This document shows positions 1-64,000 of a stretch of 64,000 nt of DNA, piece by piece. The notes under the pieces were generated by a model. The model saw nothing but the letters and a program-made list of their open reading frames with translations, searched no databases and was not told the DNA's origin. This stretch comes from an uncultured Sphingomonas sp. GTDB taxonomy: Bacteria > Pseudomonadota > Alphaproteobacteria > Sphingomonadales > Sphingomonadaceae. The translations under genes were made by a program, and so were the position numbers. Within the stretch, counting starts at the first letter, position 1. Each line of letters starts with the position of its first letter. Location: contig NZ_CAMLAC010000002.1 of NCBI RefSeq assembly GCF_946477935.1, positions 378-64,377 on the forward strand, in the 5' to 3' direction.

Positions 1-2
1 AT

Positions 3-173
3 CATGGTCACGAGAGCCTCGTGCTGCTGTCGCATGCCGAATATCAGCGGCTCAAGAGCCGGGATCGTCAGGTCTACACGCTTGATGACGTACCTGGCGA
101 TATCGTGGAGGGCGTGCGCGCCGCGCGGGCGCCGGCCGAGGCCGCCGCCTTCGATAACGAGGTCGGGTCCTGA
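3..173 (+). CDS. Phd/YefM-family antitoxin, C-terminal part (5' truncated by window edge)
   Basis: Frame 3 from base 3 reads HGHESLVLLSHAEYQRLKSRDRQVYTLDD...VGS*, matching the Phd pattern (HG..VLLS..EY.RL). It ends 3 bp before the toxin start. Not in the supplied ORF track. Confidence 0.7.
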   Translation, partial: HGHESLVLLSHAEYQRLKSRDRQVYTLDDVPGDIVEGVRAARAPAEAAAFDNEVGS

Positions 174-176
174 CGC

Positions 177-614
177 GTGGCAATTCCTGAACCGGTTCCA
201 GGTCTCGTTATCCGCTACGCCTATCTCTGGAGTCACGAAGCCAAGGCCGGCCACGAAGAGGGCAGCAAGGATCGTCCCTGCGCCATCCTGCTGACGGCAA
301 TTACCAAGGCGGGCGCCAAAATGGTTACCGTCCTGCCGGTGACGCACAGTCCTCCGGCTGACCCGAAACTCGCGGTGGAGATTCCGGCGGCGACGAAGGC
401 ACGCCTTGGGCTCGATGATGAGCGATCATGGGTGATCCTGACCGAGCTCAATCACTTCCAGTGGCCCGGCCCCGACCTGCGACCAACGCCCGGGGATCCG
501 GAGGGCGACATCGCCTACGGTCTGCTGCCGGCGAGCCTGTACGAGACCATCCGCACGCGCTGGCTCGCCGCCTATGACGCCGGCAAGATCGCCCAGGTGA
601 AACGCACGTCCTGA
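177..614 (+). CDS. PemK/MazF-like type II toxin
   Basis: 145 aa; GLVIRYAYLW...EEGSKDRPCAILL...VTVLPVTHSPP fits the PemK/MazF K.RP.vv...v.v.PiT pattern; directly follows the antitoxin. Confidence 0.75.
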   Translation: MAIPEPVPGLVIRYAYLWSHEAKAGHEEGSKDRPCAILLTAITKAGAKMVTVLPVTHSPPADPKLAVEIPAATKARLGLDDERSWVILTELNHFQWPGPDLRPTPGDPEGDIAYGLLPASLYETIRTRWLAAYDAGKIAQVKRTS

Positions 615-743
615 ACTGCCGCGCCGCGAGGCGCAGCGCCTTCTCCAACGAGCGCCGCAGGCTCGGTCGGTCGCCCAACCGGCCAGCATCGCCGTTGCGG
701 ATAGCGTTCATCCCTCGGATTAGCGCCTTTCGTCGCCGGTTCC

Positions 744-895
744 TGACACCTGCGGCAAGACGGACGCCCCCCACAACCCCATCCGCTCACCCGTGTTGCC
801 GCTACGCGGCTGCCCGCACCAGCTCCCTCCAGGGGTTCCCCGGCACGCTGTGCGCGCCGGTGTGGAGCGCCTCCGCACGCCGCTTTTCGGTGTCA
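744..895 (+). promoter_or_regulatory. Nested inverted-repeat element upstream of ssb (candidate ssDNA promoter/ssi)
   Basis: TGACACC (744-750) pairs with GGTGTCA (889-895); internal GCGGCAA (752-758) pairs with TTGCCGC (796-802); loosely resembles the elements at 2965 and 6548. Confidence 0.4.
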
Positions 896-934
896 CCGGC
901 GGAAAGGCTGCTGGTCCCAGAGAGGAGTATCCCC

Positions 935-1255
935 ATGAACAACGTCAACATCGCCGGCCGCGTCGCCAAAGACCCCGAGACACGCGGCACCGTCACCACC
1001 CTCATCGTCGCGACGGATCGCTTGAAGCTCAAGGACGGCAAGACCTATGTCGACGAGGTGACCGGCTATACCGCCAAGGATACCGAGTTCCACAGGGTGA
1101 CCTGCTTTAACGGGCTCGCGCGATCGGGTGCATCACGCAAGAAGGGCGACGTCGTCGCGATCACCGGAAGCCTCCATTATTCGAGCTGGGACGACCGCGA
1201 TGGTGTCACTCGCTACGGATGCGAGATCTGGGCCGACAAGATCGACTTCTTCTGA
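935..1255 (+). CDS. ssb: Single-stranded DNA-binding protein, OB-fold only
   Basis: MNNVNIAGRVAKDPE...TEFHRVTCFN...KKGDVVAITGSL...YGCEIWADKIDFF; AGAGGAG RBS before ATG 935; 106 aa with no acidic tail. Confidence 0.9.
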   Translation: MNNVNIAGRVAKDPETRGTVTTLIVATDRLKLKDGKTYVDEVTGYTAKDTEFHRVTCFNGLARSGASRKKGDVVAITGSLHYSSWDDRDGVTRYGCEIWADKIDFF

Positions 1256-1264
1256 GACGCGGCG

Positions 1265-1284
1265 GGCGGCGCCTTGGCGCCGCC
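1265..1284 (+). terminator. GC hairpin after ssb
   Basis: GGCGGCGCC-TT-GGCGCCGCC perfect 9-bp stem; no clear U-tract. Confidence 0.35.
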
Positions 1285-1316
1285 TCGTCACCACAGCGGA
1301 CCCGAGCTAGAGACCT

Positions 1317-1490
1317 TCAGCCGTGACGCGGCGGAACGACGAGCAGATCCGCTACGCTCTGTGCAAATCCCTGCGCCAGCAGCGCCTCTTCTCGCGTCAA
1401 TATGATCTCGTTCGCCATGCTCGCGTCGAGCAAATTCTTGAGCCGGGCCGCTAGTGCCAAGGCGGCTTCCTTGATCAATGCTTCATCCAT
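1317..1490 (-). CDS. Small hypothetical protein (57 aa)
   Basis: MDEALIKEAALALAARLKNLLDASMANEIILTREEALLAQGFAQSVADLLVVPPRHG*; protein-like composition; below the ORF-track cutoff. Confidence 0.35.
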   Translation of the reverse strand: MDEALIKEAALALAARLKNLLDASMANEIILTREEALLAQGFAQSVADLLVVPPRHG

Positions 1491-1604
1491 CTCGCGCCCC
1501 GCGTCGTTGATGCCGGTGCTTTACGGGCAGGCGCGGGACTCATGTCGCACTGCTACCCGTCGTCGTCAGGCCATAGCATGGTTCACGGCACGAGCAGACC
1601 CGCC

Positions 1605-2732
1605 CTATTCTCCTTCTGCGGGGAGCGGCGCTGCGAGCGGGGTCACCGCGGTCGCATAAACCCAGGCTCGTGCAAGCTGGCCGGAGAGCGGGTCTCGGAA
1701 CAGGACCTTGTGCCAACGGCCCTTTCTCTCTTCCACCGCAATCTCGGTATCCTGCGGCGCCTTCCACACGACGGCTCCGCTGCGCGACGGCGCATCTCGC
1801 AATGTCGCAGCCCGCGCCAGATAGCCGCGCTGATGCTTCGCCAGGAGGGCCGCTTCGGACTGGGCTGCGGCTTCGTGGTACCTGTGATGCTCTGCCTGCG
1901 CCCGATCGATCTTCTCGTGCAACGAGCTGAAGGCGGCCTTCTCATCAGGGCTCATCGTCTGCTGCTGCGGTATCAGCGCATAGGCGCCCAAAATAGTCAG
2001 AATGAAGCTGATGAAACCGACCAGGCCCATGCGTTGCAACTCCGGCAACGTGTTGGGACCAAGACCCTGGAAGAAGCTCTGGACGAGATCGAACAACGAG
2101 CCCTGCAGCCGGGCTGTCTCTTCATCCGTTTCCGCAGTGACGATCGCCGCAGCCACCTGCTGCATCTCGATCACGGTGCGCGCCGCGAACGCGGTCGCGG
2201 TTTCCCGCTCCTCGTCGCTGGCGCGCAGGGTTAGCGTATCGATCACGAGCATTCGCTCGGCGATCGCGCTGAAGGTCGTGAACCGCGGTAGCGCCTCGGC
2301 GATCACACGCCTGTAGGTCTCGCCAACACTGGCGGAAGCGATCGCCGATGCAACCAGCGACTGGCTCGCTCCGAACGCACGCACCGTATCGAGCACCGAC
2401 GAGGCCAGATGCCGCTGCTGGTCAAGCAACGACCTGTCCTGTCCGGCGAGCCGGCGCGCCGTTTCGGTCACCGACAGCGCCCAGGCATTGCTGGTCAGAT
2501 GCTTGAGGCTCTCGCGTTGTTTGCGATCCCGCTCAAGCGTGTCGAGGATTCCGCGATAAGGCGCGTCGAAATCAAATCCGCGCAGCATCTCGCTGGCGGT
2601 CTTCGCGTGTTTCATCGCGTCGGCGACTGCGCTGCCGCCGAGCGCATTGCGGTACAGGGCAGCGCGTTCGCGTTCCTCGCGAAGGAATCGGTCGGTGGCG
2701 CTCTCGGGCAGGCCAAAAGGGTTGGTCCTCAT
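1605..2732 (-). CDS. Hypothetical membrane-anchored protein with C-terminal bacterial SH3-like domain
   Basis: 375 aa; one hydrophobic segment (GLVGFISFILTILGAYALI), then a coiled coil and ATLRDAPSRSGAVV...EIAVEERKGRWHKV...RAWVY, typical of SH3b. Confidence 0.6.
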   Translation of the reverse strand: MRTNPFGLPESATDRFLREERERAALYRNALGGSAVADAMKHAKTASEMLRGFDFDAPYRGILDTLERDRKQRESLKHLTSNAWALSVTETARRLAGQDRSLLDQQRHLASSVLDTVRAFGASQSLVASAIASASVGETYRRVIAEALPRFTTFSAIAERMLVIDTLTLRASDEERETATAFAARTVIEMQQVAAAIVTAETDEETARLQGSLFDLVQSFFQGLGPNTLPELQRMGLVGFISFILTILGAYALIPQQQTMSPDEKAAFSSLHEKIDRAQAEHHRYHEAAAQSEAALLAKHQRGYLARAATLRDAPSRSGAVVWKAPQDTEIAVEERKGRWHKVLFRDPLSGQLARAWVYATAVTPLAAPLPAEGE

Positions 2733-2964
2733 GAAGGCAATCCTGTCAGATCGACACGCCCGGTGCGACCAACATTTCGAGAACCGACATTCACCATCAC
2801 CAGGGCTCGACGCATCCCACCCTGCGGGCGGGACCGGCGCTCTACTCGCCTGCGGCTCCCGGAGCCCCGTCTCCGTCGGGTCTCCGCCCTCCGGGTGACG
2901 ATCACCTTGCGGGTGCGTGGGGAGAGGTCAAGGAAAAAATCTCTCTCTCTGAATTCCTAGTTGT

Positions 2965-3144
2965 GACGTGCGGGGATCCGAGCCCGTCAAGGATGAGCGG
3001 TCCCCCCAATTTTCACGAACCCTCCGCTTCGCTCCGGGCACGAGAAAATCGGCTCCCCCGCTCCCCGCTTCGCGGCGTTAACCGGGGTCCGGCTGGCGCC
3101 GGCTTCCCGGTTAACGTCCCTGACCGGCACGACCACCGCACGTC
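2965..3144 (+). promoter_or_regulatory. Large nested stem-loop A upstream of the DUF2493 gene (Frpo/ssi-like candidate)
   Basis: GACGTGCGG(2965)/CCGCACGTC(3136-3144); GTCAAGGA(2986)/GTCCCTGAC(3116-3124); ATTTTC(3009)/GAAAAT(3044); CGTTAACCGGG(3076)/CCCGGTTAACG(3106-3116). Confidence 0.6.
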
Positions 3145-3189
3145 GATTGAAAAGCCTCATCGAATGGATGAGTTTCCAAGGAGGCTATC

Positions 3190-4167
3190 ATGCAGACCAG
3201 TTTCACCAACTTCGCCGACCTCGCCAGCCACATTGCCGCCGCACGCGAAAACGAGGACCTGACGCAGACCTACGAAGGCGCCTTCATCGAGCATAACGAA
3301 ATGGCGAAGCTCAGCATTGTCGAGGCGCCGGAAGCGCTGGACATGCCCGATCCCGAGCAGGTCCGAGCCGCCGTCGAGATGATGATGCAGACGATGTTCG
3401 ATGTGCTGCGCGACACGCGCATGGAGGCCTTCGCGACCGATCTCGCCTGGGGTTTCGCGAACAGCTTCCACGTGGTGGCGAAGCGGATCGAAGGCCGGGA
3501 GGATGACGCGGCCAAGAAGCTCGGCGACCTCGCCCGCGCCTACGACCCCTCCGAGATCTACGCGACCGAACTGGAGGACACGCAGCTCCTCTGCCAGACG
3601 CTGCAGGGGTGCCGGGAGGCGATGGAGTGCATGCGCGACCATGCCGCCGAAGTCTATCGCGTCGAGACCGGCAAGCCCTTCTCGCCGGTCCGGGGAAGCC
3701 GGGTGTCGAGCGCGCTCAACGCCTCGATGATCGATGCCCGCGACTATCTCGCCTCACGCGCCCGGGAACGCCGCGAACAGTTCGCGCCTGAGGGACCCGT
3801 GGTGGCCTTCTCCGGCGGTCAGGTTTGGGAAGACGGCGACCTGCTCTGGAAGGGCCTCGACAGCATCAAGGCGCGCATCCCCGAGATGATCCTCGCGACG
3901 ACCGCACAGGCCAAGGGGTGCGATGCCGCGGCGCACGCATGGGCCGCCTCGCGCGGCGTGAAGGTGATCCAGTTCCGGCTCGATCGCAGCCAGGGCAACC
4001 GGGCGGCGTTCGTGCGCAACGACCGCATCCTCAACCTCAAGCCGGTCGAAGCGGTCATCTGCGAGGGCTCGGGCATTCAGCAGAACCTCGCCCAGAAGCT
4101 GCGGCAGGCAGGTGTCCCGCTGCACATCGTCCGCCTCGCCCAGCAGCGCAGCCAGCGCGCCGCGTGA
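3190..4167 (+). CDS. DUF2493 (YspA-related SLOG) domain protein
   Basis: 325 aa; C-terminal VVAFSGG...ILATTAQAKGCDAAAHAWAASRGV...AAFVRNDRIL...EGSGIQQNL is the DUF2493/SLOG pattern; GGAGG RBS. Confidence 0.8.
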   Translation: MQTSFTNFADLASHIAAARENEDLTQTYEGAFIEHNEMAKLSIVEAPEALDMPDPEQVRAAVEMMMQTMFDVLRDTRMEAFATDLAWGFANSFHVVAKRIEGREDDAAKKLGDLARAYDPSEIYATELEDTQLLCQTLQGCREAMECMRDHAAEVYRVETGKPFSPVRGSRVSSALNASMIDARDYLASRARERREQFAPEGPVVAFSGGQVWEDGDLLWKGLDSIKARIPEMILATTAQAKGCDAAAHAWAASRGVKVIQFRLDRSQGNRAAFVRNDRILNLKPVEAVICEGSGIQQNLAQKLRQAGVPLHIVRLAQQRSQRAA

Positions 4168-4178
4168 TGCGCTTGTCC

Positions 4179-4218
4179 GAGAGGCTCCGGCGACCGCTGG
4201 GGCCTCTCTTCCTTTCTT
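4179..4218 (+). terminator. Probable intrinsic terminator
   Basis: GAGAGGCTCC...GGGGCCTCTC stem followed by TTCCTTTCTT. Confidence 0.5.
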
Positions 4219-4355
4219 GCGTCGTCGGGCGGCGCTCAGGGGCGTCGAGCCCCTTCGCGCTGCGCGATTGAGCGCGCGCGCGCACGCTCTGAAGCCCCGC
4301 CGGGGGCGGCAGAGGGGAGGGGGAGGGGCGGTTGCAGATCAGCAGGGAGGTCAAG

Positions 4356-4934
4356 ATGTCCGTCACGTTCCGCATCGCCACTGCCGCCGACGATCGCGAC
4401 GGCCCGACCGCCGCCATTACCACCTGTCAACTCGCCGCGTTTCGCACGTTTCTTCGCGAACAGGGCGAACGCTATGGCATCGTCCTCGCTGACCCCGATC
4501 CGGACGAACGCGGCTTCCTCCCCAATCATCTCGAAGCGAGGGTCTGCCCGGTGGCGCTGGCCACGATCGCCAGGCTGTTCGACTATGACGAGGCGGTCAT
4601 CACCGTGGTCGAGGAAGCCCAGTTCCGGCGCCGCCGCATCAGCGTCTATCCTGTCGACCAGGCCAGCACGCTAGCCATGGGCATCGCACTCACATCCGAC
4701 CTCGGTCACGAACTCGATCTCGCATCGAACAACGCTTTCGCGCTGCTCGAAAGCCTCGGCCTCCGACCGGACAGCGTCGGCGAAATTCCGGTGCATGCAG
4801 TGCTCGCCCGCCTCTCACATCCGGCCGTTCGCCGCCGCGCCATGGCGGAAGGCACCAGTACCTATCTCGATCGACTTGATCGGCTTCTGGCCACCGCCGA
4901 TCCCGATGATGCGCCGCGGTTGGAATGGGCATAG
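4356..4934 (+). CDS. Hypothetical leading-region protein (192 aa)
   Basis: GGGAGG RBS before ATG 4356; high-GC3 codon use; followed by a terminator. No family recognised. Confidence 0.75.
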   Translation: MSVTFRIATAADDRDGPTAAITTCQLAAFRTFLREQGERYGIVLADPDPDERGFLPNHLEARVCPVALATIARLFDYDEAVITVVEEAQFRRRRISVYPVDQASTLAMGIALTSDLGHELDLASNNAFALLESLGLRPDSVGEIPVHAVLARLSHPAVRRRAMAEGTSTYLDRLDRLLATADPDDAPRLEWA

Positions 4935-4961
4935 CCTCCGTCCAATCTACGCCACAGCGCA

Positions 4962-4995
4962 GGGCGCGTCGCTCCGGCGGCGCGCCCATTTTTTT
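4962..4995 (+). terminator. Intrinsic terminator
   Basis: GGGCGCGTCGC-TCCG-GCGGCGCGCCC followed by ATTTTTTT. Confidence 0.7.
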
Positions 4996-5547
4996 GCTTG
5001 CCGGACCCGAGATCCCGGTCGCAGCCGGCCCTCAATTGTGCGGCGGTGCTCGGTCGCTCTCGCTCACCGGCTGGCGAAGCAAAGCGTCGATCGCCCGCTG
5101 CGTATGGCTGGCAGCCGCGACCTCTCCCGCGGTCCCGAGATAGACCAGCGTCTGACGTAGCAGCGCCAGCGCCAGCGCGCGCGCGACGACCTGCTCTGAT
5201 GGGTTCGCATCCATGTCCCGATCCCGAGCGCGAAGGTGATCCCAGCGGCAGTCGGCGGAGCGCCCAGCCAACAACTCCCGCGCGCTAGGCGCGGGAGCCG
5301 GGGCTGGTAACACGTCGAGACATGCGCCTACGCTTTTAGTGCCGAGGCACCTGGACATATGCGCAGGCACCCCGGCGTGATCACTCACCCCGAGTTGCCG
5401 TTCTCGACGGGATTACCAGTCCCGGCGCCGCCCGTTTCGCAGCGCCCGAGCGGACTAACATGTGGCTGGACATCGAACCATAAATTTGTGGATCGAAGGC
5501 TCAGGCGACGGCCTGCCGAGGCCACCGGCCACGGCGACCTCGGAGAA

Positions 5548-6417
5548 CTAGTTCTCGCTCTTTGACGTAGTCTGGTTAAGCTTTTCCCGCAGTGCGAATG
5601 CGCGCAGCATCTCGTCGAAACCCATCATTATCGCCCGCCGCTGGGTACCTGGCCCACCTGCCGGGTCGTCTCCCTCCCAGATCACGGGAACCGCGCCCTC
5701 TGGGATCTCGAACCGCTGAAAAACAGCGGCGGCATAGTGGGCCATTTGTTTAAGCGCTGGAGTGTAGAATCCGAGCACTAGGGCCATTAGCCCGTCATGA
5801 GCTTTCCGGTAGTCAACAGCCAGTGCGGTTAGGTCGAGCGGGCCGGAGCCGAGGGTCAGCAGTTCGGTGCGGACCTTCTTGTTGACCCTGCTGCTGGCCG
5901 CAAGGGTCGCAGGGTAAAGCTGAAGGCCAATGCGGGCCGCCATTACCCCATCCGCCATGCGATCCGCATTGATCGGCACGAAGGAAATCGGCAGTTCGTG
6001 GTGCTGCGCGAAATTGCGCAGCTGACACAGGCAGCGATACGCGAAGCTCGTGTCGAACCAGTGGTTTGTCGCTGCCTCAAACGCCGCAGGCTCGACGCCC
6101 TGCTTGCCGAACTGGCCCAGCAGCCTGGTCTTCGACCGATCACGAAATGCGCTGGCTGCGCCCAGAAAATTGCCGATCCGGCGCTGCGCCTCGGCATTGG
6201 CATCCACACCTGCGGGGATCGTGATCATCGCGGTCGCCAATTGTCGCGACAAAGCCTCACCGATCTCGACCTCCGTGCGTTCGAAAGCCGCGTAATCTTC
6301 CGACAATGCAAGATAGTCGACCATGTACGGTCGCAGCAGTTCCACGACGCGCGTGTACTGCCGGAATTCGGACCAGATTGTCGCGTCGATCGGCCGGGCA
6401 TCGATCTTGAGGTCCAT
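5548..6417 (-). CDS. Hypothetical protein with HEPN-like R-x4-H motif
   Basis: ~289 aa from MDLKIDARP (start could be 6486); contains FAYRCLCQLRNFAQHHELPI (LRNFAQH encoded at 6001-6021). Confidence 0.6.
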   Translation of the reverse strand: MDLKIDARPIDATIWSEFRQYTRVVELLRPYMVDYLALSEDYAAFERTEVEIGEALSRQLATAMITIPAGVDANAEAQRRIGNFLGAASAFRDRSKTRLLGQFGKQGVEPAAFEAATNHWFDTSFAYRCLCQLRNFAQHHELPISFVPINADRMADGVMAARIGLQLYPATLAASSRVNKKVRTELLTLGSGPLDLTALAVDYRKAHDGLMALVLGFYTPALKQMAHYAAAVFQRFEIPEGAVPVIWEGDDPAGGPGTQRRAIMMGFDEMLRAFALREKLNQTTSKSEN

Positions 6418-6547
6418 CGCCCCGCCGGGCTTCGGGACATACCATCCAAACCGGCGGCGCCCGGGCAGATGGCCAACGTCCTTCATCCATCCACCCCCGC
6501 GGTCGCCCCCAATAAGAGGGTAAAATCTCTCACAGACTTCCAAGGAT

Positions 6548-6722
6548 GTCGTTGAGGGAGCCGCCGCGTCAAGGACGGCGGGGCCCCACCATTTTCTTCG
6601 GCGGATCGAGGCCGGTTCCCAGCCTTCGGCGACAGTGGCCGCCGAAGAAAATCGTGACCCCCACCGCCGCTGCGCGGCGCCGGCGTTGCCGGCGTCCCTG
6701 ACCCGGCGGCTCCCTCAACGAC
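6548..6722 (+). promoter_or_regulatory. Large nested stem-loop B upstream of the 74-aa gene (Frpo/ssi-like candidate)
   Basis: Perfect 19-bp IR GTCGTTGAGGGAGCCGCCG (6548-6566/6704-6722); GTCAAGGACG/CGTCCCTGAC (1 mismatch); perfect 14-bp IR ATTTTCTTCGGCGG (6591-6604/6639-6652). Confidence 0.65.
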
Positions 6723-6760
6723 GGCCATTCCCCTGTCATTCAAGACGACAGGAGGCTTCC

Positions 6761-6985
6761 ATGCAGACCATCTCGACCGCCGCCCACGCCGACGCCGCAA
6801 ACTACCTCGCCGCCCTCGCATTCGCAGAGCGCCGAGCACTTCACAGCTTCTTCGACCAGCACGTCATTGAGGAGGGGGACGGACGCTACGTCGCCATCGA
6901 CGAGGGCGACTATGATGCGCTGCCGATGACGCTCATCGACCGGGTCGTCCACACGGTTCCGGGACGCATGTCCGACGAATTCTGA
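6761..6985 (+). CDS. Small acidic hypothetical protein (74 aa)
   Basis: AGGAGG RBS, MQTISTAAHAD...RMSDEF*, 13 D/E vs 5 R and 0 K; followed by a terminator. Confidence 0.8.
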   Translation: MQTISTAAHADAANYLAALAFAERRALHSFFDQHVIEEGDGRYVAIDEGDYDALPMTLIDRVVHTVPGRMSDEF

Positions 6986-6991
6986 GGGTCG

Positions 6992-7020
6992 GGGAGGGGC
7001 TGCGGCCTCTCCCTTTTTTT
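6992..7020 (+). terminator. Intrinsic terminator
   Basis: GGGAGGGGC-TGCG-GCCTCTCCC followed by TTTTTTT. Confidence 0.75.
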
Positions 7021-7096
7021 GCCTGGAGATGAGCAGTCATGGGGGGCATCGAACCCCCCATGACCGCGCCGCGGCGATGCCGCGGCAGGTGCGGAT

Positions 7097-7315
7097 TCAG
7101 GCCGCCAATCGCTTCTCGACTTCCTCGATACCAAGTCGCTTGATGCGATCGGCGAGGTCCGCCAGTCGCTTGGCCTCGAGCTTGAGCAGGCCCGACTTCT
7201 CGACCGTCGCGATCGCCTGCTCGCGTTCGCGTTCCTCCAGCCTTCGTCGCCGCTCATCCAGCCGGCGCTCATCTTCCTCGAGCGCCAAACGCTCCTGTTC
7301 CAAGGTCTTTGCCAT
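7097..7315 (-). CDS. Small coiled-coil protein next to oriT (72 aa)
   Basis: MAKTLEQERLALEEDERRLDERRRRLEERE...GIEEVEKRLAA; heptad-like charged helix; position resembles oriT-flanking mobilisation/stability genes. Confidence 0.65.
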   Translation of the reverse strand: MAKTLEQERLALEEDERRLDERRRRLEEREREQAIATVEKSGLLKLEAKRLADLADRIKRLGIEEVEKRLAA

Positions 7316-7754
7316 AGTTGCCTCTTGTGAAGGCTAATCGGGCTATGAACCGGTCCGCTATATCGAGGACGGTCGCGGCTCGAAAGGCGTTTCAGGAAGC
7401 TTGGGCGGGTCGGGCTGCCGCCCGAACACGGCTCTATTCGCTAAGGTCCCCTGCCGACCCTGCAGGCCGGCAAGCGACCTAACCTCACGGAGCCAAGGCC
7501 GACGCCTTGTCTCCGCCCGTGCGGGTCACGATCCTCGCCTGCTCAATGGCGCCTTCGGCCGCCATTGTACCTGCGACGCCCGGAAACGGGGCCGTAGTCT
7601 TCGCCGACCCGCATGATTGGCAGGTCTTCCCGAGGTGCCATGCTGCCCCACCAGCACTTCCGCCTGGCGGCGGACCCATGCCCCGCCGGAACCGGTAGCG
7701 GGCACTTCCCGACCTCACTGGATCGAGACCGGGACCAAGGATCGGCCCCATAGG

Positions 7755-7787
7755 ATATGCACACCCTACGCACCTGAAGGTGCAGGG
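7755..7787 (-). other. oriT: oriT core with predicted nic site (nick on minus strand between 7761 and 7760)
   Basis: Minus strand reads CCCTGCACC-TTCA-GGTGCGTAGGGTGT^GCATAT, combining an R388-like GCACC-N4-GGTGC hairpin (R388 GCACCGAAAGGTGCGTATTGTCT^ATAG) with an F-like TGCGT.GGGTGT^G nick context; upstream of the RHH-T4CP-relaxase operon. Confidence 0.8.
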
Positions 7788-8006
7788 TTTTCGTTGCTGC
7801 ACAACGGCTTAGCGCGGAAGAGAAGGGGAGTACGCCGTAGTACGTTAACGGTGGAGCGTGAAAGGCGCAGATTTCCGCCATTCTCTGGTACTACGCCAGA
7901 CTACGGCGCAGGCGTATAATAAGACCAGCTTGTCGCTTCCCTGCCGCCGAGGTATAAGCGTCGCCATTCTTCAGTCCCCACCAGCCTCCCTGCTAGGAGG
8001 TTGGTC

Positions 8007-8297
8007 TTGGCTACCAATTACCGGCACTACAATATTCGCCTGGAGCGCTCCCAATGGGATCGCCTCAGCGCGATCGCGGCCGATCAGAAGCTGACCGTCG
8101 CCGACATCATCCGGTCGGCGCTCGACGTCTTCCTTTCCTCCTCCGATTTGCTGACCGCCAGCCAGCGGCGCCTGGCCCGCATCAGCGAGTTTCAGCAGCT
8201 CGCACTCGATGTCATCATCCGCGAGCAATACCCCGAATTGCGCGACCGTCTGGTGGCCGAAACCGACAAGCGCCTGGTGCAATATCATGGCGCGTGA
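8007..8297 (+). CDS. Ribbon-helix-helix relaxosome accessory protein (TrwA/TraY-like position)
   Basis: HYNIRLERSQWDRLSAIAADQKLTVADIIRSALD is an RHH pattern; AGGAGG RBS then TTG; overlaps the coupling-protein start. Confidence 0.75.
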   Translation: MATNYRHYNIRLERSQWDRLSAIAADQKLTVADIIRSALDVFLSSSDLLTASQRRLARISEFQQLALDVIIREQYPELRDRLVAETDKRLVQYHGA

Positions 8298-10590
8298 GGA
8301 CATCCGCTCGAACGGGCAGAACATCCCGCTCACCCACCACTCCGCGCGTGGTCGCGTGCAGCGCAACTCCGGCAATTTCACCCGCGGCTCCCAGCTCCTG
8401 ACCCACGAAATGCTCATGTGGTTTTCGGGTGCGCGGCTGCCCGTCATCGCATGGTTCTTTGCCTTCCTCCTCGCCTGGTTCGCGATCCTGTCATTCCGCC
8501 TCGACGAGCATGGTTTCCAGCTCGTCTGCATGAAGCTCTACGCGACGCTCTGGAACTGGATCGAGCTCAACCCGAACAAGCGCGTCAACGTCACGCTGCC
8601 CAACGGCGAGATCATGCGCACGATCATGCCGGCAGTGCCGTTCATTCCCGAGGTTCAGCAGGCTTGGGCGACGACGATGCGGGCCCTGGTCGGATCTCTG
8701 CTGGTCTCGCTTTTCGTGGTGGTGCCGTTAGCGATCTGGTTCATCGATCTCTCGCGCCGGCGTGGCAAGACGATCCTTCAGGAGCGACACGAACGTGGCG
8801 CCATGCTCGTCGAAAACGCCGTGCTTCAGTCCGAAATCGCCCGGCACAACCTCGCCAGCTTCGAAGACGATGCGCGCAAATTCTTTCCCGCGCTCTCGCC
8901 GAAGGCCGTGCTGAGGCTGACGTTCCAGGAGCGGAAGGCGGGCGGCATCCACCACCCCTATTCGCTCGCCGGCGTGCCTTACCCGCACCGCATGGAGCAA
9001 TCCCACACGATGCTGATCGGGACGACGGGATCGGGCAAAACCACGGAGCTTCGCAGCCTCGTCGCCCAAATGCGCGAGCGCCGGGACAATGCCGTCATCT
9101 TCGACCTGACCGGGGCCTATGTCGAAGCCTTTTTCGACCCTGCCCGCGACACGATCCTGAACCCGATGGACCAGCGCTGCCCGGCCTGGTCGATCTTCAA
9201 CGACTGCCTTACGCACAGCGAATTCACCGCCGCCGCGGCCGCGTTGATTCCCTCCGACGGCGGGTCCTCCGAACCCTTCTGGGCGCTGGCCGCCCGCACA
9301 CTGTTCATCGAGATGTGCATCCGGCTTCAGGAACGGGGTCAGACCACCAATCTGGCGCTGTCCGAGAACCTGATGACCGCGGATCTCAAGCGGGTCCACC
9401 GCTTCCTCGCCAACACGATCGCGGATCCACTGACCGCCCCGGAAGCCGCCCGCATGGCGGAGTCGATCCGCGCCGTGTTCAATACCAATGCGCAGGTCCT
9501 GCGCTTCCTCCCCGACGAGGGCGAGCAGTTCTCGATCCGCGACTGGATCACGGGCGAAAAGCAGCCCGGCGCGATCCTCTTCATCACCTCCAATTACGTC
9601 GATCTGCCGATGAACCGGGCGCTGCTGACGCTCTGGATGGACCTGTGCATCAATCGCCTGATGACCATGCCGCGCACCCGCTCGCTGCGCATGTGGTTCA
9701 TGTTCGACGAGCTCGGCGCGCTCCACAAACTACCCGCCATCGAGAACGGCCTGCAGACCGCCCGCGCGTTCGGCGGCGCTATGATCCTGGGCATTCACAG
9801 CTTCGAGAAGCTGGTCGAGGTCTATGGCGAGCAGGGCGCCCGCAATCTCGCGTCGCTGGCGCGCTCGAAGCTCATTCTCGCGACCGCTGACCTCGACACC
9901 GCCGAGCAGTGCGCGCGCTACATCGGCAACCGCGAAGTCCGCCAGATGGATGAGGCCTATAGCTACGGCTACAACAACAATCGCGACGCCTCGACGCTGA
10001 CACCCAGGAAACAGGTCGAGCCGCTCGTCATCGCCGACGACATCACCAACCTCCCTTCGATGCATGGCTTCGTGAAGTTCCCGGACGGCTTCCCGGCCGC
10101 GCGCATCCTGCTCGAGTGGAAGGACTATCCCCAGGTCGCCCCGGGGTTCGTCGCCAGACCCTCGATGCAGCCTGTCCGCTCTCGCCGCGGCGAGGAGGCA
10201 TTCGCGGACGAGGGGGGTGAGGCGGGCGGTCGCGACGGCGCCGTCCAGATCGTCGACGAGGTGGTCGATACAACAAATCTCGCCAAGGAGATGGCGGCGA
10301 GGATCCTGCAGATGCCTGCCGCGGAGCATGTCATAGAAGCCGACCGGGCGGCGCAGCGTGCCGACGACAAGAACGAACAATCGACTCCCGCCAGCCACGC
10401 TGCCCACAAGGCCCAGGCGGCACGCGAGAAGTCCGAGGGACATCAGCCTGCGAACCGCTCGTCGGACGAGCGCCGCGACGGCCGCGCCGCGCCGCCACAG
10501 AATAGCCAGGTCGAGAACCAGACGCTCGTTGAATTGCGCCACGGTATCGCTGTCGGCCGCGACGACAGCGATCTCGACATGGGCATTTGA
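8287..10590 (+). CDS. Type IV coupling protein (TrwB/TraD family)
   Basis: Two N-terminal TM segments, Walker A GTTGSGKT, Walker B WFMFDELGAL, acidic low-complexity C-tail; 767 aa. Confidence 0.93.
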   Translation: MAREDIRSNGQNIPLTHHSARGRVQRNSGNFTRGSQLLTHEMLMWFSGARLPVIAWFFAFLLAWFAILSFRLDEHGFQLVCMKLYATLWNWIELNPNKRVNVTLPNGEIMRTIMPAVPFIPEVQQAWATTMRALVGSLLVSLFVVVPLAIWFIDLSRRRGKTILQERHERGAMLVENAVLQSEIARHNLASFEDDARKFFPALSPKAVLRLTFQERKAGGIHHPYSLAGVPYPHRMEQSHTMLIGTTGSGKTTELRSLVAQMRERRDNAVIFDLTGAYVEAFFDPARDTILNPMDQRCPAWSIFNDCLTHSEFTAAAAALIPSDGGSSEPFWALAARTLFIEMCIRLQERGQTTNLALSENLMTADLKRVHRFLANTIADPLTAPEAARMAESIRAVFNTNAQVLRFLPDEGEQFSIRDWITGEKQPGAILFITSNYVDLPMNRALLTLWMDLCINRLMTMPRTRSLRMWFMFDELGALHKLPAIENGLQTARAFGGAMILGIHSFEKLVEVYGEQGARNLASLARSKLILATADLDTAEQCARYIGNREVRQMDEAYSYGYNNNRDASTLTPRKQVEPLVIADDITNLPSMHGFVKFPDGFPAARILLEWKDYPQVAPGFVARPSMQPVRSRRGEEAFADEGGEAGGRDGAVQIVDEVVDTTNLAKEMAARILQMPAAEHVIEADRAAQRADDKNEQSTPASHAAHKAQAAREKSEGHQPANRSSDERRDGRAAPPQNSQVENQTLVELRHGIAVGRDDSDLDMGI

Positions 10591-10593
10591 TCG

Positions 10594-13500
10594 ATGCACT
10601 CGATCGCCTCGGTCCGCTCCGCATCGGGTGCCGCGAGCTATTTCGCGAAGGACGACTTCCAGGACGATTACTACACCGCTGACGGAGCCTCGGAGGTCAA
10701 TAGCTGGGGCGGGAAAGGGGCCGAGACGCTCGGCCTGGAAGGCGAGGTCTCGCGGGAATCATTCGAGGCGGTCCTGAGCGGGATACTGCCGAGCGGCGAG
10801 GGCGTGGCGCAGGTCGAGAATCGCCGTCACGGGCTTGATCTCACCTTCTCGGCGCCGAAGTCCGTTTCGGTCATGGCCTATGTCGCCGGCGACAAGCGCG
10901 TGCTCGCCGCCAACATGGCGGCCGTCCAGAAAACCATGGCGTGGGTCGAGAGGAATCTCGCCGAGGGGCGCAAGGATGTCGAAGGGCGCAAGGTGCCGGT
11001 CCAGACCGGCAATCTTGTCTATGCGCTCTTCCAGCACGACACCAGCCGCGCGCTCGATCCGCAGGCCCACGTCCATGCCGTGGTCGCCAACCTGACGCAG
11101 ATGCCGGACGGCAAATGGCAGGCACTTCATGCCGACAAGATCTGGAGCCACAACGCGACGATCGGCGCCATCTACCACGCCTATCTGCGGGCCGGGCTTG
11201 AGAAGCTGGGTTATCAGGTCGAGTTGAAGGGCAAGCACGGCACCTTCGAGATATCGGGCGTGCCGAAAGCGGTGATCGATGCCTTCAGCCAGCGGCGCGA
11301 GGCGATCCTTGAAAAGGCTGCCGCGCTCGGGATCGTCTCAGCCAAGGGTCGCGACGGCGTCACTACCACGACCCGCGATCCCAAGCTTAACGTCGAGGAC
11401 CGCGACGGGCTCGTTAAAGGCTGGATCGACAAGGCGTCGGGGCTCGGCTTCGACGGCAATAGCCTAATCGCCGCAGCCACAGCCCGCGCCGGTCAGCGTC
11501 TCGGGGCGGGGCCGATCGAGCGCGGATATCGCGCGGTAAGCGATGCGATCGCGAGCGCTCGCACGTCGCTCGGCGGGTTCCTGCGCCCACGCGATCCTCT
11601 CGTCGACAGCGGGCTCGCTCGCGCTACCCAGTCACCGGCGATTGCGCGCTCGCAGCTCGCGGTCGCGTCGGCAGTCCGGATCCTGGCGGAGCGCGAGGCG
11701 GCGTTCAACGTCCATCTGCTCGCAAGGACCGCGTTGGACCTCGGCTTGCAAGGCGTCACGATCGACACGGTCGAGCACCGGATCGGCCAGCTCCTCGAGA
11801 CCCGCCAGCTCCTCCCCGGGGTCGCGAGAGCCGGCGACAGGGGCGTCCAGATGGTAACCACGCAGGAAGCGCTGCGCACCGAAGAAGCGATCCTGAAAAG
11901 CGTTGAGGCAGGGGCCGGCACGGCAGATCCGGTCGTAGCGGCGAGTGCGGCGCCCGAGCGCCTGCAGAGTGTCGCCGATCGGCCGCTCAACGCCGGCCAG
12001 CTTGCTGCCGCGACCCTGATCCTGTCGTCGCCCGACCGCACCGTCACCATTCAGGGTGTCGCCGGTGCCGGCAAGTCGACGATGCTGCAGGCCGTGGCCC
12101 GGATCGCAGAAGCCGAGGGCCGCACAGTGCTCGGCCTCGCCTTTCAGAACAAGATGGTCGCGGACTTGGCCGAGGGTGCCGGCATCAAGAGCCAGACGAT
12201 CGCGTCCTTCGTCCTCGCGAACGAACGGTTTGTCACCGAGCGCGATACGAACCGATTCGAGGAAGCGCAGGCCCGGCTGGCAGGCGCCTTGCTGGTGGTC
12301 GACGAGACCTCGATGGTCTCGAGCAGCGACCTGCTGATGCTGCACCGGATCACCGGGGCGCTCGGCGTCGACAAGCTGGTGCTGGTCGGCGATCGCCAGC
12401 AGCTCTCCTCGATCGACGCCGGCAAATCGTTTGCGATGATCCAGGCGGCCGGAGGGACGATGGCGCGGATGGACGAGAACATCCGTCAGCGCACCGACAC
12501 GCTGCGGACGGTCGCCGCGCTCGCCAATGTCGGCCGGGCGGGCGAGGCGATGAAGGTGCTGGGCGACAATGTCCATGAGAGCGCGAGTCCACCCGAGACG
12601 GCGGCGGGCATGTGGCTCGCACTATCGGCCGAGGACCGCGATGCCACAGCCGTGTTCGCGTCGGGCCGCGCATCGCGCGCGATCATCAATCAACGTATCC
12701 AGGACGGCCTTGCGGCCGAAGGAACGGTGCGAGGGCAGGGTATCCATCTCACGGTCTTCGAGCGCGTCAACCTCACGCGCGAGGAGCTGCGCTACGCCTC
12801 GACCTATCAGGTCGGCCAGACGCTCGACGTCGGCCGCGGGGGCGCGCAGGACATCGGTCTCAAGCAGGGGCGCTACGATGTCACGCGCGTGCTGCCGAGC
12901 GGCAAGATCGAGCTCAGCGATGGGCGGCGGCATATCCGCTTCGATCCCCAAAGCCTGTCGCCCACCGAAAAGCGGGATCGGCTCGAACTTACCCAGAAAA
13001 AGGACCTCCACGTCCACGAGGGCGACCGCATCCGCTGGACCGCCAACGACAAGCCCCGCGACCTCCATAACGCCGCGCTCGCGCGTGTGGTGTCGGTGGA
13101 CAGCGCGGGGGTGACGGTCGAAACCGCGGGCAAGCAGACGCTCACGCTCGATCTCGGCGATCCGATGCTGTCGCGGCTCGATCTCGCCTACGCGCTCAAC
13201 ATGCACATGGCGCAAGGCATCACGACCGACAAAGCTATCACGGTGATGGACAGCCACGAGCGCAACCTGTCCAACCAGCGGCTCTTCAATGTCGGTGTCA
13301 CCCGCGTGCGCGACGAGCTCGTCATGGTGGTGGATGACAAGGGGAAGCTGGAGCGCCAGCTCGACCTCAATCCGGGCAACAAGACCTCGGCGCTCGAGAC
13401 GCTCGGGCGCATCGACATCGACGGAAGGAAGGGGCCCGCCGCGCCGGTGAAGTTCGATCCCGGCCCGATCGACGGCATCAATCTGGCCGGCGAGCCCGAC

Positions 13501-13665
13501 CTCCTCGCCGACTTGCCGCCCCTCCCGGACGGACCCCTCACGCCGGCCGCTGCGCCCGCAGCCGCATCGAAGAGCGGCGAACTCAAGGCCCCTGCAGACC
13601 TTAAAGCCGACAAGGGCGACCTGCTGCCGCCGCTGCCGGAGCGCAGCCTCGGGCTCGATTTGTGA
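10594..13665 (+). CDS. MOBF relaxase-helicase (TrwC/TraI family)
   Basis: N-terminal YF..DD..DDYY tyrosines, HUH motif FQHDTSRALDPQAHVHAVVAN, helicase Walker A GVAGAGKST, VVDETSM, AYALNMHMAQG; 1023 aa. Confidence 0.96.
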   Translation: MHSIASVRSASGAASYFAKDDFQDDYYTADGASEVNSWGGKGAETLGLEGEVSRESFEAVLSGILPSGEGVAQVENRRHGLDLTFSAPKSVSVMAYVAGDKRVLAANMAAVQKTMAWVERNLAEGRKDVEGRKVPVQTGNLVYALFQHDTSRALDPQAHVHAVVANLTQMPDGKWQALHADKIWSHNATIGAIYHAYLRAGLEKLGYQVELKGKHGTFEISGVPKAVIDAFSQRREAILEKAAALGIVSAKGRDGVTTTTRDPKLNVEDRDGLVKGWIDKASGLGFDGNSLIAAATARAGQRLGAGPIERGYRAVSDAIASARTSLGGFLRPRDPLVDSGLARATQSPAIARSQLAVASAVRILAEREAAFNVHLLARTALDLGLQGVTIDTVEHRIGQLLETRQLLPGVARAGDRGVQMVTTQEALRTEEAILKSVEAGAGTADPVVAASAAPERLQSVADRPLNAGQLAAATLILSSPDRTVTIQGVAGAGKSTMLQAVARIAEAEGRTVLGLAFQNKMVADLAEGAGIKSQTIASFVLANERFVTERDTNRFEEAQARLAGALLVVDETSMVSSSDLLMLHRITGALGVDKLVLVGDRQQLSSIDAGKSFAMIQAAGGTMARMDENIRQRTDTLRTVAALANVGRAGEAMKVLGDNVHESASPPETAAGMWLALSAEDRDATAVFASGRASRAIINQRIQDGLAAEGTVRGQGIHLTVFERVNLTREELRYASTYQVGQTLDVGRGGAQDIGLKQGRYDVTRVLPSGKIELSDGRRHIRFDPQSLSPTEKRDRLELTQKKDLHVHEGDRIRWTANDKPRDLHNAALARVVSVDSAGVTVETAGKQTLTLDLGDPMLSRLDLAYALNMHMAQGITTDKAITVMDSHERNLSNQRLFNVGVTRVRDELVMVVDDKGKLERQLDLNPGNKTSALETLGRIDIDGRKGPAAPVKFDPGPIDGINLAGEPDLLADLPPLPDGPLTPAAAPAAASKSGELKAPADLKADKGDLLPPLPERSLGLDL

Positions 13666-13708
13666 AGCGAACAGCCGGCGCGGTGTCGGCAGATGAAGGA
13701 GACGACCG

Positions 13709-13909
13709 ATGGGATGGGAGTTCGATGAAGGCGGCAAGTTCGGCAGTGAGAAGGCAGCCGAGGATTATGCCCGGCGCAACGGGTTGAGCAATGCCGACTT
13801 TCGGACCCGGCGGAAGGGTGACGGCGTCGAACTCGAGATCCGCCGCTCCGCCGTGGATGGCCGAAGCCTGCGCGACAGCAACGAGGGGCGCAAAGACGGA
13901 TGGTTCTGA
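13709..13909 (+). CDS. Small hypothetical protein (66 aa)
   Basis: GAAGGAG RBS; co-directional with the relaxase; no family recognised. Confidence 0.6.
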   Translation: MGWEFDEGGKFGSEKAAEDYARRNGLSNADFRTRRKGDGVELEIRRSAVDGRSLRDSNEGRKDGWF

Positions 13910-13937
13910 GGCGCGCCTGCGGAAAGGAGATAAAGCT

Positions 13938-14474
13938 ATGCCTGAATTGATCGATCAGCTCGGTCGCGCGCCGTTCGCCGCCGTCATCCTCCTGGCCTGC
14001 ATCGTCATGCTCTTCGCGCTTATCAAGGGCGCCGATGGATCGCTGGCCCCGATAGCGAAACGGTTCCTCACCGCCCGTGAGCAGGCGATGCTTGTGGCGC
14101 TCGAGCATGTTCTACCCATGTATCGCATCCATGCTCAGGTCTCGATGGGCGCACTGCTGGCAGCTCCTCGTCGGCCGGGGAGCCGATTCAATCCCGCAGA
14201 TCGCAACGCATTCTCACAGAAGATCGTCGACTTTGTCGTCGTCGATCCGACCGTTTGGAATGTCGTCGCTTTGGTCGAACTGGATGATCGATCGCATAAT
14301 GCCGTCAAGGATCGGGTACGAGACGCGACGACGGCGGGCGCAGGGTACAAAACGATCCGGATCCCCAGCTCCGCTCGTCCGACGGTCGCGACGGCGATCG
14401 CAGCAGTCGGCCATCTTCGTGATATGGCTCATTCCGACGAGAGCCAGATCACAGAGCCGCGGGCGGCGACCTAA
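13938..14474 (+). CDS. DUF2726-like protein (N-terminal TM plus restriction-endonuclease-like domain)
   Basis: FLTAREQAML...IHAQVSMGALL...KIVDFVVVD...LVELDDRSH...KDRVRD matches the DUF2726 pattern; AAAGGAGA RBS. Confidence 0.75.
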   Translation: MPELIDQLGRAPFAAVILLACIVMLFALIKGADGSLAPIAKRFLTAREQAMLVALEHVLPMYRIHAQVSMGALLAAPRRPGSRFNPADRNAFSQKIVDFVVVDPTVWNVVALVELDDRSHNAVKDRVRDATTAGAGYKTIRIPSSARPTVATAIAAVGHLRDMAHSDESQITEPRAAT

Positions 14475-14566
14475 ATGACAAAGATCGGTTCAGTCATGAG
14501 ACGCGGCAGCTAACCCCGCCCGCAGTAACCGAACATGGTGGCGCACTTGCCAGGACGCTGTCGCGG

Positions 14567-15991
14567 TCAGCCCTCAGGCTCGGTTGCTGGCGGCTGGTGC
14601 TCGATCCAACGACATATGTCGGTTTTCGGTCGCGGCTCATACGCTCGCGCCTGATACGGCCCCTTCGGAAACGGTACCGCATCGTCACCCGAATATAGCA
14701 TCAGCCCGGCTTTGCCGAGCGGCAGCCCCGAGCCCTTGATTAACGAGCGGCTGCGGTTGAGCCACTCGGCGAAGTTGCGGGCCTGCTCATAGCTGAGGAA
14801 GTCGAGCGGCAAATTCTGGCCGAACACGTCGAGCAGCGTCAGCTCGTTGTTGCTTGGAGCGTAGAGGCGCCAACTCGGACGGCGAACACTTGTCGCCGGA
14901 ACCAGTTCGACCCGCTTCTTGCTGTAAACGCCGCGTTGATAATCTGCCTTCTGCTTGCCCTCGATATAGGTGCCCGCGTTCGCCGTGACCTTGCGCAGCT
15001 CGTAATATAGATAGACGTCGGCGATCAGCGGACACGATGGCGGCGACTTCTGCAGCGTCACTTCGAGCGTGATCTCGCCGGGCGCCTGCAGCGCGCCCGC
15101 CTCGTTGGCGAGCCTCAACTTGGTGACCCGCTGTGTCCGCTCCTCAAGCGGATCGCTCGCTGCCCCAAGGTCGCGGCGCCAGCGGCGTGGATCAATGCGC
15201 ATGGTGAGGGCGATCAGCGTGTTCCCGGATATGTCCAGATTGCGCTCGCTTTCGCGCAGAATGCGCAGCTCAGTCGGCAGGATGTCGGCACCGAGCTTCA
15301 AATACTGCTGATTGATCGTCGCGTTGGCGACCCGCGTGTTGCTCAAGTTGCCGCTGACGCCCGCGCTGGTTCCTAGCACATCGGTCAGAACATCGGTCAC
15401 AGGGGGCGCGGCCGTGGTGGATGCGTTCGTATCGGACGTTGTGCGGCCGAGCTGGGCCTGAAGGCTCGCGCTCGCAGTGTCAGTGATCTGCGCGATGTTG
15501 AGGAGCTGGTTGTCAGTCGCGATGACCGTGTAACCATCGAACACGAAATTGCGCGGCATGACCTCGATCCACGTGCGGACGAGCCGATCGGCCGGTCCTG
15601 CATCCCAGCCGCGGCTCACGGTCGCGACTAAAGTTTGTTTGTAACTGCCTTCGACTGCCGCTGTCCCTTCCGGCTGCGCGGCCTTCTGCGCGAGCGGGCG
15701 AGCCAATGCGTCGCGAATTTCATCTGTCTTTGCGCCGGAGGCGGTCATTGCCGCGATGAGCGCGGCCTGACCATGATCGGACAAGTCCTTCAGCGAAGCC
15801 GGTGAGCTTGGCGGCGTCGCTGTCGGAAAGCTATAGAGCGCCACCGAGGGCTTGTTCCACTCAAACTCAGAGCCAGCAGGCCGGGCAGGCAACGGATCAA
15901 GCACTGGGGTGTGGCCCTTCGCCCAGCGACGTTCTTCCGGACTCGCACACGCGGCGAGCACGAGCGGAGCGATCAGGAATATCGCTTTCAT
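14567..15991 (-). CDS. Lipoprotein of unknown function (474 aa)
   Basis: MKAIFLIAPLVLAAC lipobox signal; start overlaps the stop of the upstream gene (ATGA); the N-terminal extension in the ORF track looks spurious. Confidence 0.8.
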   Translation of the reverse strand: MKAIFLIAPLVLAACASPEERRWAKGHTPVLDPLPARPAGSEFEWNKPSVALYSFPTATPPSSPASLKDLSDHGQAALIAAMTASGAKTDEIRDALARPLAQKAAQPEGTAAVEGSYKQTLVATVSRGWDAGPADRLVRTWIEVMPRNFVFDGYTVIATDNQLLNIAQITDTASASLQAQLGRTTSDTNASTTAAPPVTDVLTDVLGTSAGVSGNLSNTRVANATINQQYLKLGADILPTELRILRESERNLDISGNTLIALTMRIDPRRWRRDLGAASDPLEERTQRVTKLRLANEAGALQAPGEITLEVTLQKSPPSCPLIADVYLYYELRKVTANAGTYIEGKQKADYQRGVYSKKRVELVPATSVRRPSWRLYAPSNNELTLLDVFGQNLPLDFLSYEQARNFAEWLNRSRSLIKGSGLPLGKAGLMLYSGDDAVPFPKGPYQARAYEPRPKTDICRWIEHQPPATEPEG

Positions 15992-16287
15992 GAGATATCT
16001 CCGCGCCACAGCCGCTGATCCTGCCCGTGGACCTCGCAACGGACGACATCGTAGCCCATGCCGTATTCGCAGTCCGGCAGTACTAGCTCCTCCACGGCGA
16101 CGAGGAGCACGCGGGGTTTGGCGCGACGATTGTTGAAGTCGAGACATTGGCCCGGCGGTGCGCCGTAGTAGGGTACTGGGTCCTTCGGACTGTTCCAGTC
16201 CGACATCAAAACGAAGACTTGATCCACGAGCACCCCCTCTCGATGAAACTTGCCATAGTTCGTCGCGGTCGTTTCAACCGCCGTCAT
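15988..16287 (-). CDS. Small hypothetical protein (99 aa)
   Basis: Starts 8 bp after the nuclease C-terminal stop and overlaps the lipoprotein start by 4 bp, indicating translational coupling. Confidence 0.65.
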   Translation of the reverse strand: MTAVETTATNYGKFHREGVLVDQVFVLMSDWNSPKDPVPYYGAPPGQCLDFNNRRAKPRVLLVAVEELVLPDCEYGMGYDVVRCEVHGQDQRLWRGDIS

Positions 16288-16295
16288 TCAGACAA

Positions 16296-17309
16296 TCAGT
16301 CGACTGGCTTCGTGTAGGCGGGATCGAGCGCATCGTTTACAAGATGCGCAAGCCGGATACCCGCACGGCGCACGCGTTCCCCCGCCACGTCCTTGAACGC
16401 GTTTAGATAGGCGGCATCGACACGCACCTTCTTCGGCTGTCCGCCGTCTGGCAGGGCTGCGAACTCAGCAGAATATCGGCACGATCCGGCAGCCATCACG
16501 CAATATTGCACAGCTGGTCGCCTTGCTATCTCGTAAGACTCGGCGGCCCATTGCCATGGCGCGGTCGCGACGAACTGTTGCTTCTCGGCGATGCTCGTGT
16601 TCGCGTCGAGCGTGTCGACAGCGCGATAGGTGATCGTGCGCCGGCTCCAATTGGGCCGGTAATCTGTGCGTTCGCGCACGCGCTGAAAAATGCCGTTCTC
16701 GAGCAGGCAATTATCTCAGACAGCGTGAAAGCTGCCAGGTCTATAGGGATTGCCGGTCGAGCCGACACCGCATTTGCCAGAGAACGAAACGCTTATCGAG
16801 TTGCCGCCGACATCGTCCTCATAGGAAATATGCAGCGGCTGATGGATGTCTCCGACCCAATGGCCCAGCGCAAGCAGCGCTACGACTCGGTCTTGCTTCG
16901 ATCGTGATGCGTCCCCGAGAATGGCGATGTCGCGCCTGATCCCAGATAGGATGCATTTGAGCGGTTGCCCGGTCGTTTCGCTCAAAGGGCAAATGTCGTT
17001 GGCGATCGCAGGCAGCGAGCGCGCAACATTTATAAAATGGTCTTTCGGATTTCTACGCGGCCGCTCGTCTTCCTCCAGGCAGCCGACATTGAGCGAGGTG
17101 TAGGTCCGCGTTTCGCCGTGCGCTGTGATAGTCACGCCACCGGCGAACAGGTCCTTGACTGCCTGTCGGGTTGCCGGCGTGAAATTGCGATACGCGAGAT
17201 CACAGACGGTCAAATGACCGAATTCGCCCCATGCCTTGCTTTCCTGCGGCATCACGACGCCGCTTGCGGCCAATGCTGTCGTGAGCAACGCTAATGAAAA
17301 ACGCGCCAT
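16296..17309 (-). pseudogene. Secreted S1/P1-family nuclease with an in-frame TGA at the conserved Trp of HAVWD
   Basis: Signal peptide then WGEFGH; GHWVGDIHQPLH; SFHAV-TGA(16716-16718)-DNCLLE continues in the same frame to RRAGIRLAHLVNDAL; GGAGG RBS before ATG 17309. Confidence 0.85.
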
Positions 17310-17673
17310 GACCAGCCTCCTGGGTCTTGCCGACTCCTTTACCTCATCGTGCAATAAAGAACGTCTGATCGGACTTTGGCAAGTAGTCGAGTCCTGTGAC
17401 TGCTCCGCATTGCAGCTTTCGAGTTTCCGGTTCGCTCAGCGACAGACTAGAATCGCGGGCCCGATCAAATGCGCGGCCCAAGGGGAGCGGCATCACGGAT
17501 CACGGTTGCATGGAAGCGGCGAGCGCGTGAGGCTTCGCACATTGCAACGCCACACCCAAGTCGCTTGCCGCGCATGGGCCAGTCGTGGGTACGAGAACAT
17601 CTGGATCGACGGCGCCTCACGCGATCGGCTCATTCGTGAGGCACAGATCGCCGCGCGAATAAGAACTGGGCGA

Positions 17674-17727
17674 TGTCATCCATGACACTTTACCCGGAGG
17701 GTGGATGGTAAAGTGTCATTGATGACA
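17674..17727. repeat. 21-bp inverted repeat (1 mismatch, 12-bp spacer), each arm containing a TGTCAT-N2-ATGACA palindrome
   Basis: TGTCATCCATGACACTTTACC-CGGAGGGTGGAT-GGTAAAGTGTCATTGATGACA. Confidence 0.8.
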
Positions 17728-17770
17728 GCCTTGTGGACGCTGATAGCCTCGCGTGCGGGATTTGGCAGGG

Positions 17771-20700
17771 TCAGTGAAAATCATGGCTGCGGATGCGCAG
17801 CAACTCTTCTTCGTCGGGAACGGCGTTGAAGGGCGGATAGGCCAGCGTTCGCCCACGCGGTGGCCAGGTCGGGTCACGCGGATCGGGACCGGCGCCGTTC
17901 TTCGCACCATCACCGCGTCCCGGCGCAACAGTGAAATCCATCTTCCCGATCGATCGCAGCATGTCGTCATGGTCCGTGACGCGGTCGCAGATGATGTGGA
18001 TGACCTCACCCTCCTTCTGGACCCTGCCGCGCATGGCTATCATCGAGGCGGACATGACCTGGCGGCGATAAATCTCGAACCGGTCGGGCCACAGGATGCC
18101 GTTGGCGATGCCGGTCTCGTCTTCGATCGTGATGAACAGCACTCCTTTGGCGGAGCCTGGACGCTGGCGGACGAGGATCACGCCGGCGACCTCCACGTTG
18201 GGGCCGTCGCGTACCGAGGCGAGATCGGCGCATCGGGTAATACGCATCATATCGAGCTGGCCGCGAAGAAAGCTCATCGGGTGGCCGCGCAGCGATAGCT
18301 GGAGCGAGCGATAGTCCTCGACCACCTCGCGCCCATCGGTCATCGTGCGGAGCGGAACCGACGGCTCCAAGCCCTCGGGCGAGAACTTCTCCTCGCGCGC
18401 GTCGGCGGCAGCGAACAGCGGCAGCGGCGCTTCGCCGAGCCCTTTCACTTTCCACAGGCCCTGGCGGCGGTTTTCAGCGAGGCAGTGGAAGGCGTCGGCT
18501 TCAGCCAACCGCTCGATCGCGGCGCGCGGCACACCGGCGCGGCGCCACACCTCCTCAATGCTCTCGTAGGGCGCTGGCCCGCGTGCCGCTGCGATCGCGG
18601 CGCCATGGACGTTCGCGAGCCCGCGAACTTGCCGGAACCCGAGCCGTACCGCCATGTAGCGGCCGCCGGTTGGTTCCAGCGTACAGTCCCAATGGCTGCG
18701 ATTGATCGACACCGACCGTACTTCGACATCATGCTTGCGCGCGTCGTCGACGATCTGGGCGGGGGCATAGAAGCCCATTGGTTGCGCGTTGAGCAGCGCT
18801 GCGCAGAACACGTCGGGATGATGGTGCTTCATCCAGCACGACGCATAGGCGATCTTGGCGAAGCTGGCGGCATGGCTCTCGGGAAACCCGTACGAGCCGA
18901 ATCCCTCGATTTGCTTGAACGTCCTCTCAGCAAAGTCCTTCGGATAGCCGCGCGCCACCATCCCGCTGACCAACTTGTCATAGAAGTGGCTGACCCCGCC
19001 CGTGAGCTTGAAGGTGGCCATTGCGCGACGGAGCTGATCGGCCTCTTGGGGAGTGAACCCGGCGCCGACGATGGCGACCTTCATGGCCTGCTCTTGAAAG
19101 AGCGGCACGCCGAGAGTCTTCTCGAGGACGGCGCGCAGCTCGGGTTTAGGATATTCGGGCTTCTCTTTGCCCTCCCGGCGCCGGAGATAGGGGTGGACCA
19201 TGTCACCCTGGATCGGTCCCGGCCGCACGATCGCGACCTCGATGGTGAGATCGTAGAATTCCTTGGGCTTCATGCGTGGCAGCATGTTCATCTGCGCGCG
19301 GGACTCGATCTGGAAGACGCCGAGCGTGTCGGCCTTCTGGATCATCGCGTAGACATCAGGGTCATCGTCCTGCAGGTCGGCCATGCCGACCCTGATGCCC
19401 TTGTCCTGCTCCAAGAGGTTGAACGCGCGGTTAAGGCAACCGAGCATGCCCAAGCCCAGCACGTCGACTTTCATGAATTTGAGGGCGTCGATATCGTCCT
19501 TGTCCCACTCAATGATCTGGCGATCCTCCATCCGTGCAGGCTCGATCGGCACGAGATCGTCGAGCCGGTCCTGGGTCAGCACGAAACCGCCGGGGTGCTG
19601 CGACAGGTGTCGCGGGTGCCCGATCAGCTGGCGGGCGAGCTGAAGCGTCAGCTTCAGCCGGTGATCCCCGGCATTGAGGTTGAGGCTTTCGATCTGCTCG
19701 TCGCTGATCCCGTCGACCGACCAGCCCCACACGAGCCCGGTCAGCATTTTCGTTAGGTCGCGTGGCAGGCCCAGCGCCTTGCCGACCTCAGCGACTGCGC
19801 CGCGAGTGCGGTAGCGGGTTACCACGGCGGTGAGGGCGGAGCGGTGACGTCCGTAGGTCTCGTAAATCCATTGGATGATCTCTTCGCGTCGCTCATGTTC
19901 AAAATCGACGTCGATATCGGGCGGCTCCTTTCGCTCGCCGCTTACGAAGCGTTCGAACAGCAATTCGTGCTTGATGGGGTCGATCGACGTGATGCCGAGC
20001 AGAAAGCAGACGCAGCTGTTGGCCGCGCTTCCGCGACCCTGACACAAGATGCCGCGGCGGCGGCTCTCGCCGACGATCGAATGCACCGTCAGGAAGTAGG
20101 GCGCATAACCTAGCTGGTCGATCAACCTGAGCTCGTGGTCGATTTGGGAACGATATGCCTGCGGTACGCCCCCGGGGAACATGCGCGCTGCCGCCTCCTC
20201 GGTCAGCGCCGCCAGCGCCTCCTGCGCCGTCCGCCCAGCGATGACCTGCTCGTATGGATACTGATACTGGATCTCGCCAAGGTCGAATCGGCACTGCGCC
20301 GCAATGTCGGCGCTGGCCCGGACGGCATCCGGGAAGTCAGCGAACCGCCGCTCCATCTCGGCCGGAGACTTCAGGTTCCGGTCCATGTAGCGCTCGCGCC
20401 GGAACCCGAGCGCATCGATCGTCGTCCCTTCGCGGATGGCCGTCATCACGTCCTGCAAGGGCCGCGCCTCGCCGGTGTGATAGAGCACATCTCCGGTAGC
20501 GACGCTCCGCACGCCCGCGGCACGCGCCATCGCATCCAGCCCGTAGAGGCGTTCGGCATCATCGGGGCGGCGGCGCAGCGACAGCGCCAGATAGCCGCGA
20601 GATCCGAACACGGCACGCAGCTCATCGAGGCGAGCGGCTGTGGTCTCGTCCGGCATATCCGGCACGAGGATCGCCACCAGCCCGTCGGCATGCGCCGCGA

Positions 20701-21049
20701 CGTCGCTCCAGTCGAGGATGCAGAGGCCCTTGCCGCCACGCGCCTTGCCGACCGACAGGAGGCGCGTCAGTCGCGACCAGGCGGTGCGGTCGGTTGGATA
20801 AAGCAGCACCGCTCGGCCGTCGGTCAGATCAACCCGGGCGCCGGGCATCATGCGCACGCCGGTAGCCTTTTGCCCATCCCAGCCGCGGACCACGCCAGCG
20901 ACGCTACCCCGATCGGCCAGACCCAGCGTATGATGACCGAGCAGAGCGGCTGCAGAAAACAGTTCCTCGGGCGAGCTGCTGCCACGCAGGAACGAGAAGT
21001 GGCTCGTCACCTGGAGCTCGACGTAGATCGTTGCGGGCGCGTCCGTCAT
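17771..21049 (-). CDS. dnaE2: Error-prone DNA polymerase DnaE2 (ImuC)
   Basis: [18 protein letters not shown] start, [37 protein letters not shown]-terminal IRSHDFH; ATGA overlap with imuB; 1092 aa. Confidence 0.97.
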
Positions 21050-22905
21050 CCGAACAGCCCGTGCATGTACCAGCTGAGGTCGCCGGTCGGCGCCTCGACG
21101 CCGTCCCCGCGGCGAAACAGCCAGAAGCGCTCGCCACCCTCGGCCTCCACCCGGAAATAGTCCCGCACCGCCCACATCTCGCGCTCGTTGCGCCACCACT
21201 CGCCATGGATGCGTTCCGGGCCATCGCCGGCGACGACGCGATAGATGCGGCCGCGCCACGCGAACCGCCGCGGCGGGTGATCCGGCAACAGCGCCACGAC
21301 GTTGCTGAGCGCCTCGGGCCGACGCAGCAACCGCACCGGCCGCTTCCACGTCGGCCAGCCAGCCGGTGCCGCGAGCACGTCTGTCCGTCGGATAGCACGC
21401 TCAGGCACGTCGCTCTCTTCCGCGCCAACCCGGAACAACGCGGCCTCGCCGACGCGTCCGGCAAGCTGGTCGACCAGCGGCGAGAGGTCGGCGGGGAGAT
21501 CGTCGCCGACCAGCACCGCACCGAGCGACACCGGTGCAAGATCCTCGATCCTCGGGGCGGCAAGCGCCACCGCCTCGATACCCAGCCCCGGATCGATCCG
21601 TTCGACCCGCATCGCCAGCATACGCGTGAGATGCTTCGCGTCGCGCGTCGCCCGCGCGGTTCCAAGACCGATACGCTGCTCGTCGCCGTCGACGCGCAAG
21701 CAGGTCAGCACCGCGGCGCGAACACCGAGCCCCCGCGCTTGCAGCACCGCCACCATGTCGTCGACGAGATCGCCAATCACCTGGGTGATCGCCTCGGCTG
21801 TACCGATCGGTTCCAGCAGCCGGCGCATCACGCGCGGCTCTTCGAAGGGCACCACCGGAATGATCGGCTCGGCGACCATCCCGCGGGCCTGGTCGAGGCG
21901 AGTGACCGTCGCCATGCCGAGCCGGCGCGCGAGCGGACCGCGCGGCATCGAATAGAGGTCGGAAACCCGCTCCAGCCCGAATCTGGCGGCCGCATGCAAC
22001 GCCTCTGGCGTCAGCCGCAGCGAGGCAAGCGGCAGATCGGCGAGAATCTCCGTTTCTGAGCCAGGTGGCACGATAGTGGCCGGCTTGCCGCCGTAGCGCG
22101 CCAGCGCATGCGCTGCGCCCGGTGTGCCGGCGATCGCAATGCTGGCGGTGAAGCCGACACGCTGGAGGAAGCGCAGTAAGCGGCGGCAGAAGTGCGGCTC
22201 GCCACCGAACAGATGGGTGGTGCCGGTTAGATCGAGCCACAAGCCATCCGGTCCGGCGACACTGGCGGAAGGCGTCCAATGGCCGACCGCATGGAGCGCC
22301 AGCCGGTCGAGCCAAGCGCGATCCTTGTCGTGCTCAGCGTCGCGTACGTCGAGACCGGCGACGAGGGCGCGGGCATAGGCCGCAGCCATGCCGGGGCGCA
22401 GGCCTAGCTCGAGCGCAGCCGGGCAAGCAGCGGTCAACACGTCCTTCTGGCCGACCCGTTCGATCAATACGGTCGGGCGACCCCATATCCGATCAAGCGG
22501 GGCTGGCACAGCACGTCCGCGCCCCGGCGTACCTTCGTCTGGCGGCATCGCCTTGAACGGATGATCGGCTGGTTCGCTGCGGCGGCCAAGCATACGCCTG
22601 GGCGGTTGCTGATGCGCCGGCAGCGTTGCGATCGCTTGCTCGACCGAAGCGTGCGGCGATGCGCCATCGCGTGGCCATGCCGCGGAGCCATGATCGGCGA
22701 GCGCCCAGCGCGCGCCCGGCCGCCAGCCGCCGCCGCGTGGCACCGAGCAGGCGCCAGGATCGTCGTCGATCGGCGGTGCGAACCTCAAGCGTGTGGGGGC
22801 CGGCAGCGCCTCAGGCAGCTTGGCTGGCCGCTCCAACCGCCGCAGCCGCTCGATGGCGAGCTGGGGCAGGTAGAGCGAGGCGACCCTGGTCATCACACGC
22901 ATCAA
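21046..22905 (-). CDS. imuB: ImuB, Y-family polymerase-like protein
   Basis: [34 protein letters not shown]-terminal [10 protein letters not shown]...RDYFRVE...FWLFR; located between imuA and dnaE2. Confidence 0.93.
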
Positions 22906-23605
22906 GTTCGAGGGAGAAAGGATTGCCGTTGCGCTGTCTGACCAACTCGACCGACCAGCGTGGACGGCCGACGCCAGGATAAGGTAGCCTGGCTGACGAC
23001 ACGCAGCCGATCCGCCAGCGGGTCATCGCCGACGAGGGCTGACCGAGCGGACAACGGTCGCACGAGCGATGCCGGCGGTAGAGCAGCATCGGCGTCCCGC
23101 CATCCGATGCGGCAAGCTGGAGGCGGCGGGTCGCGGTCTGATCGGCCAACTTCACCTCGGCGACCACGCAGGCGAGCGAGCCGAATCGCAACGCATCCTC
23201 GGCCAGCGCCAGCACCTCGGCATCCTTGCCCGCTTCGGCGTGGAAAATGCGCTCTGGACCGAGCCCGACCTGATCGAGCCCCGGCGCATAAAGGTCGTAG
23301 CGGCTCAGTGCCCACAGCACCGTAAATCCTGGTTGTGAGGCGAACCTGGCGGCGATGCCGGCTGCAAATAGCGTGGCGGCCGCGTCGTCGTTCAGCGAGG
23401 CGGTGGCGGCAGCGATCTCATGGAGCCCGGCGCCGTCGAGCCCGCCGCCGGCAACCTTGCTATCGACCGCCTCCAGTCCAAACGCCAGTACCGGCCCGCG
23501 CTGGCTCTGGGCTTGCGCAAGCTGCGCGCGAAGCGCGGCTAGTTGATCGGCATCGGGCCGATCGGGGGACGACGAAGGTAGGAGCATCGGGCAACATCGA
23601 CTCAC
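22811..23605 (-). CDS. imuA: ImuA (RecA/SulA-like)
   Basis: GGGLDGAGLHEI, ALAEDALRFG, RRLQLAASDGG, RPRWSVELVRQRNG; alternative start at 23587. Confidence 0.92.
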   Translation of the reverse strand: MSRCCPMLLPSSSPDRPDADQLAALRAQLAQAQSQRGPVLAFGLEAVDSKVAGGGLDGAGLHEIAAATASLNDDAAATLFAAGIAARFASQPGFTVLWALSRYDLYAPGLDQVGLGPERIFHAEAGKDAEVLALAEDALRFGSLACVVAEVKLADQTATRRLQLAASDGGTPMLLYRRHRSCDRCPLGQPSSAMTRWRIGCVSSARLPYPGVGRPRWSVELVRQRNGNPFSLELDACDDQGRLALPAPARHRAAAAVGAASQAA

Positions 23606-23607
23606 TT

Positions 23608-23622
23608 GTTCCTTCTATGTTC
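23608..23622. promoter_or_regulatory. Alphaproteobacterial LexA (SOS) box upstream of imuA
   Basis: GTTC-CTTCTAT-GTTC, a perfect GTTC-N7-GTTC. Confidence 0.9.
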
Positions 23623-23691
23623 CGCCTACTCGTGGGGTTCGTCAAGCCGGATGATGAGTTATCCGTTTCTCGGACGTGAAGATGCAGTGGC

Positions 23692-24129
23692 TCACCCCGC
23701 CGGCGCCGCATCTCCGATGAGGCGTAGCGTCATCGGGTCGCGCTTGCCGCCAAACCAGCGGTCAAGCGCCGCGGCGATGAGCGCATTGGGACGAACTGCC
23801 TCGAACAGGGTCAGCGACGAGCGCAGCTTCGTGGCATCGATGTCGCCGAATACAGCCTCGGCATTGCTCGTCGCGAGATCCTGCAGGGCGGCGACGCATT
23901 CGAGATAGCGTGGACCCAATACGGCGTGGTCGAGATAGGCGCGTGCCTCTTCGAGCGACCGGACGGCGAAATGCTGCGCGGTCGAACTGCGCCCGAGCCC
24001 GGTGAACTGTGGGAAGACATACCACATCCAGTGCGAGCGCTTGGCCCCACGCCGGATTTCCGCGAGCGCGGTCTTGTAGTTGAGGGTCTGAGCCTCGACG
24101 AAACGATCGAGCGAGTTAACGTCCGGCAT
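23692..24129 (-). CDS. DUF1810-family protein
   Basis: LDRFVEAQ...ALAEIRRGAKRSHWMWYVFPQ..GLGRS...EARAYLDHAVLGPR...KLRSSLTLF. Confidence 0.9.
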   Translation of the reverse strand: MPDVNSLDRFVEAQTLNYKTALAEIRRGAKRSHWMWYVFPQFTGLGRSSTAQHFAVRSLEEARAYLDHAVLGPRYLECVAALQDLATSNAEAVFGDIDATKLRSSLTLFEAVRPNALIAAALDRWFGGKRDPMTLRLIGDAAPAG

Positions 24130-24130
24130 G

Positions 24131-24739
24131 TCAGAGCAGCGCCGGTTCTGCGGCCGGGAACACGCGCGTGACCGGCAAACTGCCTTTCGGTAACGCCCGC
24201 AGCACATCCTTCGGCGGCACCGACGGATCAAGCCAGTCAGCCCATTGATCGCGGGTCAGCGGGATGATCTGACGATGATGATAGGGCGCGACATCTTCAC
24301 CCGGCTCCATGGTCAGCATGGTCCAAGCTTCGCCGGATGGCACCGCCCGCCAGATGCCCGCGATGCAGAACCAGTCGTGTCCCTTCAGCGTGAACAGCCA
24401 CTTTGTCTTGCGCTTCTGACCTGGCTGCGGTTCGGTAAACTCATAGAAGCCATCGGCCAGGATCAAGCAACGCCCGGAGGCAAATTCGCGACCTTCGCTG
24501 CGGTAGTTGTAGACGGGCCTGCCGCCTTGCCCTGGCCAGCTCCATCTACGACTGACCAGCTCGCCCACGCCACGTTCGCCCTCGACACCGCGTACTATCG
24601 GGGCTGAATCGCTTATCTTGATATCCTCTCGAGCTGCCACGTTGGGCGTGCCTTCGGGGGTCTTGATCTTGATCTTGAGGTCTTCAAAGTCTTCCATGAT
24701 CGAGGCGATGTCCACCTCCAGCCGATAGTCATTGCACAC
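24131..24739 (-). CDS. SOS response-associated peptidase (SRAP/YedK/HMCES family), catalytic
   Basis: GTG start giving MCNDY (Cys2), RCLILADGFYEF (Glu), PYHHRQ (His). Confidence 0.9.
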   Translation of the reverse strand: MCNDYRLEVDIASIMEDFEDLKIKIKTPEGTPNVAAREDIKISDSAPIVRGVEGERGVGELVSRRWSWPGQGGRPVYNYRSEGREFASGRCLILADGFYEFTEPQPGQKRKTKWLFTLKGHDWFCIAGIWRAVPSGEAWTMLTMEPGEDVAPYHHRQIIPLTRDQWADWLDPSVPPKDVLRALPKGSLPVTRVFPAAEPALL

Positions 24740-24769
24740 ACGCCCCAGCCTTTCTTGCGACCTGCCGTC

Positions 24770-24784
24770 GTTCCCACTATGTTC
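24770..24784. promoter_or_regulatory. LexA box between the divergent SRAP genes
   Basis: GTTC-CCACTAT-GTTC, a perfect GTTC-N7-GTTC. Confidence 0.9.
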
Positions 24785-24791
24785 CTGCGGG

Positions 24792-25313
24792 ATGGAGTCG
24801 CCTATACCATTTGATACCGACGCCCCGCCGGGGGGCAGACGTGCCATCATCAGGCGAAATCCGGATGATGCCAGCGAAATCGAGATGGTCGAGGCGGCCT
24901 GGGGGTCCAACCCGCGGTTCAGTGATGGCGCCTCGTTGCGGTTCGTTCGCTCGGAAGGCCGCCCATTCCCGAACAACCGTTGCCTGATTCCAGCCAGCGA
25001 ATTCCACATGCGCGTGGGAGACAACCGCTACCGCGCGACTCTCGACAGCGGCAACTTCTTCTATCTTGCCGCCATCTGGGAGCCGGCAATTGGCGGGTGG
25101 CCGCTCAGCTTCCGTGTCATCACAGTCGCGGCGAACGCTGAGGTTGCCCGCTACCAGGACCGGCATGGCGCGATCATCGAACGACGGCACCGGATGCAGT
25201 GGCTCGACGCTACCGTTCCGGAGATCGACCTGCTGCAGACGCCGCCAGAGCGGACCTTTCTCGTCGAGCGGCTCGTAGGGGGCGGGACCAGCCAAGCGGT
25301 GCTCGCCCTGTGA
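24792..25313 (+). CDS. SRAP-family paralog lacking the catalytic triad
   Basis: RSEGRPFPNNRCLIPASEFHMR and VARYQDRH align with the neighbouring SRAP but lack Cys2, Glu and His. Confidence 0.75.
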   Translation: MESPIPFDTDAPPGGRRAIIRRNPDDASEIEMVEAAWGSNPRFSDGASLRFVRSEGRPFPNNRCLIPASEFHMRVGDNRYRATLDSGNFFYLAAIWEPAIGGWPLSFRVITVAANAEVARYQDRHGAIIERRHRMQWLDATVPEIDLLQTPPERTFLVERLVGGGTSQAVLAL

Positions 25314-25338
25314 CCACCGAGAAACAAGGAGCAGCAGC

Positions 25339-25599
25339 ATGGACGTGCTAGCGGACGCAGCAAGTTGGCTGACCCAAGAGGCCGACGAGATCCTACTCGA
25401 ATATCCTCGAACATCGCCTGCGGACCTCGCCACGTCGTTCGAGCGGACGATAGCCAGCTATGACGGCGATCGGGACATGGCTGTGGCCATCATTGCCGAG
25501 CTGAGGCACCGCGCCGGCGCGGGCGTACGCTTTTGGCCTGGCCAGCCCTCCGAGCCGGAGGCGGCCGATGCAATTACGGGCGACGACATACCGTGGTGA
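25339..25599 (+). CDS. Small acidic protein ending GDDIPW (86 aa)
   Basis: AAGGAG RBS; stop overlaps the next start (GTGA). Confidence 0.7.
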   Translation: MDVLADAASWLTQEADEILLEYPRTSPADLATSFERTIASYDGDRDMAVAIIAELRHRAGAGVRFWPGQPSEPEAADAITGDDIPW

Positions 25600-26030
25600 C
25601 GGCTCCGAGACGGTTCGAACTGGCCTCCGCGAATCCGCGTCCATATTTGGTGCTTGGCGCAGTCGTCACATCGTTTTCTTGGGCGACACCCGCATCGGCA
25701 GATCCTTGCGAGGGAGTTCTGCCCGCTCGCGGTGCCGTCTTCTCGGGTGTCGTTCGCTATGTCGGCGATGGCGACGGCCTCTGCATCGGACCTGCGAGAC
25801 GGCCGGACCGGTGGATCGAGGTGCGCCTCGCCGACTTCGACGCCCCGGAGCTAAGTGAGCCAGGTGGCCAGCGTGCGAAGCGATTGCTCGCAAGCATCGT
25901 CATGGGCCGCTCTCTCACCTGCCGCGCTGGCCGACGTAGCTATGACCGGATTGTGGCGCATTGCAGGTTAGATGAGCGTCCGCTCGGCAATCTATTACGC
26001 GACCGCGGCGGTCGCGAAGGCGGCCGCTAA
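25596..26030 (+). CDS. Thermonuclease (SNase-like) family protein, probably exported
   Basis: Hydrophobic N-terminus ending ATPASA, then VRYVGDGDGLC, VRLADFDAPE, SYDRIVA. Confidence 0.8.
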   Translation: MTAPRRFELASANPRPYLVLGAVVTSFSWATPASADPCEGVLPARGAVFSGVVRYVGDGDGLCIGPARRPDRWIEVRLADFDAPELSEPGGQRAKRLLASIVMGRSLTCRAGRRSYDRIVAHCRLDERPLGNLLRDRGGREGGR

Positions 26031-26237
26031 CTCGCAAGCCAATGCAGCCTGACCTGATCAACTCGCGCCTCTTGTCGTGCTCGATCTGCCATCTGATTGG
26101 TGAGGCCGGTCATATGTGAGAACACAGCATCGTCGCGCTTGAAGAAAGGCGTTGGTCGATCGGGTCTTGTGCTCTGTTGGAGCCAGCTTGAAGCCATCCG
26201 ACAGTGTCAGTCGTTAAGAGAGCAGCACTAGCGGAGC

Positions 26238-26705
26238 ATGGCTTTGACCCCGTTCGACTTCTGGACCGGCATGTGGCGTACGGGGCAGGCGATGGCCAAC
26301 GCTGGTATGAAGATGGCGGAGGTGACCGATGCGTCGCGCACCGTTATCGAAAGCCGATCACTAGCGATGCTAGCGGCGTCTCGCGATCCATTGAATGGCG
26401 ACTATGCTGAGCTCAATCGGATGGTGCCGGAGAAAGTCGCAGCATTCGCAAGGGCAGGGGCTTCCGCGTTCGACGATCTTCAGGCTGTCCAAGCGCAGGC
26501 GATTGCAAACTGGCAGATGATGGTGGGCATAGCGCTGAAAGGCCGTGCTGCTACGCCGGCCGAGATCGGGATCATGACGTCTCGCACCGCGACGATGATC
26601 GAACGGAGCGCGACGGCGGCGGGGAGGGCGCTTGCCCCCGTCCACCGCAGCGCCACCGGCAACGCTCGCCGGCTCACTCGTACGAAGGCGCGCAAGAAAG
26701 TCTGA
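26238..26705 (+). CDS. Ala/Met-rich helical hypothetical protein (phasin-like, uncertain)
   Basis: 155 aa, GGAG RBS; ELNRMVPEKVAAF and PVHRSATGNARRL segments; function not established. Confidence 0.55.
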   Translation: MALTPFDFWTGMWRTGQAMANAGMKMAEVTDASRTVIESRSLAMLAASRDPLNGDYAELNRMVPEKVAAFARAGASAFDDLQAVQAQAIANWQMMVGIALKGRAATPAEIGIMTSRTATMIERSATAAGRALAPVHRSATGNARRLTRTKARKKV

Positions 26706-26749
26706 GCAAGGCGACAAAGGGGATTCACACGCGACTCGGCGTCGCGTAG

Positions 26750-26764
26750 ATTCCTGCTATGTTC
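26750..26764. promoter_or_regulatory. Near-consensus LexA box overlapping the start codon at 26759
   Basis: ATTC-CTGCTAT-GTTC; shares the C-NN-CTAT-GTTC core with the two perfect boxes. Confidence 0.6.
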
Positions 26765-27289
26765 CATCAGGCAGACCTGTTTGACCAGCCGCGCACTTCA
26801 AGACGCGCCATGGATACGCCGACGCTTTTGGCGACGATCGCCGGCGCCTCGCAGAGACCCAAGTTCGCCTACATGCTCCTTCAACTGATCGCCGAGATTG
26901 CCGATGAAAAGGGGCGGGCAGGCCCGAGCGTTGCCGTCGACGGCGCGGCGATGCCGGTGCGGGATTGGCTTTGCGACGGCCTAGTCCCCATGGCGCAGCG
27001 AGACGCACGCCGACGCTCCACGGTCCAAGCGGTGCGCGAGGACCTCGAGAAGTCGAACGCGCTCCCTGTTGACGCTACCAAAGCCGATCTTCTCATCGAG
27101 CAGAAGGTGCGTGAGCGCGTCCGCCGCTCTGGCCGTTGCAACGTCAGCCGTGCAGTCTCGGACCTTGTTCGGGCTGGGCTGTTGCGGCGCCATTATCAAG
27201 GCTATCGCGTCGATCATGAAAACCGTGGAGCACAGCGTGAGGCCGTCTATACGATCGTACCTGACGCACTCGCGGCCCTACGCAGATAA
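26759..27289 (+). CDS. Hypothetical protein with possible C-terminal winged helix
   Basis: 176 aa; NVSRAVSDLVRAGLLRRHYQG...AVYTI resembles a wHTH recognition helix plus wing. Confidence 0.65.
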   Translation: MFHQADLFDQPRTSRRAMDTPTLLATIAGASQRPKFAYMLLQLIAEIADEKGRAGPSVAVDGAAMPVRDWLCDGLVPMAQRDARRRSTVQAVREDLEKSNALPVDATKADLLIEQKVRERVRRSGRCNVSRAVSDLVRAGLLRRHYQGYRVDHENRGAQREAVYTIVPDALAALRR

Positions 27290-27367
27290 TCGACCCGCCA
27301 TTTAGCATAGATTGCCTGCGGCCGCGGCGCCCTTCGATGCGCGGGCGTAGCCAGCGCGAGCGCAGTC

Positions 27368-27652
27368 TCAAGAGGAAGGCAACTCCCGCTGACTTTCGAG
27401 AAGCGCGAGCTGGGTCTGAATGGTGTGCAGCGCGGGTCGAACGACGTCCAGCAGTGCCGCCCCGGCAGGAGTGAGAGATAGCCGTCGGGTGGTCCGCTCA
27501 AGCAGCATAACCTTGTGCCGGCCTTCCAATTGCTGAACGGCCCGCGTCAGCGCCGATTGCGAAACGCCAAGCCGCGATGCGGCTTTCGTGAAGCTGCCCA
27601 TTTCAGCCACTGCGGCGAAGGCCACCAGATCGGCTAGGTCGTCTCTGGACAT
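27368..27652 (-). pseudogene. Truncated LysR-family regulator (HTH only, 94 aa)
   Basis: AFAAVAEMGSFTKAASRLGVSQSALTRAVQQLE...LLERTTRRLSLTPAG, then a stop where the effector domain should begin. Confidence 0.75.
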
Positions 27653-27904
27653 ACGCTAGAACCCGCCGACGGGAGAGGAGCGCGCCAAGCTGTCCACTGT
27701 CCTCTGCCTTCCTGTGCTGAGCAGCCAGTCGCTGCTCATAGGCAGAAGCGAGCGCGTCTCCTGCGTCGCGACGGTCCATCTTCTTAAGGCCTGACATCCA
27801 GCACGCTCACTCGCGAGCAGGTTGGCAGAGGCGCGCCGCCTTCGTTCACCGGGACAGGTGAATGCCCCGCACTGACAAATAGCCATGTCGCGGATCTCAA
27901 TCTA

Positions 27905-27955
27905 TATGCGTCACGCATACAGTTCGGGAACGCGGATGTCTATGCGTCACGCATA
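27905..27955. promoter_or_regulatory. Two copies of palindrome TATGCG-N3-CGCATA (27905-27919, 27941-27955)
   Basis: Both TATGCG-TCA-CGCATA, 36 bp apart, upstream of the YeeE/YedE gene. Confidence 0.8.
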
Positions 27956-28075
27956 TAATAGCAGAACTGATGCGCGTCGTTGCAACGGCCCTGCGCGCAA
28001 CGGGTGTGTCCGCGCCTCAGGCAATCACGCTTACCGGCTTCCCACGGTGCAAAATGCGCCGCCTGAACTGCGGGG

Positions 28076-29050
28076 TTGAGCACGATGCTGTCGTGGCTCG
28101 ATGTCGTTCTGAGTATGCTATCCTTCGGCTTCGGTTTCTCCGCTAATCAGGGGGGCACCTGTCTGGTCGCGGTCGCTGACGAGCTAGTCAGACGACGCCC
28201 TCCCAAAACTCTCATCGGACTTGTCGCAGCATCTGCGGCTGCCGGCCTTATAGCCGTGCCGCTCGCTTGGGCTGCGGTGATCGACGGACTATCGATCACC
28301 GCAGCCAGCATCCATGTTCCGCTCATGGTAGGTGCCGTTGCGTTCGGTATCGGAGCCCTCGTCAACGACACGTGCCTGTTGGGGTCGCTGGCTCGTTTAG
28401 GGGACGGCGAAATGCGGCTCTTGGCACTGCCCTTCGGATTAGCGGCCGGCATGCTGCTCATTGACCACGCGCGACTTGCTTCTGTCGCTACGTGGCCGAG
28501 CCCGCTTTCGACGCCAAGCCTGCTGGGTGCGGTTTGCCTGTTGAGCTTTTTGATCGTCCTGACGCTGGCATCCATCAAGCTAACGGCCACCGAGCCTCCG
28601 CTACCTAGGGGAAGATGGCCACTGGTATTGTCAATGCTGATCCTTGGAGCGACCGGCGGCGCGCTTTTTGCGCTGTCACCAACCTGGACACTCGCGCACC
28701 TGTTGCAGCACAGCCTTCTAGCCGGAGATATGCGCACCGGAATTGTCGCACTCCCGGCCGTTGCAGCATCGGTTGTCGGCGCATTCGCTGCGTCGATGTG
28801 GCAAGGCAATATGCGCCTTCAAACCCCTTCCACCCGTGACCTCTTTCGGACCTTTGGCGGCGGCCTCCTCATGGGGGTCGGGATCGCACTCATCCCCGGC
28901 GGAAACGACGGTTTGATCCTGTCGGCGATACCCGCGCTGTCGCCAGCCGGCTTCGCGGCTGTCCTTACGATGATCGCTACTATTCTGCTTGGTCTGATCG
29001 GACGCCGCCGACTGACCCGCGGCGGGCGCATCGATCCTCACCGAACATAG
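28076..29050 (+). CDS. YeeE/YedE-family (sulfur-compound transport) membrane protein
   Basis: Multi-TM; NQGGTCLV, FGIGALVNDTCLLGSL and GGLLMGVGIALIPGGNDG motifs. Confidence 0.75.
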   Translation: MSTMLSWLDVVLSMLSFGFGFSANQGGTCLVAVADELVRRRPPKTLIGLVAASAAAGLIAVPLAWAAVIDGLSITAASIHVPLMVGAVAFGIGALVNDTCLLGSLARLGDGEMRLLALPFGLAAGMLLIDHARLASVATWPSPLSTPSLLGAVCLLSFLIVLTLASIKLTATEPPLPRGRWPLVLSMLILGATGGALFALSPTWTLAHLLQHSLLAGDMRTGIVALPAVAASVVGAFAASMWQGNMRLQTPSTRDLFRTFGGGLLMGVGIALIPGGNDGLILSAIPALSPAGFAAVLTMIATILLGLIGRRRLTRGGRIDPHRT

Positions 29051-29478
29051 CTGCTGATCAAACTATAGGCCTTGGCCGGACCCGTCACGTCGATGATGAT
29101 CTCGAATGCGCCCGGCAGCGCAAGAGCGTAACGAACCTCGTACAGGTCGTCACCACAGTGGTGGACGTCGTCAGCTACCAGGCGTTCGCCGTCGGAGGCA
29201 TCGAACGTCAGGCGCACGAAGTCATTGCCTATCGTCGGCCCATCCGCAAACGCGACCGTGAAGCCTCTTTCGGAGGGCCGATAGGTGTAGCGCCGGTGAG
29301 ACGACAACTCGCGGCCGTCTCGCAATCTAAGCGTACCGCATTCCCGGTATGCGAAAATGCCGCCGAGTCCAGGCTCGAAGGTCGCCTTGCCGTGGAGCTG
29401 AGCGCCGGCACCTCTAATCTCTCGATCAAGCTGCCAGGCGCCGCTCAGGCTTCGAAGGAGGTTAGCCCCTTCAAGCAC
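29038..29478 (-). CDS. DUF6314-like protein
   Basis: GAWQLDREI...YRECGTL...YTY...F.DG...HHCGDDLYEVRY...GPAKAYSLISSY. Confidence 0.65.
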   Translation of the reverse strand: MLEGANLLRSLSGAWQLDREIRGAGAQLHGKATFEPGLGGIFAYRECGTLRLRDGRELSSHRRYTYRPSERGFTVAFADGPTIGNDFVRLTFDASDGERLVADDVHHCGDDLYEVRYALALPGAFEIIIDVTGPAKAYSLISSYVR

Positions 29479-29555
29479 GGCGAACCGTCATCCTGCGTGC
29501 TGTACACGCGCTGACGCGCCGCAGGAATATCTCCTGAAGCGCGAGCACGCGTCCG

Positions 29556-30041
29556 TTACGCCAGATGCGCCGGTCGCCGCTCGACCGAATTGAAGAACAG
29601 AACGAGCGACGCTGCGAGGAGGACGGCGTCCTTCAGCAGGAACTGACCCGGCGCCGCCGAAATCGCGGGGAATCCTCCCGCGCTGGCTTCCGCGACGCCC
29701 GGTGTGGTCACGAAGAATGTCAGCGTGATCAGGTAGGTGGCAACTGACATCAGCGCACCCAGCGCCGAGAAGACCGGCCGAAACGCGCCGATGGCGAGAG
29801 CCGCAGCCGTCGAGAGCTCGATGACCCCGATGAAGTAGCTCTGCCCTTGCGTTCCGAACATGCCGAGCCAGCTCATCAGCGGGCTATGCCCGATAAACGG
29901 AGCGATCCCGTCAGCTTCGTACATCGTGAACTTCATGGCACCGAACCATAGAAAGACCAAGACGAGCGCCCATCTCAGCAGCGCCAAGTCCTTTCTGTCT
30001 TGCTCGGCGACATGAAAGCGGTAGCGGTTCAGAAACGGCAT
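29556..30041 (-). CDS. DUF417/YkgB (RclC-like) inner-membrane protein
   Basis: LRWALVLVFLWFGAMKFTMYEADGIAPFIGHSPLMSWL...IGVIE...TLTFFVTTPG...GQFLLKD, the RclC/YkgB signature. Confidence 0.85.
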   Translation of the reverse strand: MPFLNRYRFHVAEQDRKDLALLRWALVLVFLWFGAMKFTMYEADGIAPFIGHSPLMSWLGMFGTQGQSYFIGVIELSTAAALAIGAFRPVFSALGALMSVATYLITLTFFVTTPGVAEASAGGFPAISAAPGQFLLKDAVLLAASLVLFFNSVERRPAHLA

Positions 30042-30089
30042 CTGGAACTCCTCAATGAAGATGATGTCGGTTGAGTAGGGTCGAGTGGC

Positions 30090-30599
30090 TCAATGGCGCC
30101 GCGCGCCCATCGGGCAGCCAAGACATTTTGCCTGATCGCAGAAGCGGCACGTTGGCAGCGCGCTCTGCGGATCATCGAGCAGCGAAGTGAGAATGGTGTC
30201 GGCGATCCGCTCCAAGACTGCGCGGTCGTTGTCAGGAACCCGAACCAACAAACCGGAGACCGCAGCATTTCTCAGACCGAGAAGTTTGGTTCGCTCGGCC
30301 TGACCCCGCCGTGTGAGCGTGATATGGGCGACGCGGCGGTCGGACGGCGACTGTGACTTTCCCACAAGGCCTTGATCATCCAGCCGCTCGACCACACGCA
30401 CCGTTCCGGCGTGCGAGAGGCGAAGGATTCGGCTGATCTGATCGATCGACATCCCCGGCTCGTGACCAATTGCGATCAGCGCGGCCGCAGTTTCCCCGCC
30501 CGCAGTGAACGCTTCGGCGATAGCAATCCGTACCCGATCGGACACGGCCTGAGAAAGCGCGCCGAAAACGTTGATCAGTCGATCTGAGGGCTCGTCCAT
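30090..30599 (-). CDS. MarR-family regulator with C-terminal C-x2-C-x4-C-x2-C motif (MarR1)
   Basis: LSHAGTVRVVERLDDQGLV...DRRVAHITLT wHTH; tail CRFCDQAKCLGCP; start uncertain (30599-30632). Confidence 0.85.
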   Translation of the reverse strand: MDEPSDRLINVFGALSQAVSDRVRIAIAEAFTAGGETAAALIAIGHEPGMSIDQISRILRLSHAGTVRVVERLDDQGLVGKSQSPSDRRVAHITLTRRGQAERTKLLGLRNAAVSGLLVRVPDNDRAVLERIADTILTSLLDDPQSALPTCRFCDQAKCLGCPMGARRH

Positions 30600-30622
30600 C
30601 ATCAGCATGACTCGATGGAATA

Positions 30623-30637
30623 TATGCGTCACGCATA
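30623..30637. promoter_or_regulatory. TATGCG-TCA-CGCATA palindrome upstream of MarR1
   Basis: Exact copy, 23 bp from the predicted start. Confidence 0.8.
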
Positions 30638-30790
30638 CACCTTCAATCGGCTTATGTCGAGTTAGAACCGGGAATTGTTGCGCCGGTCGTCCGGATCACC
30701 TCTTGTCGATGAGACTTTGACGATCGTGAGCCCGGCGCAGACAAGCCGCTCGGACGGATATATTCCGAGCGCCGGCGTCTCGCCGTATAG

Positions 30791-31807
30791 TCAGCTGTCC
30801 AATTTGCCCATCTCGAGTGCTGTATCGGCCATGCGGGTCGCAAAGCTCCACTCGTTGTCATACCAAGCAAGCACGCGAACCATTCGCCGGTCGACAACAT
30901 CGGTCTGAGGGAGTGCGACGATCGACGACTCGGTCCGATGGCTCAAATCGATCGATACCAGCGGTTCGGCGGTGACTGCCAGCACGCCCTGCATTGATCC
31001 ATCGGCAGCTTGCCGGATGGCTTCGTTCACTTCGTCAACGGTGACGTCGCGCATGGCGGACACAGCCAGGTCGATGACCGACACGTTGGGAGTGGGAACC
31101 CGGATCGACGATCCGTGCAGCTTGCCCTTCAACTCCGGCAATACGCGGCCAATGGCGTTCGCCGCGCCCGTCGACGTCGGGATCATCGAGAGGGCAGCCG
31201 CGCGGCCGCGATATGGGTCCGAGTGGACGGCATCGAGCGTCGGTTGGTCCCCGGTGTAGGCGTGAACAGTCGTCATGTAACCGCGCTCGATACCGAACAG
31301 ATCGTTCAGCACCTTCGCCACGGGTGCGAGCACGTTTGTCGTGCAGGAGCCGTTCGAAACGATCACATCTTCGCTCGTCAGCGTATCGTGATTGACCTTG
31401 AAGACGATCGTCTTGTCGGCGCCCTCGCTGGGCGCGGAGACGAGGACGCGCTTTGCGCCGGCGCGAAGGTGCGCGCTCGCCTTGTCCTTCGAGGTGAAGA
31501 ATCCAGAGCACTCCAGCGCTATGTCGACCCCGCACCGCTGATGAGGCAAGTCCGCAGGGTCGCGCTCCGTAGTGACTTCGATTTTTCCGGAGCCGACGTC
31601 GATCCAGTCGGTACCGATATCGATTTCACCCGGGAAGGGACCGTGAATCGAATCGTATTTGAGAAGGTGGGCCAGGGTAGCGACTGACGCGAGGTCGTTG
31701 ATCGCCACCACCTGGATATCCCGACGGCCGAGCTCGACCATCGAGCGCAACGTCAGACGACCGATGCGCCCGAAACCGTTGATCGCGACCCTGACCGTCA
31801 TGCGCAT
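30791..31807 (-). CDS. gap: Type I glyceraldehyde-3-phosphate dehydrogenase
   Basis: VAINGFGRIGR, SNGSCTTNVLAP, TVHAYTGDQ, AWYDNEW. Confidence 0.95.
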   Translation of the reverse strand: MRMTVRVAINGFGRIGRLTLRSMVELGRRDIQVVAINDLASVATLAHLLKYDSIHGPFPGEIDIGTDWIDVGSGKIEVTTERDPADLPHQRCGVDIALECSGFFTSKDKASAHLRAGAKRVLVSAPSEGADKTIVFKVNHDTLTSEDVIVSNGSCTTNVLAPVAKVLNDLFGIERGYMTTVHAYTGDQPTLDAVHSDPYRGRAAALSMIPTSTGAANAIGRVLPELKGKLHGSSIRVPTPNVSVIDLAVSAMRDVTVDEVNEAIRQAADGSMQGVLAVTAEPLVSIDLSHRTESSIVALPQTDVVDRRMVRVLAWYDNEWSFATRMADTALEMGKLDS

Positions 31808-31897
31808 TTCCTTCAGTTGCTGAGAAATGGTCGCTGGCAGCGGGCACCTGCTCGCTACCGTCTGGAAGAGGTTTGAGACTCAAGCCGACGCAATATA

Positions 31898-31912
31898 TAT
31901 GCGCGGCGCATA
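31898..31912. promoter_or_regulatory. TATGCG-CGG-CGCATA palindrome between divergent gap and rpiA
   Basis: Exact arms. Confidence 0.75.
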
Positions 31913-32053
31913 GACCTAATCGTCGGTTCCTGGCAGGTCAACATGGTGAGGCGATCGAGCGCAGCAGGCGGGTGCCCGTCAGCTCATTCGCTACCGTCGA
32001 GGATAGCAGGTACCCCGCTGAGTGAGGACCCGAGGGCAAGACGGGAGACGTGA

Positions 32054-32743
32054 GTGGTGTCTGACCTTGAAGCAGAAAAGGTTCTCGCGGCCAGACGAGC
32101 GGTCGATGAAGTCCAGGATGGCATGCTTGTTGGATTAGGGACTGGCAGCACGGCTAACTACGCAGTTAGATGCCTGGCCGAGCGGATTGCCAGCGGTCTC
32201 CGCATCACAGCGGTGGCAACGTCGCGAATGACCGAAGTCTTGGCCCGCGAACTGGCCATACCGCTGACATCCATGGAAGGTGTCAGCTCAATCGACCTCA
32301 CGATCGACGGCGCTGACGAGATCGATCACCGCTTGCAGGCGATCAAGGGCGGTGGGGGGGCCTTGCTGCGGGAAAAGGTCATTGCTGCCGCGTCAGCTCG
32401 CGTCATAGCCGTGGTCGATTCCAGCAAGTTCGTGACGCAGCTGGGCCGCTTCCCGTTACCGATCGAGGCCTTTCCATTCGCCACCGCTTTCGTCGGGGCG
32501 CGCCTCGCTGATCTTGGAGGCCCGGTGTCTCTGCGAATGGAGGACGGCCGTCCGTTCGTGACCGATCAGGGCAACCACATTCTGGACGTTGCGCTTGGAT
32601 CTATTGCGGATAGCCAGCAGACCGCGCTCGCGATTTCAGGCATTCCGGGCGTCGCCGGGCACGGCCTCTTCCTCTCTGAGATCGACACCGTCGTTATTGC
32701 CCACGGCGGCACGGTCGAGCTCCGGCACGCGGAGCGGTCGTGA
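32054..32743 (+). CDS. rpiA: Ribose-5-phosphate isomerase A
   Basis: VGLGTGST, DLTIDGADE, IKGGGGALLREK. Confidence 0.95.
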   Translation: MVSDLEAEKVLAARRAVDEVQDGMLVGLGTGSTANYAVRCLAERIASGLRITAVATSRMTEVLARELAIPLTSMEGVSSIDLTIDGADEIDHRLQAIKGGGGALLREKVIAAASARVIAVVDSSKFVTQLGRFPLPIEAFPFATAFVGARLADLGGPVSLRMEDGRPFVTDQGNHILDVALGSIADSQQTALAISGIPGVAGHGLFLSEIDTVVIAHGGTVELRHAERS

Positions 32744-32981
32744 TGTCCATCCAGTCGCTTGCGTCGATCGATTGCACCGTCACGTCGGCGATGAGATGGA
32801 GGGAAACCACACGAGATCTAGCGTTCACCTAGCTGTCATAGCCGCCGCGTATCATGCTATTCGACAGCACGTCGCAAATTCTGATGAGTCAGACGGTTGC
32901 CCACAGGGCGTAAGAGGCTGATAATACAGCACTTACTCGCATTCGAGCCGTCCGTGTCAAACCACGCCGAAGCTTGCTGTC

Positions 32982-32996
32982 TATGCGCCACGCACA
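32982..32996. promoter_or_regulatory. TATGCG-CCA-CGCACA (1 mismatch) upstream of MarR2
   Basis: 13 bp before the predicted start at 33010. Confidence 0.65.
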
Positions 32997-33009
32997 TATA
33001 ACGGCGCGA

Positions 33010-33534
33010 ATGGATGGACCTCGAGACCGTAACGTGTTCGGGGCGTTCGCACTCATGATCGGCGAGGACATCGTTCGCGCTAGTTCATCGCGGGCGCCTG
33101 AAGAAGGACCTGCCGCTTCGGCGTTGGCGCTGATTGCGCACAAGCCCGGGCTTTCGGTGAGAATGCTCGCGATTGGCGTAGGCTTGTCGCACGCGGCGGC
33201 GGTTCGCCTTGCAGATCGCCTTACTATTCAAGGGCTGATCGAGAGCCGGGCGAGTTCGTCCGACGGGCGGGTCCGCTCCCTGTATCTGACATCGGCCGGT
33301 CAGACGGCCAGCGCCGCGGTCCTAGCCGCTAGAGATGAGGTAATCGCGGAAGGGTTGTCGATCCTCAACAAGGGCGAAATGAAGTTCCTGGCCGACATTG
33401 CCGAGCGCGTATTACGCGACCGTTTGGAGAACCTCGAGCATTCTTACCGCATCTGCCGCCTGTGCTGCTACGAAGGCTGTACCGATTGTCCTATCGACGC
33501 CGAGCTGCACGAGCGGGGGCGGGACCGCGAGTGA
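33010..33534 (+). CDS. MarR-family regulator with C-terminal C-x2-C-x4-C-x2-C motif (MarR2)
   Basis: NVFGAF, LSHAAAVRLADRL, DGRVRSLYLT; tail CRLCCYEGCTDCP; paralog of MarR1; start uncertain (32974-33010). Confidence 0.85.
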   Translation: MDGPRDRNVFGAFALMIGEDIVRASSSRAPEEGPAASALALIAHKPGLSVRMLAIGVGLSHAAAVRLADRLTIQGLIESRASSSDGRVRSLYLTSAGQTASAAVLAARDEVIAEGLSILNKGEMKFLADIAERVLRDRLENLEHSYRICRLCCYEGCTDCPIDAELHERGRDRE

Positions 33535-33563
33535 GGGCCACATCCATCCGGGTATGAGCCGGA

Positions 33564-34349
33564 TTAGTGTTGCGCGATCAGGTAAGCGGCGAGGAAGCCA
33601 AGAACCGTGATCAGGCCTATGAAGGGAGGCGCATTCTCGAATGCTTCTGGGATCATGGCCTCCGCCAGCATGGCTAGTACGGCCCCCGCCGCGAACAGGA
33701 GGATCGCCGGCTCCTGCGCCGATGCTGAACCGAGCAGAAAATTCCCGGCGGCGGCAGCGATCCCTATGAGCAGCGGTATCCCGATCCAAATCGTGTAGAC
33801 GTACCGACGCGACCGGCCGGCCTGCTTCATCCCCGAGGTGCTCGACAGTCCCTGAGGCACGTTAGCTAGAAAGAAGCCCGCGATCACCGCCAAGCTGATC
33901 GCGCCGCCGCCGGCGACTGACATCCCGATCACCAGGGCCTCCGGTATTCCGTCAAGCACACTGCCGACCGCGATCGCAGACCCACTCCCGTGATGCTCTG
34001 CCTCGTTCGGTTGCTCGACGCATTCGCCGCAGCGCTTCCGGTTCTTCGCGCCGCGGCGGGCCAGATACCAGTTTATGCTGCTGAAAACCGCCGCCCCTGC
34101 TGGCAAGGCGACGGTTGGCCATATATCCGCCCCCGCCGCGTCCGGTCGGACGACGAGTTCGGTGGCTATCACGGCAAACAGGACGCCGCCGCCAAAGCCC
34201 ATGACGGCTGCAATCATCCGGTGGCTGAGCTTGCCGAAGAAAGCGTCCGCAACGATCGCGCCCAGAAGCAACCCGCTACCGGATACCAGACCCCACAGAC
34301 CGGCAACAAGGAACTCAGGGATCGGGGAAGCAGGAGAGCCCATAGCCAC
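33564..34349 (-). CDS. ZIP-family metal transporter
   Basis: LDGIPEALVIG, NVPQGLSS, GAVLAMLAEAMIPEAF; loop motif RKRCGEC. Confidence 0.8.
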   Translation of the reverse strand: MAMGSPASPIPEFLVAGLWGLVSGSGLLLGAIVADAFFGKLSHRMIAAVMGFGGGVLFAVIATELVVRPDAAGADIWPTVALPAGAAVFSSINWYLARRGAKNRKRCGECVEQPNEAEHHGSGSAIAVGSVLDGIPEALVIGMSVAGGGAISLAVIAGFFLANVPQGLSSTSGMKQAGRSRRYVYTIWIGIPLLIGIAAAAGNFLLGSASAQEPAILLFAAGAVLAMLAEAMIPEAFENAPPFIGLITVLGFLAAYLIAQH

Positions 34350-34444
34350 TCAGCCTCTTTCAGATGATGTCGACACGCAGGATCGCTCGGTTGCGCATTC
34401 ACAAACGACCGGACGCGCGGGCGACTGGCGGCATCGCCACATCC

Positions 34445-35023
34445 TCACCGCTGTCGATCCAGGCGCCAATTGGGGCGCGCGAAGTGGCAGCTATAACCCC
34501 GTGGGTGGCGAACGAGGTACTTCTGATGCTCCGGCTCCGCTTCCCAGAAAGGCTCTTCGGGATTGATTTCGGATAAGACTGGCCCTGGCCATAGACCTGA
34601 CGCTTCGATCTCCTCGATCGTCGCCAAGGCAACTTCCATCTGACGCTTGTCGGTATAGAAAATAGCGGAGCGGTAGCTCGGACCGACGTCGCTACCTTGT
34701 TGCTCGTAGGTTGTGGGATCGTGGATCTGAAAGAAGAGCTCCAGCAAAGTTCGATAGCTCAGAAGGGCCGGGTCGAAGACCACTTCTACCGCCTCCGCGT
34801 GCCCATGATGATCATCGTAGGTCGGCGCCGCCATCTCACCGCCGATATATCCGACGCGCGTCGAGATGACCCCCCGCTTGCGACGCAGCAGATCCTCCAA
34901 ACCCCAGAAGCAGCCGCCGGCGAGTATCGCTCGCTCCGTACGGCTCGCCCCATCTCCGGCAACCCTGTCGCTTTCGGATCGCTCACTTACTGATCGATCC
35001 TGATTGTCGCCACCGGATGCCAT
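34445..35023 (-). CDS. msrA: Peptide-methionine (S)-S-oxide reductase, copy 1
   Basis: [45 protein letters not shown]. Confidence 0.93.
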
Positions 35024-35025
35024 GC

Positions 35026-36273
35026 TTACGCGGCCGACCGGGGGTCGGCTTCGCGGCTGGGCGAACCAACGAGATCGGTCTGAACATCGGATCCGCGAAT
35101 GAGCGTCAGATCGACGGGACAGCGATCGGCGATCTCAAGAATCCGTGCGCGCTGTTCCTCATCGAGAGGCCCCTCAAGGACGATCGTGCGCGTGAACCTA
35201 TCTGGCGGAACCATGTCCGCCACCTTCTTGTGCTCGACCCTCGTGCTCGCTCGTTCGAGCGGAAAGCCCTTCCGGTTAGCATAGAGGCGCATCGTCATTA
35301 CCGTGCAGGCAGCAAGGCCCGCCGAGACCAGTTCATATGGCGACAGACCGCTCCCTAACCCGCCGACTGAGGCCGGTTCGTCCGAGAAGATCGTGTGCTT
35401 GCCGCTGCGGACCCTAAGCTGAAACTTGCCTGCCAGCGTCTCGATGGCCTCGACCCCATCCGCTGCCTCAACCTGGGGAAGATCGGCTACAAGGGGCGGC
35501 AGGTAGCGATTTGCCCAGGTTGCCACCATTGCTGAAACGAAGTTTGCGTTGGCGGCATCGGCGATGAGATGATCTGCCATGTCGAGCGAAACAAAGCTCT
35601 TGGGGTGGCGAGCAGCGACGAAGATGCGCGACGCATGCTCAATCCCGACCACCTGATCGATAGGGGAGTGCAGGACGAGCAAGGGACGACGCAGCGTCGC
35701 CACCGCCTTCTCCACATCCACCTCCGCAACGGCGTCGATGAAGCTGCGACGAATGAGAAAGGGCCGCCCGGCGATTTCGACCGATGCTTCTCCGTCGCGC
35801 CTGACCGTGTCGAGATCGCTGGCATTGAAGACCTTCAGGATATGCTGGAGCTCCGCCGGAGCGCCGATAGTCGCCACGGCGACGATATCCGGGAGATCGG
35901 CGGCAGCCACCAAAGCGGCGGTTCCACCAAGGCTGTGCCCAATAAGGAGGGAAGGGGTCATTCCCGCGGCCGTCATCGCGTTCGCCGCTGATTTGAGATC
36001 CGTAACGTCCGAGGCGAAACTGACTGCCTCGCCTTGGGCGCTGCCTATCCCAGTTCCAGCAAAGTCGAATCGCAGCACGCCGATGCCCGCCCGCGAAAGC
36101 GCACGGGAAATATGGACAGCCGCTCGGCTGTCTTTCCCGCACGTGAAGCAATGGGCGAAGATCGCCCATCCTCGGGGGGTGCCTTCCGGCGGCTCCAGGA
36201 GGGCGGAAAGAGGCCGGCCCTCCTCGTTTTGGAACGTGAACGATGTGCCCGGCACGCCGATACCTCCCAGCAT
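35026..36273 (-). CDS. Bifunctional alpha/beta hydrolase-OsmC protein
   Basis: [14 protein letters not shown] nucleophile elbow, OsmC part LAACTVMT...IADRCPV. Confidence 0.9.
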
Positions 36274-36392
36274 CTATGGGCACCGATCGACGATCTCTGC
36301 CAGCCCGCGAGAGGGGTGATCGTCACCACCTCGCGTCTCACTGGGCCGCACAGCATCGGCATCGGCACCTGTCTCCACAGGCATCCTTTTTA

Positions 36393-36447
36393 TATGCGTC
36401 ACGCATATAGACAAGCCCCTACCGCCAAACTATATGCGTCGCGCATA
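36393..36447. promoter_or_regulatory. Two TATGCG-N3-CGCATA palindromes (36393-36407, 36433-36447) between divergent osmC-hydrolase and lysR
   Basis: Exact arms, 40 bp apart. Confidence 0.8.
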
Positions 36448-36517
36448 CTTCTCCGTAACGCTCGATCGACGCCTGATCCGTGGGGAAGTGCGTGACAGAC
36501 ACATGGGCCGAAGGGTG

Positions 36518-37393
36518 ATGGAACTCAATCAGGTCAGCTATTTCATAAACTTGGCTGCGACGCTGAACTTTACCGAGGCAGCTCGGCTGAGTGGCGTATC
36601 GCAGCCAAGCCTGACCCGCGCTATCCGCCGACTAGAAGAGGAACTAGGCGGTGCGCTGATCTATCGGGACGGAAAGAACAGCCGCCTCACCGGACTGGGC
36701 CAGGATGTCGAAGCGGAGTTCCGGCGAATGCTCTTCGCCCTGAAAAGCGTGCGCGATCATTCCGAGAACTGGACGATGGGGCGGCACCGGGTGCTGGACA
36801 TCGCCGTGGCGCCAACCGTCAGTCCCAAAGCGTTTGGGACCTTCTTCGAAGGTGCCCTGGATAAGGTGCCCTCAATCGAGATCAGGCTGCACTCGCTCCA
36901 GTCGAGCGAGGACACGTCGGAAGTGTTATCAGGCAAATATCACGCTTGTATCCTGCCGCGGGAAATCCGCCCGGACCGTAAGCTCGATATCCGTCCTCTC
37001 TTTCGAGAGCGCTTTGTACTCGCCTGCGCGGTCGAGCACCCATTGGCGAACGCAGATATTGTGCGCGGTGAGGACTTGTCGAGATATCCGGTCGTCGATC
37101 GACTCAAATGCGAGTTTCGTGACCAGATAGTGGAACACTTTGCGCGGCGCGACGTGGTCATGCGCCCACGCTTCCGTTCCGAGCGAGAAGACTGGGTTCA
37201 TCGAATCGTCGCCGAAGGTCGCGCGATATGCATCTTGCCGGAGCGATCGGCGGCAGACACTGGTCTCGTAACTCGACCGATCGAAGGTTTCACCTTGGAA
37301 CGAGAAGTGGTGATCGCGACTGTTTCCGGTTCGACGGCTCCGGTCGAGATCCGGAAGGTAGCGCAACTCGCGGCCCGACACGAATGGCAGTGA
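36518..37393 (+). CDS. LysR-family regulator, OxyR-like Cys198
   Basis: MELNQVSYF...NFTEAA...SQPSLTRAIRRLEEELG; effector domain DRLKCEFRDQ with Cys at residue 198. Confidence 0.9.
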   Translation: MELNQVSYFINLAATLNFTEAARLSGVSQPSLTRAIRRLEEELGGALIYRDGKNSRLTGLGQDVEAEFRRMLFALKSVRDHSENWTMGRHRVLDIAVAPTVSPKAFGTFFEGALDKVPSIEIRLHSLQSSEDTSEVLSGKYHACILPREIRPDRKLDIRPLFRERFVLACAVEHPLANADIVRGEDLSRYPVVDRLKCEFRDQIVEHFARRDVVMRPRFRSEREDWVHRIVAEGRAICILPERSAADTGLVTRPIEGFTLEREVVIATVSGSTAPVEIRKVAQLAARHEWQ

Positions 37394-37411
37394 GTCAGAC
37401 AAAGCGTCAGA

Positions 37412-37441
37412 GCTATGGAAACTATGCTCACAGCGTATTGG
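37412..37441 (+). promoter_or_regulatory. 30-bp LysR/OxyR-like box upstream of msrB-msrA-gst
   Basis: GCTATGGAAACTATGCTCACAGCGTATTGG. Confidence 0.7.
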
Positions 37442-37540
37442 ATAAGTGACGTCGCCACTGCGATAGTCGATGTGACGACAGATCAGTCAAGCTGAACTCA
37501 GTGCGCCCGGCCCTCTAAACTTAGTATTGGAGATCGAATC

Positions 37541-37984
37541 ATGAAGTTCGAGAAGACACAGGCGGCTATTGACCGCCTCACCCCAGAGCAACGTCGCATT
37601 ACCCAGGAACACGGCACCGAGCGGGCGTTCACGGGTGAATATAACGACAACAAGGAGCCGGGCATTTACGTCGATGTCGTCTCGGGCGAGCCGCTTTTCG
37701 CGTCGACCGATAAGTTCGAATCTCGCTCCGGCTGGCCGAGTTTCACCAAGCCAATCGTCCCGGCGCATATCAACGAGGTGCGAGACAGCTCGCACGGGAT
37801 GGTCCGGACGGAAGTTCGGTCGGTGCACGGTGACAGCCATCTCGGCCACGTGTTTCCGGACGGTCCGTCCGACCGCGGCGGCCTGCGCTACTGCATCAAC
37901 TCGGCAGCGCTCCGCTTCATCCCGCGCGATGAGATGGAGGCGGAAGGCTACGGCGAATATCTCGACCAGGTAGAGGAGGCTTAA
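37541..37984 (+). CDS. msrB: Peptide-methionine (R)-S-oxide reductase
   Basis: GTERAF, GWPSF, HLGHVF.DGP, RYCINS; single Cys. Confidence 0.95.
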
Positions 37985-37985
37985 C

Positions 37986-38525
37986 ATGCAACAGCGCGCT
38001 GTTCTCGCTGGCGGCTGCTTTTGGGGCATGCAGGATCTGATCCGCAAGAAACCCGGCATCATCTCGACCCGCGTGGGCTATACCGGCGGCGACGTCCCCA
38101 ATGCCACCTATCGCAATCATGGCACCCACGCCGAGGGCATCGAAATCATCTTCGACCCCGAGGTGACGAGCTATCGAAACATCCTGGAATACTTTTTCCA
38201 GATCCACGATCCGACCACGAAGGACCGTCAGGGCAACGATCGCGGTCTCTCCTACCGGTCAGGCATCTACTACGTCGACGAGGAGCAGAAGCGCATCGCC
38301 GAAGATACGATCGCCGACGTGGATGCATCGGGGTTGTGGAACGGCAAGGTCGTCACCGAGGTCAAGCCCGTGGGCGATTTCTGGGAGGCCGAGCCGGAGC
38401 ATCAGGACTATCTCGAGAAGCGTCCGGGTGGCTACACCTGTCACTTCGAGCGAAAGGACTGGGTGCTTCCGAAGCGCCAGGATGCCGGCGGTTCGCAAGC
38501 TGCGGTCGCTGCACGAGCTGAATAG
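37986..38525 (+). CDS. msrA: Peptide-methionine (S)-S-oxide reductase, copy 2
   Basis: [39 protein letters not shown]. Confidence 0.95.
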
Positions 38526-38657
38526 GACGACACTCTTACGCGCCGCCGCCGACTGTGGTCGCTCACTTCGTGACCGCATCGCCATGCGATGCGGTCCTCG
38601 AGTTGGAGACTGACCAGGCACCCATTCGGACCAAGCCTGCCCGAGGATCGCAGCCGT

Positions 38658-39362
38658 ATGCCAGACTTCTCCTCGTTCCCGATCGCGCAACGATGGCCAG
38701 CGGCACATCCGGAGCGGGTGCAGCTTTACGCCGCACCGACGCCGAACGGCGTGAAGGTGTCGATCATGCTCGAAGAGACCGGGCTCGCCTACGAGCCGCA
38801 TTTCGTTGATATCTCGAAGAACGAGTCGAAGGACCCGGCCTTCGTATCGCTTAATCCGAACGGGCGCATACCTGCGATCATCGACCCCCTTGGTCCGGGC
38901 GGCACGCCGATCGGCGTCTGGGAATCCGGGGCTATTCTGGTCTATCTGGCGGATAAGACCGGCCAGTTCATGCCGATCGCTCCGGCTGCGCGCTACGAGA
39001 CGCTGAGTTGGGTATTCTTTCAGATGTCGGCGATCGGGCCCATGTTCGGTCAGTTGGGCTTCTTCCTGCGATGGGGCGGCAAGGACTTCGAGGATAAACG
39101 CCCCCAGCATCGCTTCGCCGATGAATCCAAGCGACTGCTTGGGATCGTCGATCGTCAGCTCGATGGACGCGACTGGATCACCGGCGAATATTCGATCGCC
39201 GACATCGCTACGCTCGGCTGGGTGAACGCGCTCGTTACCTCATATGACGCCGGCGACCTTCTCGGACTGAAGGATTTCTCGAACATAGCCGCCTGGCTCG
39301 AACGCGGTCTCGCGCGACCGGCAGTAAGGCGCGGGCTGCTCGTTCCGGCCAGAACTATATGA
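38658..39362 (+). CDS. Glutathione S-transferase family, YfcG/YghU-like disulfide oxidoreductase
   Basis: TPNGVKVSIMLEE, NPNGRIPAI, ESGAILVYL, YSIADIA. Confidence 0.9.
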   Translation: MPDFSSFPIAQRWPAAHPERVQLYAAPTPNGVKVSIMLEETGLAYEPHFVDISKNESKDPAFVSLNPNGRIPAIIDPLGPGGTPIGVWESGAILVYLADKTGQFMPIAPAARYETLSWVFFQMSAIGPMFGQLGFFLRWGGKDFEDKRPQHRFADESKRLLGIVDRQLDGRDWITGEYSIADIATLGWVNALVTSYDAGDLLGLKDFSNIAAWLERGLARPAVRRGLLVPARTI

Positions 39363-40327
39363 GCGTCATTGCCAGTTATTATTACAACGAGGGGAAGCGC
39401 GTTCGAGAGGTCGCGATCGACGAGAGTGTCGCGCCCGACAAAAGCCGATCAGGCTTCTGCTGGATCGGTTTGAGTGAGCCGACCACGGAGGAGCTGCGCT
39501 CGCTCCAGGAAACCTACGGCCTACATCCTTTGGCCATCGACAACGCGATGCACCCGCAATGTCCTCCGAAGCTCGAGGTCTACAACGACGAGCTTTACGT
39601 GGTCGCCAAAACAGCCGAGCTGGACGGAGACCGTATCCGTTACGGCAAGACGGCCATCTTCATGGGCCACAATCATCTTATCACTGTGCGACACGGGACG
39701 CCGGGCGCCTTGGGGAATCTCCGGGAGCAGCTTGAGGCATCACCGACGCTGTTCGGCAAGGGCGTCGACTACGTCCTCCATGCGATCCTGCACCGCATCG
39801 TCGACCAGTACCTCCCGATCTTCGAGATGATCGAGGACGATGTTCTGGCGATGGAGCGCCGTTCACTCGACGACTTCCTCGGCCGCAAGGAGGTCGCTCG
39901 CATTTTTGGCCTGAGGTGCGAGTTGACGAGGTTTCAGCGGACACTGGGAGCGATGGCCGAGCTGGTGCGCAAGCTCGTCCGGGGGCACTTCCCTTGCATC
40001 AGCACAGAGGTCCGGCCGTACTTCAACGACGTCGCGGATCATGTCTCGCGCGTGCAGGCAATGGTCGACGGCCTCCTGCAGGTCCTGTCGTCCGTTTTCG
40101 AGTTCAGCAGCCTGCTGGAAGCGCAGCGGACCGGCGTCATCACCCGGCAACTCGCCGCCTGGGCCGCGATCCTCGCCGTGCCCACCGCGATCGCCGGGAT
40201 ATACGGCATGAACTTCAGGCACATGCCCGAGCTGGACACCGCCTACGGCTATTTCGTCGTGCTCGGGGTGATGACGTTGTTCTGCCTCTTCCTGTTTTTG
40301 CGCTTCAAAAAGGCGAAATGGCTGTGA
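39359..40327 (+). CDS. CorA-family Mg2+/Co2+ transporter
   Basis: GLHPLAIDNA, C-terminal PTAIAGIYGMNF (GMN motif). Confidence 0.93.
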   Translation: MSVIASYYYNEGKRVREVAIDESVAPDKSRSGFCWIGLSEPTTEELRSLQETYGLHPLAIDNAMHPQCPPKLEVYNDELYVVAKTAELDGDRIRYGKTAIFMGHNHLITVRHGTPGALGNLREQLEASPTLFGKGVDYVLHAILHRIVDQYLPIFEMIEDDVLAMERRSLDDFLGRKEVARIFGLRCELTRFQRTLGAMAELVRKLVRGHFPCISTEVRPYFNDVADHVSRVQAMVDGLLQVLSSVFEFSSLLEAQRTGVITRQLAAWAAILAVPTAIAGIYGMNFRHMPELDTAYGYFVVLGVMTLFCLFLFLRFKKAKWL

Positions 40328-40421
40328 ACGCCGCTCCTCGCTCTTTGTTTATCTGCGCGGCCATTCACAGTGCTGCCTCAACCGGAACGGCCCTGATCGT
40401 ACAACAGGCAAAGGAGTACAC

Positions 40422-40994
40422 ATGACTAACCAGGTGTCCGACGTTCTAGAGGCCGTGCAGTCCTTCGTCTCAAAGGGCTATGATCGCGAGTACCGCGTCA
40501 AAGAAGGGCGCCTGGTCGATCTAGAGCTTGGATCCACGCTGGACGCCTGCGCAATCCAAGTTGATGCTGCCCTGCGCCTGGAAAGCGGCGACGACGCCGA
40601 AGACGCCTCGAACATCTACGCGATCACCGATCCCACAACCCAGCACAAGGGGCTGCTGATCGATGCCTTCGATGTCTTCGATGAGATCTGCCACCGTGAC
40701 CTGGCCGAACGTCTCTCAGAGCAGCGAGAAACGATGCCGGCCGGTGATGAAGACGTCCCTAGCAAGCACGGCCTGCGCAAGGTTTACAAAGCCGATTTCG
40801 ACAGTGATCCCGAGCGCTACGTCCTGCGCGAAGGCTTTCCGGATTTTCCAGCCTGTCCGTTTGGCGGCGCCTTCAACATCCTTGGTTTCGACACCGCCGA
40901 GCAAACGTACGTTTGGCTGGTCACGAGCATCATTCGCGACCCGCGGCTGATCCGCATCCCATACCAGGGCGAGGGTGTCATCTCAGACGAATAG
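40422..40994 (+). CDS. Acidic hypothetical protein (190 aa)
   Basis: AAGGAG RBS; overlaps the next gene region; no family recognised. Confidence 0.7.
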   Translation: MTNQVSDVLEAVQSFVSKGYDREYRVKEGRLVDLELGSTLDACAIQVDAALRLESGDDAEDASNIYAITDPTTQHKGLLIDAFDVFDEICHRDLAERLSEQRETMPAGDEDVPSKHGLRKVYKADFDSDPERYVLREGFPDFPACPFGGAFNILGFDTAEQTYVWLVTSIIRDPRLIRIPYQGEGVISDE

Positions 40995-41070
40995 CGCGGT
41001 CCGGCGAGCAGCAGCCGTTGTTTGGTCGCTGCGCTCACAATTCATGCTAGCGGAATCCAAAGAGGGTGAG

Positions 41071-41520
41071 ATGGATTGGAATAAGGATCACGTGCGGGAA
41101 ACGATGCTCTCGCTTGAAGCGGCTGCCCTGCAGAGCGCCCGCGAGAAATATCTGGATTATGTTTCCACCGCTCGGCTCGATCGAAGCGAGCCGATCGAGA
41201 ACGACGAACAGGCCCAGGCCGAGGTCGCGAGCGACTTCGCGGAAGCGCTCGACGACACGCTCGATGATTACGCCGACAAGCTCGACAAGCTCAGGATGAT
41301 CGACTTCGGACCGAAAACCGCAGTCGCGGAAGGCGCGCTCGTAAAGCTGTCGGGCCGCTACTTCGTGATCGCTGTCTCGACCAGCAAGTTCATGTGCCAC
41401 GGGCAAGAGCTCATGGGGATCTCAACGATGGCGCCGATTTATGAAGCCATCGAGGGCGCGCAACCTGGAGAGACTGTGCAATTCAACGGCCGCGATCTTC
41501 GGGTGGAAGAGATCGCGTAG
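41071..41520 (+). CDS. GreA/GreB-like protein
   Basis: N-terminal acidic-tipped coiled coil (DRSEPIENDEQ) and C-terminal GISTMAPIYEAIEGAQPGETVQFNG...VEEI resembling the Gre C-terminal domain. Confidence 0.55.
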   Translation: MDWNKDHVRETMLSLEAAALQSAREKYLDYVSTARLDRSEPIENDEQAQAEVASDFAEALDDTLDDYADKLDKLRMIDFGPKTAVAEGALVKLSGRYFVIAVSTSKFMCHGQELMGISTMAPIYEAIEGAQPGETVQFNGRDLRVEEIA

Positions 41521-41539
41521 ACCCCGACGAGATCGGCCC

Positions 41540-42820
41540 CTAACGTGTGGCGTGTCGACGCCGGTCTTGCTTTTGTATCATCGCGTCGAGTGCGCCCGTG
41601 ATCATCGGCGCGCTCGGGCAACGGGTGGCCCTCACCGCCAGAGAGTGCTCCGGACACCGATAGACGATGGCGAGCGCTGAAAGGACTGTCAGCAGCGCCG
41701 CGGCGTACAGGAAAAGGCCGCCGGGACCAGCGAGGCTCATTGCCACCCCGGCGACCAGCGGTCCTACGGCCGTCCCAATGCCGTTGAGCAGCAAAAGACC
41801 GCGCGCGGTTCCCAGAAGACGAGCGGCTGGGAGATCGTCGTTCGCGACCGCGACGCACAGCGAGTATATCGGAATACCGAACCCGCCGAAAAGGGCTCCC
41901 ACGGCGAGTAGCAGGGGCAGGGGTGCTTCGGTCGTTAGCGCGACCCCTACGGCGGCCGCCGCAGATGCGAGGGCGGCACCGGCGATGATCAGATTGCGGG
42001 GCACCCGGTCAGACAGCCAGCCAAGCGGCCATTGCAACGCCAGCGTGCCTCCAAGGACCGCGGCCATGAAGGCAGAGATCCCGGCTACATCGAGACCAAT
42101 TTTTTGGGCGAAGCTCGGACCCATTCCCCAGAATCCGCCGATGGCCAGGCCCGTCAGGAAGGCCCCGATCGTCGCGAGAGGCGAGATCGATAGAAGGTCC
42201 CGAAACGCGACCGGCTCCTGTTCAACTTCGGCCGGAGGATGACTGGGCAACAGGGTGATCGGCACCACCGCCGCCGATATGAGCACCGATACGATAAGGA
42301 ACAGCGTCACACCGGCGGGCGGCGCGATGTTGAGGAGCGCTTGCCCGACGGCCCAGGACCCCATCGAAACGACGCCGAAAATCGACAGGAGCTGCCCGCG
42401 GGTCGAAGGCAATGCGTGCGCGTTGAGCCAGCTTTCGGTCGCGAGGATCATGCCGGCGTAAGCAAGACCGGTGACCATGCGAAGCGGCATCCACGCCAAC
42501 GGCTCCACCAGCGCGGCATGAAGAATGGCCGTGATCGATGCGATGGCTGCGAAGCCGGCGAACGTCCTCACATGACCGACGGATACAATGACGCGCGGCA
42601 GCAATAGGGCGCCGATGGTAAACCCCGAGAAGTAGGCCGACATCATCGCGCCGATACTGCCACTCGAGAACTCTTCCTGTCCGGCCCGGACGATCAGCAG
42701 GGTGCCCAGCAATCCATTGCCAAGCAACAGGAAGGCGACACTCAGCAACAGCGCGGCCACAGGCGCGAGTGCGAGACCGCGCGTGGCAGCCACTTTGATC
42801 GACTCCATCGGAGGGGTCAT
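41540..42820 (-). CDS. MFS transporter (YcaD-like)
   Basis: About 12 TM; LLLGNGLLGTL, ESWLN, LGWLSDRVPR, YSLCVAVAND. Confidence 0.88.
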   Translation of the reverse strand: MTPPMESIKVAATRGLALAPVAALLLSVAFLLLGNGLLGTLLIVRAGQEEFSSGSIGAMMSAYFSGFTIGALLLPRVIVSVGHVRTFAGFAAIASITAILHAALVEPLAWMPLRMVTGLAYAGMILATESWLNAHALPSTRGQLLSIFGVVSMGSWAVGQALLNIAPPAGVTLFLIVSVLISAAVVPITLLPSHPPAEVEQEPVAFRDLLSISPLATIGAFLTGLAIGGFWGMGPSFAQKIGLDVAGISAFMAAVLGGTLALQWPLGWLSDRVPRNLIIAGAALASAAAAVGVALTTEAPLPLLLAVGALFGGFGIPIYSLCVAVANDDLPAARLLGTARGLLLLNGIGTAVGPLVAGVAMSLAGPGGLFLYAAALLTVLSALAIVYRCPEHSLAVRATRCPSAPMITGALDAMIQKQDRRRHATR

Positions 42821-42905
42821 CTTCGGTTCCGCCGGACTAACCAGCTCCCGCGTGATCGGTTTGCGATCGGCCAACGCGACTTTTCGTTGCGGAAGCGGGT
42901 CACGA

Positions 42906-43886
42906 TCACTGCGGCATCTCGACATGTCCGCCGAAGCCGAAGCGCATCGCCGAAAGCAGTTTATCACCGAAGGTATGTTCGACGCGGCTCCTGTAACGCG
43001 CATACAACGCGGCCGAGAGGACGTTGACCGGCACCGCTTCCTCCATCGCCGCCTCGATCGTCCATCGGCCCTCGCCTGAGTCGGAGACATGGCCCGAGAA
43101 CTGCTCGAGCATCTGATCCCGCGCGAGCGCAGCGGCCGACAGGTCTAGCAGCCAGGACGAGATCACGCTGCCGCGACGCCACACCTCGGCGACATCGGTG
43201 AGGTTGATGTCGAACCGCTCGTCTTCGGGCAGTTTCGCCGACGACCGACCCTTGAGTATGTCGAAGCCTTCAGCATAGGCCTGCATGAGCCCGTACTCGA
43301 TGCCGTTATGGACCATCTTCACGAAATGGCCCGCCCCGGCCGACCCTGCGTGGATGTAGCCCTTCTCCGCGCGCGGGTCGTGGCCGTCGCGGCGATCGAC
43401 TGTGCGCGGTATCGTTCCCAGACCCGGCGCGAGAGCAGAGAAAATGGGATCGAGATGATCGATCACCGGCTTTTCACCGCCGATCATCATGCAGTAGCCG
43501 CGATCAAGCCCCCACACCCCGCCCGACGTCCCGACATCGACAAAGTGGACGCCGCGCTCCGCGAGATCCTTGGCGCGATGGATATCGTCCTTGTAGAAGG
43601 CGTTGCCGCCATCAATGATGATATCGCCCGGCGCAGCGAGGTCGGCGATCGCGGCGATCATCGCCTCGGTCGGCTTGCCGGCCGGCAGCATCACCCAGTA
43701 GATCGCCGGCTTGTCGAGCTTGCTGCGCATGTCGGCCAGCCCCGAGGCACCTACCGCTCCTTCTCGCACGAGCTCGGCAACAGGCTCGGGCGAGCGGTTG
43801 TAGACTATGGTGTCATGGCCGTGCCGGATCAGCCGCCGGGCTATGTTTGCACCCATGCGGCCGAGCCCAATGATGCCGATCTTCAT
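42906..43886 (-). CDS. gnd: Decarboxylating 6-phosphogluconate dehydrogenase (short type)
   Basis: [49 protein letters not shown]. Confidence 0.95.
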
Positions 43887-43962
43887 TTTCTTCTCCGCCT
43901 TGCAACACATTGTGGTGAAGTTGGCCGCATCGATTTTGCGATATCGGCGCGCCCTTCCGGTT

Positions 43963-44451
43963 TCATGATGCTCGAGAAGGGTGTCGATACTCGGCCGCGC
44001 TGATGAAGCGGTCGAACGCCTCGCACCAGATCACCACCGTGTTAAATGCGGCAACGTCGACGTCGGCCGGGACGGCGATGATGAAGCCATTGAAGGTCTT
44101 CACATCGCCAATGCGGCGCGAATTGTTCTTGATTGCAAGGAAGGCGTCTTTCGTGCCCGCAAATCGCGGAGCGAGGTAAAGCTTGTAATCCGGACCGGGG
44201 GAGAGGCGGCCGATGTGCGCTATCCGTTCGCGCGACACTTTCACGTCTCCTTCGCCCCAGTGGACGAAATCGCTGCCCTCAAGACGGCGCTCGAATCGCC
44301 CGGTGTAGAGCGCTTCCGCTTCGGTCGAAGCAAACGCCGCCGCATCGGGCAGAGGCGGCGCCGTAAGGATCGGCAGGGCGTAGATGCCGGCGGCAAACCC
44401 CAGTGACAGTGTCGCGACATGAGTCGTGGCAAGGATAAGCCAACGGCGCAT
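43963..44451 (-). CDS. DM13 domain protein, exported
   Basis: N-terminal anchor; G.F...[21 protein letters not shown]. Confidence 0.85.
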
Positions 44452-44454
44452 CGA

Positions 44455-44928
44455 TCAAGCCCGTTCCAGGTGCGCCACCAGCTTGTCCGCATCGAGGTGG
44501 AAGTCCGAGAATATGACCGCCCCGCTGGAGTTTATGACGCTGAACCAAGGCGTGCCCCGTGTCCGGTAATCCTCCATGAATGTGGGAAGGCGCGCGCCAT
44601 GCGGAGCAGGATCATGGCCGAAGACGACTGGCAGCTCGTACTTTAACTGGTTCGTCCGCAGCTTCTCGAAGGTGTTTTCGTGCTCGCCCTCGAACACCGT
44701 CTGGATCACCGCAAAGCCGACACCCTTGGTTGCTAGGGCGGCGTGGAGCCGCTGCAACGTGGGGAAGCCGTGCAGGTGGCAACCGCGACACCAGTGCTGA
44801 AACGCAAAGAGGATCTTCGGTCCTGATCCCAGCTGAGAGAGCGTAACTGGAACGTCCAGCTCCTTGCCGTCCCCGCCGATCCATTGCATCACCCGAAGCT
44901 CAGGGGCTGATTGCTCGGGAGCGGCCAC
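44455..44928 (-). CDS. Thioredoxin-fold redoxin (AhpC/TlpA-like)
   Basis: AFQHWCRGCHLHGFP (CxxC), GTPW cis-Pro motif. Confidence 0.8.
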   Translation of the reverse strand: MAAPEQSAPELRVMQWIGGDGKELDVPVTLSQLGSGPKILFAFQHWCRGCHLHGFPTLQRLHAALATKGVGFAVIQTVFEGEHENTFEKLRTNQLKYELPVVFGHDPAPHGARLPTFMEDYRTRGTPWFSVINSSGAVIFSDFHLDADKLVAHLERA

Positions 44929-45109
44929 TGTGTCTCTCCTCCTCAGTTATGCCGTTCGACATCCAGGATCACTTTTTCCAGACCACAGCGGGCGAGCCTG
45001 CCGGGCCTTCGCTGATGTTCTGCCTGCTCTCCGGGATCATGACCGCACCTTAAGCAGCCTTCGATGCCGATCCGGGCGTCGACACTATGAAGTTTGCGCT
45101 TTCTGTTTT

Positions 45110-45139
45110 CCAATAGCGGTAGGCTATAGTTTCAATAGC
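45110..45139 (-). promoter_or_regulatory. 30-bp LysR/OxyR-like box in the divergent redoxin / thioredoxin-fusion intergenic region
   Basis: Minus strand GCTATTGAAACTATAGCCTACCGCTATTGG; plus strand shows ATAG-N7-CTAT-N7-ATAG. Confidence 0.75.
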
Positions 45140-45244
45140 TGCGCTGTAAGTTCACAAGCTCGCGGCACTTTACGTGAGCTCAAATATGCGATGTTGCAGA
45201 AATCGATCAGGTGAATTCCTGTAGCGCTTCACTAAATAGATAGC

Positions 45245-46168
45245 ATGACAAACACTCGAGTTTCACATCGCGAGCATCGTGAGCTCGGCGACGTCGCATG
45301 GCTGCGCGACTACGATCACGCGACGGCGCTCGCGGCCGCTCAGGGCAAGCCCGTGTTGCTGCTATTTCAGGAAGTTCCGGGGTGCGCGACCTGCGTGCAC
45401 TTCGGGCAGGACGTTTTGACGCATCCTTTGATGGTGGAGCTGATCGCCGAGCGGTTCGTGCCGGTGGCGATCTTCAACAATCATCCCGGTGCTGATGCCA
45501 GGATAATGCGGCTCTATGGCGAGCGCTCCTGGAACAACCCGGTCATGCGCTTCCTTCGGTCGGACGGAACCGAGCTTTTGCCCCGTCTGGCGGATCGCTA
45601 CGATCCGCTCGCCCTTCATGAGAAGCTCAGCGCCGCTCTGGAAGCGCTCGGTGGCGACGTGCCGGCCTATTTCCGCCTATTGGGGCGTGATCTGCTCATC
45701 GAGCATGGCTTGAGCGAGGGGGGCGTCTACACGACGCCGTGCTTCTGGTCGGGGGAGACGAGCCTCGCTCAACATCCCGCCGTTATCACAACCGATGCGG
45801 GTTGGGTGGATGGCGAAGAAGCTGTGCAGGTACAGTTTGACCCGCGCGCCGTCAGCCGGGCTGACCTGAACACCTACGCCCATGCAGAGGGCTTCGCATC
45901 GGTGGCGCATGGCATCTTCCGCCTAGACCGCGAACCGCAATTCTACCTGCGCAAGAACGCCGTCCGCCATCTGCCGCTGTCGGCGGCGCAGCGAACTCGG
46001 ATCAACTTGGCCGTACCGTATCGCAATCCGATCCCTGACTTGCTCAGCCCGCAGCAGTCCGCTTGGCTTGCAGATCCGCTACTGCAGCGCGTGAGCGACG
46101 GAGAGACCTACCGCCAAGACATTCGCGATAGCTGGCCGGTGCTAAAGACGCAGCTCGGTTCCGCATGA
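45245..46168 (+). CDS. Thioredoxin-like (VPGCxxC) domain fused to an MsrA-like domain
   Basis: VLLLFQEVPGCATC...SWNNPV (VPGUxxT-type thioredoxin family, Cys form), then PCFWSGE...VITTDAGW..GEEAVQVQFDP resembling MsrA GCFWG.E...V.ST.VGY...EAVEV.FDP. Confidence 0.75.
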   Translation: MTNTRVSHREHRELGDVAWLRDYDHATALAAAQGKPVLLLFQEVPGCATCVHFGQDVLTHPLMVELIAERFVPVAIFNNHPGADARIMRLYGERSWNNPVMRFLRSDGTELLPRLADRYDPLALHEKLSAALEALGGDVPAYFRLLGRDLLIEHGLSEGGVYTTPCFWSGETSLAQHPAVITTDAGWVDGEEAVQVQFDPRAVSRADLNTYAHAEGFASVAHGIFRLDREPQFYLRKNAVRHLPLSAAQRTRINLAVPYRNPIPDLLSPQQSAWLADPLLQRVSDGETYRQDIRDSWPVLKTQLGSA

Positions 46169-46334
46169 AGTGGAGTGATCATTTCGGGACTCGATTGGAT
46201 CAGACGGCGGTCGATTGCGCTCCGATGCGATGATCGGGGTGTCGCCGCTCGCGACTGCGGACCACTTCCCAGGCTTTTCGTGTGCTCGCTCGTGCCTTTG
46301 TACTGGCGATCGCGCCGCATCCGATGCCCTAACG

Positions 46335-46364
46335 GCTATTGAAACTATAGTCACAGGGCATTGG
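46335..46364 (+). promoter_or_regulatory. 30-bp LysR/OxyR-like box upstream of the Mo-oxidoreductase operon
   Basis: GCTATTGAAACTATAGTCACAGGGCATTGG. Confidence 0.75.
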
Positions 46365-46569
46365 GAAAGGGCGCTCTTCCGAAGTTATAGTCAACACGTT
46401 GTCGCCACGAATCGTGACGAACGAAGTCATGTCTATACCGACAGAGCTTCAGGCACCTAGGTTTCAGAAAGTTTATCTTCGTTTCGATCCGCATGCGTAA
46501 GTCTTGTGACGCAGGGGAGTAAGCTGAAGACTAGGCCGGGGCTGTCGCGACGAACAAGGGGAGTCCGGC

Positions 46570-47175
46570 ATGGTCACCAGAGGTTTTACCGGTCGCGGAT
46601 CGGGCAGCGACCAGTCCGGCCGGATCCCGCCTGGCCAGCATCTCGTTGAGAATTTTCCGGTTCTGACCGCCGGACCGACCCCGGACCTCGATACCGCGAA
46701 ATGGAATTTCACGGTCAAGATCGGGCCGAAGCCCGTCAAGGTCTGGAACTGGAGCCAGTTCAACGCTCTGCCTCAAACCAGGGTGAAGAAGGACATTCAC
46801 TGCGTCACGTCCTGGTCCAAGCTGGATACGGCATGGGACGGCGTACTCATCGAGGACATCCTCGCAGACGCCGGGCTCGAGCACCCCACCGATTTCGTCC
46901 TCGTGCATTCGTACGACGGTTACTCGACGAACGTGCCGCTGGCGGATTTGCTTTCGGACAAGGCGATGGTCGCGCTCAAATATGCCGGGCAGCCGCTTCC
47001 GCGCGATCATGGCGGCCCAGCGCGCCTGCTCGTGCCGCACCTGTACTTCTGGAAGTCGGCCAAGTGGGTGAAAGCGCTGCAGTTCACGACGCGCGACGAA
47101 GCCGGCTTCTGGGAACTTCGCGGCTATCACATCTACGGCGATCCGTGGCGCGAGCAGCGATACACTCATGACTGA
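46570..47175 (+). CDS. Sulfite-oxidase-like molybdopterin oxidoreductase, no export signal
   Basis: RIPPGQ, DIHCVTSWS (Mo-ligand Cys), DGYSTNVPL, HGGPARLLVPHLYFWKSAKW. Confidence 0.88.
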   Translation: MVTRGFTGRGSGSDQSGRIPPGQHLVENFPVLTAGPTPDLDTAKWNFTVKIGPKPVKVWNWSQFNALPQTRVKKDIHCVTSWSKLDTAWDGVLIEDILADAGLEHPTDFVLVHSYDGYSTNVPLADLLSDKAMVALKYAGQPLPRDHGGPARLLVPHLYFWKSAKWVKALQFTTRDEAGFWELRGYHIYGDPWREQRYTHD

Positions 47176-47914
47176 AGGCGCCGTGCAGGCAGCGCCGTGG
47201 CAGAAGGCCGTGATTGACCAGGTCGTCCAACAGACCCCGGCCATCAAAAGCTTCTTCTTCCGGCTGCGCACGCCTTTCACCCATGTGGCGGGTCAGCACG
47301 TCGATGTGCGCCTGACGGCGCCTAACGGCTACACGGCGATGCGCAGCTATTCGATTGCCTCACCGACCAGCGATGCAGGGGTCCTTGAGCTCGCCATCGA
47401 ACGCTTGCCCGACGGGGAGGTATCCCCCTTCTTTCACGACGTCGCAGCGGTCGGTGACGAGATCGAACTTCGCGGCCCACTCGGCGGGCACTTCCTCTGG
47501 CCGGGGCAGGGAGCCGAGCCGATCCTTCTGATCGGAGCAGGCTCTGGTCTGGTCCCGCTGATGGCCATGATCCGGCAGCGCCGTGAGATGGCACAGACTG
47601 TTCCGACAGCGCTGCTCCTGTCAGCCCGCACGGCGCGCGACGTCCTGTTCTCGGACGAGCTGCTGGCCATCGAACTGGATGATCCCGCCTTCGTGCTGAC
47701 GCTGGCGATCACGCGTGAAGCTCCGAAGCGTGCGACAGACTTCGCGCGGCGGATCGATAGCACGGTCGTCCAGGAGGTGGTCAGTCGGCTTCCCCGCACG
47801 CCTGCCCACGTCTTCGTCTGCGGGTCGAACGGCTTCGTGAACATAGCGGCCGATGGCGCACTGCTCGCCGGTCTGGACGCCGCGGCAATCAAGACCGAGC
47901 GATACGGTGGATAA
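47168..47914 (+). CDS. FNR-like FAD/NAD(P)H oxidoreductase
   Basis: RSYSIAS, GEVS, GPLG.F, IGAGSGLVP, FVCGSNGFV; overlaps the Mo-enzyme stop. Confidence 0.9.
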   Translation: MTEGAVQAAPWQKAVIDQVVQQTPAIKSFFFRLRTPFTHVAGQHVDVRLTAPNGYTAMRSYSIASPTSDAGVLELAIERLPDGEVSPFFHDVAAVGDEIELRGPLGGHFLWPGQGAEPILLIGAGSGLVPLMAMIRQRREMAQTVPTALLLSARTARDVLFSDELLAIELDDPAFVLTLAITREAPKRATDFARRIDSTVVQEVVSRLPRTPAHVFVCGSNGFVNIAADGALLAGLDAAAIKTERYGG

Positions 47915-47986
47915 CGGCGCAGATCCCGCCGCGTCCTCCCGAGCGCGGACGCGAAACCGCGGCGATCGGCGGGGAGGGCTGAGGCA

Positions 47987-49006
47987 ATGACGGTCGTCGC
48001 GCGCCAGTTTCATCTCAGGGCCCGTCCGGAAGGGCTACCCGCGTCTGACAACTTCGAGCTCGTCGAACGATCGCTTCCGGCTCCGCACAGCGGGCAGGTT
48101 CTCGTCCGCAATCTGTGGCTCTCAGTCGACCCCTACATGCGCGGAAGGATGACCGGCCGCGAAAGCTACATCCCGCCGTTTGAGATAGGCGAGCCCCTGG
48201 ATGGGGCCGCGATCGGCGTCGTTGTCGAAAGCGACGACACCGGCCTAAGGCCGGGCGATGTCGTCAGCCACTTCGCCGGGTGGCGTGACTATGCGGTCGT
48301 CGACGCTACTTCTGCCACCAAGATCGATCCTGCGATCCCGGAGCAAGCCTATCTCGGGCCGCTCGGGTTCCCCGGCTTCGCCGCTTATATCGGCCTCCTG
48401 CGGATCGGAAAGCCGCAATCAGGCGAAACCGTCTTCGTCTCCGCCGCAGCCGGCTCGGTCGGTTCGCTCGCCGTCCAGATCGCAAAGATCAAGGGATGCC
48501 GGGTCGTGGCCTCCGCCGGCTCAGAGGAAAAGCTTCGCTGGCTACGCGATGAGGCGGGCGTCGATGCCACGATCAATTACAAGGAGGCGGGGGACATGTC
48601 GGCGGCGCTCGACACGGCAGCACCAGAAGGCATCGACATCTATTTCGACAATGTCGGCGGGACCCATCTCGAGGCAGCGCTGAGCGCCGCGAACGACTTC
48701 GCCCGCTTCGCACTGTGCGGAATGATCGACCAATATAACAGCGAGCCGTCCGGCCCCCGCAACATCTACGCCGCGATCGAGAAAAGCATCCTGCTGCAGG
48801 GCTTCATCACGATCCACAACATGTCCGTGTGGGAGGACTTCCAGCGCGACGTCGCGCGATGGATTCTGGACGGCGAGATCAAATGGCAGGAGACCGTGCT
48901 GCACGGCCTCGAGAGCACGCCAGCGGCTTTCCTCGACCTCTTTGCGGGAAAGAACATCGGCAAGATGGTGGTCGACCTGCGCGACGATCCACAGGGAGGA
49001 TCGTGA
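47987..49006 (+). CDS. NADP-dependent alkenal/prostaglandin reductase-like oxidoreductase (CurA-like MDR)
   Basis: WLSVDPYMRGRM, VSAAAGSVGS, YFDNVGG, LCGMIDQYN, GKNIGKMVV. Confidence 0.9.
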   Translation: MTVVARQFHLRARPEGLPASDNFELVERSLPAPHSGQVLVRNLWLSVDPYMRGRMTGRESYIPPFEIGEPLDGAAIGVVVESDDTGLRPGDVVSHFAGWRDYAVVDATSATKIDPAIPEQAYLGPLGFPGFAAYIGLLRIGKPQSGETVFVSAAAGSVGSLAVQIAKIKGCRVVASAGSEEKLRWLRDEAGVDATINYKEAGDMSAALDTAAPEGIDIYFDNVGGTHLEAALSAANDFARFALCGMIDQYNSEPSGPRNIYAAIEKSILLQGFITIHNMSVWEDFQRDVARWILDGEIKWQETVLHGLESTPAAFLDLFAGKNIGKMVVDLRDDPQGGS

Positions 49007-49085
49007 TGCGACGACCACGCCGCACGACCGCGACAGCGTCCCGCTGCCTCATTCCAGCGCAATTCCAGCATACCGGGAGATCAGC

Positions 49086-50351
49086 ATGAGCCGCTTCGCC
49101 GAACCCGTCTTTGTGGCCGCCGGCCTTCGGACACCATTTGGCCGCGGAGGCGGAGCGCTGGCGGCATACGACACGGTTTCGTTATCCGTACCAGTGGTGC
49201 AGGCGATGGCCGAGCATGCGAAGCCCGACCTGGTCGTCTGGGGAACCGTGATCCCGAACCTTGGCTGGAGCAATATTGCCCGCGAGGTCTGGCTCGATGC
49301 CAAGCTTAATCCGAATGTGCCGGCATTCTCCGTCGTTCTGGCGTGCTCGACCAGCATGACAGCAACCTTCGCAGCGGCGGGCATGCTCGGCGGCGGGACT
49401 GACCTGACGCTCGTCGGCGGCGGCGAGGTCATGAGCCGGCCATCGCTGGCCTTGACCCCAGAATCATCGAAGCGGCTCACGGATCTTTTCGCGAAAGATC
49501 CCGCCGCCGCGCTGGCTGCGCTGCAGGCGCTTACGCCGCGCGACTATGTCCTACCGACCAAGGGGTGGGCCAACCGCATCACCGGCAGAACCATGGGCGA
49601 TCATATGGAGGAGACGGCCAAGGCCTGGTCCATCTCCCGCGAAGCCCAGGACGATTGGGCGCTCAAAAGCCACCAGCGCGCAGTCGCCGGCTGGAATGCC
49701 GGCTTTTTCGATGATCTCGTGATCCCGCTGACCGAGCTGAAGCGCGACGCTAACCCGCGCTCAGACACGTCCGCCGAGCGGCTCGCCGCCCTGAAGCCTG
49801 CCTTCGATCGAGACAGCGGCTTCGGAACCCTGACGGCCGGCAACAGCTCGCCGATCACCGATGGCGCGGCCGCCTGCTGGGTCGCCAATGCGGTTGGCGT
49901 GGCAAAGCTACCGTCCGATACGCCATATGTCCGGTTGGTCGACTACGAGGTGTCAGCGGTCGACCTTCACAACGAGGGTCTGCTGATGGCCCCGTCCTAT
50001 GGCATCCCGCGCCTGCTTGCACGGCATGGACTCAGCTACCCGGACATTGCTCTTTGGGAAATCCACGAAGCTTTCGCCGCCCAGGTGCTGGCGAACGTCG
50101 CGGCTATCACCGACCGTGACTGGGTCCGCACGAAGGCGGGTGTCGACCAAGACATGGGCCAGTTCGACTGGGACCGCGTCAACCCAAATGGCGGCTCGGT
50201 GGCGATCGGGCATCCGTTCGGCGCCACCGGCGCCCGCGACCTCAGCCAGGCGGTGAAGGAGCTGTGGGCGCAGCCGGTGGGATCACGCGCGATCGTCAGC
50301 ATCTGCGCCGATGGCGGGCAGGGGACCGTCGCGCTTCTCGAGCGCGTGTGA
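49086..50351 (+). CDS. Thiolase (acetyl-CoA C-acyltransferase)
   Basis: RTPFG, LACSTS (Cys), HEAFAAQ, GHPFGATG, SICADGG. Confidence 0.92.
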   Translation: MSRFAEPVFVAAGLRTPFGRGGGALAAYDTVSLSVPVVQAMAEHAKPDLVVWGTVIPNLGWSNIAREVWLDAKLNPNVPAFSVVLACSTSMTATFAAAGMLGGGTDLTLVGGGEVMSRPSLALTPESSKRLTDLFAKDPAAALAALQALTPRDYVLPTKGWANRITGRTMGDHMEETAKAWSISREAQDDWALKSHQRAVAGWNAGFFDDLVIPLTELKRDANPRSDTSAERLAALKPAFDRDSGFGTLTAGNSSPITDGAAACWVANAVGVAKLPSDTPYVRLVDYEVSAVDLHNEGLLMAPSYGIPRLLARHGLSYPDIALWEIHEAFAAQVLANVAAITDRDWVRTKAGVDQDMGQFDWDRVNPNGGSVAIGHPFGATGARDLSQAVKELWAQPVGSRAIVSICADGGQGTVALLERV

Positions 50352-50361
50352 AGGGGGCAGC

Positions 50362-51435
50362 ATGATGAAGGCAATCCGCTTCCATGAATTCGGTGCCCCG
50401 GACGTGCTCCGATACGAAGACGCTCCAAAGCCAGACATCAAGCACGGAGAAGTGCTGATCCGCGTGATCGCCGCCGGCATCAACCCGCCCGACTGGTATC
50501 TGCGGGAAGGGTATAAGGCATTGCCGCCGGAATGGCGGCCGGAGGTCGCGTTCCCGGTCATTCCCGGATCGGACGTGTCCGGTGTCGTCGTTGCCGTCGC
50601 AGACGATGTGCAGGGCTTCGTGCCCGGCGACGAAGCGTTCGGCATGATCCGTTTCCCGAGTTACGGCGACAGCCTGGGATATGCCGAATATGTATCCGCG
50701 CCGGCATCAGACCTCGCCATCAAGCCGCGGTCGATCGATCACGTGCACGCCGCGGCAGTCCCGATGTCGGGCCTCACCGCTTGGCAATTCCTGATCAGTC
50801 TAGGTCACGACGAGCCCAATCCGCTGCAGCCGGATCGGCACCAGCCGGTCCCGCTTGCCGGCAAATGGGTCCTCGTCAATGGCGCGGCCGGCGGGGTCGG
50901 CCATCTCGCGGTCCAGTTGGCGAAACAGCAGGGCGCACGCGTCATCGCCGTCGCCTCGGGCCGGCACGAGAATTTCCTGGACGATCTCGGTGCGGACGAT
51001 TTCATCGACTATACCAAGACTGCGGCAGAAGATGTCGTGCGCGACGTCGATCTGGTGGTCGACGCGGTCGGCGGTCCTACGGCAGACCGCTTCCTGCGCA
51101 CGATCCGACGCGGCGGCGCGCTATTCCCGATCTTTCCGCTTGGTTTCACCGGCCAGGACGACGCCGCTCGGCTCGGTGTAACCGTCTCGGCGACGCAGGT
51201 CAGATCGAATGGTGCGCAGCTCGCGGAGCTTGGGCAGTTGCTCGAAAGCGGGGCCGTCCGTGTCGCTATCGACGGCACCTACCCGCTATCGCAGGCTTCC
51301 GCCGCGCACGAGCGCGCTGCGGACGGGCACATCCAAGGGAAGATCGTACTCACCGTCGGTGACGCAGATCCGCGCCCTGTAAGTACATCTGCCGTGTCGC
51401 CGACGACATGGCCGCCGCGCACGATCGGCCACTGA
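50362..51435 (+). CDS. NADP-dependent quinone-oxidoreductase-like MDR
   Basis: MKAIRFHEFGAPDVL, GINPPDW, PGSDVSG, NGAAGGVGH, GHIQGKIVL. Confidence 0.9.
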   Translation: MMKAIRFHEFGAPDVLRYEDAPKPDIKHGEVLIRVIAAGINPPDWYLREGYKALPPEWRPEVAFPVIPGSDVSGVVVAVADDVQGFVPGDEAFGMIRFPSYGDSLGYAEYVSAPASDLAIKPRSIDHVHAAAVPMSGLTAWQFLISLGHDEPNPLQPDRHQPVPLAGKWVLVNGAAGGVGHLAVQLAKQQGARVIAVASGRHENFLDDLGADDFIDYTKTAAEDVVRDVDLVVDAVGGPTADRFLRTIRRGGALFPIFPLGFTGQDDAARLGVTVSATQVRSNGAQLAELGQLLESGAVRVAIDGTYPLSQASAAHERAADGHIQGKIVLTVGDADPRPVSTSAVSPTTWPPRTIGH

Positions 51436-51539
51436 GGTGCGAGCGTTTGCCCCGCCTTTCGCGTGCTCCCGTCAGCGATTCGGAGCTGTTCATTGCGAGA
51501 CCGGACTAGCGGGCACGCGCAGGCGCTGGGAGGGGATCA

Positions 51540-53144
51540 GTGGCTCTGAACGCTAACACAGCGGATGTAGGTGCGATCCATCGCGCCAAGGCTCTTGCGG
51601 ACCTGATGGTCCTCGACACGCCTGACGAGCAAACCTTCGACGATCTCGTCTTTATCGCGGCAAAGGCCTGCGATGTCCCGATCGCACTGATCACGCTCCT
51701 CGATGTCGATCGACAATGGTTCAAGGCCAAGTACGGGCTCGACGTCCAGGAAACGGAGATCGAGCACTCCGTATGCCGGATAGAAATAGATCGCGGCGAC
51801 ATGCTCGAGATTACGGATCTGACCGCCGATCGTCGCACAAACTGCAACCCGCTCGTCACAGGTGCCCAGCACTTCCGCGCTTATGCCGGCGCACCGCTGG
51901 TCCTGCGCTCCGGTGTCGTGGTCGGCCGGCTGTGCGTCATCGACACCGAGCCACGCCCGGAAGGGTTGAGTGAGTTGGAAAGGGCGATGCTGCGTGCTCT
52001 CGCTCGCCTCGCCAGCGAGAACCTCGAGCTTCGTCGGACCGCCATGGCCAGCAATCGTCTGACGGAGTTGCAGGCCGCCTTGGTCGAGGTCGGCGAGGCC
52101 ATTCGCGGTAGCGGAGACGCTGGGCAGATGGCGTCAGCGACCGCAGCAATCGTCGGGCGGGTGCTGACTGCAGATCGCGCAGGCCTGGGGTCAGTCGACG
52201 ACGCAATCGAGACGATCGACATCAAGACCGACTGGACTGCGCCCGGAATTCTCAGCCTCGCCGGCCGTCATCGCCTCGATGAGTATGTGAGTTTGCGGGA
52301 GCCGCTCGTGTATGGCGACCCGCTGGTGGTCGCTGACGCCCTCACCGACGAACGCGCAGTCTCGAACCTTGCGATCGCAATGCGCATCGGGGTTCGCGCG
52401 CTTGTCGATATGCCGGTCCGGGAACATGGCAGGACGATCGCCTTGTTCTTCGTTCATTCGGCGCAGCCTAGACCTTGGCTGGCAGAAGAGATCGCGTTTC
52501 TCCGTAGCGCGACCGACCGTCTCGAAGCCGGTGTTGCGCGACATCGATCGGACGAGCAACAGCGCATCGTAAACGGTGAGATTGCGCACCGGCTGAAGAA
52601 CATGCTGACGATGGTTCAAGCGATCGCGAGCCAGACACTGCGATCAGCGAGCGACCGTGAATCAGTCTATGCCTTCGAACGCCGCCTGATGGCGCTGAGC
52701 GCCGCGCATGACGCCCTGCTTCAAAATAGCTGGGCGCAGGCCGACCTCAAATCAATAGCGACGACCGTGGTCGAGGCGATCGGGTTCATGGATCGCGTCA
52801 AGATGGACGGCCCACCAGTGGCGTTGGGGGCGCGGGCAGCGCTCTCCTTCTCGCTGATCGTGCACGAGCTTCTGACAAACGCCTGCAAATACGGGTCTCT
52901 CACGGGCGACTCCGGAGAAGTCTCGCTCACCTGGGAGATCGAGACCAACGATGGTGACGATCGCCTCATGATAAAATGGCGAGAGCGGGGGGGACCTCCA
53001 GTCACTCCACCTACGCGCCGGGGCTTCGGCTCGAAGCTTATCAGCATAGGCTTGGCCGGCACCGGCGGAGTGGACCTTCGCTACGATCCGGACGGATTCG
53101 CGGCCGACTTGCAAGCCCCCATGCGCCACCTGGCCAAGGGCTGA
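51540..53144 (+). CDS. HWE-family sensor histidine kinase with two GAF domains, cytoplasmic
   Basis: GAF (YAGAPL...GRLCVID), EIAHRLKNML H-box, HELLTNACKYG, WRERGGP; no TM segments. Confidence 0.92.
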   Translation: MALNANTADVGAIHRAKALADLMVLDTPDEQTFDDLVFIAAKACDVPIALITLLDVDRQWFKAKYGLDVQETEIEHSVCRIEIDRGDMLEITDLTADRRTNCNPLVTGAQHFRAYAGAPLVLRSGVVVGRLCVIDTEPRPEGLSELERAMLRALARLASENLELRRTAMASNRLTELQAALVEVGEAIRGSGDAGQMASATAAIVGRVLTADRAGLGSVDDAIETIDIKTDWTAPGILSLAGRHRLDEYVSLREPLVYGDPLVVADALTDERAVSNLAIAMRIGVRALVDMPVREHGRTIALFFVHSAQPRPWLAEEIAFLRSATDRLEAGVARHRSDEQQRIVNGEIAHRLKNMLTMVQAIASQTLRSASDRESVYAFERRLMALSAAHDALLQNSWAQADLKSIATTVVEAIGFMDRVKMDGPPVALGARAALSFSLIVHELLTNACKYGSLTGDSGEVSLTWEIETNDGDDRLMIKWRERGGPPVTPPTRRGFGSKLISIGLAGTGGVDLRYDPDGFAADLQAPMRHLAKG

Positions 53145-53151
53145 CGGAGGA

Positions 53152-53520
53152 ATGCGTATAATGATGAGGCCCGTGGTTCTCGTCGTAGAAGACGAACCAC
53201 TTGTTCGGCTTTTCGCATCGGACATGATCGAGGAAGCCGGTTTCGAGGTGCTGCAAGCGGCCGATGCCACGGACGCGATCGTCACGCTGGAAGGTCGGCT
53301 CGATGTCCGTGTCGTCTTCACCGATGTGGACATGCCTGGCGGGATCGACGGCATCATGCTGGCGATCTGCATTCGGGAGCGCTGGCCCGCCATTCAGATC
53401 ATCATCACTTCCGGCAGACCCTGGCCGGAGGGGACGGACATCCCTGACGACATGGTCTTTTTCTCGAAGCCATATCGTCAGGACCGGGTGCTGGAGACTG
53501 TTCGGAGGATGGCGGCATGA
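53152..53520 (+). CDS. Single-domain response regulator
   Basis: VLVVEDE, VFTDVDMPG, ITSG, FSKPY; no output domain. Confidence 0.92.
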   Translation: MRIMMRPVVLVVEDEPLVRLFASDMIEEAGFEVLQAADATDAIVTLEGRLDVRVVFTDVDMPGGIDGIMLAICIRERWPAIQIIITSGRPWPEGTDIPDDMVFFSKPYRQDRVLETVRRMAA

Positions 53521-53630
53521 CGCAGCACACCTGGGCGCCGCGGATAAGTGCTGGCGCAAGCCTCACCCCCCCGGCCGGGACAAGCCGCTGATCCCCGGCG
53601 ACCCCGGCTACGCCACTTCTCGCTGAAAGA

Positions 53631-55373
53631 ATGCTCGTGATGCTTCTGCTGCTGCTCTCCTACCTCGCCGGCGTGCTGACGATCATCAGCCCATGCATCC
53701 TGCCGGTGCTGCCCTTCGTCTTCGCGCGAGCAGGCCAGCCGTTCATGCGCAGTGGCCTGCCGCTACTGCTGGGGATGGCGGTGACCTTTGCCGGGGTAGC
53801 GACACTGGCCGCCGTCGGAGGCGGCTGGGCCGTCCAGGCGAATAGCTTCGGGAGAGCAGTGGCGCTGCTAATATTGGGATTGTTCGGCCTGCTGCTGCTC
53901 TTTCCCGCGCTTGCGGATCGAGCCACCCGACCGCTCGTCAAGCTGGGCGCCCGTCTCACAGAAGCGACCGGCCCGGAACGTTCCGGCGGCAGCTTCTGGG
54001 CGTCCCTGCTGCTTGGGTTCGCCACCGGTCTTCTATGGGCTCCCTGCGCGGGACCGATACTGGGGCTGATCCTGACCGGAGCCGCCTTGCAGGGCGCCAA
54101 TGTCGGCACGTCGCTGCTGCTGCTCGCCTACGCCGCCGGTGCCGCTACGTCGCTAGCACTGGCGCTGCTCCTCGGCGGACGCGTTTTCGCCGCGATGAAG
54201 CGGTCGATCCGTGTCGGCGACTGGTTCCGCCGTTCGCTCGGCGCGCTGGTGCTCGTCGCCGTGGCCGCCATCGCGCTGGGGCTCGACACGGGCCTGCTGA
54301 CCAGGCTCTCGCTTGCCGGCACGTCGGCCGTCGAACAGAGGCTCCTAGACAAGTTCCGGCTGGACGATCGCTCGGCGCAGACCAGCATGCCGGGAGACGG
54401 CCCACTCGGCATCGAAGGGGCGTTGCCTCCGCTCACCGGTGCAACGAGTTGGCTGAACTCTCCGTCGCTCACGCGCGAGGCGTTGCGCGGAAAGGTCGTC
54501 CTGGTCGATTTCTGGACTTACAGCTGCATCAACTGCCTGCGGACGCTGCCGTACGTCAAAGCCTGGGAGCAGAAGTATCGGGCCGCCGGGTTCGTCGTGA
54601 TCGGGGTTCACGCCCCCGAGTTCGCCTTCGAGAAGGATCCCAGTAACGTCGCGAAGGCCGTGCGTGACCTGGGCATCACCTATCCCGTCGCGCTCGACAA
54701 CAATCACGCAATCTGGCGCGCCTTCGACAACCGCTATTGGCCAGCGCATTACTTCATCGATGGCCGCGGCCGCATTCGATACCATCATTTCGGCGAAGGC
54801 AATTACGCCGAATCCGAGAAGGTCATCCAGCGGCTCCTCGCCGAGAATGGCCAGGCGGTCGGCGACATGCGAACCGTATCGGTGCGCACGGCGGGATCCT
54901 CCGCGGCGGCGAGCTGGAACGATGTACGCTCACCCGAGACCTACCTGGGCTATGTGCGTGGCGAGCGTTTCACGTCACCGGGCGGCCTCGCGCGCGAAAC
55001 CGTGCATGACTATGTCGCGCCGCCTCGGCTGCCTCTGAACGCCTGGGCGCTTTCCGGCCGCTGGATCGCGGGGTCGGAACATGCCTCGGCCCAATCCGCC
55101 GGTGCCCGCCTCGTCTACCGTTTTCATGCCCGCGACGTGCACCTTGTGCTCGGCCCTTCCACCATGGGACGGCGGGTTCGATTCCGCGTCACGATCGACG
55201 GCAAGCCGCCCGCTGGCGATCACGGCACGGACATCGATGACGCTGGGAACGGCACGATCGAGGGACAACGTCTCTATCAGCTCGTTCGGCAGAAGGGCGC
55301 CGTGCGCGAGCGTACCTTCTCGATCGAGTTCCTAGATGCCGGCGCTCAGGCTTTCGCCTTCACCTTCGGCTGA
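53631..55373 (+). CDS. dipZ: DipZ-like protein (CcdA/DsbD membrane domain plus thioredoxin domain)
   Basis: SPCILPVLP, WAPCAGPILG, VDFWTYSCINC, HAPEFAFEK, ETYLGY. Confidence 0.9.
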   Translation: MLVMLLLLLSYLAGVLTIISPCILPVLPFVFARAGQPFMRSGLPLLLGMAVTFAGVATLAAVGGGWAVQANSFGRAVALLILGLFGLLLLFPALADRATRPLVKLGARLTEATGPERSGGSFWASLLLGFATGLLWAPCAGPILGLILTGAALQGANVGTSLLLLAYAAGAATSLALALLLGGRVFAAMKRSIRVGDWFRRSLGALVLVAVAAIALGLDTGLLTRLSLAGTSAVEQRLLDKFRLDDRSAQTSMPGDGPLGIEGALPPLTGATSWLNSPSLTREALRGKVVLVDFWTYSCINCLRTLPYVKAWEQKYRAAGFVVIGVHAPEFAFEKDPSNVAKAVRDLGITYPVALDNNHAIWRAFDNRYWPAHYFIDGRGRIRYHHFGEGNYAESEKVIQRLLAENGQAVGDMRTVSVRTAGSSAAASWNDVRSPETYLGYVRGERFTSPGGLARETVHDYVAPPRLPLNAWALSGRWIAGSEHASAQSAGARLVYRFHARDVHLVLGPSTMGRRVRFRVTIDGKPPAGDHGTDIDDAGNGTIEGQRLYQLVRQKGAVRERTFSIEFLDAGAQAFAFTFG

Positions 55374-55433
55374 GAACGAAATGCCTGTGGAATCGCAATC
55401 GACCTCAACAACGAACGATCGGAGAGAGTAGCC

Positions 55434-55706
55434 ATGACGCCCGAAATTATCCTCTACACGACCAATTGGTGCCCTTTTTGCCGCCGCGCGAGGGCGCTTC
55501 TCACCCAGAAGGGCGTGAAATGGACTGAACACGACATCGAGGAGGATCCTGCTCAGCGCCAGGCAATGATCGAGGCCTCAGGCCGGGACACGGTTCCACA
55601 GATATTCATCAACGGCACGCACGTCGGAGGGTCTGATGACCTCTTTGATCTCGATGCCAAAGGCGGCCTCGACAAGCTGCTCGCAGGTGAGGCGTCCGCG
55701 ACCTGA
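55434..55706 (+). CDS. grxC: Glutaredoxin 3
   Basis: WCPFC, TVPQIFI, GGSDDL. Confidence 0.93.
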   Translation: MTPEIILYTTNWCPFCRRARALLTQKGVKWTEHDIEEDPAQRQAMIEASGRDTVPQIFINGTHVGGSDDLFDLDAKGGLDKLLAGEASAT

Positions 55707-55754
55707 TGCGACTGGCAAAGGCGCGCCCAGACATCGATGGAATGAAGGAACAGA

Positions 55755-56036
55755 ATGGTTTCGGCAGTTTGGAACGGCGCCACTATCGCCGCGAGCGAAG
55801 TGACCGTGATCGTCGACGGAAATCACTATTTTCCGCCAGAGGCGGTTGACCAAAGCAGGCTCGAGGCGAGCGATCACTCGTCCGTCTGTCCAGTCAAGGG
55901 CTCAGCGCGCTATTTTCATGTGCGGGCGGGCGGCGAGCGCAATCCGGATGCGGCCTGGACGTACCCCGACCCGACCGCAGAAGCCGAAGCGATCAGGGGT
56001 TATTTCGCATTCTGGAAGGGCGTGGAGGTTGCGTAG
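55755..56036 (+). CDS. DUF427-family protein
   Basis: GNHYFPPE, SVCPVKGSARY, AAWTYPDP, AFWKGV. Confidence 0.9.
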   Translation: MVSAVWNGATIAASEVTVIVDGNHYFPPEAVDQSRLEASDHSSVCPVKGSARYFHVRAGGERNPDAAWTYPDPTAEAEAIRGYFAFWKGVEVA

Positions 56037-56060
56037 GCCCCGCCTCGGAGGCGGCCGCTG

Positions 56061-57806
56061 ATGCCGGCAGCGCTTCATGCTCGCGTTTCCGCACATCTTG
56101 AGCAGGCGCTCGACGTGCTGGAGGCGTCTGGCGACCTGCCGGCCGGTCTCGCACGAAGTGGCGTGACCGTGGAAACGCCGCATGACGCTGCGCACGGCGA
56201 CCTGTCGACCAACGCCGCAATGGTGATGGGGAGACGTGCCGGCGTGCCGCCGCGGCAGCTCGCCGAGGCGCTGGCCAGCCGGCTGGCGGCGCTCGAGGAA
56301 GTGACGAGTGTCGAGGTCGCCGGGCCGGGCTTCGTCAATCTGCGGCTGACCGATCACGCGTGGCGGGACGAGCTGGCGACGATCGCACATTCTGGCGAGC
56401 GATATGGCAGCTCGGGGTTTGGTGCCGGCAAAACGGTGAATATCGAATATGTCTCGGCCAACCCGACCGGCCCGATGCACATGGGACATTGCCGCGGAGC
56501 GGTCGTGGGGGACGCGCTGGCGAACCTGCTCGCGTTCACCGGGCACCGCGTGATCCGCGAATACTACGTCAACGACGCCGGCGGACAGGTGGACGTCCTC
56601 GCCAGATCCGCGCACATCCGCTACCTCGAGGCGCTGGGCGACAGCGTTGGTGATATCCCGGAAGGCCTCTATCCGGGCGACTATCTCAAGCCCGTCGGCC
56701 AGGCCTTGGCCTCGGACTACGGCGACCGCTACCGACAAGCCCCGCCTACCGCATGGCTTCCGATATTCCGCTCGCGCGCCGTCGCAGCGATGATGGAAAC
56801 GATCCGTGCGGACCTCGCGCTGCTGGGCGTTCGTCACGACCGCTTCGCATCGGAAGCCGAACTGCTCGAGACGGGAAGGCCGGCCGCCGCCGAGGCTTGG
56901 CTGCGCGAGCGCGATCTCATCTATAATGGGGTGCTTGACCCTCCGAAGGGGTCGAAGCCGGAGGACTGGCAACCGATCGAACTTCCGCTGTTTCGCTCGA
57001 CACTTTTTGGCGATGATCAGGATCGGCCGATCCGCAAGGCAGATGGAAGCTGGTCCTACTTCGGCATCGACCTAGCCTACCACTTCGAGAAGGCACGCGA
57101 CGCCGATCAGATGATCGACGTCTGGGGCGCGGACCATGCCGGCACGGTGAAGCGGATCATCGCGGCTACCGAAGCCCTCACCGAAGGGCGCAAGCGCTTC
57201 GACATCAAACTGGTGCAGCTCGTTCGCCTGCTCCGCGCGGGCGAGCAGGTGAAGATGTCGAAGCGCGCCGGCAACTTCGTGACGCTTTCCGACGTCGTTC
57301 GGGAAGTCGGCAAGGACGTCGTCCGCTTCACCATGCTGACCCGTAAGGCCGAAGCGCCGATGGACTTCGACTTCGCGAAGGTCGTCGAGGCATCCAAAGA
57401 TAACCCGGTCTTCTACGTGCACTATGCCCATGCGCGCATCCACTCGCTCGCGAATCGCGCGGCCGAAGCCGCCTTCGAGCAGGGGGCGACACCCGACCTG
57501 ACCCGACTGGACGACCGTGACCTCGCTCTCGTGAAACAAGCGGCACAATTTCCGCGCATCGTGGAGGCATCTGCCGCCGCCCGCGAACCGCATCGGATCG
57601 CCTTCTACCTCGCTGACCTCGCGGCCGCATTTCACGCCATGTGGAACGCCGGCATCGATGATCCGCAGCGCCGCTTCATCCTGAAAGACGACGCCCCGCT
57701 CAGTCACGCCCGCCTCTCGCTGGCGAACGCCGTCGGACAGGTGATCCGCAACGGCATGGCGCTAATGGGGGTCGAACCGATGCAGCAGATGCCTCGCGCG
57801 CCGTGA
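56061..57806 (+). CDS. argS: Arginine-tRNA ligase
   Basis: HGDLSTN, EYVSANPTGPMHMGH (HIGH), EYYVNDAG, VWGADHAG, KMSKRAG, VHYAHAR; full length, 581 aa. Confidence 0.96.
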   Translation: MPAALHARVSAHLEQALDVLEASGDLPAGLARSGVTVETPHDAAHGDLSTNAAMVMGRRAGVPPRQLAEALASRLAALEEVTSVEVAGPGFVNLRLTDHAWRDELATIAHSGERYGSSGFGAGKTVNIEYVSANPTGPMHMGHCRGAVVGDALANLLAFTGHRVIREYYVNDAGGQVDVLARSAHIRYLEALGDSVGDIPEGLYPGDYLKPVGQALASDYGDRYRQAPPTAWLPIFRSRAVAAMMETIRADLALLGVRHDRFASEAELLETGRPAAAEAWLRERDLIYNGVLDPPKGSKPEDWQPIELPLFRSTLFGDDQDRPIRKADGSWSYFGIDLAYHFEKARDADQMIDVWGADHAGTVKRIIAATEALTEGRKRFDIKLVQLVRLLRAGEQVKMSKRAGNFVTLSDVVREVGKDVVRFTMLTRKAEAPMDFDFAKVVEASKDNPVFYVHYAHARIHSLANRAAEAAFEQGATPDLTRLDDRDLALVKQAAQFPRIVEASAAAREPHRIAFYLADLAAAFHAMWNAGIDDPQRRFILKDDAPLSHARLSLANAVGQVIRNGMALMGVEPMQQMPRAP

Positions 57807-57896
57807 ACCTTCGAGCCGCGGCTATACTGCCTACTTGTCGGCGCCCCTGCTTTCGACCGGCGCTCGCACATCAAATCCTCAACAGGAGAAGCTCGA

Positions 57897-58652
57897 ATGT
57901 CGAAAGTTCTACAAGGGAAGGTCGCGTTGATCACCGGCGGCTCTCGGGGTCTCGGTGCCGTGCTGGCAGAGACGCTCGCCGACCAGGGAGCAGATATCGC
58001 GATCACCTACGCCGCATCTGCCGCCAAGGCTGAAGCCGTGGTCGAGAAGGTGAGGGCCAAAGGGGTGCGGGCGATCGCCATTCAGTGCGATCAGGCGGAT
58101 AGCGCGGCTGCGCAGCCGATGGTCGAGCAGGTGGTCTCTGAGTTCGGCAAGCTCGACATCCTCATCAACAACGCAGCGATCGCGGTCCAGGGCAAGCTGG
58201 TCGATGATCCCACGCTTGATGGCCCTGCCTTTGACAAGCAGTGGATCGTCAACGTGCTCGGGACCGTGGCGGTAACGCGGGCGGCGGCGCAAAAGATTTC
58301 GGACGGCGGCCGGATCGTCTTCATCGGGTCCGGACTTGGCACGCGCGCGATCGTTCCGGGGGTTGCCGATTACGCCGGCACTAAGGCGGCCATCGCCGGA
58401 TATGCCCGCGGCGTGCAGCGCGATCTGGGGCCGCGCAATATCACGGTGAACGTGGTGCAGCCGGGCATCATGCCGACCGACATGGCGGCAGGAGCTGCGG
58501 AAAATTTCCCTGAAGCCGTCCTGGACCTACACCCGATACGTCGCATCGCTACCATCGAGGAAGTCGCGTCCGCGGTGAGCTACCTCGTTGGTCCGACCGC
58601 CAGCTACACAGCCGGGGCCGTGATCGACGTGTCCGGCGGTGTCCTGGTCTAG
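57897..58652 (+). CDS. Short-chain dehydrogenase/reductase
   Basis: TGGSRGLG, NNAAI, YAGTK, QPG. Confidence 0.92.
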   Translation: MSKVLQGKVALITGGSRGLGAVLAETLADQGADIAITYAASAAKAEAVVEKVRAKGVRAIAIQCDQADSAAAQPMVEQVVSEFGKLDILINNAAIAVQGKLVDDPTLDGPAFDKQWIVNVLGTVAVTRAAAQKISDGGRIVFIGSGLGTRAIVPGVADYAGTKAAIAGYARGVQRDLGPRNITVNVVQPGIMPTDMAAGAAENFPEAVLDLHPIRRIATIEEVASAVSYLVGPTASYTAGAVIDVSGGVLV

Positions 58653-58794
58653 AGGCGCTGTCTTGATGGCAAGTGCATCGGCGCCGGACCGCCGTATCGC
58701 GGCGCCCCCCACGGCAGGCGGGCGGGTCCGCCCGCCCGCCGCGCAGAGGTGCCTGCCGAGCACGTCCCGTCCCCATACCGCATCGGCAGCCTGA

Positions 58795-59061
58795 ATGGAA
58801 AACCCCGATTTCGAAGCTACGCTCGAAGGTCTGCCGCGCGGCTATAGCGAAGGGTTTTTCGATGGCCGCCGCTATGGCGTGTCGGTGCAGCGATCTGACG
58901 ACGGTCGGCGAAATAGCCTGTTTGCGAGAGATCTCGCCGGCACCGACATCGTGAGCTTCAATCTGTACCGAGTGGCGAACGGCGAGACGTTGCTCAGGCC
59001 TTGCGAGATGTCCTCGGAGAAAGTGGTCCGCTTTGTGCTTGGGTTCACGCCCGTCAACTAA
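58795..59061 (+). CDS. Small hypothetical protein with C-terminal PCEM motif (88 aa)
   Basis: SFNLY...LRPCEM; protein-like composition; single Cys. Confidence 0.65.
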   Translation: MENPDFEATLEGLPRGYSEGFFDGRRYGVSVQRSDDGRRNSLFARDLAGTDIVSFNLYRVANGETLLRPCEMSSEKVVRFVLGFTPVN

Positions 59062-59126
59062 CTTCTCTCTCGCACGCCGTGCAAGGGTTGGAAACACAAA
59101 CGCTACTCGCGCCTTAGCCGCTGAAG

Positions 59127-59156
59127 GCTATCGAAACTATAGCTGCCGGTTATTGG
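59127..59156 (+). promoter_or_regulatory. 30-bp LysR/OxyR-like box upstream of dps
   Basis: GCTATCGAAACTATAGCTGCCGGTTATTGG. Confidence 0.75.
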
Positions 59157-59251
59157 ACATCGATCCAAGCCAAACTCATTCTGTCGGCCTCAGCGGCCGA
59201 AGGGGAATCGATGCCGGCTCCTGTGAAAGCCACCATTCAGGGAGTCTATCG

Positions 59252-59752
59252 ATGACCAACGCCAGTACTGCGCCAGTTGCAACTCCCACCGACCTCGACG
59301 AGTCTGCTACGATGACCGTAGCCGATGCGCTCAAGATCATTCTGGCGAACAGCTATGCGGTATATCTCAAGACCAAGAATTTTCACTGGCACGTCTCCGG
59401 GCCATATTTCCGTGACTATCACCTCCTGCTCGATGAACAGGCGGCCGAGATCCTCGCGGTCACGGATGCTATCGCCGAGCGTGCCAGGAAGACTGGCAAT
59501 CGCACGCTAACATCGATCGGTGACATCGCACGCCACCAGACCATCAAGGACAACGACGCCGAATTTGTAACTCCGCAGGAGATGCTGGGCGAGTTAAGGG
59601 CCGACAATTTGCACATGGTGGAAGCGTTCCGGCGCGCGAAGGAGGTCGCGGACGAGGCGAAGGATAACGCCACCTCTGGCCTCATCGATGCATGGACTGA
59701 TGAAGCCGAACGCCGCGCATGGTTCCTTTTCGAAGCCAGCCGGCCCGGCTGA
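59252..59752 (+). CDS. dps: Dps-family ferritin-like DNA protection protein
   Basis: KTKNFHWHVSGPYFRDYHLLLDEQ...DAIAER ferroxidase signature. Confidence 0.93.
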   Translation: MTNASTAPVATPTDLDESATMTVADALKIILANSYAVYLKTKNFHWHVSGPYFRDYHLLLDEQAAEILAVTDAIAERARKTGNRTLTSIGDIARHQTIKDNDAEFVTPQEMLGELRADNLHMVEAFRRAKEVADEAKDNATSGLIDAWTDEAERRAWFLFEASRPG

Positions 59753-59893
59753 CGGCCGCCAACTAGGCATCGCTGCGCGGCCGAACCGATTGCGCCCGCC
59801 AGACAATAGCAAACCGCCGGGGCGCCGGTCGACGTGAAGCAGGCTCGAGGCCGATCCACGCGGCTTGTCGATCTGATATTATGAGGAAGCTGT

Positions 59894-60760
59894 ATGACCG
59901 CTGGCCACTTGCCCACGCAATTCGTGCAACATGAGGGCGGGGCCGTGGCATTCGACGACACGGGAGGCGCAGGTCCGATCGTTCTCGGCATACCCGGGAT
60001 GGGCGACCTGCGATCCGAGTATCGCCGCTTGAAGCCCATCCTGCAGCAGGCGGGAATGCGGTTTGTCACGATGGACGTCCGCGGCTTCGGAGAAACGTCG
60101 GCACAATGGGACGATTATTCAGCCCGCGCCGTCGGCCGCGACGCTGTGGCCATCATCCGACACCTGGACGCTGGACCGGCGTTCATCTTGGGCAACTCAT
60201 TTGCTGCAGGGTCCGCGCTATGGGCGGCGAAAGAAGCGCCCAGCATGGTCCAGGGAGTTGTCCTGCTGGGCCCGATCGTACGCGATCTTCCACTATCCGC
60301 GGCGCAGAAGCTCGCTCTTACGATCGGGTTCGCCGGCCCTTGGCGCACATGGTTCTGGACCACATATTGGACCAGCCTTTTCACTTCACAACGAGCGCCA
60401 GACCATGCCGAGGTGAAGCGGACGATCGCCCGCAACCTGAACGAGCCCGGTCGAATGGACGCACTGCTCAAGATGCTATCGCTATCGAAAGCAGACACTG
60501 CGGCCATCTTGGACGACAGCGTTGTTCGGGCACTTATAGTGATGGGTACGCGCGACCCGGACTTCTCCGATCCCGGCGCCGAAGCTGAAATGCTCGCTGC
60601 ACAGCTCAATGCGGAGACGATGATGCTAGAGGGCGCCGGTCACTATCCCCACGTCGAGATGGCCGATGTGGTCGGGCATCGGATTACGGCATTCATTAGC
60701 GGTGCTCGCTCCCGGAGGAGAACGAACGGCGCTGCACCTGCCTTCCCGAGGAGACTATAA
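59894..60760 (+). CDS. Alpha/beta hydrolase
   Basis: GIPGMGD, DVRGFGET, GNSFAA, GAGHYPH. Confidence 0.85.
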   Translation: MTAGHLPTQFVQHEGGAVAFDDTGGAGPIVLGIPGMGDLRSEYRRLKPILQQAGMRFVTMDVRGFGETSAQWDDYSARAVGRDAVAIIRHLDAGPAFILGNSFAAGSALWAAKEAPSMVQGVVLLGPIVRDLPLSAAQKLALTIGFAGPWRTWFWTTYWTSLFTSQRAPDHAEVKRTIARNLNEPGRMDALLKMLSLSKADTAAILDDSVVRALIVMGTRDPDFSDPGAEAEMLAAQLNAETMMLEGAGHYPHVEMADVVGHRITAFISGARSRRRTNGAAPAFPRRL

Positions 60761-61245
60761 TGAAAATCGGGTTTGGTGGCGGCTGCCATTGGTGCACGGA
60801 GGGCGTCTTTCAGGCGCTCAAAGGTGTCACCCAGGTGGACCAGGGCTTCCTTCAATCTGAGCCTCCCGCGGACACTTGGGCCGAAGGCGTCATCGTGACT
60901 TTCGATCCGTCCGTTATCAGTCTGGAGACGCTGGCCGAAGTGCATCTTCGAACGCACTCTTCGACCAGAGCACGTTCACCCCGCGGGAAGTATCGCAGCG
61001 CGATCTACACTTTCGAATCTCCACAACGTCCGGGAGCTGAGCGGGCAGTGCGCCGATTCGCGGACGAGGCTTCGAAAGAAATTCACACGCAGGTGATACC
61101 CTTCGTCGGCTTCTTACCGTCGGACGAGCGCTACCAGAACTACTATCGTACCGATCCTACCCGCCCGTTCTGTCGTCGGTACATTGATCCGAAGCTCGAT
61201 TTTATCCGACGCGAGTATGCGGACATTGCGCTGCCCTCGGAGTGA
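60760..61245 (+). CDS. msrA: MsrA-family protein, copy 3, variant active site GCHWC
   Basis: GGGCHWCTEGVF, EGVIVTFDP, YRSAIY, RYQNYY, PFCRRYI; TAATG overlap with the hydrolase. Confidence 0.8.
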   Translation: MKIGFGGGCHWCTEGVFQALKGVTQVDQGFLQSEPPADTWAEGVIVTFDPSVISLETLAEVHLRTHSSTRARSPRGKYRSAIYTFESPQRPGAERAVRRFADEASKEIHTQVIPFVGFLPSDERYQNYYRTDPTRPFCRRYIDPKLDFIRREYADIALPSE

Positions 61246-61351
61246 GCTCTTCGAGAAAATGCTCGTCGAGTAGTCGGGCCAGTCTCACGCAGACCTTCCG
61301 ATCGCAAAGCTGCGTGAGTCCCCGGAAACATCAGGCCGCGAGTTTAGATGC

Positions 61352-62032
61352 ATGACCCATCAGCTTTCGGACACTGATCCGTTCAACGACGCCTTCGGAC
61401 GCTGCCCGCTTGTAGCGATCTTACGCGGCGTCCGTCCTGGGGAGGTGCGGGCGATCGGCGAAGCGCTCGTTGAAGTGGGCATTGTCCTGATAGAGATACC
61501 GCTTAATTCCCCGCAGCCGCTGCTCAGCATCGAGCTTCTAGCAAAGCATCTTGCGAACCGGGCGGTCGTGGGAGCAGGCACCGTTATCCGAGCCGAGGAT
61601 GTCTCAAGGATCGACGATGCCGGCGGTCGGCTTGTCATCGCGCCAAATACGGACGTCCGCGTCATCGCCGCCGCATCCGAGCGAGGCATGGTGGCGCTGC
61701 CGGGCTTCGCGACACCCACAGAGGCAGTCGCGGCGATAGCGGCGGGTGCGACGGCGCTTAAACTCTTTCCGGCCGAGGGTTTCACCCCGGCGTTCGTAAA
61801 GGCGTCACTGGCGGTGTTGCCTCAACGCACCCGAGTCCTCCCGACAGGCGGAATCCTCCCTGAAACGATGGGGCGCTGGCGATCGGCAGGCGCTGCCGGC
61901 TTCGGGCTAGGTTCAGCACTCTACTCGGCCGGCATGACCCATGTCGAGGTGCGCGCCCGAGGTCAGGCTTTCGTCACTGCTCACCAAGCGCTTTCGTCGG
62001 GATCCGGTAGCGAGACGGCGCTCGCCCATTGA
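61352..62032 (+). CDS. 2-dehydro-3-deoxy-6-phosphogalactonate aldolase (DgoA/Eda family)
   Basis: LVAILRG, IEIPLNSP, VGAGTV, ALKLFPA, LPTGG. Confidence 0.88.
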   Translation: MTHQLSDTDPFNDAFGRCPLVAILRGVRPGEVRAIGEALVEVGIVLIEIPLNSPQPLLSIELLAKHLANRAVVGAGTVIRAEDVSRIDDAGGRLVIAPNTDVRVIAAASERGMVALPGFATPTEAVAAIAAGATALKLFPAEGFTPAFVKASLAVLPQRTRVLPTGGILPETMGRWRSAGAAGFGLGSALYSAGMTHVEVRARGQAFVTAHQALSSGSGSETALAH

Positions 62033-62093
62033 ACTAGGTTAGCTCGAACGGTCCGGGATTCTGAACACCCTGCCGCTGCCAAACTGTTGCTTC

Positions 62094-62125
62094 CTATGTC
62101 CGATAAGATGCCTTATCGGACATAG
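62094..62125. other. Palindromic Xer/dif-like recombination site candidate
   Basis: CTATGTCCGATAA-GATGCC-TTATCGGACATAG: perfect 13-bp arms (14 including flanking G/C) with ATAA-N6-TTAT core, 58 bp upstream of a tyrosine recombinase. Confidence 0.7.
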
Positions 62126-62183
62126 TTGGACAGAGCGCGGAAGGGGAGCCAATCCCGTCCAGTTCGAAGCGGAAGCAGTCGTA

Positions 62184-63233
62184 ATGGACGAGACAGCCAA
62201 CAGTGAAGCTGACACGGCGGACGGTGGCGGGCTGCCGGTCCTGGCGGCTGGAGGCGACATGCTCGCCGTTCTGCGCGATGACCTCGAGCAGGCCGCAGCG
62301 TTCAAGAAGGCGGCGCGTGCGGCTGCCACCCACCGCGCCTACGGGTCAGACTGGGCGATCTACAGCGAGTGGTGCGGCTCGCGTGGGCTCGCGTCCATGC
62401 CCGCGCATCCGGAGCAGGTCGCCGCGTTCGTGGCCAACCAAGCCACGGCCGGGTTCAAGGCGTCGACTATCGAGCGGCGCGTCGCCGCGATCGGGCACCA
62501 TCACCGGGCGAGCAACTACCCTGCGCCGACCGCGCACCCGGCCGCTGGCGGCCTCCGCGAGGCGCTCGCCGGCATTCGCCATACCAAGACCATCCGGAAA
62601 ACGCGCAAGAGCGCGGCCGATGCTGCCGCGCTTCTGGGCATGCTAGCCGAAATCAAAGGTTCCGGGTTGCGGGCAAAGCGCGACCGTGCAGTCCTTGCGA
62701 TGGGAATGGCCGCGGCATTGCGCCGATCCGAGCTTGTCGGTCTGACGATGGGGAGCGTCGGCTTGCATGAGAAAGGGCTCGAGCTGTATCTCGGACCGAC
62801 TAAGACCGATCAGGCAGGTGAAGGCGCAACGATCGCCATCCCGGAAGGTGCGCAGATCAAGCCGAAGGCGCTGCTGCTCGAATGGATCGACGCGGTGCGG
62901 ATCCTCGAAGCCGGCTTGGAACGGACTGAGGCCGAAGCAGAGAAAGTGCCGTTGTTCCGCCGGCTGACCCGCGGAGACCAGCTCACCGCCTCGCCGATGT
63001 CCGACAGAGCGGTAGCGCGGCTCGTCAAGCGTTGCGCCTCAGATGCCGGCTTCGACGCGAGCACATTTTCAGGACACTCGTTACGCTCCGGGTTTCTGAC
63101 CGAAGCGGCAAGCCGAGGCGCGACGATCTTCAAGATGCAGGAGGTCAGCCGGCACAAAACCGTGCAAATTCTGTCTGACTATGTCCGTTCGGCCGAACGG
63201 TTCAAGAACCATGCGGGAGAGAGCTTCCTTTGA
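62184..63233 (+). CDS. Tyrosine recombinase (Cre/phage-integrase-like)
   Basis: SAM-like N-terminus, RDRAVL...LRRSEL (Arg), TKTDQ, GHSLRSG (HxxR), RHKTVQILSDY (His, Tyr). Confidence 0.93.
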   Translation: MDETANSEADTADGGGLPVLAAGGDMLAVLRDDLEQAAAFKKAARAAATHRAYGSDWAIYSEWCGSRGLASMPAHPEQVAAFVANQATAGFKASTIERRVAAIGHHHRASNYPAPTAHPAAGGLREALAGIRHTKTIRKTRKSAADAAALLGMLAEIKGSGLRAKRDRAVLAMGMAAALRRSELVGLTMGSVGLHEKGLELYLGPTKTDQAGEGATIAIPEGAQIKPKALLLEWIDAVRILEAGLERTEAEAEKVPLFRRLTRGDQLTASPMSDRAVARLVKRCASDAGFDASTFSGHSLRSGFLTEAASRGATIFKMQEVSRHKTVQILSDYVRSAERFKNHAGESFL

Positions 63234-63243
63234 GGAGAACTGC

Positions 63244-63702
63244 TTAGCCTGCACCCGGGGGCTGATACTCCGCCTGCCGTTCGGCTCGGGCCCGGTCGAG
63301 CACATATTGGTTCCAGCACACGGTCGCGTCGAGCTCAGGCTCACCGGCAGCAAGCCGAGCCCGGTTGCGAACGGCGAGGGCAGCTTTCCTTTGCTCCTCA
63401 GTATCGGCTTTCCAAGCCGCTTTGGTCGCGCGGGGAACGATCACGGCCGGCGCAATGATGAACCAAAGCAGCGTCACCATCGCTAGCCCCGCCCCACCGA
63501 GAAAGGTGTAACCAAATGCCGCAACCGCCGCGAATGTCCCGATCAGCCAAGGAGCGTAGGCTCGCGGTCGTTGCCCGGTCTGGAACACGACTGACGGCCA
63601 CCAAGGGCGCTGAAGTAGCAGCAGCAGACCGCCGAGAATCGCCGCTAACGCGACGAGCATGCTCGCGACGATCACCGCACGGATAAACATTGCGCTGAGC
63701 AT
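63244..63702 (-). CDS. Hypothetical membrane protein (~152 aa)
   Basis: Three hydrophobic segments; start 1 bp after the upstream stop (TAAGATG). Confidence 0.65.
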   Translation of the reverse strand: MLSAMFIRAVIVASMLVALAAILGGLLLLLQRPWWPSVVFQTGQRPRAYAPWLIGTFAAVAAFGYTFLGGAGLAMVTLLWFIIAPAVIVPRATKAAWKADTEEQRKAALAVRNRARLAAGEPELDATVCWNQYVLDRARAERQAEYQPPGAG

Positions 63703-63703
63703 C

Positions 63704-64000
63704 TTAGCGACCCTCCAACGCCGACTCATCCGGCGTGGCCGGTATGCCGCCCGCATCGAGAAGCGACTTGAGTTCCTGCAACCGCTTCGCCTGAGGGTTG
63801 GAAATCACGATGTTCTGAATGACCTTGCCGTCGAGCGATACGACATCGCCGATGCCCTCGTCCTTGTGCCGCACGAAGCTAGGCTCGCTCGGCTCGCCGC
63901 CGTAGCCGCCACCTTCCCGCCCAGCCTTAAGTTCGAACAGGAAACGCTCTGGCTCGCTGAGACTGAGCGCCAGTGTCTCGCCACGCTCGCTTTGCCGGAT
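63704..64000 (-). CDS. Hypothetical protein, C-terminal part (5' truncated by window edge)
   Basis: Open frame from 64000: IRQSERGETLALSLSEPERFLFELKAG...ALEGR*; not in the ORF track. Confidence 0.55.
   Translation of the reverse strand: MRQSERGETLALSLSEPERFLFELKAGREGGGYGGEPSEPSFVRHKDEGIGDVVSLDGKVIQNIVISNPQAKRLQELKSLLDAGGIPATPDESALEGR

Follow-up and report, generated by a model that had tools for sequence, protein, structure and literature searches.

Gene Content and Organization of the Island

The window analyzed, a 64-kb stretch of sphingomonad plasmid DNA, carries a genuine block of ~40 genes at 28.06–61.24 kb, which confirms the island outlined in the preliminary description of this DNA. 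The 33-kb island is predicted from its gene content to repair oxidised methionine (Met) and cysteine (Cys) residues and to replenish reducing power, and it codes for regulators of its own. Its main genes code for two canonical MsrA, MsrB, a divergent MsrA-like protein, an RclC-like DUF417 protein, DipZ, Grx3, Dps, a cytoplasmic SUOX-like Mo enzyme with an FNR-type reductase, a Nu-class GST, and the products of gnd, rpiA, gap and eda. Gene identities were assigned by Pfam and NCBIfam profile matches, which recovered in place nearly all the genes listed before. Catalase, AhpC/AhpF and SOD have no match among the ~40 genes in either profile collection, as had been claimed, and no metal efflux pump, metal reductase or MerR/ArsR/CsoR-type regulator is found within the block. 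The analysis supports a horizontally mobile, coherent island centered on Met/Cys repair and not on peroxide scavenging.

The plasmid backbone is ~81% identical to sphingomonad megaplasmids and codes for a TraD/TrwB coupling protein and a TrwC/MobF relaxase (8209–13665, + strand). Its earlier designation as a conjugative element is partly borne out, by these two proteins but not by mating-pair-formation genes, none of which lies within the 64-kb window. Collinear homology to a Sphingomonas paucimobilis plasmid spans positions 28059–61235; since it stops there, eda and a tyrosine recombinase gene at the right edge (62184–63233, +) fall outside the shared unit. Position 61235 is likewise the limit of homology to other copies of the island.

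The left arm begins with the gene of a YeeE/YedE-type sulphur (thiosulfate) transporter (28076–29050, +; Pfam Sulf_transp, 81.8 bits; ortholog named YeeE/YedE), followed by those of a DUF6314 protein (29038–29478, −; Pfam PF19834, 100.6 bits) and of the Cys-free DUF417 membrane protein (29556–30041, −; Pfam DUF417, 109.8 bits). The latter was correctly likened to RclC, its top NCBIfam match, but the score of 94.7 bits is below the 275-bit equivalog cut-off. Two MarR-type regulators have a C-terminal Cys4 tail, CxxC-x4-CxxC in MarR1 (30090–30632, −; start codon probably at 30599) and an invariant CRLCC-x3-C-x2-C in MarR2 (32974–33534, +; start codon probably at 33010). The Cys4 tail is unvarying throughout this MarR subfamily and matched no characterized sensor. 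Between the two marR genes lie gap, coding for an additional GAPDH (30791–31807, −; active site SCTTNV) 59% identical to the chromosomal enzyme, and rpiA (32054–32743, +), of which no second copy was detected in the host assembly. A ZIP-family metal transporter gene (33564–34349, −) is without Pfam match and is named solely from its RefSeq ortholog (88% identity to a “ZIP family zinc transporter”). It is followed by an operon of genes identified with Pfam (34445–36273, −) that codes for MsrA1 (34445–35023, −) and an alpha/beta-hydrolase–OsmC (abh-OsmC) fusion (35026–36273, −), and by lysR (36521–37393, +; ATG at 36521), whose product has four Cys, all kept in six of six orthologs. The core operon (37541–41520, +), whose gene order is kept in more than 10 taxa, comprises msrB (37541–37984, +), msrA2 (37986–38525, +), the gene of a Nu-class GST (38658–39362, +; YghU/YfcG-like, 169 and 139 bits), corA and genes of two unknown proteins of 190 and 149 aa.

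The right arm opens with genes on the − strand (41540–44928) coding for a redoxin (WCRGC, both Cys retained in 10/10 orthologs), a DM13 protein with an N-terminal membrane anchor, a short-form Gnd (42906–43910, −; 454 bits, above cut-off) and an MFS transporter. The Trx7 thioredoxin-like protein (45245–46168, +; VPGCATC) is the Cys form of a selenoprotein family (NF041383, 328 bits) and its carboxyl-terminal half bears a weak resemblance to MsrA (CFW motif; pairwise E 4e-5), which agrees with the Trx-MsrA-like fusion noted previously. The gene of the cytoplasmic SUOX-fold Mo protein (46570–47175, +), whose one Cys is the invariant Cys78, overlaps that of an FNR-type FAD/NAD(P)H reductase (47168–47914, +). 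Further genes code for a CurA-like MDR reductase, a thiolase and a PIG3-type quinone oxidoreductase (47987–51435, +); a GAF-HWE histidine kinase and a single-domain response regulator (51540–53520, +), which are restricted to sphingomonad island copies; DipZ, Grx3, a DUF427 protein, ArgS and an SDR (53631–58652, +); and an unknown 88-aa protein, Dps, an alpha/beta hydrolase, the MsrA-like protein and KDPG aldolase (Eda) (58795–62032, +). Three msrA genes had been counted; two are canonical, while the third (60760–61245, +; GCHWC) is divergent and reaches 68 of the 108 bits set as cut-off. Note that the earlier gene list did not include the thiolase, the GAF-HWE kinase and its response regulator, DUF6314, DUF427, argS, the SDR, the second hydrolase, the MFS transporter, eda and the two conserved unknowns.

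Distribution and Co-Inheritance

A Sphingomonas paucimobilis megaplasmid carries 34 of the 40 island genes in collinear order, and conserved order extends over 12–29 genes in Thauera, Sphingopyxis, Vreelandella and Pseudomonas paracarnis, in a Hyphomicrobiaceae MAG and Proteobacteria bin13, and on a Klebsiella plasmid. Gene order is shared by three proteobacterial classes, with 65–95% protein identity, and these syntenic copies show the co-inheritance whose absence the preliminary description had named as refuting its proposal. The island core is present on at least 133 PLSDB plasmids but, within the host's own family, in just 2 of 301 genomes. Four single-gene indels (gnd, MDR1, SDR, hydrolase 2) distinguish the island from its S. 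paucimobilis copy, while enterobacterial copies have IS/transposon rearrangements and adjoin mer operons. Variable cargo in other copies codes for AzoR, an Lpd-type flavoprotein, a TrxR-like protein and a GlcG-like protein. The DUF417 gene is tied to the island core in 8/9 other genomes tested; in gammaproteobacterial variants it adjoins a gene coding an AraC regulator whose top family match is RclR (100 of 400 bits).

Conserved Promoter Motifs

The two-tier regulation proposed earlier is consistent with the presence of two distinct sets of conserved cis-motifs. The MarR-type palindrome TATGCG-N3-CGCATA occurs in six perfect copies and one near-perfect copy, all inside positions 27905–36447, a number matched in none of 100 shuffles. 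Two palindromes (TATGCGTCACGCATA, 27905–27955) lie 121–171 bp 5′ of yeeE, where the S. paucimobilis plasmid has one perfect palindrome and one with two mismatches. Single copies overlap the marR1 promoter (30623–30637), lie in the gap/rpiA divergent promoter region (31898–31912; kept in S. paucimobilis and Sphingopyxis) and overlap the marR2 promoter just upstream of the gene (32982–32996). A pair of palindromes 40 bp apart (36393–36447) separates abh-OsmC from lysR, ending 74 and 114 bp 5′ of the lysR ATG, and is kept in six of six island copies. The MarR boxes reported at the lysR promoter are real, and a MarR-to-LysR cascade is plausible. This reading is uncertain because the boxes sit in a divergent intergenic region shared with the abh-OsmC-msrA1 operon, which they could serve instead of or besides lysR.

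The second motif, GCTAT-N-GAAACTATAG, is a predicted LysR-type site whose count was reached by 0/100 shuffles. It precedes the msrB (37412–37427, +; CTAT-N7-ATAG core, 114 bp 5′ of msrB), SUOX-like (46335–46350, +; 220 bp 5′ of the gene) and dps (59127–59142, +) operons and is found in the redoxin/Trx7 divergent promoter (45124–45139, −). Among the six other copies with a box before msrB, five place it 111–122 bp upstream of the gene and the Hyphomicrobiaceae MAG 175 bp. For the SUOX-like gene, six of seven other copies have the box at an offset of 220–228 bp, with matching offsets in Klebsiella, Thauera, Sphingopyxis, S. paucimobilis and Sphingomonas PP, and the same MAG has it at 88 bp.

Relation to Known Systems

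The nearest precedent for the island is the Legionella pneumophila ICE-βox, whose transfer experimentally increased resistance to bleach and H2O2 and whose authors proposed a role in survival in chlorinated engineered water (PMC4010831). Compared by description, both are mobile elements whose cargo has duplicated msrA/msrB and thiol-redox genes. ICE-βox, by contrast, is an ICE flanked by tRNA that has a T4SS of its own and carries an ahp homolog, and its paper does not mention an RclC-like gene, a SUOX-like/FNR pair, MarR-Cys4, LysR or pentose-phosphate genes (PMC4010831). No published description of the present island was found in the literature, in line with the earlier statement that it is not a described one; that statement has to be tempered by the experimentally tested ICE-βox and by fragments tabulated for GIPye2, a strain-variable island of Paracoccus yeei (PMC6209633). 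GIPye2 codes for an MsrB of 147 aa and two MsrA of 179 and 177 aa; compared by length, its MsrA and MsrB equal those of the island. Its paper tabulates the msr genes as putative virulence factors and has no island-level description or regulation (PMC6209633).

Likeness to the E. coli RclR-rclABC regulon for reactive chlorine lies in the DUF417 protein, a member of the Pfam family of RclC, and in the gammaproteobacterial pairing with an RclR-like regulator. RclA and RclB are, however, missing, both relatives score far below the equivalog cut-offs, and DUF417 in the window adjoins a MarR regulator in place of one of the AraC family. The reactive chlorine species (RCS) module of the perchlorate-reduction island is MrpX-YedY1 with sigma/anti-sigma factors (PMC4436054). 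Like the neighborhoods of chlorite dismutase (Cld) (PMC9751292), it associates horizontally transferred SUOX-family Mo or Msr enzymes with reactive-chlorine defence, as proposed here. The island Mo enzyme differs in being cytoplasmic, ~200 aa long and partnered by a flavin reductase instead of MsrQ, and methionine-rich peptide, ECF sigma factor and cld are absent from the island. The MsrA and MsrB of the P. aeruginosa plasmid variant pHN39-SIM (WP_003464967 and WP_003464965) are example accessions of the Cld-linked Msr subfamilies of Barnum and Coates (PMC9751292), which favors a role against reactive chlorine. The regulators belong to the same families as the HOCl sensors HypT (LysR) and OhrR/SlyA-type MarR and, as in zinc-thiolate switches such as Hsp33, would follow a logic in which Cys/Met oxidation switches DNA binding. 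No specific sequence relationship links the island LysR to HypT; CynR, AlsR and OxyR are its top NCBIfam matches, each scoring far under the cut-off.

Proposed Function

On balance, we lean towards a mobile, self-regulated island that shields proteins from oxidants of the strong two-electron type, with reactive chlorine species the most probable; a link to chlorine disinfectants is plausible. From sequence we infer which protein acts on which motif, the inducer and the enzyme substrates. In the proposed mechanism, the two MarR repressors would occupy the TATGCG-N3-CGCATA boxes until oxidation of their invariant Cys4 motif, or of a metal held there, frees them. A first wave of expression would follow, made up of the thiosulfate importer YeeE, the RclC-like membrane protein, GAPDH and RpiA, MsrA1 along with the OsmC fusion, and probably also LysR. 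LysR, with its four conserved Cys, may then act on the GCTAT-N-GAAACTATAG boxes and drive four operons. Their products would serve sulfoxide repair (MsrB, MsrA2, MsrA-like, Trx-MsrA-like, Mo enzyme with NAD(P)H-flavin reductase), thiol-disulfide balance in cytoplasm and envelope (Grx3, Nu-class GST, redoxin, DipZ, DM13), NADPH supply (Gnd, Eda), electrophile clean-up (MDR and SDR reductases) and iron/DNA protection (Dps).

Specificity for chlorine is suggested by the RclC-like gene, the RclR-like regulator next to DUF417 in gammaproteobacterial variants, the dominance of Msr enzymes and the habitats of carriers. It is favored by the linkage of DUF417 to the core, by the resistance that the msrAB-bearing ICE-βox can confer against bleach and H2O2, and by the documented HOCl-sensing regulators of the LysR, AraC and MarR families. 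It is weakened by the distance of the DUF417 and AraC proteins from their Rcl relatives (94.7/275 and 100/400 bits), by the absence of rclA, rclB and cld from both island and host genome, by the LysR without HypT similarity, and by island paralogs that show no Cys or Met depletion relative to chromosomal copies. Carriers include many hospital and wastewater plasmids, but these habitats are confounded by the choice of what is sequenced.

It is possible, if rather doubtful, that the island answers general oxidative and electrophile stress with no chlorine specificity, its inducers being H2O2, organic peroxides, quinones, phagocyte or amoebal bursts and photo-oxidative stress, with chlorine one among several. 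OsmC, Dps, Grx, GST and the CurA-like and PIG3-like reductases have such general functions, and OsmC, Dps, the quinone/alkenal (MDR) reductases and the AzoR-type cargo are just as much in keeping with peroxide or electrophile stress; the remaining variable cargo is similar, and ICE-βox guards against H2O2 as well as bleach. The GAF-HWE kinase and its response regulator presumably resemble input pairs that feed the alphaproteobacterial general stress response. Yet catalase, AhpCF and SOD are missing, three to four sulfoxide-reductase systems are present, methionine being oxidised much more rapidly by HOCl than by H2O2, and the conserved RclC-like gene is paired with an RclR-like regulator in gammaproteobacterial variants.

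Homeostasis of metals, metalloids or sulphur-selenium, in which YeeE, ZIP, CorA, DipZ and Cys-form selenoproteins would counter copper, selenite, tellurite or sulphur-compound stress, is very improbable. Three proteins do match NCBIfam “(seleno)protein” families (VPGUxxT, OsmC-related and, weakly, YedE), DipZ and two metal importers are present, and mer operons adjoin enterobacterial copies. However, the block has none of the efflux, metal-reduction or regulatory genes searched for, importers would aggravate metal stress, Msr enzymes form the conserved core, and the mer linkage is a product of transposon context. Accretion of unrelated plasmid cargo under no common function or control, to which the modularity seen in the indels and enterobacterial rearrangements might point, is hardly credible for a block that holds its order over three classes, shares two positionally conserved cis-motifs among its promoters and has a predicted redox or repair function in nearly every gene.

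Gene content of the island

Nearly all the genes listed in the preliminary description are found in the window when ORFs, called by length and third-position GC, are scanned against Pfam and NCBIfam. The block (28.06–61.24 kb; hereafter the island) has about 40 genes. Its left arm codes, from left to right, YeeE, DUF6314, a DUF417 membrane protein, MarR1 (30090–30632, minus strand), GAPDH, RpiA, MarR2 (32974–33534, plus strand), a ZIP transporter, MsrA1 (34445–35023), an alpha/beta-hydrolase-OsmC fusion (abh-OsmC; 35026–36273) and LysR, whose true start probably lies at ~36521 as judged from the position of its HTH. The core operon that follows codes MsrB, MsrA2 (37986–38525), a Nu-class GST (YghU/YfcG-like), CorA and two conserved unknowns of 190 aa (40422–40994) and 149 aa (41071–41520). 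A minus-strand group codes an MFS transporter, a short-form Gnd, a DM13 protein and a WCRGC redoxin. There is also a VPGCATC thioredoxin-like protein whose carboxyl-terminal half is weakly MsrA-like. The long right-hand operon begins with a 201-aa SUOX-fold Mo protein (SUOX-like; 46570–47175) overlapping an FAD/NAD(P)H reductase, followed by a CurA-like MDR reductase (MDR1), a thiolase, a PIG3-like MDR reductase, a GAF-HWE histidine kinase with a single-domain response regulator, DipZ, Grx3, DUF427, a full-length ArgRS and an SDR. The right end codes an 88-aa unknown, Dps, a second hydrolase, a divergent MsrA-like protein (MsrA3; 60760–61245) and KDPG aldolase. None of the island genes matches catalase, AhpC/AhpF or SOD in the Pfam and NCBIfam scans.

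Distribution and carrier

Copies of the island were sought with the SUOX-like protein as anchor, the flanks being extended and all island proteins mapped by tblastn. The genes are co-inherited, as the preliminary description requires: they are found together and in order in other genomes. The block on the Sphingomonas paucimobilis megaplasmid NZ_CP065714 is collinear with window 28059–61235 at 77–82% nucleotide identity, and has 34 of the 40 genes in common; the two are set apart by four indels of one gene each (gnd, MDR1, SDR and hydrolase 2). The order is kept in Thauera, which has 24 island genes; Sphingopyxis witflariensis has ~29, a Proteobacteria MAG ~27, a Hyphomicrobiaceae MAG 17, a Klebsiella michiganensis wastewater plasmid 15, and Vreelandella stevensii and Pseudomonas paracarnis 12 each. 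Protein identities among copies, which span three proteobacterial classes, are typically 65–95%.

The island core is matched by at least 133 PLSDB plasmids of Klebsiella, Enterobacter, Citrobacter, Acinetobacter, Pseudomonas and Aeromonas, many of them from sewage, hospital wastewater or patients. Two plasmid-borne variants are shortened and interrupted by IS elements: that of P. aeruginosa pHN39-SIM (record L098, 11626–20853) lies ~2.6 kb away from a blaSIM-2-bearing class 1 integron, and that of the Klebsiella wastewater plasmid (record L004, 7453–25013) adjoins a Tn21-type mer operon. Of 301 species genomes in the family to which the host belongs, only 2 have the island-specific 190-aa protein; at least 20 metagenome contigs encode an identical one. 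To be rare in close kin and yet nearly identical across classes is the hallmark of horizontal transfer. The island, its mobility and its methionine/cysteine-repair theme, as first proposed, are well supported.

The most fitting reading of the carrier is a megaplasmid, mobilisable or conjugative, rather than an ICE, because the first 14 kb of the window are ~81% identical to sphingomonad megaplasmids and no tRNA is found. To the left of the island lie genes for a TrwC/MobF relaxase and a TraD coupling protein, the only conjugation genes seen in the window. An imuA-imuB-dnaE2 error-prone polymerase cassette and a SRAP (YedK-like) gene are placed between the relaxase and the island (17771–25024). 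A tyrosine recombinase (62184–63233), 42% identical to another recombinase on contig C1, stands directly right of the cargo. The contig has a GC content of 63.4% compared to 66.3% for the genome. An ICE, to which the island is similar in outline, was rejected as its identity: the window has neither a tRNA nor any Rfam family, no flanking repeats were found beside the tyrosine recombinase, T4SS genes were not seen and the backbone is megaplasmid-like.

Two sets of regulatory motifs

The palindrome TATGCG-N3-CGCATA occurs in six perfect copies and one with a single mismatch, all inside 27905–36447, a total reached by none of 100 shuffles. Two sites lie upstream of yeeE and others are found in the gap/rpiA divergent region, in both marR promoters and, spaced by 40 bp, twice between abh-OsmC and lysR. 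Other island copies repeat this arrangement: the spaced pair is kept in all six copies examined, and in copies that lack gap the palindrome stands in front of the DUF417 gene. The marR1 and marR2 promoter palindromes are 14–38 bp upstream of the likely start codons, and a predicted −10 element overlaps that of marR1 in a sigma-70 scan; the generic sigma-70/terminator scan was otherwise uninformative. MarR1 and MarR2 carry a Pfam MarR/MarR_2 domain, and each gene combines a wHTH product with a palindromic putative operator over its own promoter, the features of predicted autoregulated repressors of the MarR type. The carboxyl termini of both proteins read CxxC-x4-CxxC. This Cys4 tail never varies within a tight subfamily (identity at least 64%) that has members in Mesorhizobium, Haematobacter, Stenotrophomonas, Brucella, Enterobacter and sphingomonads.

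The other motif, GCTAT-N-GAAACTATAG, is built on the core CTAT-N7-ATAG of the LysR T-N11-A type. Its sites precede msrB, the SUOX-like gene and dps, and one lies in the redoxin/Trx7 divergent promoter; again none of 100 shuffles reached their count. The box lies 111–122 bp before msrB in five of the six other copies having it (175 bp in the Hyphomicrobiaceae MAG) and 220–228 bp before the SUOX-like gene in six of seven (88 bp in the same MAG).

Two significant and positionally conserved motifs point to two regulons within the island, and the two-tier regulation of the preliminary description is, as a two-regulon organisation, well supported by the motif sets, the shuffle tests and the positions kept in copies. 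We infer which predicted regulator uses which motif from autoregulatory position and co-occurrence. A cascade from MarR to LysR, including its direction, is plausible. Alternatively, the MarR boxes near lysR, being in a divergent region, could act solely on abh-OsmC-msrA1.

HypT is a HOCl-specific LysR regulator activated through Met123, Met206 and Met230. The best NCBIfam matches of the island LysR are CynR, AlsR and OxyR, far under cut-off, and no HypT model is among its matches. Four cysteines are conserved in six of six orthologs; one methionine out of six is conserved and two are variable. The GAF-HWE kinase and response regulator pair (51540–53520) is confined to the two sphingomonad copies and may, we presume, tie the island to the alphaproteobacterial general stress response of its host.

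Sulfoxide reductases, the Mo enzyme and conserved unknowns

MsrA1 (181 bits) and MsrA2 (192 bits) both have the GCFWG catalytic cysteine motif of the PMSR domain, and MsrB (164 bits, SelR domain) has the catalytic motif RYCINS. MsrA3 is divergent (GCHWC; 82.7 bits, under the TIGR00401 cut-off). The SUOX-like protein matches PF00174 (Oxidored_molyb) with 127.6 bits, and its single Cys78, the Mo-ligand cysteine, is invariant in 12 of 12 orthologs. The Mo pair resembles MsrPQ in outline yet is not a member of that system on three counts: no signal peptide is seen in the SUOX-like sequence, the partner is an FAD/NAD reductase where MsrPQ has the MsrQ haem protein, and the score against the MsrP model is 37 bits, the equivalog cut-off being 207.

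The 190-aa and 149-aa proteins, which have no assigned function, are constant companions of the core. The 190-aa family comprises 365 sequence clusters with three conserved cysteines and has no Pfam domain. Its AlphaFold2 model is poor (pLDDT 57) and Foldseek against the PDB returned nothing meaningful (best E 0.09, TM 0.2). Sequence searches of the PDB with either protein gave no matches. The uncharacterised components of the island are these two families, the Cys4-MarR subfamily with its operator and the cytoplasmic SUOX-like/FNR pair.

Relation to the Rcl system

The DUF417 protein (Pfam, 109.8 bits) has RclC as its only NCBIfam match, with 94.7 bits for an equivalog (NF040476) cut-off of 275, and is linked to the core in eight of nine other genomes tested. 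The island is similar to rclABC in outline but does not belong to it: no RclA-type or RclB-type gene is found among its 40 genes, nor RclA in the variable cargo of other copies. The flavoprotein of the Sphingopyxis variant is Lpd-type (649 bits; RclA model 110 bits, cut-off 740).

In the window the regulator adjoining DUF417 is a MarR, with no AraC. In Vreelandella stevensii (record L093, 2502–3895) it is a 281-aa AraC regulator whose best NCBIfam match is RclR (100 bits, cut-off 400; next family 55 bits). A 281-aa ORF, its family unscored, holds the same position in P. paracarnis (record L057, 14532–15925). In these two the DUF417 protein is more distant (43–45% identical), and its gene is located at the border of the gammaproteobacterial variant, tail-to-tail with the 281-aa gene. 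Judging by gene neighbourhoods, the regulator appears to have been exchanged between variants while the RclC-like gene was retained.

Chlorine-type or general oxidative stress

Defence against chlorine-type oxidants is plausible and the favoured reading of the island, somewhat more likely than not. It has three to four sulfoxide-reductase systems and no peroxide or superoxide scavengers, and methionine is oxidised far faster by HOCl than by H2O2. The core-linked DUF417 with its RclC match and the RclR-like neighbour in Vreelandella point the same way. P. aeruginosa pHN39-SIM encodes MsrB WP_003464965 and MsrA WP_003464967, which are the example accessions given by Barnum and Coates for chlorite-dismutase-linked Msr subfamilies (PMC9751292). 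A RidA-family gene is present in the Klebsiella variant, and a RidA-like ORF, recognised by eye only, in that of Hyphomicrobiaceae; an E. coli relative of RidA is a holdase chaperone under HOCl stress. The msrAB-bearing ICE-βox was shown experimentally to confer bleach resistance (PMC4010831).

Against this reading, the DUF417 and AraC proteins are far under the Rcl equivalog cut-offs, rclA, rclB and cld are missing, the LysR is not specifically HypT-like, the island paralogs are not depleted in oxidisable residues, and the habitat signal of the carriers is confounded by sampling. The cld gene (chlorite dismutase, PF06778) is not an island component: neither the host genome nor 12 of the 14 island-bearing genomes or records have it, and in the other two it is on other contigs (one strong match, one weak). 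An island for general oxidative stress is a less probable but serious alternative, as OsmC, Dps and the MDR reductases would suit general oxidative or electrophile stress, and so would genes that other copies carry variably (AzoR and the Lpd-type and TrxR-like flavoproteins).

A broader form of the chlorine reading is tentative and, taken whole, rather unlikely. The island would be a self-contained transmissible regulon for chlorine/chloramine tolerance, spreading in water-system and clinical bacteria on plasmids shared with carbapenemase integrons and mer operons. It would have three uncharacterised parts: a Cys4-tail (zinc or iron-sulphur) MarR sensor, a cytoplasmic Mo enzyme that an NAD(P)H-flavin reductase drives to reduce sulfoxides or N-chloramines, and a pair of conserved proteins without recognisable fold.

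Precedents and significance

The literature searches turned up neither a description nor a functional study of the island. The closest precedent in kind is the Legionella ICE-βox; for single parts, the nearest relatives in kind are the Rcl system, the MrpX-YedY module from the perchlorate-reduction island (PMC4436054), the Cld neighbourhoods and the HOCl-sensing LysR, AraC and MarR regulators. MsrA and MsrB of the same lengths as in the island, and a second MsrA, are tabulated as putative virulence factors of Paracoccus yeei GIPye2 (PMC6209633). If the island raises tolerance to chlorine-type oxidants, it would be a transmissible disinfectant-tolerance trait, and co-selection of antibiotic resistance by water chlorination could follow, since variants lie near the blaSIM-2 integron and the mer operon. 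It also offers candidates for reactive-chlorine biology, namely a role for RclC/DUF417, an MsrP counterpart located in the cytoplasm and a putative redox sensor of a new Cys4-MarR type whose operator is clearly defined.

Housekeeping paralogs in the island

Hardening of the island paralogs against oxidation by loss of Cys and Met was considered and is not supported, their counts being similar to those of chromosomal copies (island versus chromosomal: gap C3/M10 vs C4/M7; argS C1/M16 vs C1/M12). The island GAPDH reads SCTTNV instead of the usual SCTTNC (31331–31345), so that the second cysteine of the active-site region is missing. The full-length argS (56061–57806) sits inside a redox operon and is 73–86% identical across four copies (S. 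paucimobilis, Sphingopyxis, Proteobacteria bin13 and the window); a second, chromosomal argS of the host (contig C9) is 70% identical to it. The island rpiA (32054–32743) is the sole RpiA homolog detected by tblastn in the assembly, which is 96.5% complete; possibly the host relies on this plasmid gene, uses RpiB or has its own copy inside an assembly gap.

Follow-up and report, generated by a model that had tools for sequence, protein, structure and literature searches.

A 19-bp palindrome and two MarR paralogues with a four-cysteine tail in a mobile oxidant-repair island of Sphingomonas sp.

The island lies within the window, a stretch of 64,000 nucleotides from an uncultured Sphingomonas sp. 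(contig NZ_CAMLAC010000002.1), in which the following genes and putative operators were found.

27905..27919, no strand: putative operator copy 1, upstream region of the yeeE-like gene (TATGCGTCACGCATA; motif scan)
27941..27955, no strand: putative operator copy 2, same upstream region; the right arm continues into a perfect TATAAT
28076..29050, + strand: YeeE/YedE-like sulphur-transport membrane protein, divergent (PF04143, 8.8e-23)
29038..29478, - strand: DUF6314 protein, encoded last in the marR1 operon (PF19834, 1.2e-28)
29556..30041, - strand: DUF417 inner-membrane protein, RclC/RcrB homologue (PF04224, 1.5e-31, 109.8 bits)
30090..30608, - strand: MarR1, putative winged-helix repressor with a Cys4 tail (PF12802/PF01047)
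30623..30637, no strand: putative marR1 operator, inside the predicted promoter TTGAAG-16-TATATT and overlapping its -10 box
30791..31807, - strand: type I glyceraldehyde-3-phosphate dehydrogenase, gap, active site CTTNV
31898..31912, no strand: putative operator between divergent gap and rpiA; TATATT follows on the gap strand
32054..32743, + strand: ribose-5-phosphate isomerase A, rpiA (NF001924, 2.5e-77)
32982..32996, no strand: putative marR2 operator, a weaker variant (TATGCGCCACGCACA), inside the predicted promoter TTGCTG-17-TATAAC
33010..33534, + strand: MarR2, paralogue of MarR1 (34% identity), tail CRLCCYEGCTDCP
33564..34349, - strand: membrane protein, candidate ZIP family zinc transporter (RefSeq name of an 87% identical orthologue)
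34445..35023, - strand: MsrA, methionine-S-sulfoxide reductase (PF01625, 2.2e-53)
35026..36273, - strand: alpha/beta-hydrolase fused to an OsmC-like peroxiredoxin domain (domain search and RefSeq name)
36393..36407, no strand: putative operator copy 1, osmC-hydrolase/lysR intergenic region; TATAAA follows on the osmC strand
36433..36447, no strand: putative operator copy 2, same region, 40 bp from copy 1
36518..37393, + strand: LysR-type regulator, 3' of the paired operators (sequence and homologue comparison)

Profile searches place the content of the predicted regulon in oxidant repair, and msrB, msrA and a GST gene lie downstream of lysR at 37541-39362. The YeeE-like protein belongs to the Sulf_transp Pfam family (81.8 bits), and its identification as a TsuA/YeeE thiosulfate transporter was rejected at 18.7-28.3 bits versus NCBIfam equivalog cut-offs of 400-645. 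The ZIP-like membrane protein at 33564..34349 gave no Pfam match. The gene assignments of the first-pass annotation stood for the yeeE-like gene, the marR1-DUF417-DUF6314 operon, gap, rpiA, marR2, the hydrolase-OsmC/msrA/ZIP group and lysR, except that its 'rclC' is a DUF417 homologue and not an RclC orthologue, the NF040476 equivalog scoring 94.7 bits versus a cut-off of 275.

Seven copies of TATGCG-N3-CGCATA fall in 27905-36447, and the motif scan found no further copy in the rest of the 64-kb window, versus 0.15 on average and at most 1 when the window was shuffled. In fact, every position listed in the first-pass annotation was recovered, those at 27905, 27941, 30623, 31898, 36393 and 36433 as perfect copies and that at 32982 with one mismatch. 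Their confinement to this 8.5-kb stretch, noted at the same time, extends to the whole 3.93-Mb assembly, of which the stretch holds all six perfect palindromes as well as the one-mismatch copy of marR2; one-mismatch matches elsewhere number six, about as many as the 5 of a reversed-pattern control. Extended to its full length, the palindrome spans 19 bp and reads T-a-TATGCG-ysr-CGCATA-t-A; the flanking T at -1 and A at +17, positions not used for selection, are present in 90% of 84 distinct sites. Furthermore, all seven palindromes are intergenic or just 5' of real start codons, as had been proposed, and the open reading frames that seem to begin inside the sites at 30623 and 32982 were discarded, their upstream GTG/TTG starts being unused by homologues.

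At both marR genes the palindrome occupies the -35/-10 spacer and reaches into the -10 box, a repressor layout. The ATG of marR2 is located 7 nt after the predicted -10 box, and the predicted transcripts of marR1 and marR2 are leaderless or nearly so. Among related loci, marR1 orthologues have the operator 25-60 bp upstream, the gap/rpiA operator is kept in island types A and B, and the GCACA arm and promoter of marR2 are kept in all island types and in the plasmid pFBAOT6. The pair at the yeeE-like gene is spaced 36 bp centre-to-centre, an arrangement that recurs in related loci, as do pairs 38-40 bp apart.

MarR1 and MarR2, of 172 and 174 residues, were confirmed by translations and alignments to carry the C-terminal sequences first reported for them, CRFCDQAKCLGCP and CRLCCYEGCTDCP, and have cysteines at the C-terminus only; the MarR1 tail reads C154-R-F-C157-x4-C162-x2-C165-P, and no cysteine precedes residue 154. 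Both belong to the MarR family by PF12802 (38.9 and 35.3 bits, cut-off 27), and the AlphaFold2 model of MarR1 (pLDDT 94, order a1-a2-a3-a4-b-b-a5-a6) adopts the MarR fold, with best Foldseek matches that are all MarR, SlyA, MexR or FabT (probability 1.00, TM 0.6-0.85). In this prediction the Cys4 tail is ordered (pLDDT 85-88). The signature CR[LF]C[DE]x3C-x(2-6)-CP follows helix a6 in both proteins. Four cysteines and the proline are invariant in an alignment of 101 diverse members picked for having the tail, and four cysteines occur in nearly all of the best 150 representatives, with a last spacing of x2 in 63 of 148 and of x4-x6 in most others. At least 181 clusters at 50% identity, from Proteobacteria and Cyanobacteria, carry the tail, which by such alignments defines a real, large and unnamed MarR subfamily, so that the suggestion of the four cysteines as a subfamily mark held good. 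None of the NCBIfam models for OhrR, SlyA and MprA comes near its cut-off, and an OhrR-type or other 1-Cys or 2-Cys thiol MarR was rejected on the lack of a helix a1 cysteine in MarR1 and on an OhrR score of 22.7 bits versus 200. The recognition helix LSHxGxVR is kept in all paralogues; since it is unchanged in MarR3, a paralogue of some islands without the Cys tail, the predicted binding would be tail-independent in those islands.

Alphaproteobacteria from drinking water and hospital sinks carry the circuit on conjugative elements, and the regulon is also present on many hospital plasmids. Plasmids with the same module include pFBAOT6, of type IncU, and about 150 others, most of them enterobacterial, with Citrobacter, Klebsiella and Enterobacter as the main hosts. 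pFBAOT6 retains the operators, and MarR2 is the only MarR there with an intact tail.

When 22 independent homologue lineages were compared, TATGC-N5-GCATA was found within -120..+10 of marR in 14, and the remainder of the same loci contained 23 matches in 238 kb, mostly other regulon sites. The other eight lineages have no exact 15-mer but differently spaced palindromes, and such variants with the same half-site accompany the Mesorhizobium, Cupriavidus, Bradyrhizobium, Acetobacteraceae and Pseudomonas homologues. The 19-bp palindrome is thus very probably the operator of MarR1 and MarR2, as judged from its being kept beside marR in these 14 lineages, including ones with nothing related to the island LysR detected nearby. 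It is very improbable that the adjacent LysR-type regulator or another factor is the binder: two copies do lie directly 5' of lysR, and dyads between divergent promoters are what LysR regulators bind, but nothing related to the island LysR was detected close to the Sphingopyxis or Mesorhizobium sites, nor within 6 kb at the Sphingopyxis, Mesorhizobium, Cupriavidus and Pseudomonas loci where the palindrome accompanies marR, the -10 boxes of both marR genes are overlapped, and MarR dimers typically bind 6-N3-6 dyads of 15-19 bp. The first-pass proposal of a MarR regulon with this operator therefore gains strong comparative support from the tracking of marR, the -10 overlap and the conserved recognition helix, and its suggested scan upstream of homologous marR genes gave the palindrome within 120 bp in most lineages. 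A DUF417 gene adjoins marR in 12 of the 22 lineages and is the commonest neighbour, a conserved linkage that also favours the idea of a MarR in place of RclR as predicted controller of the rclC homologue. The sequences show directly the sites and where they lie in promoters, the signature of the family, and the joint inheritance of the operator with marR.

What the MarRs bind, in which direction they act, which cofactor they hold and what induces the module we infer as follows: it is fairly probable that MarR1 and MarR2 dimers repress a mobile defence module through the 19-bp operator and that a redox-labile Cys4 cofactor releases them from DNA on oxidation. In unstressed cells, the dimers would occupy operators overlapping the -10 boxes of five promoter regions and silence a self-contained, horizontally mobile module of DUF417, DUF6314, the YeeE-like protein, a spare GAPDH, RpiA, hydrolase-OsmC, MsrA, ZIP, the two marR genes and LysR. 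The four cysteines would hold the cofactor, most likely Fe-S or Fe, ahead of Zn(Cys)4 and then of no metal on a rough weighting. HOCl, chloramine, superoxide or H2O2 may destroy or oxidise the Cys4 site, upon which the neighbouring dimerisation helices would shift, the DNA would be released and the module derepressed. A metal-free tail, in which oxidation would turn the two CxxC pairs into disulfides, within one subunit or between subunits, and so release the repressor, is unlikely: such a switch needs just two cysteines, whereas four invariant cysteines and a proline in a knot of 12-16 residues with a variable last loop are what a metal or cluster site usually looks like, AlphaFold2 predicts the knot to be ordered, and PqrR reportedly contains iron. 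Yet CxxC pairs form disulfides readily, the regulon is one of oxidant repair, and most characterised redox MarRs (OhrR, MexR, MosR, HypS) use plain thiols, according to a review (PMC11672702). A purely structural zinc site, with a small-molecule ligand (quinone, aldehyde or chlorinated compound) in the MarR pocket as the signal, appears less probable still. MarR proteins by default work through a ligand pocket between the dimerisation and DNA-binding domains, the nearest Foldseek structures are MarRs that bind ligands, and distant Cys4-tail members have haloalkane-dehalogenase-like hydrolases as neighbours, not oxidant-repair genes; but the Cys4 tail is the only universally conserved feature separating the subfamily from other MarRs, and the regulon serves protein-oxidation repair (Msr, OsmC), not catabolism or efflux. 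Slightly more doubtful again is sensing of reactive sulfur species (persulfide or polysulfide) by a module for sulfane-sulfur homeostasis around the YeeE-like transporter, which would suit the Sulf_transp/YeeE-like gene behind two operators and the MarR proteins reported as sulfane sulfur sensors in PMC11211675; however, DUF417 and not YeeE is the conserved core partner, the regulon holds no persulfide dioxygenase, rhodanese or SQR gene, and the YeeE-like protein falls far below the TsuA cut-offs.

Beyond repression through a redox-labile Cys4 site, a wider reading is offered only tentatively: the proteins may belong to an unrecognised MarR class of thousands of members in Alpha-, Beta- and Gammaproteobacteria and Cyanobacteria, with an Fe-S or Zn Cys4 oxidant sensor, of which one mobile branch forms a plug-and-play regulon that brings sensors and operators of its own, controls DUF417-based defence against chlorine and oxidants, and links disinfectant tolerance to plasmid spread in water systems and hospital plumbing. 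That branch would be carried on conjugative elements and on about 150 plasmids, mostly of clinical Enterobacteriaceae and Aeromonas. Since the circuit is present on conjugative elements, pFBAOT6 and those plasmids, it could, if the reading is true, explain disinfectant or host-oxidant tolerance travelling with resistance plasmids. Of the chlorine-resistance factors, DUF417 proteins (RclC, RcrB) are at present the least well understood, and a MarR-DUF417 pair conserved in many phyla would open another, independent way into what they do and what induces them. The MarR sensors reviewed in PMC11672702 fall into ligand, thiol and Zn-uptake types only; a Cys4 cofactor site throughout the family would be a new sensing module in one of the largest bacterial regulator families, with an operator and two paralogues already to hand for experiments.

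The thiol MarRs OhrR, MexR and MosR and the zinc MarRs AdcR and ZitR share the fold and dimer and repress via palindromes over promoters. OhrR-type sensors use an N-terminal cysteine, whereas MarR1 has cysteines in its tail only; AdcR and ZitR bind Zn through His/Glu sites with Zn as co-repressor (PMC11672702). In this 2024 metallostasis review, Zn-uptake MarRs are the only MarR metalloregulators listed, which suggests no well-established precedent for a Cys4 cofactor MarR. ChlR (Synechocystis Sll1512 and Synechococcus 7002) is a MarR-type winged-helix oxygen sensor with a [4Fe-4S] cluster held by a Cys-Xn-Cys-Pro motif, but its 135 residues are HxlR/OhrR-like, the candidate ligands Cys18/Cys25 are N-terminal, and it carries one cluster per dimer and acts as an activator under low oxygen (PMC4500134). 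The island MarRs, with 172-174 residues, four C-terminal cysteines per monomer and a repressor-type operator layout, are therefore not of the ChlR type (~135 residues, N-terminal Cys-X4-6-Cys-Pro, activator). SoxR, of the MerR family, has a [2Fe-2S] cluster and the motif CX2CXCX5C, four cysteines in about 12 residues near the C-terminus. It resembles the island MarRs as a dimeric DNA-binding protein with a compact Cys4, being the redox sensor of a small oxidant-defence regulon, and differs in its MerR fold, activation via DNA distortion and cysteine spacing.

In E. coli, the HOCl/HOSCN sensors RclR and RcrR (rclABC, rcrARB) control the DUF417 proteins RclC and RcrB, of which RcrB gives HOCl resistance (PMC9600549; bioRxiv 10.64898/2026.03.12.711259). 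RclR activates and is of the AraC type, RcrR represses and is of the TetR type, and each has a thiol switch, whereas the island has a MarR with a Cys4 tail and a larger regulon that includes Msr, OsmC, GAPDH, RpiA and the YeeE-like protein. ICE-beta-ox of Legionella pneumophila is conjugative, carries msrA/msrB cargo and confers bleach and H2O2 resistance, and no MarR/operator circuit is described for it in PMC4010831.

By analogy, PqrR may be taken as the closest precedent, so that the idea of a four-Cys MarR would not be wholly new. This MarR-family repressor of Pseudomonas aeruginosa, described by Rungrassamee et al. in 2009, reportedly has four conserved C-terminal cysteines, contains iron, occupies two separate sites in the promoter it controls, comes off DNA when oxidised, and responds to paraquat and H2O2. 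The title of the paper (J Bacteriol 191:6709) is listed in PMC8466533. Its targets (pqrABC) are probably not DUF417, which a control search of 14 reference genomes, a panel that may not include P. aeruginosa, found in E. coli and Bacteroides only. Neither an operator consensus nor a mobile regulon nor a survey of the family is known to us for PqrR, and it was not among the named matches to the Cys4-tail MarRs. Likened by description and not by sequence, its reported architecture and two sites match MarR1, MarR2 and the paired operators of the island.

A search of the whole 64-kb window with TATGCGNNNCGCATA, at no more than one mismatch, recovered the seven copies of TATGCG-N3-CGCATA that the first-pass annotation had placed at 27905-36447, and no further copy turned up in the window, where that annotation had likewise noticed none. 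Dinucleotide-preserving shuffles gave a mean of 0.15 matches and a maximum of 1. When the whole 3.93-Mb assembly was searched, the six perfect copies and the one-mismatch copy at marR2 all fell within the same 8.5-kb stretch; six other one-mismatch matches are ascribed to chance because a reversed control pattern gave 5. This restricts the predicted regulon to the island, the oxidant-defence gene set around the seven sites, which comprises the following genes:

28076-29050, plus strand: YeeE/YedE-like Sulf_transp protein
30090-30608, minus strand: marR1, of the operon marR1, DUF417, DUF6314
29556-30041, minus strand: DUF417 gene of the marR1 operon
29038-29478, minus strand: DUF6314 gene of the marR1 operon
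30791-31807, minus strand: type I GAPDH
32054-32743, plus strand: rpiA
33010-33534, plus strand: marR2
35026-36273, minus strand: hydrolase-OsmC fusion, in an operon with msrA and a ZIP-like transporter gene
34445-35023, minus strand: msrA, in the operon of the hydrolase-OsmC fusion
33564-34349, minus strand: ZIP-like transporter, in the same operon
36518-37393, plus strand: lysR
37541-39362, plus strand: msrB, msrA and GST, downstream of lysR

The gene initially named rclC encodes a DUF417 homologue (109.8 bits), DUF417 being the membrane protein family of RclC and RcrB, but not an RclC orthologue, since it scored 94.7 against an equivalog cut-off of 275. The YeeE-like protein scored far under the TsuA cut-offs. 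The island GAPDH carries SNGSCTTNVLAP where CTTNC is usual, its second active-site cysteine being absent, and the predicted direct control of GAPDH by an operator would suit a spare isoenzyme that tolerates oxidants. In the window, the region before the yeeE operators (27368-27900) holds only a 94-aa LysR HTH fragment; the same position in related islands (locus L014, 8504-10153) holds a full LysR and a third MarR paralogue, MarR3, in which the recognition helix LSHAGTVR is kept and the Cys tail is lost. MarR3 on the IncU plasmid pFBAOT6 ends in CHLC, after which the sequence diverges.

On the minus strand the marR1 promoter reads TTGAAG-gtg-TATGCGTGACGCATA-TATT, in which the operator fills a 16-nt spacer between a -35 box and a -10 box, TATATT, made of the operator's last two bases and TATT, with the first ATG 10 nt further on. 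The marR2 promoter has the same layout (TTGCTG, the operator in a 17-nt spacer, TATAAC, and ATG after 7 nt) and is conserved down to the single base across all island types and pFBAOT6, including its weaker, asymmetric operator variant (TATGC[G/T]...CGCACA). Downstream of the operators the target-gene strand runs TATAAT at the yeeE-like gene, TATATT at gap and TATAAA at the osmC-hydrolase gene. A simple sigma-70 scan of the region gave only 2 promoter-like sites, not above chance, and the marR1 match is used only because marR2 and the orthologues share its -35/operator/-10 layout. The predicted overlap of operators with -10 boxes is the classical repressor arrangement, and marR transcripts with little or no leader would be expected.

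Every distinct site was collected from the window plus 69 related loci; the resulting 84 distinct 39-mers showed a symmetric Y-S-R centre, and just outside the searched pattern 90% of them have T at -1 and A at +17. By this alignment the real element is a 19-bp palindrome, T-a-TATGCG-ysr-CGCATA-t-A, with the operator sequence TATATGCGTCACGCATATA. Paired sites in the window and the related loci are spaced 36-40 bp apart, which suggests two dimers per promoter.

The scan upstream of marR homologues that the first-pass annotation had proposed covered 67 loci encoding MarR1 or MarR2 relatives, one genome per species, and located the palindrome 25-60 bp upstream in almost all loci at ≥58% protein identity; it recurs before the same target genes. 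Because many loci are copies of one mobile island, they were collapsed at 90% MarR identity to 22 lineages. TATGC-N5-GCATA occurs within -120 to +10 of the marR start in 14 of these, against a background of 23 matches in 238 kb elsewhere in the same loci, most of them other regulon sites. The Cys tail was found in 19/22, the three tail-less lineages being one frameshifted copy and two cut by contig ends, and an adjacent DUF417 gene in 12. Related palindromes that retain the outer half-site accompany more distant homologues: Mesorhizobium has, in the marR-DUF417 interval, two copies of TATGCT-N3-AGCATA at a spacing of 36 bp, and further variants occur in Bradyrhizobiaceae, one Acetobacteraceae MAG and Salinisphaera. 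In Pseudomonas sp. R3-56 (L071, 8130-8230) two dyads, one of them the window-type operator ATGCGTCACGCATATAAT, precede a DUF417 gene located 2 kb from the Cys4-tail marR, with genes for a LysR, an FMN reductase and an aldo-keto reductase in between.

The palindrome might instead be bound by the LysR protein encoded in the island, which is argued against by a search that detected no relative of this LysR within 6 kb at the Sphingopyxis, Mesorhizobium and Cupriavidus loci. The recognition helix LSH(A/P)G(T/A)VR(L/V)V(E/D)RL of the MarR proteins is nearly constant across homologues, both window paralogues included. A second operator class (Cupriavidus L046-L048, L040 and L072), TATGCATGA-G-TCATGCATA or TGTGAGTCACA, the former being the Cupriavidus form, spaces its GCATA half-sites 4 bp more widely than the window sites do; given an almost unchanged recognition helix, either the dimer geometry would differ or the contacts would be made differently. 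Since pFBAOT6 keeps the operators with the tail intact only in its MarR2-type protein, one paralogue is probably sufficient, and MarR1 and MarR2 probably read the same site. It is highly probable that the palindrome is the MarR operator, and the comparative evidence strongly supports the interpretation of regulon and operator as a whole.

The only four cysteines of MarR1 all lie in its tail, C154-R-F-C157-DQAK-C162-LG-C165-P. MarR2 (33010-33534) and its orthologues have a fifth cysteine inside the knot (CRLCCYEGC), at which position Mesorhizobium relatives have N; it may tune the reactivity of MarR2 relative to MarR1. A profile search of 1.84 billion representatives returned 181 clusters at E ≤ 1e-30, and CxxC-x4-CxxCP was present in 63 of the top 148 representatives, nearly all others having the same motif with a last loop of 4-6 residues. 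Across 101 diverse members, chosen for having the tail, the invariant alignment columns were N13, the four Cys and the following Pro, and an Arg follows the first Cys in >90%. A word-indexed search gave at least 2998 clusters at E ≤ 1e-20, with named members in Cyanobacteria and Alpha-, Beta- and Gammaproteobacteria; in an even sample of the phylum, 6 of 301 genomes have the family, for which no specific NCBIfam model was found. AlphaFold2 with the family alignment gave a mean pLDDT of 94 and predicted that the tail, which immediately follows the last dimerisation helix, is ordered (85-88). Foldseek against the PDB matched only ordinary MarR structures, over 125-165 columns of the 172-residue model, with no closer relative.

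In five family members from the random phylum sample the palindromes differed and DUF417 was absent within 1.5 kb; the association with DUF417 applies to the branches related to MarR1 and MarR2 and does not extend to the subfamily as a whole. Two distant Cys4-tail MarRs from a random genome sample (L072, 424-1422; L074, 2098-3000) are encoded in divergent pairs with haloalkane-dehalogenase-like alpha/beta hydrolases, not with DUF417, and the subfamily would therefore control more than one kind of target.

The compact, invariant Cys4-Pro knot with its variable last loop looks like a metal or cluster site, not a simple disulfide pair, and would adjoin the dimer-interface helix. Its compactness resembles the [2Fe-2S] motif of SoxR. 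The Cys-Xn-Cys-Pro ending is like ferredoxin and ChlR motifs (PMC4500134), and in steric terms a zinc-knuckle-like Zn(Cys)4 site is just as feasible. Roughly weighed, an Fe-S or Fe site falls a little short of an even chance, Zn is rather unlikely, and metal-free disulfides are improbable. The regulon contains genes for repair or replacement of oxidant-sensitive targets, with MsrA for Met sulfoxide reduction, an OsmC-type peroxidase domain in the hydrolase-OsmC fusion, the GAPDH with a single active-site Cys, RpiA for pentose-phosphate entry, and DUF417; RcrB, an E. coli relative of DUF417, confers HOCl resistance (PMC9600549; bioRxiv 10.64898/2026.03.12.711259). Based on this content, a model is proposed in which the holo, reduced repressor would bind DNA and oxidants would destroy the Cys4 site and derepress the module; such a cofactor and signal are plausible.

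The module is mobile. A Sphingomonas paucimobilis megaplasmid matches 75% of its length at 83% identity, and near-identical copies of the island are present in Roseomonas, Xanthobacter, Sphingobium, Aurantimonas, Methylobacterium, Agrobacterium and Brevundimonas. The marR2 gene had 148 PLSDB plasmid matches at ~76% nucleotide identity, 110 of them conjugative and most from Citrobacter, Klebsiella and Enterobacter; the full module was inspected on pFBAOT6 alone, where it is rearranged to marR3, yeeE, DUF6314, DUF417, marR2, adh, msrA, osmC-hydrolase, lysR, msrB, msrA, GST and corA. Sphingopyxis H-series isolates (L011, L026-L033), which presumably come from chloraminated drinking-water systems, a possible ecological tie to chlorine exposure, have the complete island or else just a marR-DUF417 pair under one predicted autoregulatory operator. 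Msr-bearing conjugative cargo can confer bleach and H2O2 tolerance, as in ICE-beta-ox of Legionella (PMC4010831), which is analogous in function and solely at the level of the island; a marR in that paper was rejected, the text matches to "marR" being the word "marrow".

To our knowledge, PqrR of P. aeruginosa is the only MarR precedent in which four C-terminal cysteines are conserved; it reportedly combines these cysteines with iron, two binding sites and oxidation-sensitive binding. PqrR may belong to the same subfamily; the named matches of two homology searches and one cluster look-up included Pseudomonas and Stutzerimonas members and no clear P. aeruginosa PqrR. ChlR, a MarR-type [4Fe-4S] sensor, was rejected as the family prototype and placed outside the Cys4-tail family, being a short activator of 135 residues with N-terminal cysteines (PMC4500134). 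A 2024 metallostasis review gives Zn-sensing MarRs as the only characterised metalloregulators of the superfamily (PMC11672702), and the Cys4-tail subfamily is therefore at best barely recognised. By class assignment the system would belong among the redox-sensing MarR repressors. DUF417 genes were previously known under the AraC-type RclR and the TetR-type RcrR (PMC9600549; bioRxiv 10.64898/2026.03.12.711259), and the predicted MarR partner is a third solution for DUF417 control.

Follow-up and report, generated by a model that had tools for sequence, protein, structure and literature searches.

A LysR-type regulator, carried together with four copies of a 30-bp box by a conjugative element in a Sphingomonas genome, quite probably binds these boxes and activates the four weak promoters of a mobile stress regulon in response to an oxidative signal, received probably via Cys198. 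The gene (36518..37393, plus strand) lies in a window of 64,000 nucleotides, the whole stretch of DNA that was analysed, and regulator and boxes are horizontally mobile. In the proposed mechanism, the dyad GCTAT-N7-ATAGC, centred near -54, would be the recognition site, and a weaker nTAT at -35 would be the activation site of four weak sigma-70-type promoters. The output would be a self-contained regulon: MsrB/MsrA with a GST and CorA; a thioredoxin-fold protein with DM13, a 6PGDH-like protein and an MFS transporter; a cytoplasmic Mo-oxidoreductase with its reductase; and Dps. Genes of methionine-sulfoxide repair and thiol/redox functions, together with dps, are most likely turned on from these boxes. 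An oxidative signal is the most likely inducer, and it would probably be sensed through the family-conserved Cys198, which precedes helix 201-210 in a loop that in OxyR holds His198-Cys199. No functional study of this regulator was found in the published literature.

Boxes and predicted promoters

The box, of the form GCTAT-N-GAAACTAT-R-N10-ATTGG, occurs in four exact copies in the window and in none of 100 shuffles. Box 1 (GCTATGGAAACTATGCTCACAGCGTATTGG; 37412..37441, plus strand) is found 18 bp past the lysR stop codon; lysR is co-directional with its target, not divergent from it. Box 2 (GCTATTGAAACTATAGCCTACCGCTATTGG; 45110..45139, minus strand) is directed at a minus-strand operon and contains ATAG-N7-CTAT-N7-ATAG, and boxes 3 (GCTATTGAAACTATAGTCACAGGGCATTGG; 46335..46364) and 4 (GCTATCGAAACTATAGCTGCCGGTTATTGG; 59127..59156) lie on the plus strand. 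A sequence-only reading of the window had placed all four boxes at the right coordinates and strands and had noted the half-sites of the 45110 copy; its pattern, written with N8, does not sum to 30 and has no match, the actual spacing being N10.

In the whole 3.93-Mb assembly, searched with up to two mismatches, the four boxes are the sole matches. Their 13-bp core is unique to them in the host assembly, and a PWM scan of the genome scored the four boxes at 39-47 bits with no other site at 14 bits or more. Within the window, no weaker box of at least 12 bits precedes the VPGUxxT thioredoxin-like gene, the DsbD-Trx gene, the HWE kinase gene or other genes. A box was also looked for at lysR's own promoter and is absent; two TATATGCG-N3-CGCATA palindromes occupy that region in its place. 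Elsewhere in the genome, CTAT-N7-ATAG and ATAG-N7-CTAT sites proved uninformative, being mostly intragenic and without recognisable OxyR targets.

Each box is built of three half-sites at the right spacing, one helical turn apart (CTAT-N7-ATAG-N7-nTAT); positions 35-38, where an OxyR-type fourth half-site would fall, are not conserved. The strong dyad GCTAT-N7-ATAGC has T-N11-A geometry and extends ~25 bp upstream of the predicted -35; it is followed 7 bp on by the weaker nTAT, with TTGG overlapping the -35. The predicted promoter comprises a weak -35 (TTGGAn) overlapped by the 3' end of the box, 18 bp, and then a conserved nATAGT -10. These elements are TTGGAT (37438-37443) and GATAGT (37462-37467) at box 1, TTGGAA (45113-45108) and CATAGT (45089-45084) on the minus strand at box 2, TTGGGA (46361-46366) and TATAGT (46386-46391) at box 3, and TTGGAC (59153-59158) and CATTCT (59177-59182) at box 4, the last two on the plus strand like the first. 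Over 90 unique promoter regions, information content is high across the box and nATAGT, and near zero in the flanks and the spacer.

LysR-type activators classically use a strong site upstream and a weaker one at -35. With a T-N11-A dyad upstream and a weaker predicted site at -35, the arrangement of box and promoter is, as judged from the predicted elements, that of a LysR-activated promoter. A sigma-70 consensus scan of 36200-47000 found no strong promoter, which is consistent with activator dependence, and an Rfam scan of 35000-61000 for leader RNAs (e.g. a Moco riboswitch) returned nothing at E <=0.1. We infer that the regulator binds the boxes and that it activates rather than represses. 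If it acted mainly as a repressor released by its signal, occupancy of a box lying over the -35 could block RNA polymerase; both the weakness of the promoters (TTGGAn, 18-bp spacer and nATAGT, with no consensus-scan match) and the activator layout argue against this, and we regard it as improbable. Still less probable is that the 30-bp element is a duplicated promoter, for instance of an alternative sigma factor, conserved as promoter and not as operator. The box does overlap the predicted -35 at a fixed distance from a -10-like motif, and GAAAC is similar to some ECF -35 elements, but no sigma factor gene was found among the scanned island ORFs, a conserved dyad of this geometry so far upstream of the -35 is typical of LysR operators, and the dyad persists in relatives with an altered downstream part.

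Linkage of regulator and box across genomes

In the island clade, lysR has the box behind it at 79 of the 80 related loci, spread over Alpha-, Beta- and Gammaproteobacteria; many of the 80 are non-independent copies of one spreading island, and distant relatives (38-63% identity) carry most weight. In island-clade loci, the redoxin (or Zn-ADH) operon and the Mo-enzyme operon lie behind a pair of boxes in -/+ orientation. The box also stands beside the gene in distant relatives with 33-63% identity to the regulator. In the S. meliloti pSymA relative (63% identity), it precedes msrB-msrA (msrB2-msrA3), and the orthologous pSymA targets SMa1894/SMa1896 are entered as H2O2- and NCR peptide-induced in a review table (PMC6315971). 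It is kept beside a paralogue of 50% identity and beside relatives of 46%, 40% and 38%, in the last case before msrB-msrA, and at 44% identity it is found in the classical divergent arrangement with Zn-ADH. Among 41 related genomes, the three with the regulator have four boxes each, 37 have none, and one has a single chance-level match.

Adjacency, co-occurrence and joint conservation of regulator and box, with no box elsewhere in the host or in regulator-less relatives, make for strong comparative support that the island regulator has a private regulon, as the sequence-only reading had proposed. We consider it highly improbable that a host factor, be it the chromosomal OxyR or some other protein, acts at the boxes and that the neighbouring LysR gene is incidental. 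The host encodes a separate canonical 2-Cys OxyR (GHCLKDHALAAC), and the half-sites and spacing of the boxes resemble the classical OxyR motif. However, box-like sites are absent elsewhere in the host genome and in the 37 relatives without the island regulator, so that no native promoter in these genomes is similar to the box, whether or not OxyR controls it, and the box stays with the regulator over three proteobacterial classes, down to 38% identity.

The same module is present on many plasmids, including clinical Enterobacterales plasmids. The 'msrB-msrA-yfcG-corA' module of IncP-6/IncG KPC plasmids, ISCR27-associated blaAFM/blaNDM regions and IncU pFBAOT6 contains the same genes at 76-90% protein identity; pFBAOT6 also carries the regulator and three boxes, and the short plasmid versions have neither lysR nor box. 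In that literature the module appears as a passenger drawing only, without regulator, operator or function (PMC9984417, PMC4785139). The block is on the maps of many carbapenemase plasmids and was already on IncU pFBAOT6, but has been regarded as cargo without activity. Membership in an inducible, self-regulated oxidant-defence regulon would, if real, explain why the plasmids of wastewater, plumbing and clinical isolates keep the block.

The regulator and its conserved cysteine

The regulator is an LTTR, with an N-terminal HTH_1 domain (Pfam PF00126, 2.8e-16) and a C-terminal LysR_substrate domain (PF03466, 6.9e-26), and full-length LTTR structures match its AF2 model (pLDDT 82.5). ATG 36518, and not the upstream ATG 36434, is the true start: NCBIfam profiles align only from residue 29 of the long ORF, and the resulting 291 aa is the length of most database homologues. 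Numbered from this codon, Cys198 and Glu199 lie within LKCEFRDQ, Cys198 being placed by the model between strand 191-195 and helix 201-210. Positions 207 and 208 are His and Phe, confirming the earlier description of a KCEFRDQ motif with no resolving Cys. The likening of Cys198 to OxyR C199 is apt as to the loop and the helix that follows it, but not as to the residue: the HMMER alignment, anchored on FRDQ, pairs C198 with OxyR His198 and E199 with OxyR position 199, and the regulator Cys is therefore one residue before C199. C198 is found in 98 and E199 in 78 of 109 family representatives, among the most conserved effector-domain positions, and 21 of the 109 have a second Cys at the OxyR C208 position. 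The label 'one-Cys' suits the C199/C208 site only, as the protein has four Cys, with C170 and C238 invariant and C144 nearly invariant in the island clade.

The term 'OxyR-like' applies in a loose sense only. Like OxyR of E. coli and P. aeruginosa, the regulator has a LysR fold, ATAG/CTAT half-sites 7 bp apart in helical register, a conserved Cys next to FRDQ in the loop that leads into the helix bearing C208 in OxyR, and Dps in its regulon; the top Foldseek match of its model is P. aeruginosa OxyR, a marginal result with CcmR essentially tied. Two features agree in part: the peroxidatic motif is H-C-(L/F)-R-D-Q in OxyR and K-C-E-F-R-D-Q here, with the Cys opposite His198 but in the same loop of the AF2 model, and of the four half-sites of an OxyR operator (ATAG-N7-CTAT-N7-ATAG-N7-CTAT) the boxes have three. 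The regulator differs in having Phe in place of the resolving Cys208, in a regulon without the catalase, AhpCF, Grx and Trx of the classical one, dps alone being common to both, and in a plasmid/island-borne gene co-directional with its target. Against the OxyR family model NF008361 it scores 75 bits, well under a cut-off of 329 bits that is E. coli-trained and that the host OxyR paralogue on C90 (226 bits) does not reach either. Identity to the host's real OxyR is 24% over the N-terminal 144 residues aligned by BLASTP. On these comparisons, we do not class the regulator as a member of the OxyR family.

A precedent for a LysR-type oxidant sensor without a resolving Cys is the Deinococcus radiodurans 'OxyR' DR_0615, in which C210 is converted to sulfenic acid (PMC6300522). 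DR_0615 contains only one Cys against four in the island regulator, and a different regulon (katE1, mntH and dps1) is reported for it. LsrB/VtlR of Rhizobiales, a second thiol-based LysR-type regulator beside OxyR in Alphaproteobacteria, is redox-responsive and, like the island regulator, coexists with OxyR, but relies on the Cys pairs C144/C273 and C236/C244, without a Cys198 motif (PMC11975290). It is a chromosomal global regulator, in contrast to the mobile and local island regulator. Identity with LsrB, suggested by similar-looking Cys numbering, was rejected: the island clade does have C144 but lacks a Cys around position 273, and the family-conserved Cys is C198, whose motif LsrB lacks.

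E. coli HypT (YjiE) is a hypochlorite-specific LysR-type regulator, functionally coupled to MsrA/MsrB and activated by methionine oxidation (conserved Met123, Met206 and Met230). In the island regulator, the conserved residue is instead a Cys, and the methionines are not invariant among 42 orthologues; no specific sequence relationship to HypT was noticed.

We put thiol sensing by the regulator slightly below an even chance; as a conserved pair placed in the cleft between the domains, its Cys and Glu might just as well contact a ligand or a metal. It is rather unlikely that the regulator, while binding the boxes, responds to a small molecule in its effector cleft, contacted by Cys198 and Glu199, and not to oxidation of Cys198 itself; the ligand could then be methionine sulfoxide in free form, a thiol that has been oxidised or chlorinated, a quinone, an electrophile or a metal. 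Ligand gating is the rule for most LysR-type regulators, and the effector domain shows joint conservation of C198-E199, H174, E164, T100 and R262. The genes adjoining relatives of the regulator (Zn-ADH/quinone-reductase-like, cupin, AhpD-like and SDR) are typical of electrophile responses, and corA and dps in the regulon also speak for this reading. On the other hand, some family members have the second Cys, a sign that this part of the family may use disulfide chemistry, the regulator Cys shares its loop with the sensor Cys of OxyR, and no neighbouring biosynthetic or catabolic pathway points to a ligand. The Cys198-Glu199 pair marks a proposed wider LysR subfamily, previously uncharacterised, in which part of the members carry a Cys at 208; the D-R-L-x-C-E-F-R motif and a YAT-N-GAAAC-YAT-type operator beside the gene, which delimit it, are both found here.

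Predicted target genes and the likely signal

Downstream of box 1 is a likely operon (37541..41520, plus strand) in which Pfam identifies msrB, msrA, a yfcG-like GST gene and corA, together with genes for two unknown proteins (190 and 181 aa); this gene order recurs in 60-74 of the 80 loci. Box 2 faces genes for a thioredoxin-fold protein (WCRGC), DM13, a 6PGDH-like protein and an MFS transporter (41540..44928, minus strand), a likely operon by synteny; the WCRGC protein is without a Pfam match and has the PDB homologues 3EYT and 3LOR. Box 3 precedes genes for a SUOX-fold molybdoenzyme and an FNR-like FAD/NAD reductase (46570..47914, plus strand), an operon that may extend into ADH and thiolase genes (47987-51435). 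Box 4 precedes dps (Ferritin-like, starting at ATG 59253) and, further downstream, an alpha/beta hydrolase gene (59894-60760), together 59253..60760 on the plus strand, and boxes likewise precede dps-like genes at three other loci (L108, L110 and L114).

No peroxide scavenger gene (katG/catalase, AhpC/ahpCF) was found downstream of the four boxes, and several methionine-sulfoxide and thiol functions are present. This gene content favours methionine- and thiol-oxidising agents (HOCl, chloramines) over H2O2, and tuning to HOCl or S-thiolation, as proposed earlier, is compatible with it. Reactive chlorine as the specific oxidant is a tentative suggestion, for which the evidence consists of gene content and the isolation sources of carrier strains. 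Equally tentative is a broader view, in which the regulator would be the first example of an unrecognised thiol-based LysR oxidant-sensor family (Cys198-Glu199, with 1-Cys and C198/C208 2-Cys forms), the island version being a portable sensor and regulon for reactive chlorine or methionine-oxidising stress, independent of host OxyR, and its spread on conjugative plasmids in water-system and clinical bacteria a result of disinfectant selection. If the msrB-msrA-yfcG-corA block does belong to an inducible regulon of oxidant defence that regulates itself, LysR-type redox sensors would come in a third kind, next to OxyR and LsrB. The regulon would then also offer a compact study system, with one regulator, one 30-bp operator, four promoters and an orthologue in the genetic model S. 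meliloti, which could address the evolution of Cys-based LysR sensors and the independence of mobile elements from host regulators.

The genes flanking the boxes were otherwise correctly named by the sequence-only reading (msrB, msrA, GST, redoxin-like, DM13, the 6PGDH-like gnd, MFS, Mo-enzyme and Dps), with one exception. The supposed Trx-MsrA fusion between boxes 2 and 3 (45245..46168, plus strand), which lacks its own box, is a type 2 VPGUxxT thioredoxin-like protein (NF041383, 328 bits); it has no PMSR Pfam match, and its similarity to MsrA is weak and lies around CFWSGE (pairwise E 4e-5). This gene is found between boxes 2 and 3 only in window-like elements (L035, L037-L039), and in L097-L100 a 73%-identical copy is located upstream of lysR instead.

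Four boxes, their predicted promoters and their genes

The sequence-only reading had placed four copies of a 30-bp box in the window, and direct reading bears them out: box 1 at 37412–37441 (+; GCTATGGAAACTATGCTCACAGCGTATTGG), box 2 at 45110–45139 (−; GCTATTGAAACTATAGCCTACCGCTATTGG), box 3 at 46335–46364 (+; GCTATTGAAACTATAGTCACAGGGCATTGG) and box 4 at 59127–59156 (+; GCTATCGAAACTATAGCTGCCGGTTATTGG). Box 2 also reads ATAG-N7-CTAT-N7-ATAG on the plus strand, as claimed. The search pattern first proposed, with an N8 gap, does not add up to 30 nt and has zero matches; the N10 form, GCTAT-N-GAAACTAT-R-N10-ATTGG, finds exactly these four sites in the window with up to three mismatches tolerated, and none in 100 shuffles. 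Across the host assembly (3.93 Mb in 356 contigs; the window is C2:378-64377), the same four sites are the only ones with two mismatches or fewer, and the 13-bp core CTATNGAAACTAT is confined to them genome-wide. A weight matrix trained on 57 unique boxes from other genomes scores the four at 39–47 bits and finds nothing else at or above 14 bits in the whole genome. The box observation is confirmed.

Gathering boxes with their flanks from 80 related loci and the window gave 183 copies, which reduce to 90 unique sequences of 125 nt. Over these 90, information content is about zero 5' of the box, high over G(c/g)TAT-N-GAAACTAT(a/g) and high again at (g)TATTGG(a); 18 nt of low information follow, then a high-information nATAGT, then low values once more. 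The box contains the dyad GCTAT-N7-ATAGC, a T-N11-A motif, with a weaker third half-site, nTAT, 7 bp beyond it. The TTGG at the 3' end would begin a weak −35 (TTGGAn), separated by a putative 18-bp spacer from the −10-like nATAGT; a strict sigma-70 consensus scan of the region found no promoter. In a classical LysR-activated promoter the strong site lies upstream, a weaker one sits at −35 and the core promoter is poor. The box has this layout; start sites and activation are predictions.

All four boxes are oriented identically relative to their downstream genes, whose calls were upheld by Pfam and NCBIfam. Downstream of box 1 are msrB, msrA, a GST gene and corA, followed by two unknown ORFs. 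Box 2 faces leftward onto four genes, whose products are a thioredoxin-fold protein, DM13, a protein resembling 6-phosphogluconate dehydrogenase, and a transporter of the MFS type. The genes behind box 3 encode a SUOX-fold Mo enzyme together with an FNR-like reductase, and box 4 precedes dps. The thioredoxin-fold protein carries WCRGC and has PDB homologues 3EYT and 3LOR, with no match in Pfam. Between boxes 2 and 3, the gene at 45245–46168 had been called a Trx-MsrA fusion. Its thioredoxin-like part stands, as the product belongs to the VPGUxxT thioredoxin-like proteins, type 2 (328 bits, exceeding the cut-off). In its C-terminal half, CFWSGE lines up with CFWGMQ of the MsrA active site (20% identity, pairwise BLAST E 4e-5); because this stretch is merely weakly MsrA-like and Pfam finds no PMSR domain, the fusion label is at best partly right. 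Two ORFs of 190 and 181 aa (40422–41520) that close the msrB operon are conserved in 60–64 of the 80 loci and match neither Pfam nor NCBIfam. The stretch 51540–53520 encodes a GAF-GAF-HWE histidine kinase plus a stand-alone receiver, both on the same strand; it is flanked by the Mo-enzyme/ADH/thiolase genes on one side and by dipZ-grx-DUF427-argS on the other, and the pair was not detected in the flanks available at other loci.

Linkage of regulator and box

The regulator gene lysR (36518–37393, +) has its start codon, ATG, at 36518 and a product of 291 aa. When one genome per species was scanned, relatives 75–93% identical turned up in Alpha-, Beta- and Gammaproteobacteria, including one on an Aeromonas plasmid. 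A box lies immediately 3' of the regulator's stop codon in 79 of the 80 loci, and wherever the flank suffices a −/+ box pair follows 7–9 kb downstream, preceding the redoxin (or Zn-ADH) operon and the Mo-enzyme operon; dps-like and alpha/beta-hydrolase genes in related loci have additional boxes in front of them. Of 41 genomes from the same genus and order, three (G000, G004 and G007) have the regulator and carry four boxes each; the regulator-less genomes comprise 37 without a box and one with a single chance-level match. Adjacency extends to distant, independent relatives: a box precedes msrB-msrA at 63% identity (S. meliloti pSymA), 50% (a Paracoccus paralogue), 46% (metagenome contigs) and 38% (a metagenome contig), precedes Zn-ADH at 44% (genome G103, in the classical divergent arrangement) and lies at the gene end at 40% (a short contig). 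At 33% (genome G365), a variant dyad, GCATGGAAACCATGC, stands before a cupin/AhpD-like pair adjoining YeeE.

The claim that the regulator has its own regulon is therefore well supported, by box adjacency, by co-occurrence, by retention in distant relatives and by the scanned island ORFs, which include no sigma factor gene. The island regulator would very probably bind the four operators and control the four promoters, probably as an activator. Alternatively, the boxes might be served only by the chromosomal OxyR. The host does have a canonical OxyR, encoded on contig C90 (226 bits; GHCLKDHALAAC; two Cys nine residues apart), 24% identical to the island regulator in the N-terminal half. However, box-like sites occur neither in the host genome outside the island nor in island-less related genomes, so that native promoters there, whether or not OxyR controls them, do not resemble the box, which makes exclusive service by OxyR highly improbable.

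The upstream region of lysR itself contains no box. It has two TATATGCG-N3-CGCATA palindromes, at 36391–36409 (TATATGCGTCACGCATATA) and 36432–36448 (TATATGCGTCGCGCATA), in the intergenic stretch from an alpha/beta-hydrolase-OsmC gene to lysR; lysR therefore probably answers to an operator of another kind (MarR-type), and a second regulator would then control the LysR regulon. The Sphingopyxis witflariensis element has one more box (L110:9772, −), in front of a divergent alpha/beta-hydrolase-OsmC gene, so regulon membership differs between elements. The S. meliloti 2011 pSymA locus (1074234–1076200) has its regulator followed by GCTATGGAATCTATGCACATCCGATATTGG, msrB2-msrA3 (SMa1894/SMa1896) and an alpha/beta-hydrolase-OsmC gene, and offers a ready genetic model for the regulon.

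Cys198 and the likeness to OxyR

Assignment of the island regulator to OxyR was rejected: it scores 75 bits against the OxyR model NF008361 (cut-off 329), level with CynR, AlsR and GltC. Among PDB sequences it matches NtcB, CysB and P. aeruginosa OxyR best (E ~1e-13 to 1e-14 for each), and the top Foldseek match of an AF2 model (pLDDT 82.5) is P. aeruginosa OxyR, tied with CcmR. When HMMER alignments are anchored on FRDQ, K-C198-E199-F-R-D-Q stands opposite G-H198-[C199]-F-R-D-Q, which puts C198 at the OxyR His198 position and Glu at that of Cys199. The model places C198 in the loop joining strand 191–195 to helix 201–210, the element that holds the OxyR sensor Cys. There is thus a genuine local resemblance, though a displaced one: 'OxyR-like' is apt for a Cys in the same loop, but not for the family or for the exact position, which is offset by one. 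OxyR has its resolving Cys at 208, whereas the island regulator has Phe. The description as one-Cys is valid for the 199/208 site only, since C144, C198 and C238 are invariant among 42 unique island-clade proteins and C170 is kept in 41.

Searching 1.84 billion representatives in full with HMMER gave 98 clusters at E <=1e-30, and 108 full-length representatives (27–51% identity) were aligned, with counts given over 109 sequences. C198 occurs in 98/109 and E199 in 78/109, within the motif D-R-L-x-C-E-F-R; they rank with T100, E164, H174, W226 and R262 among the best-conserved positions of the effector domain, and conservation of C144, C170 and C238 is lost outside the island clade. A Cys at 208 (C198...C208, i+10) is present in 21/109 (e.g. 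P0163, P0165, P0171 and P0173), so about one-fifth have a second Cys there and the family includes one-Cys and two-Cys forms at this site. Around the distant members sampled, the genes are once more of redox or electrophile type: msrBA, Zn-ADH, cupin, AhpD-like CMD, YeeE, an SDR/patatin/cupin/MFS/DM13 operon, Trx and DUF427. The family is rare (2 of 400 genomes in an even phylum sample, E <=1e-40), and searches of NCBIfam, PDB and the searchable literature found no curated model, solved structure or published description. The island regulator and its conserved operator are best described as an uncharacterised LysR subfamily in its own right, forming a portable stress regulon.

Cys198 could, tentatively, be the sensor, by becoming sulfenylated or S-thiolated or by forming a disulfide with a further Cys. 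A ligand- or metal-gated regulator whose Cys198-Glu199 contact the ligand is the leading rival on sensing and appears rather less likely. The regulon combines several methionine-sulfoxide and thiol functions with an NADPH-linked dehydrogenase and Dps and contains no peroxide scavenger gene, a content that points to HOCl or chloramine-type stress, more than to H2O2, as the putative inducer. The one hint from experiment comes second-hand: the orthologous S. meliloti targets SMa1894/SMa1896 are tabulated as induced by H2O2, NCR peptides and heat shock (PMC6315971). An OxyR-like one-Cys HOCl sensor is a reasonable hypothesis, for a protein that should not be filed as OxyR.

Mobility of the block

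A coupling protein of TrwB type, encoded with a TrwC relaxase/helicase at 8209–13665, places the window on a conjugative plasmid or ICE; it further encodes DnaE2, SRAP, MarR/DUF417/DUF6314 genes and a tyrosine recombinase. The regulator is found on 220 PLSDB plasmids, 163 of them predicted conjugative, mainly from Citrobacter, Sinorhizobium, Klebsiella, Enterobacter and Aeromonas. The block is seen again in the annotated region of IncU pFBAOT6, where it has three boxes and ISApu1 separates the last from its Mo-enzyme gene. In the literature, 'msrB-msrA-yfcG-corA' is known only as part of the backbone, or as a passenger, in IncP-6/IncG KPC plasmids and in ISCR27-blaAFM regions (PMC4785139, PMC9984417). 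Among 5426 complete E. coli genomes the block occurs in 16, every time plasmid-borne, and in 11 of these as msrB-msrA alone, without regulator and box. On three E. coli plasmids of ~40–44 kb (H86–H88), the match starts ~20 bp upstream of msrB and lacks lysR and box; here msrB-msrA is orphan cargo that has lost its regulator.
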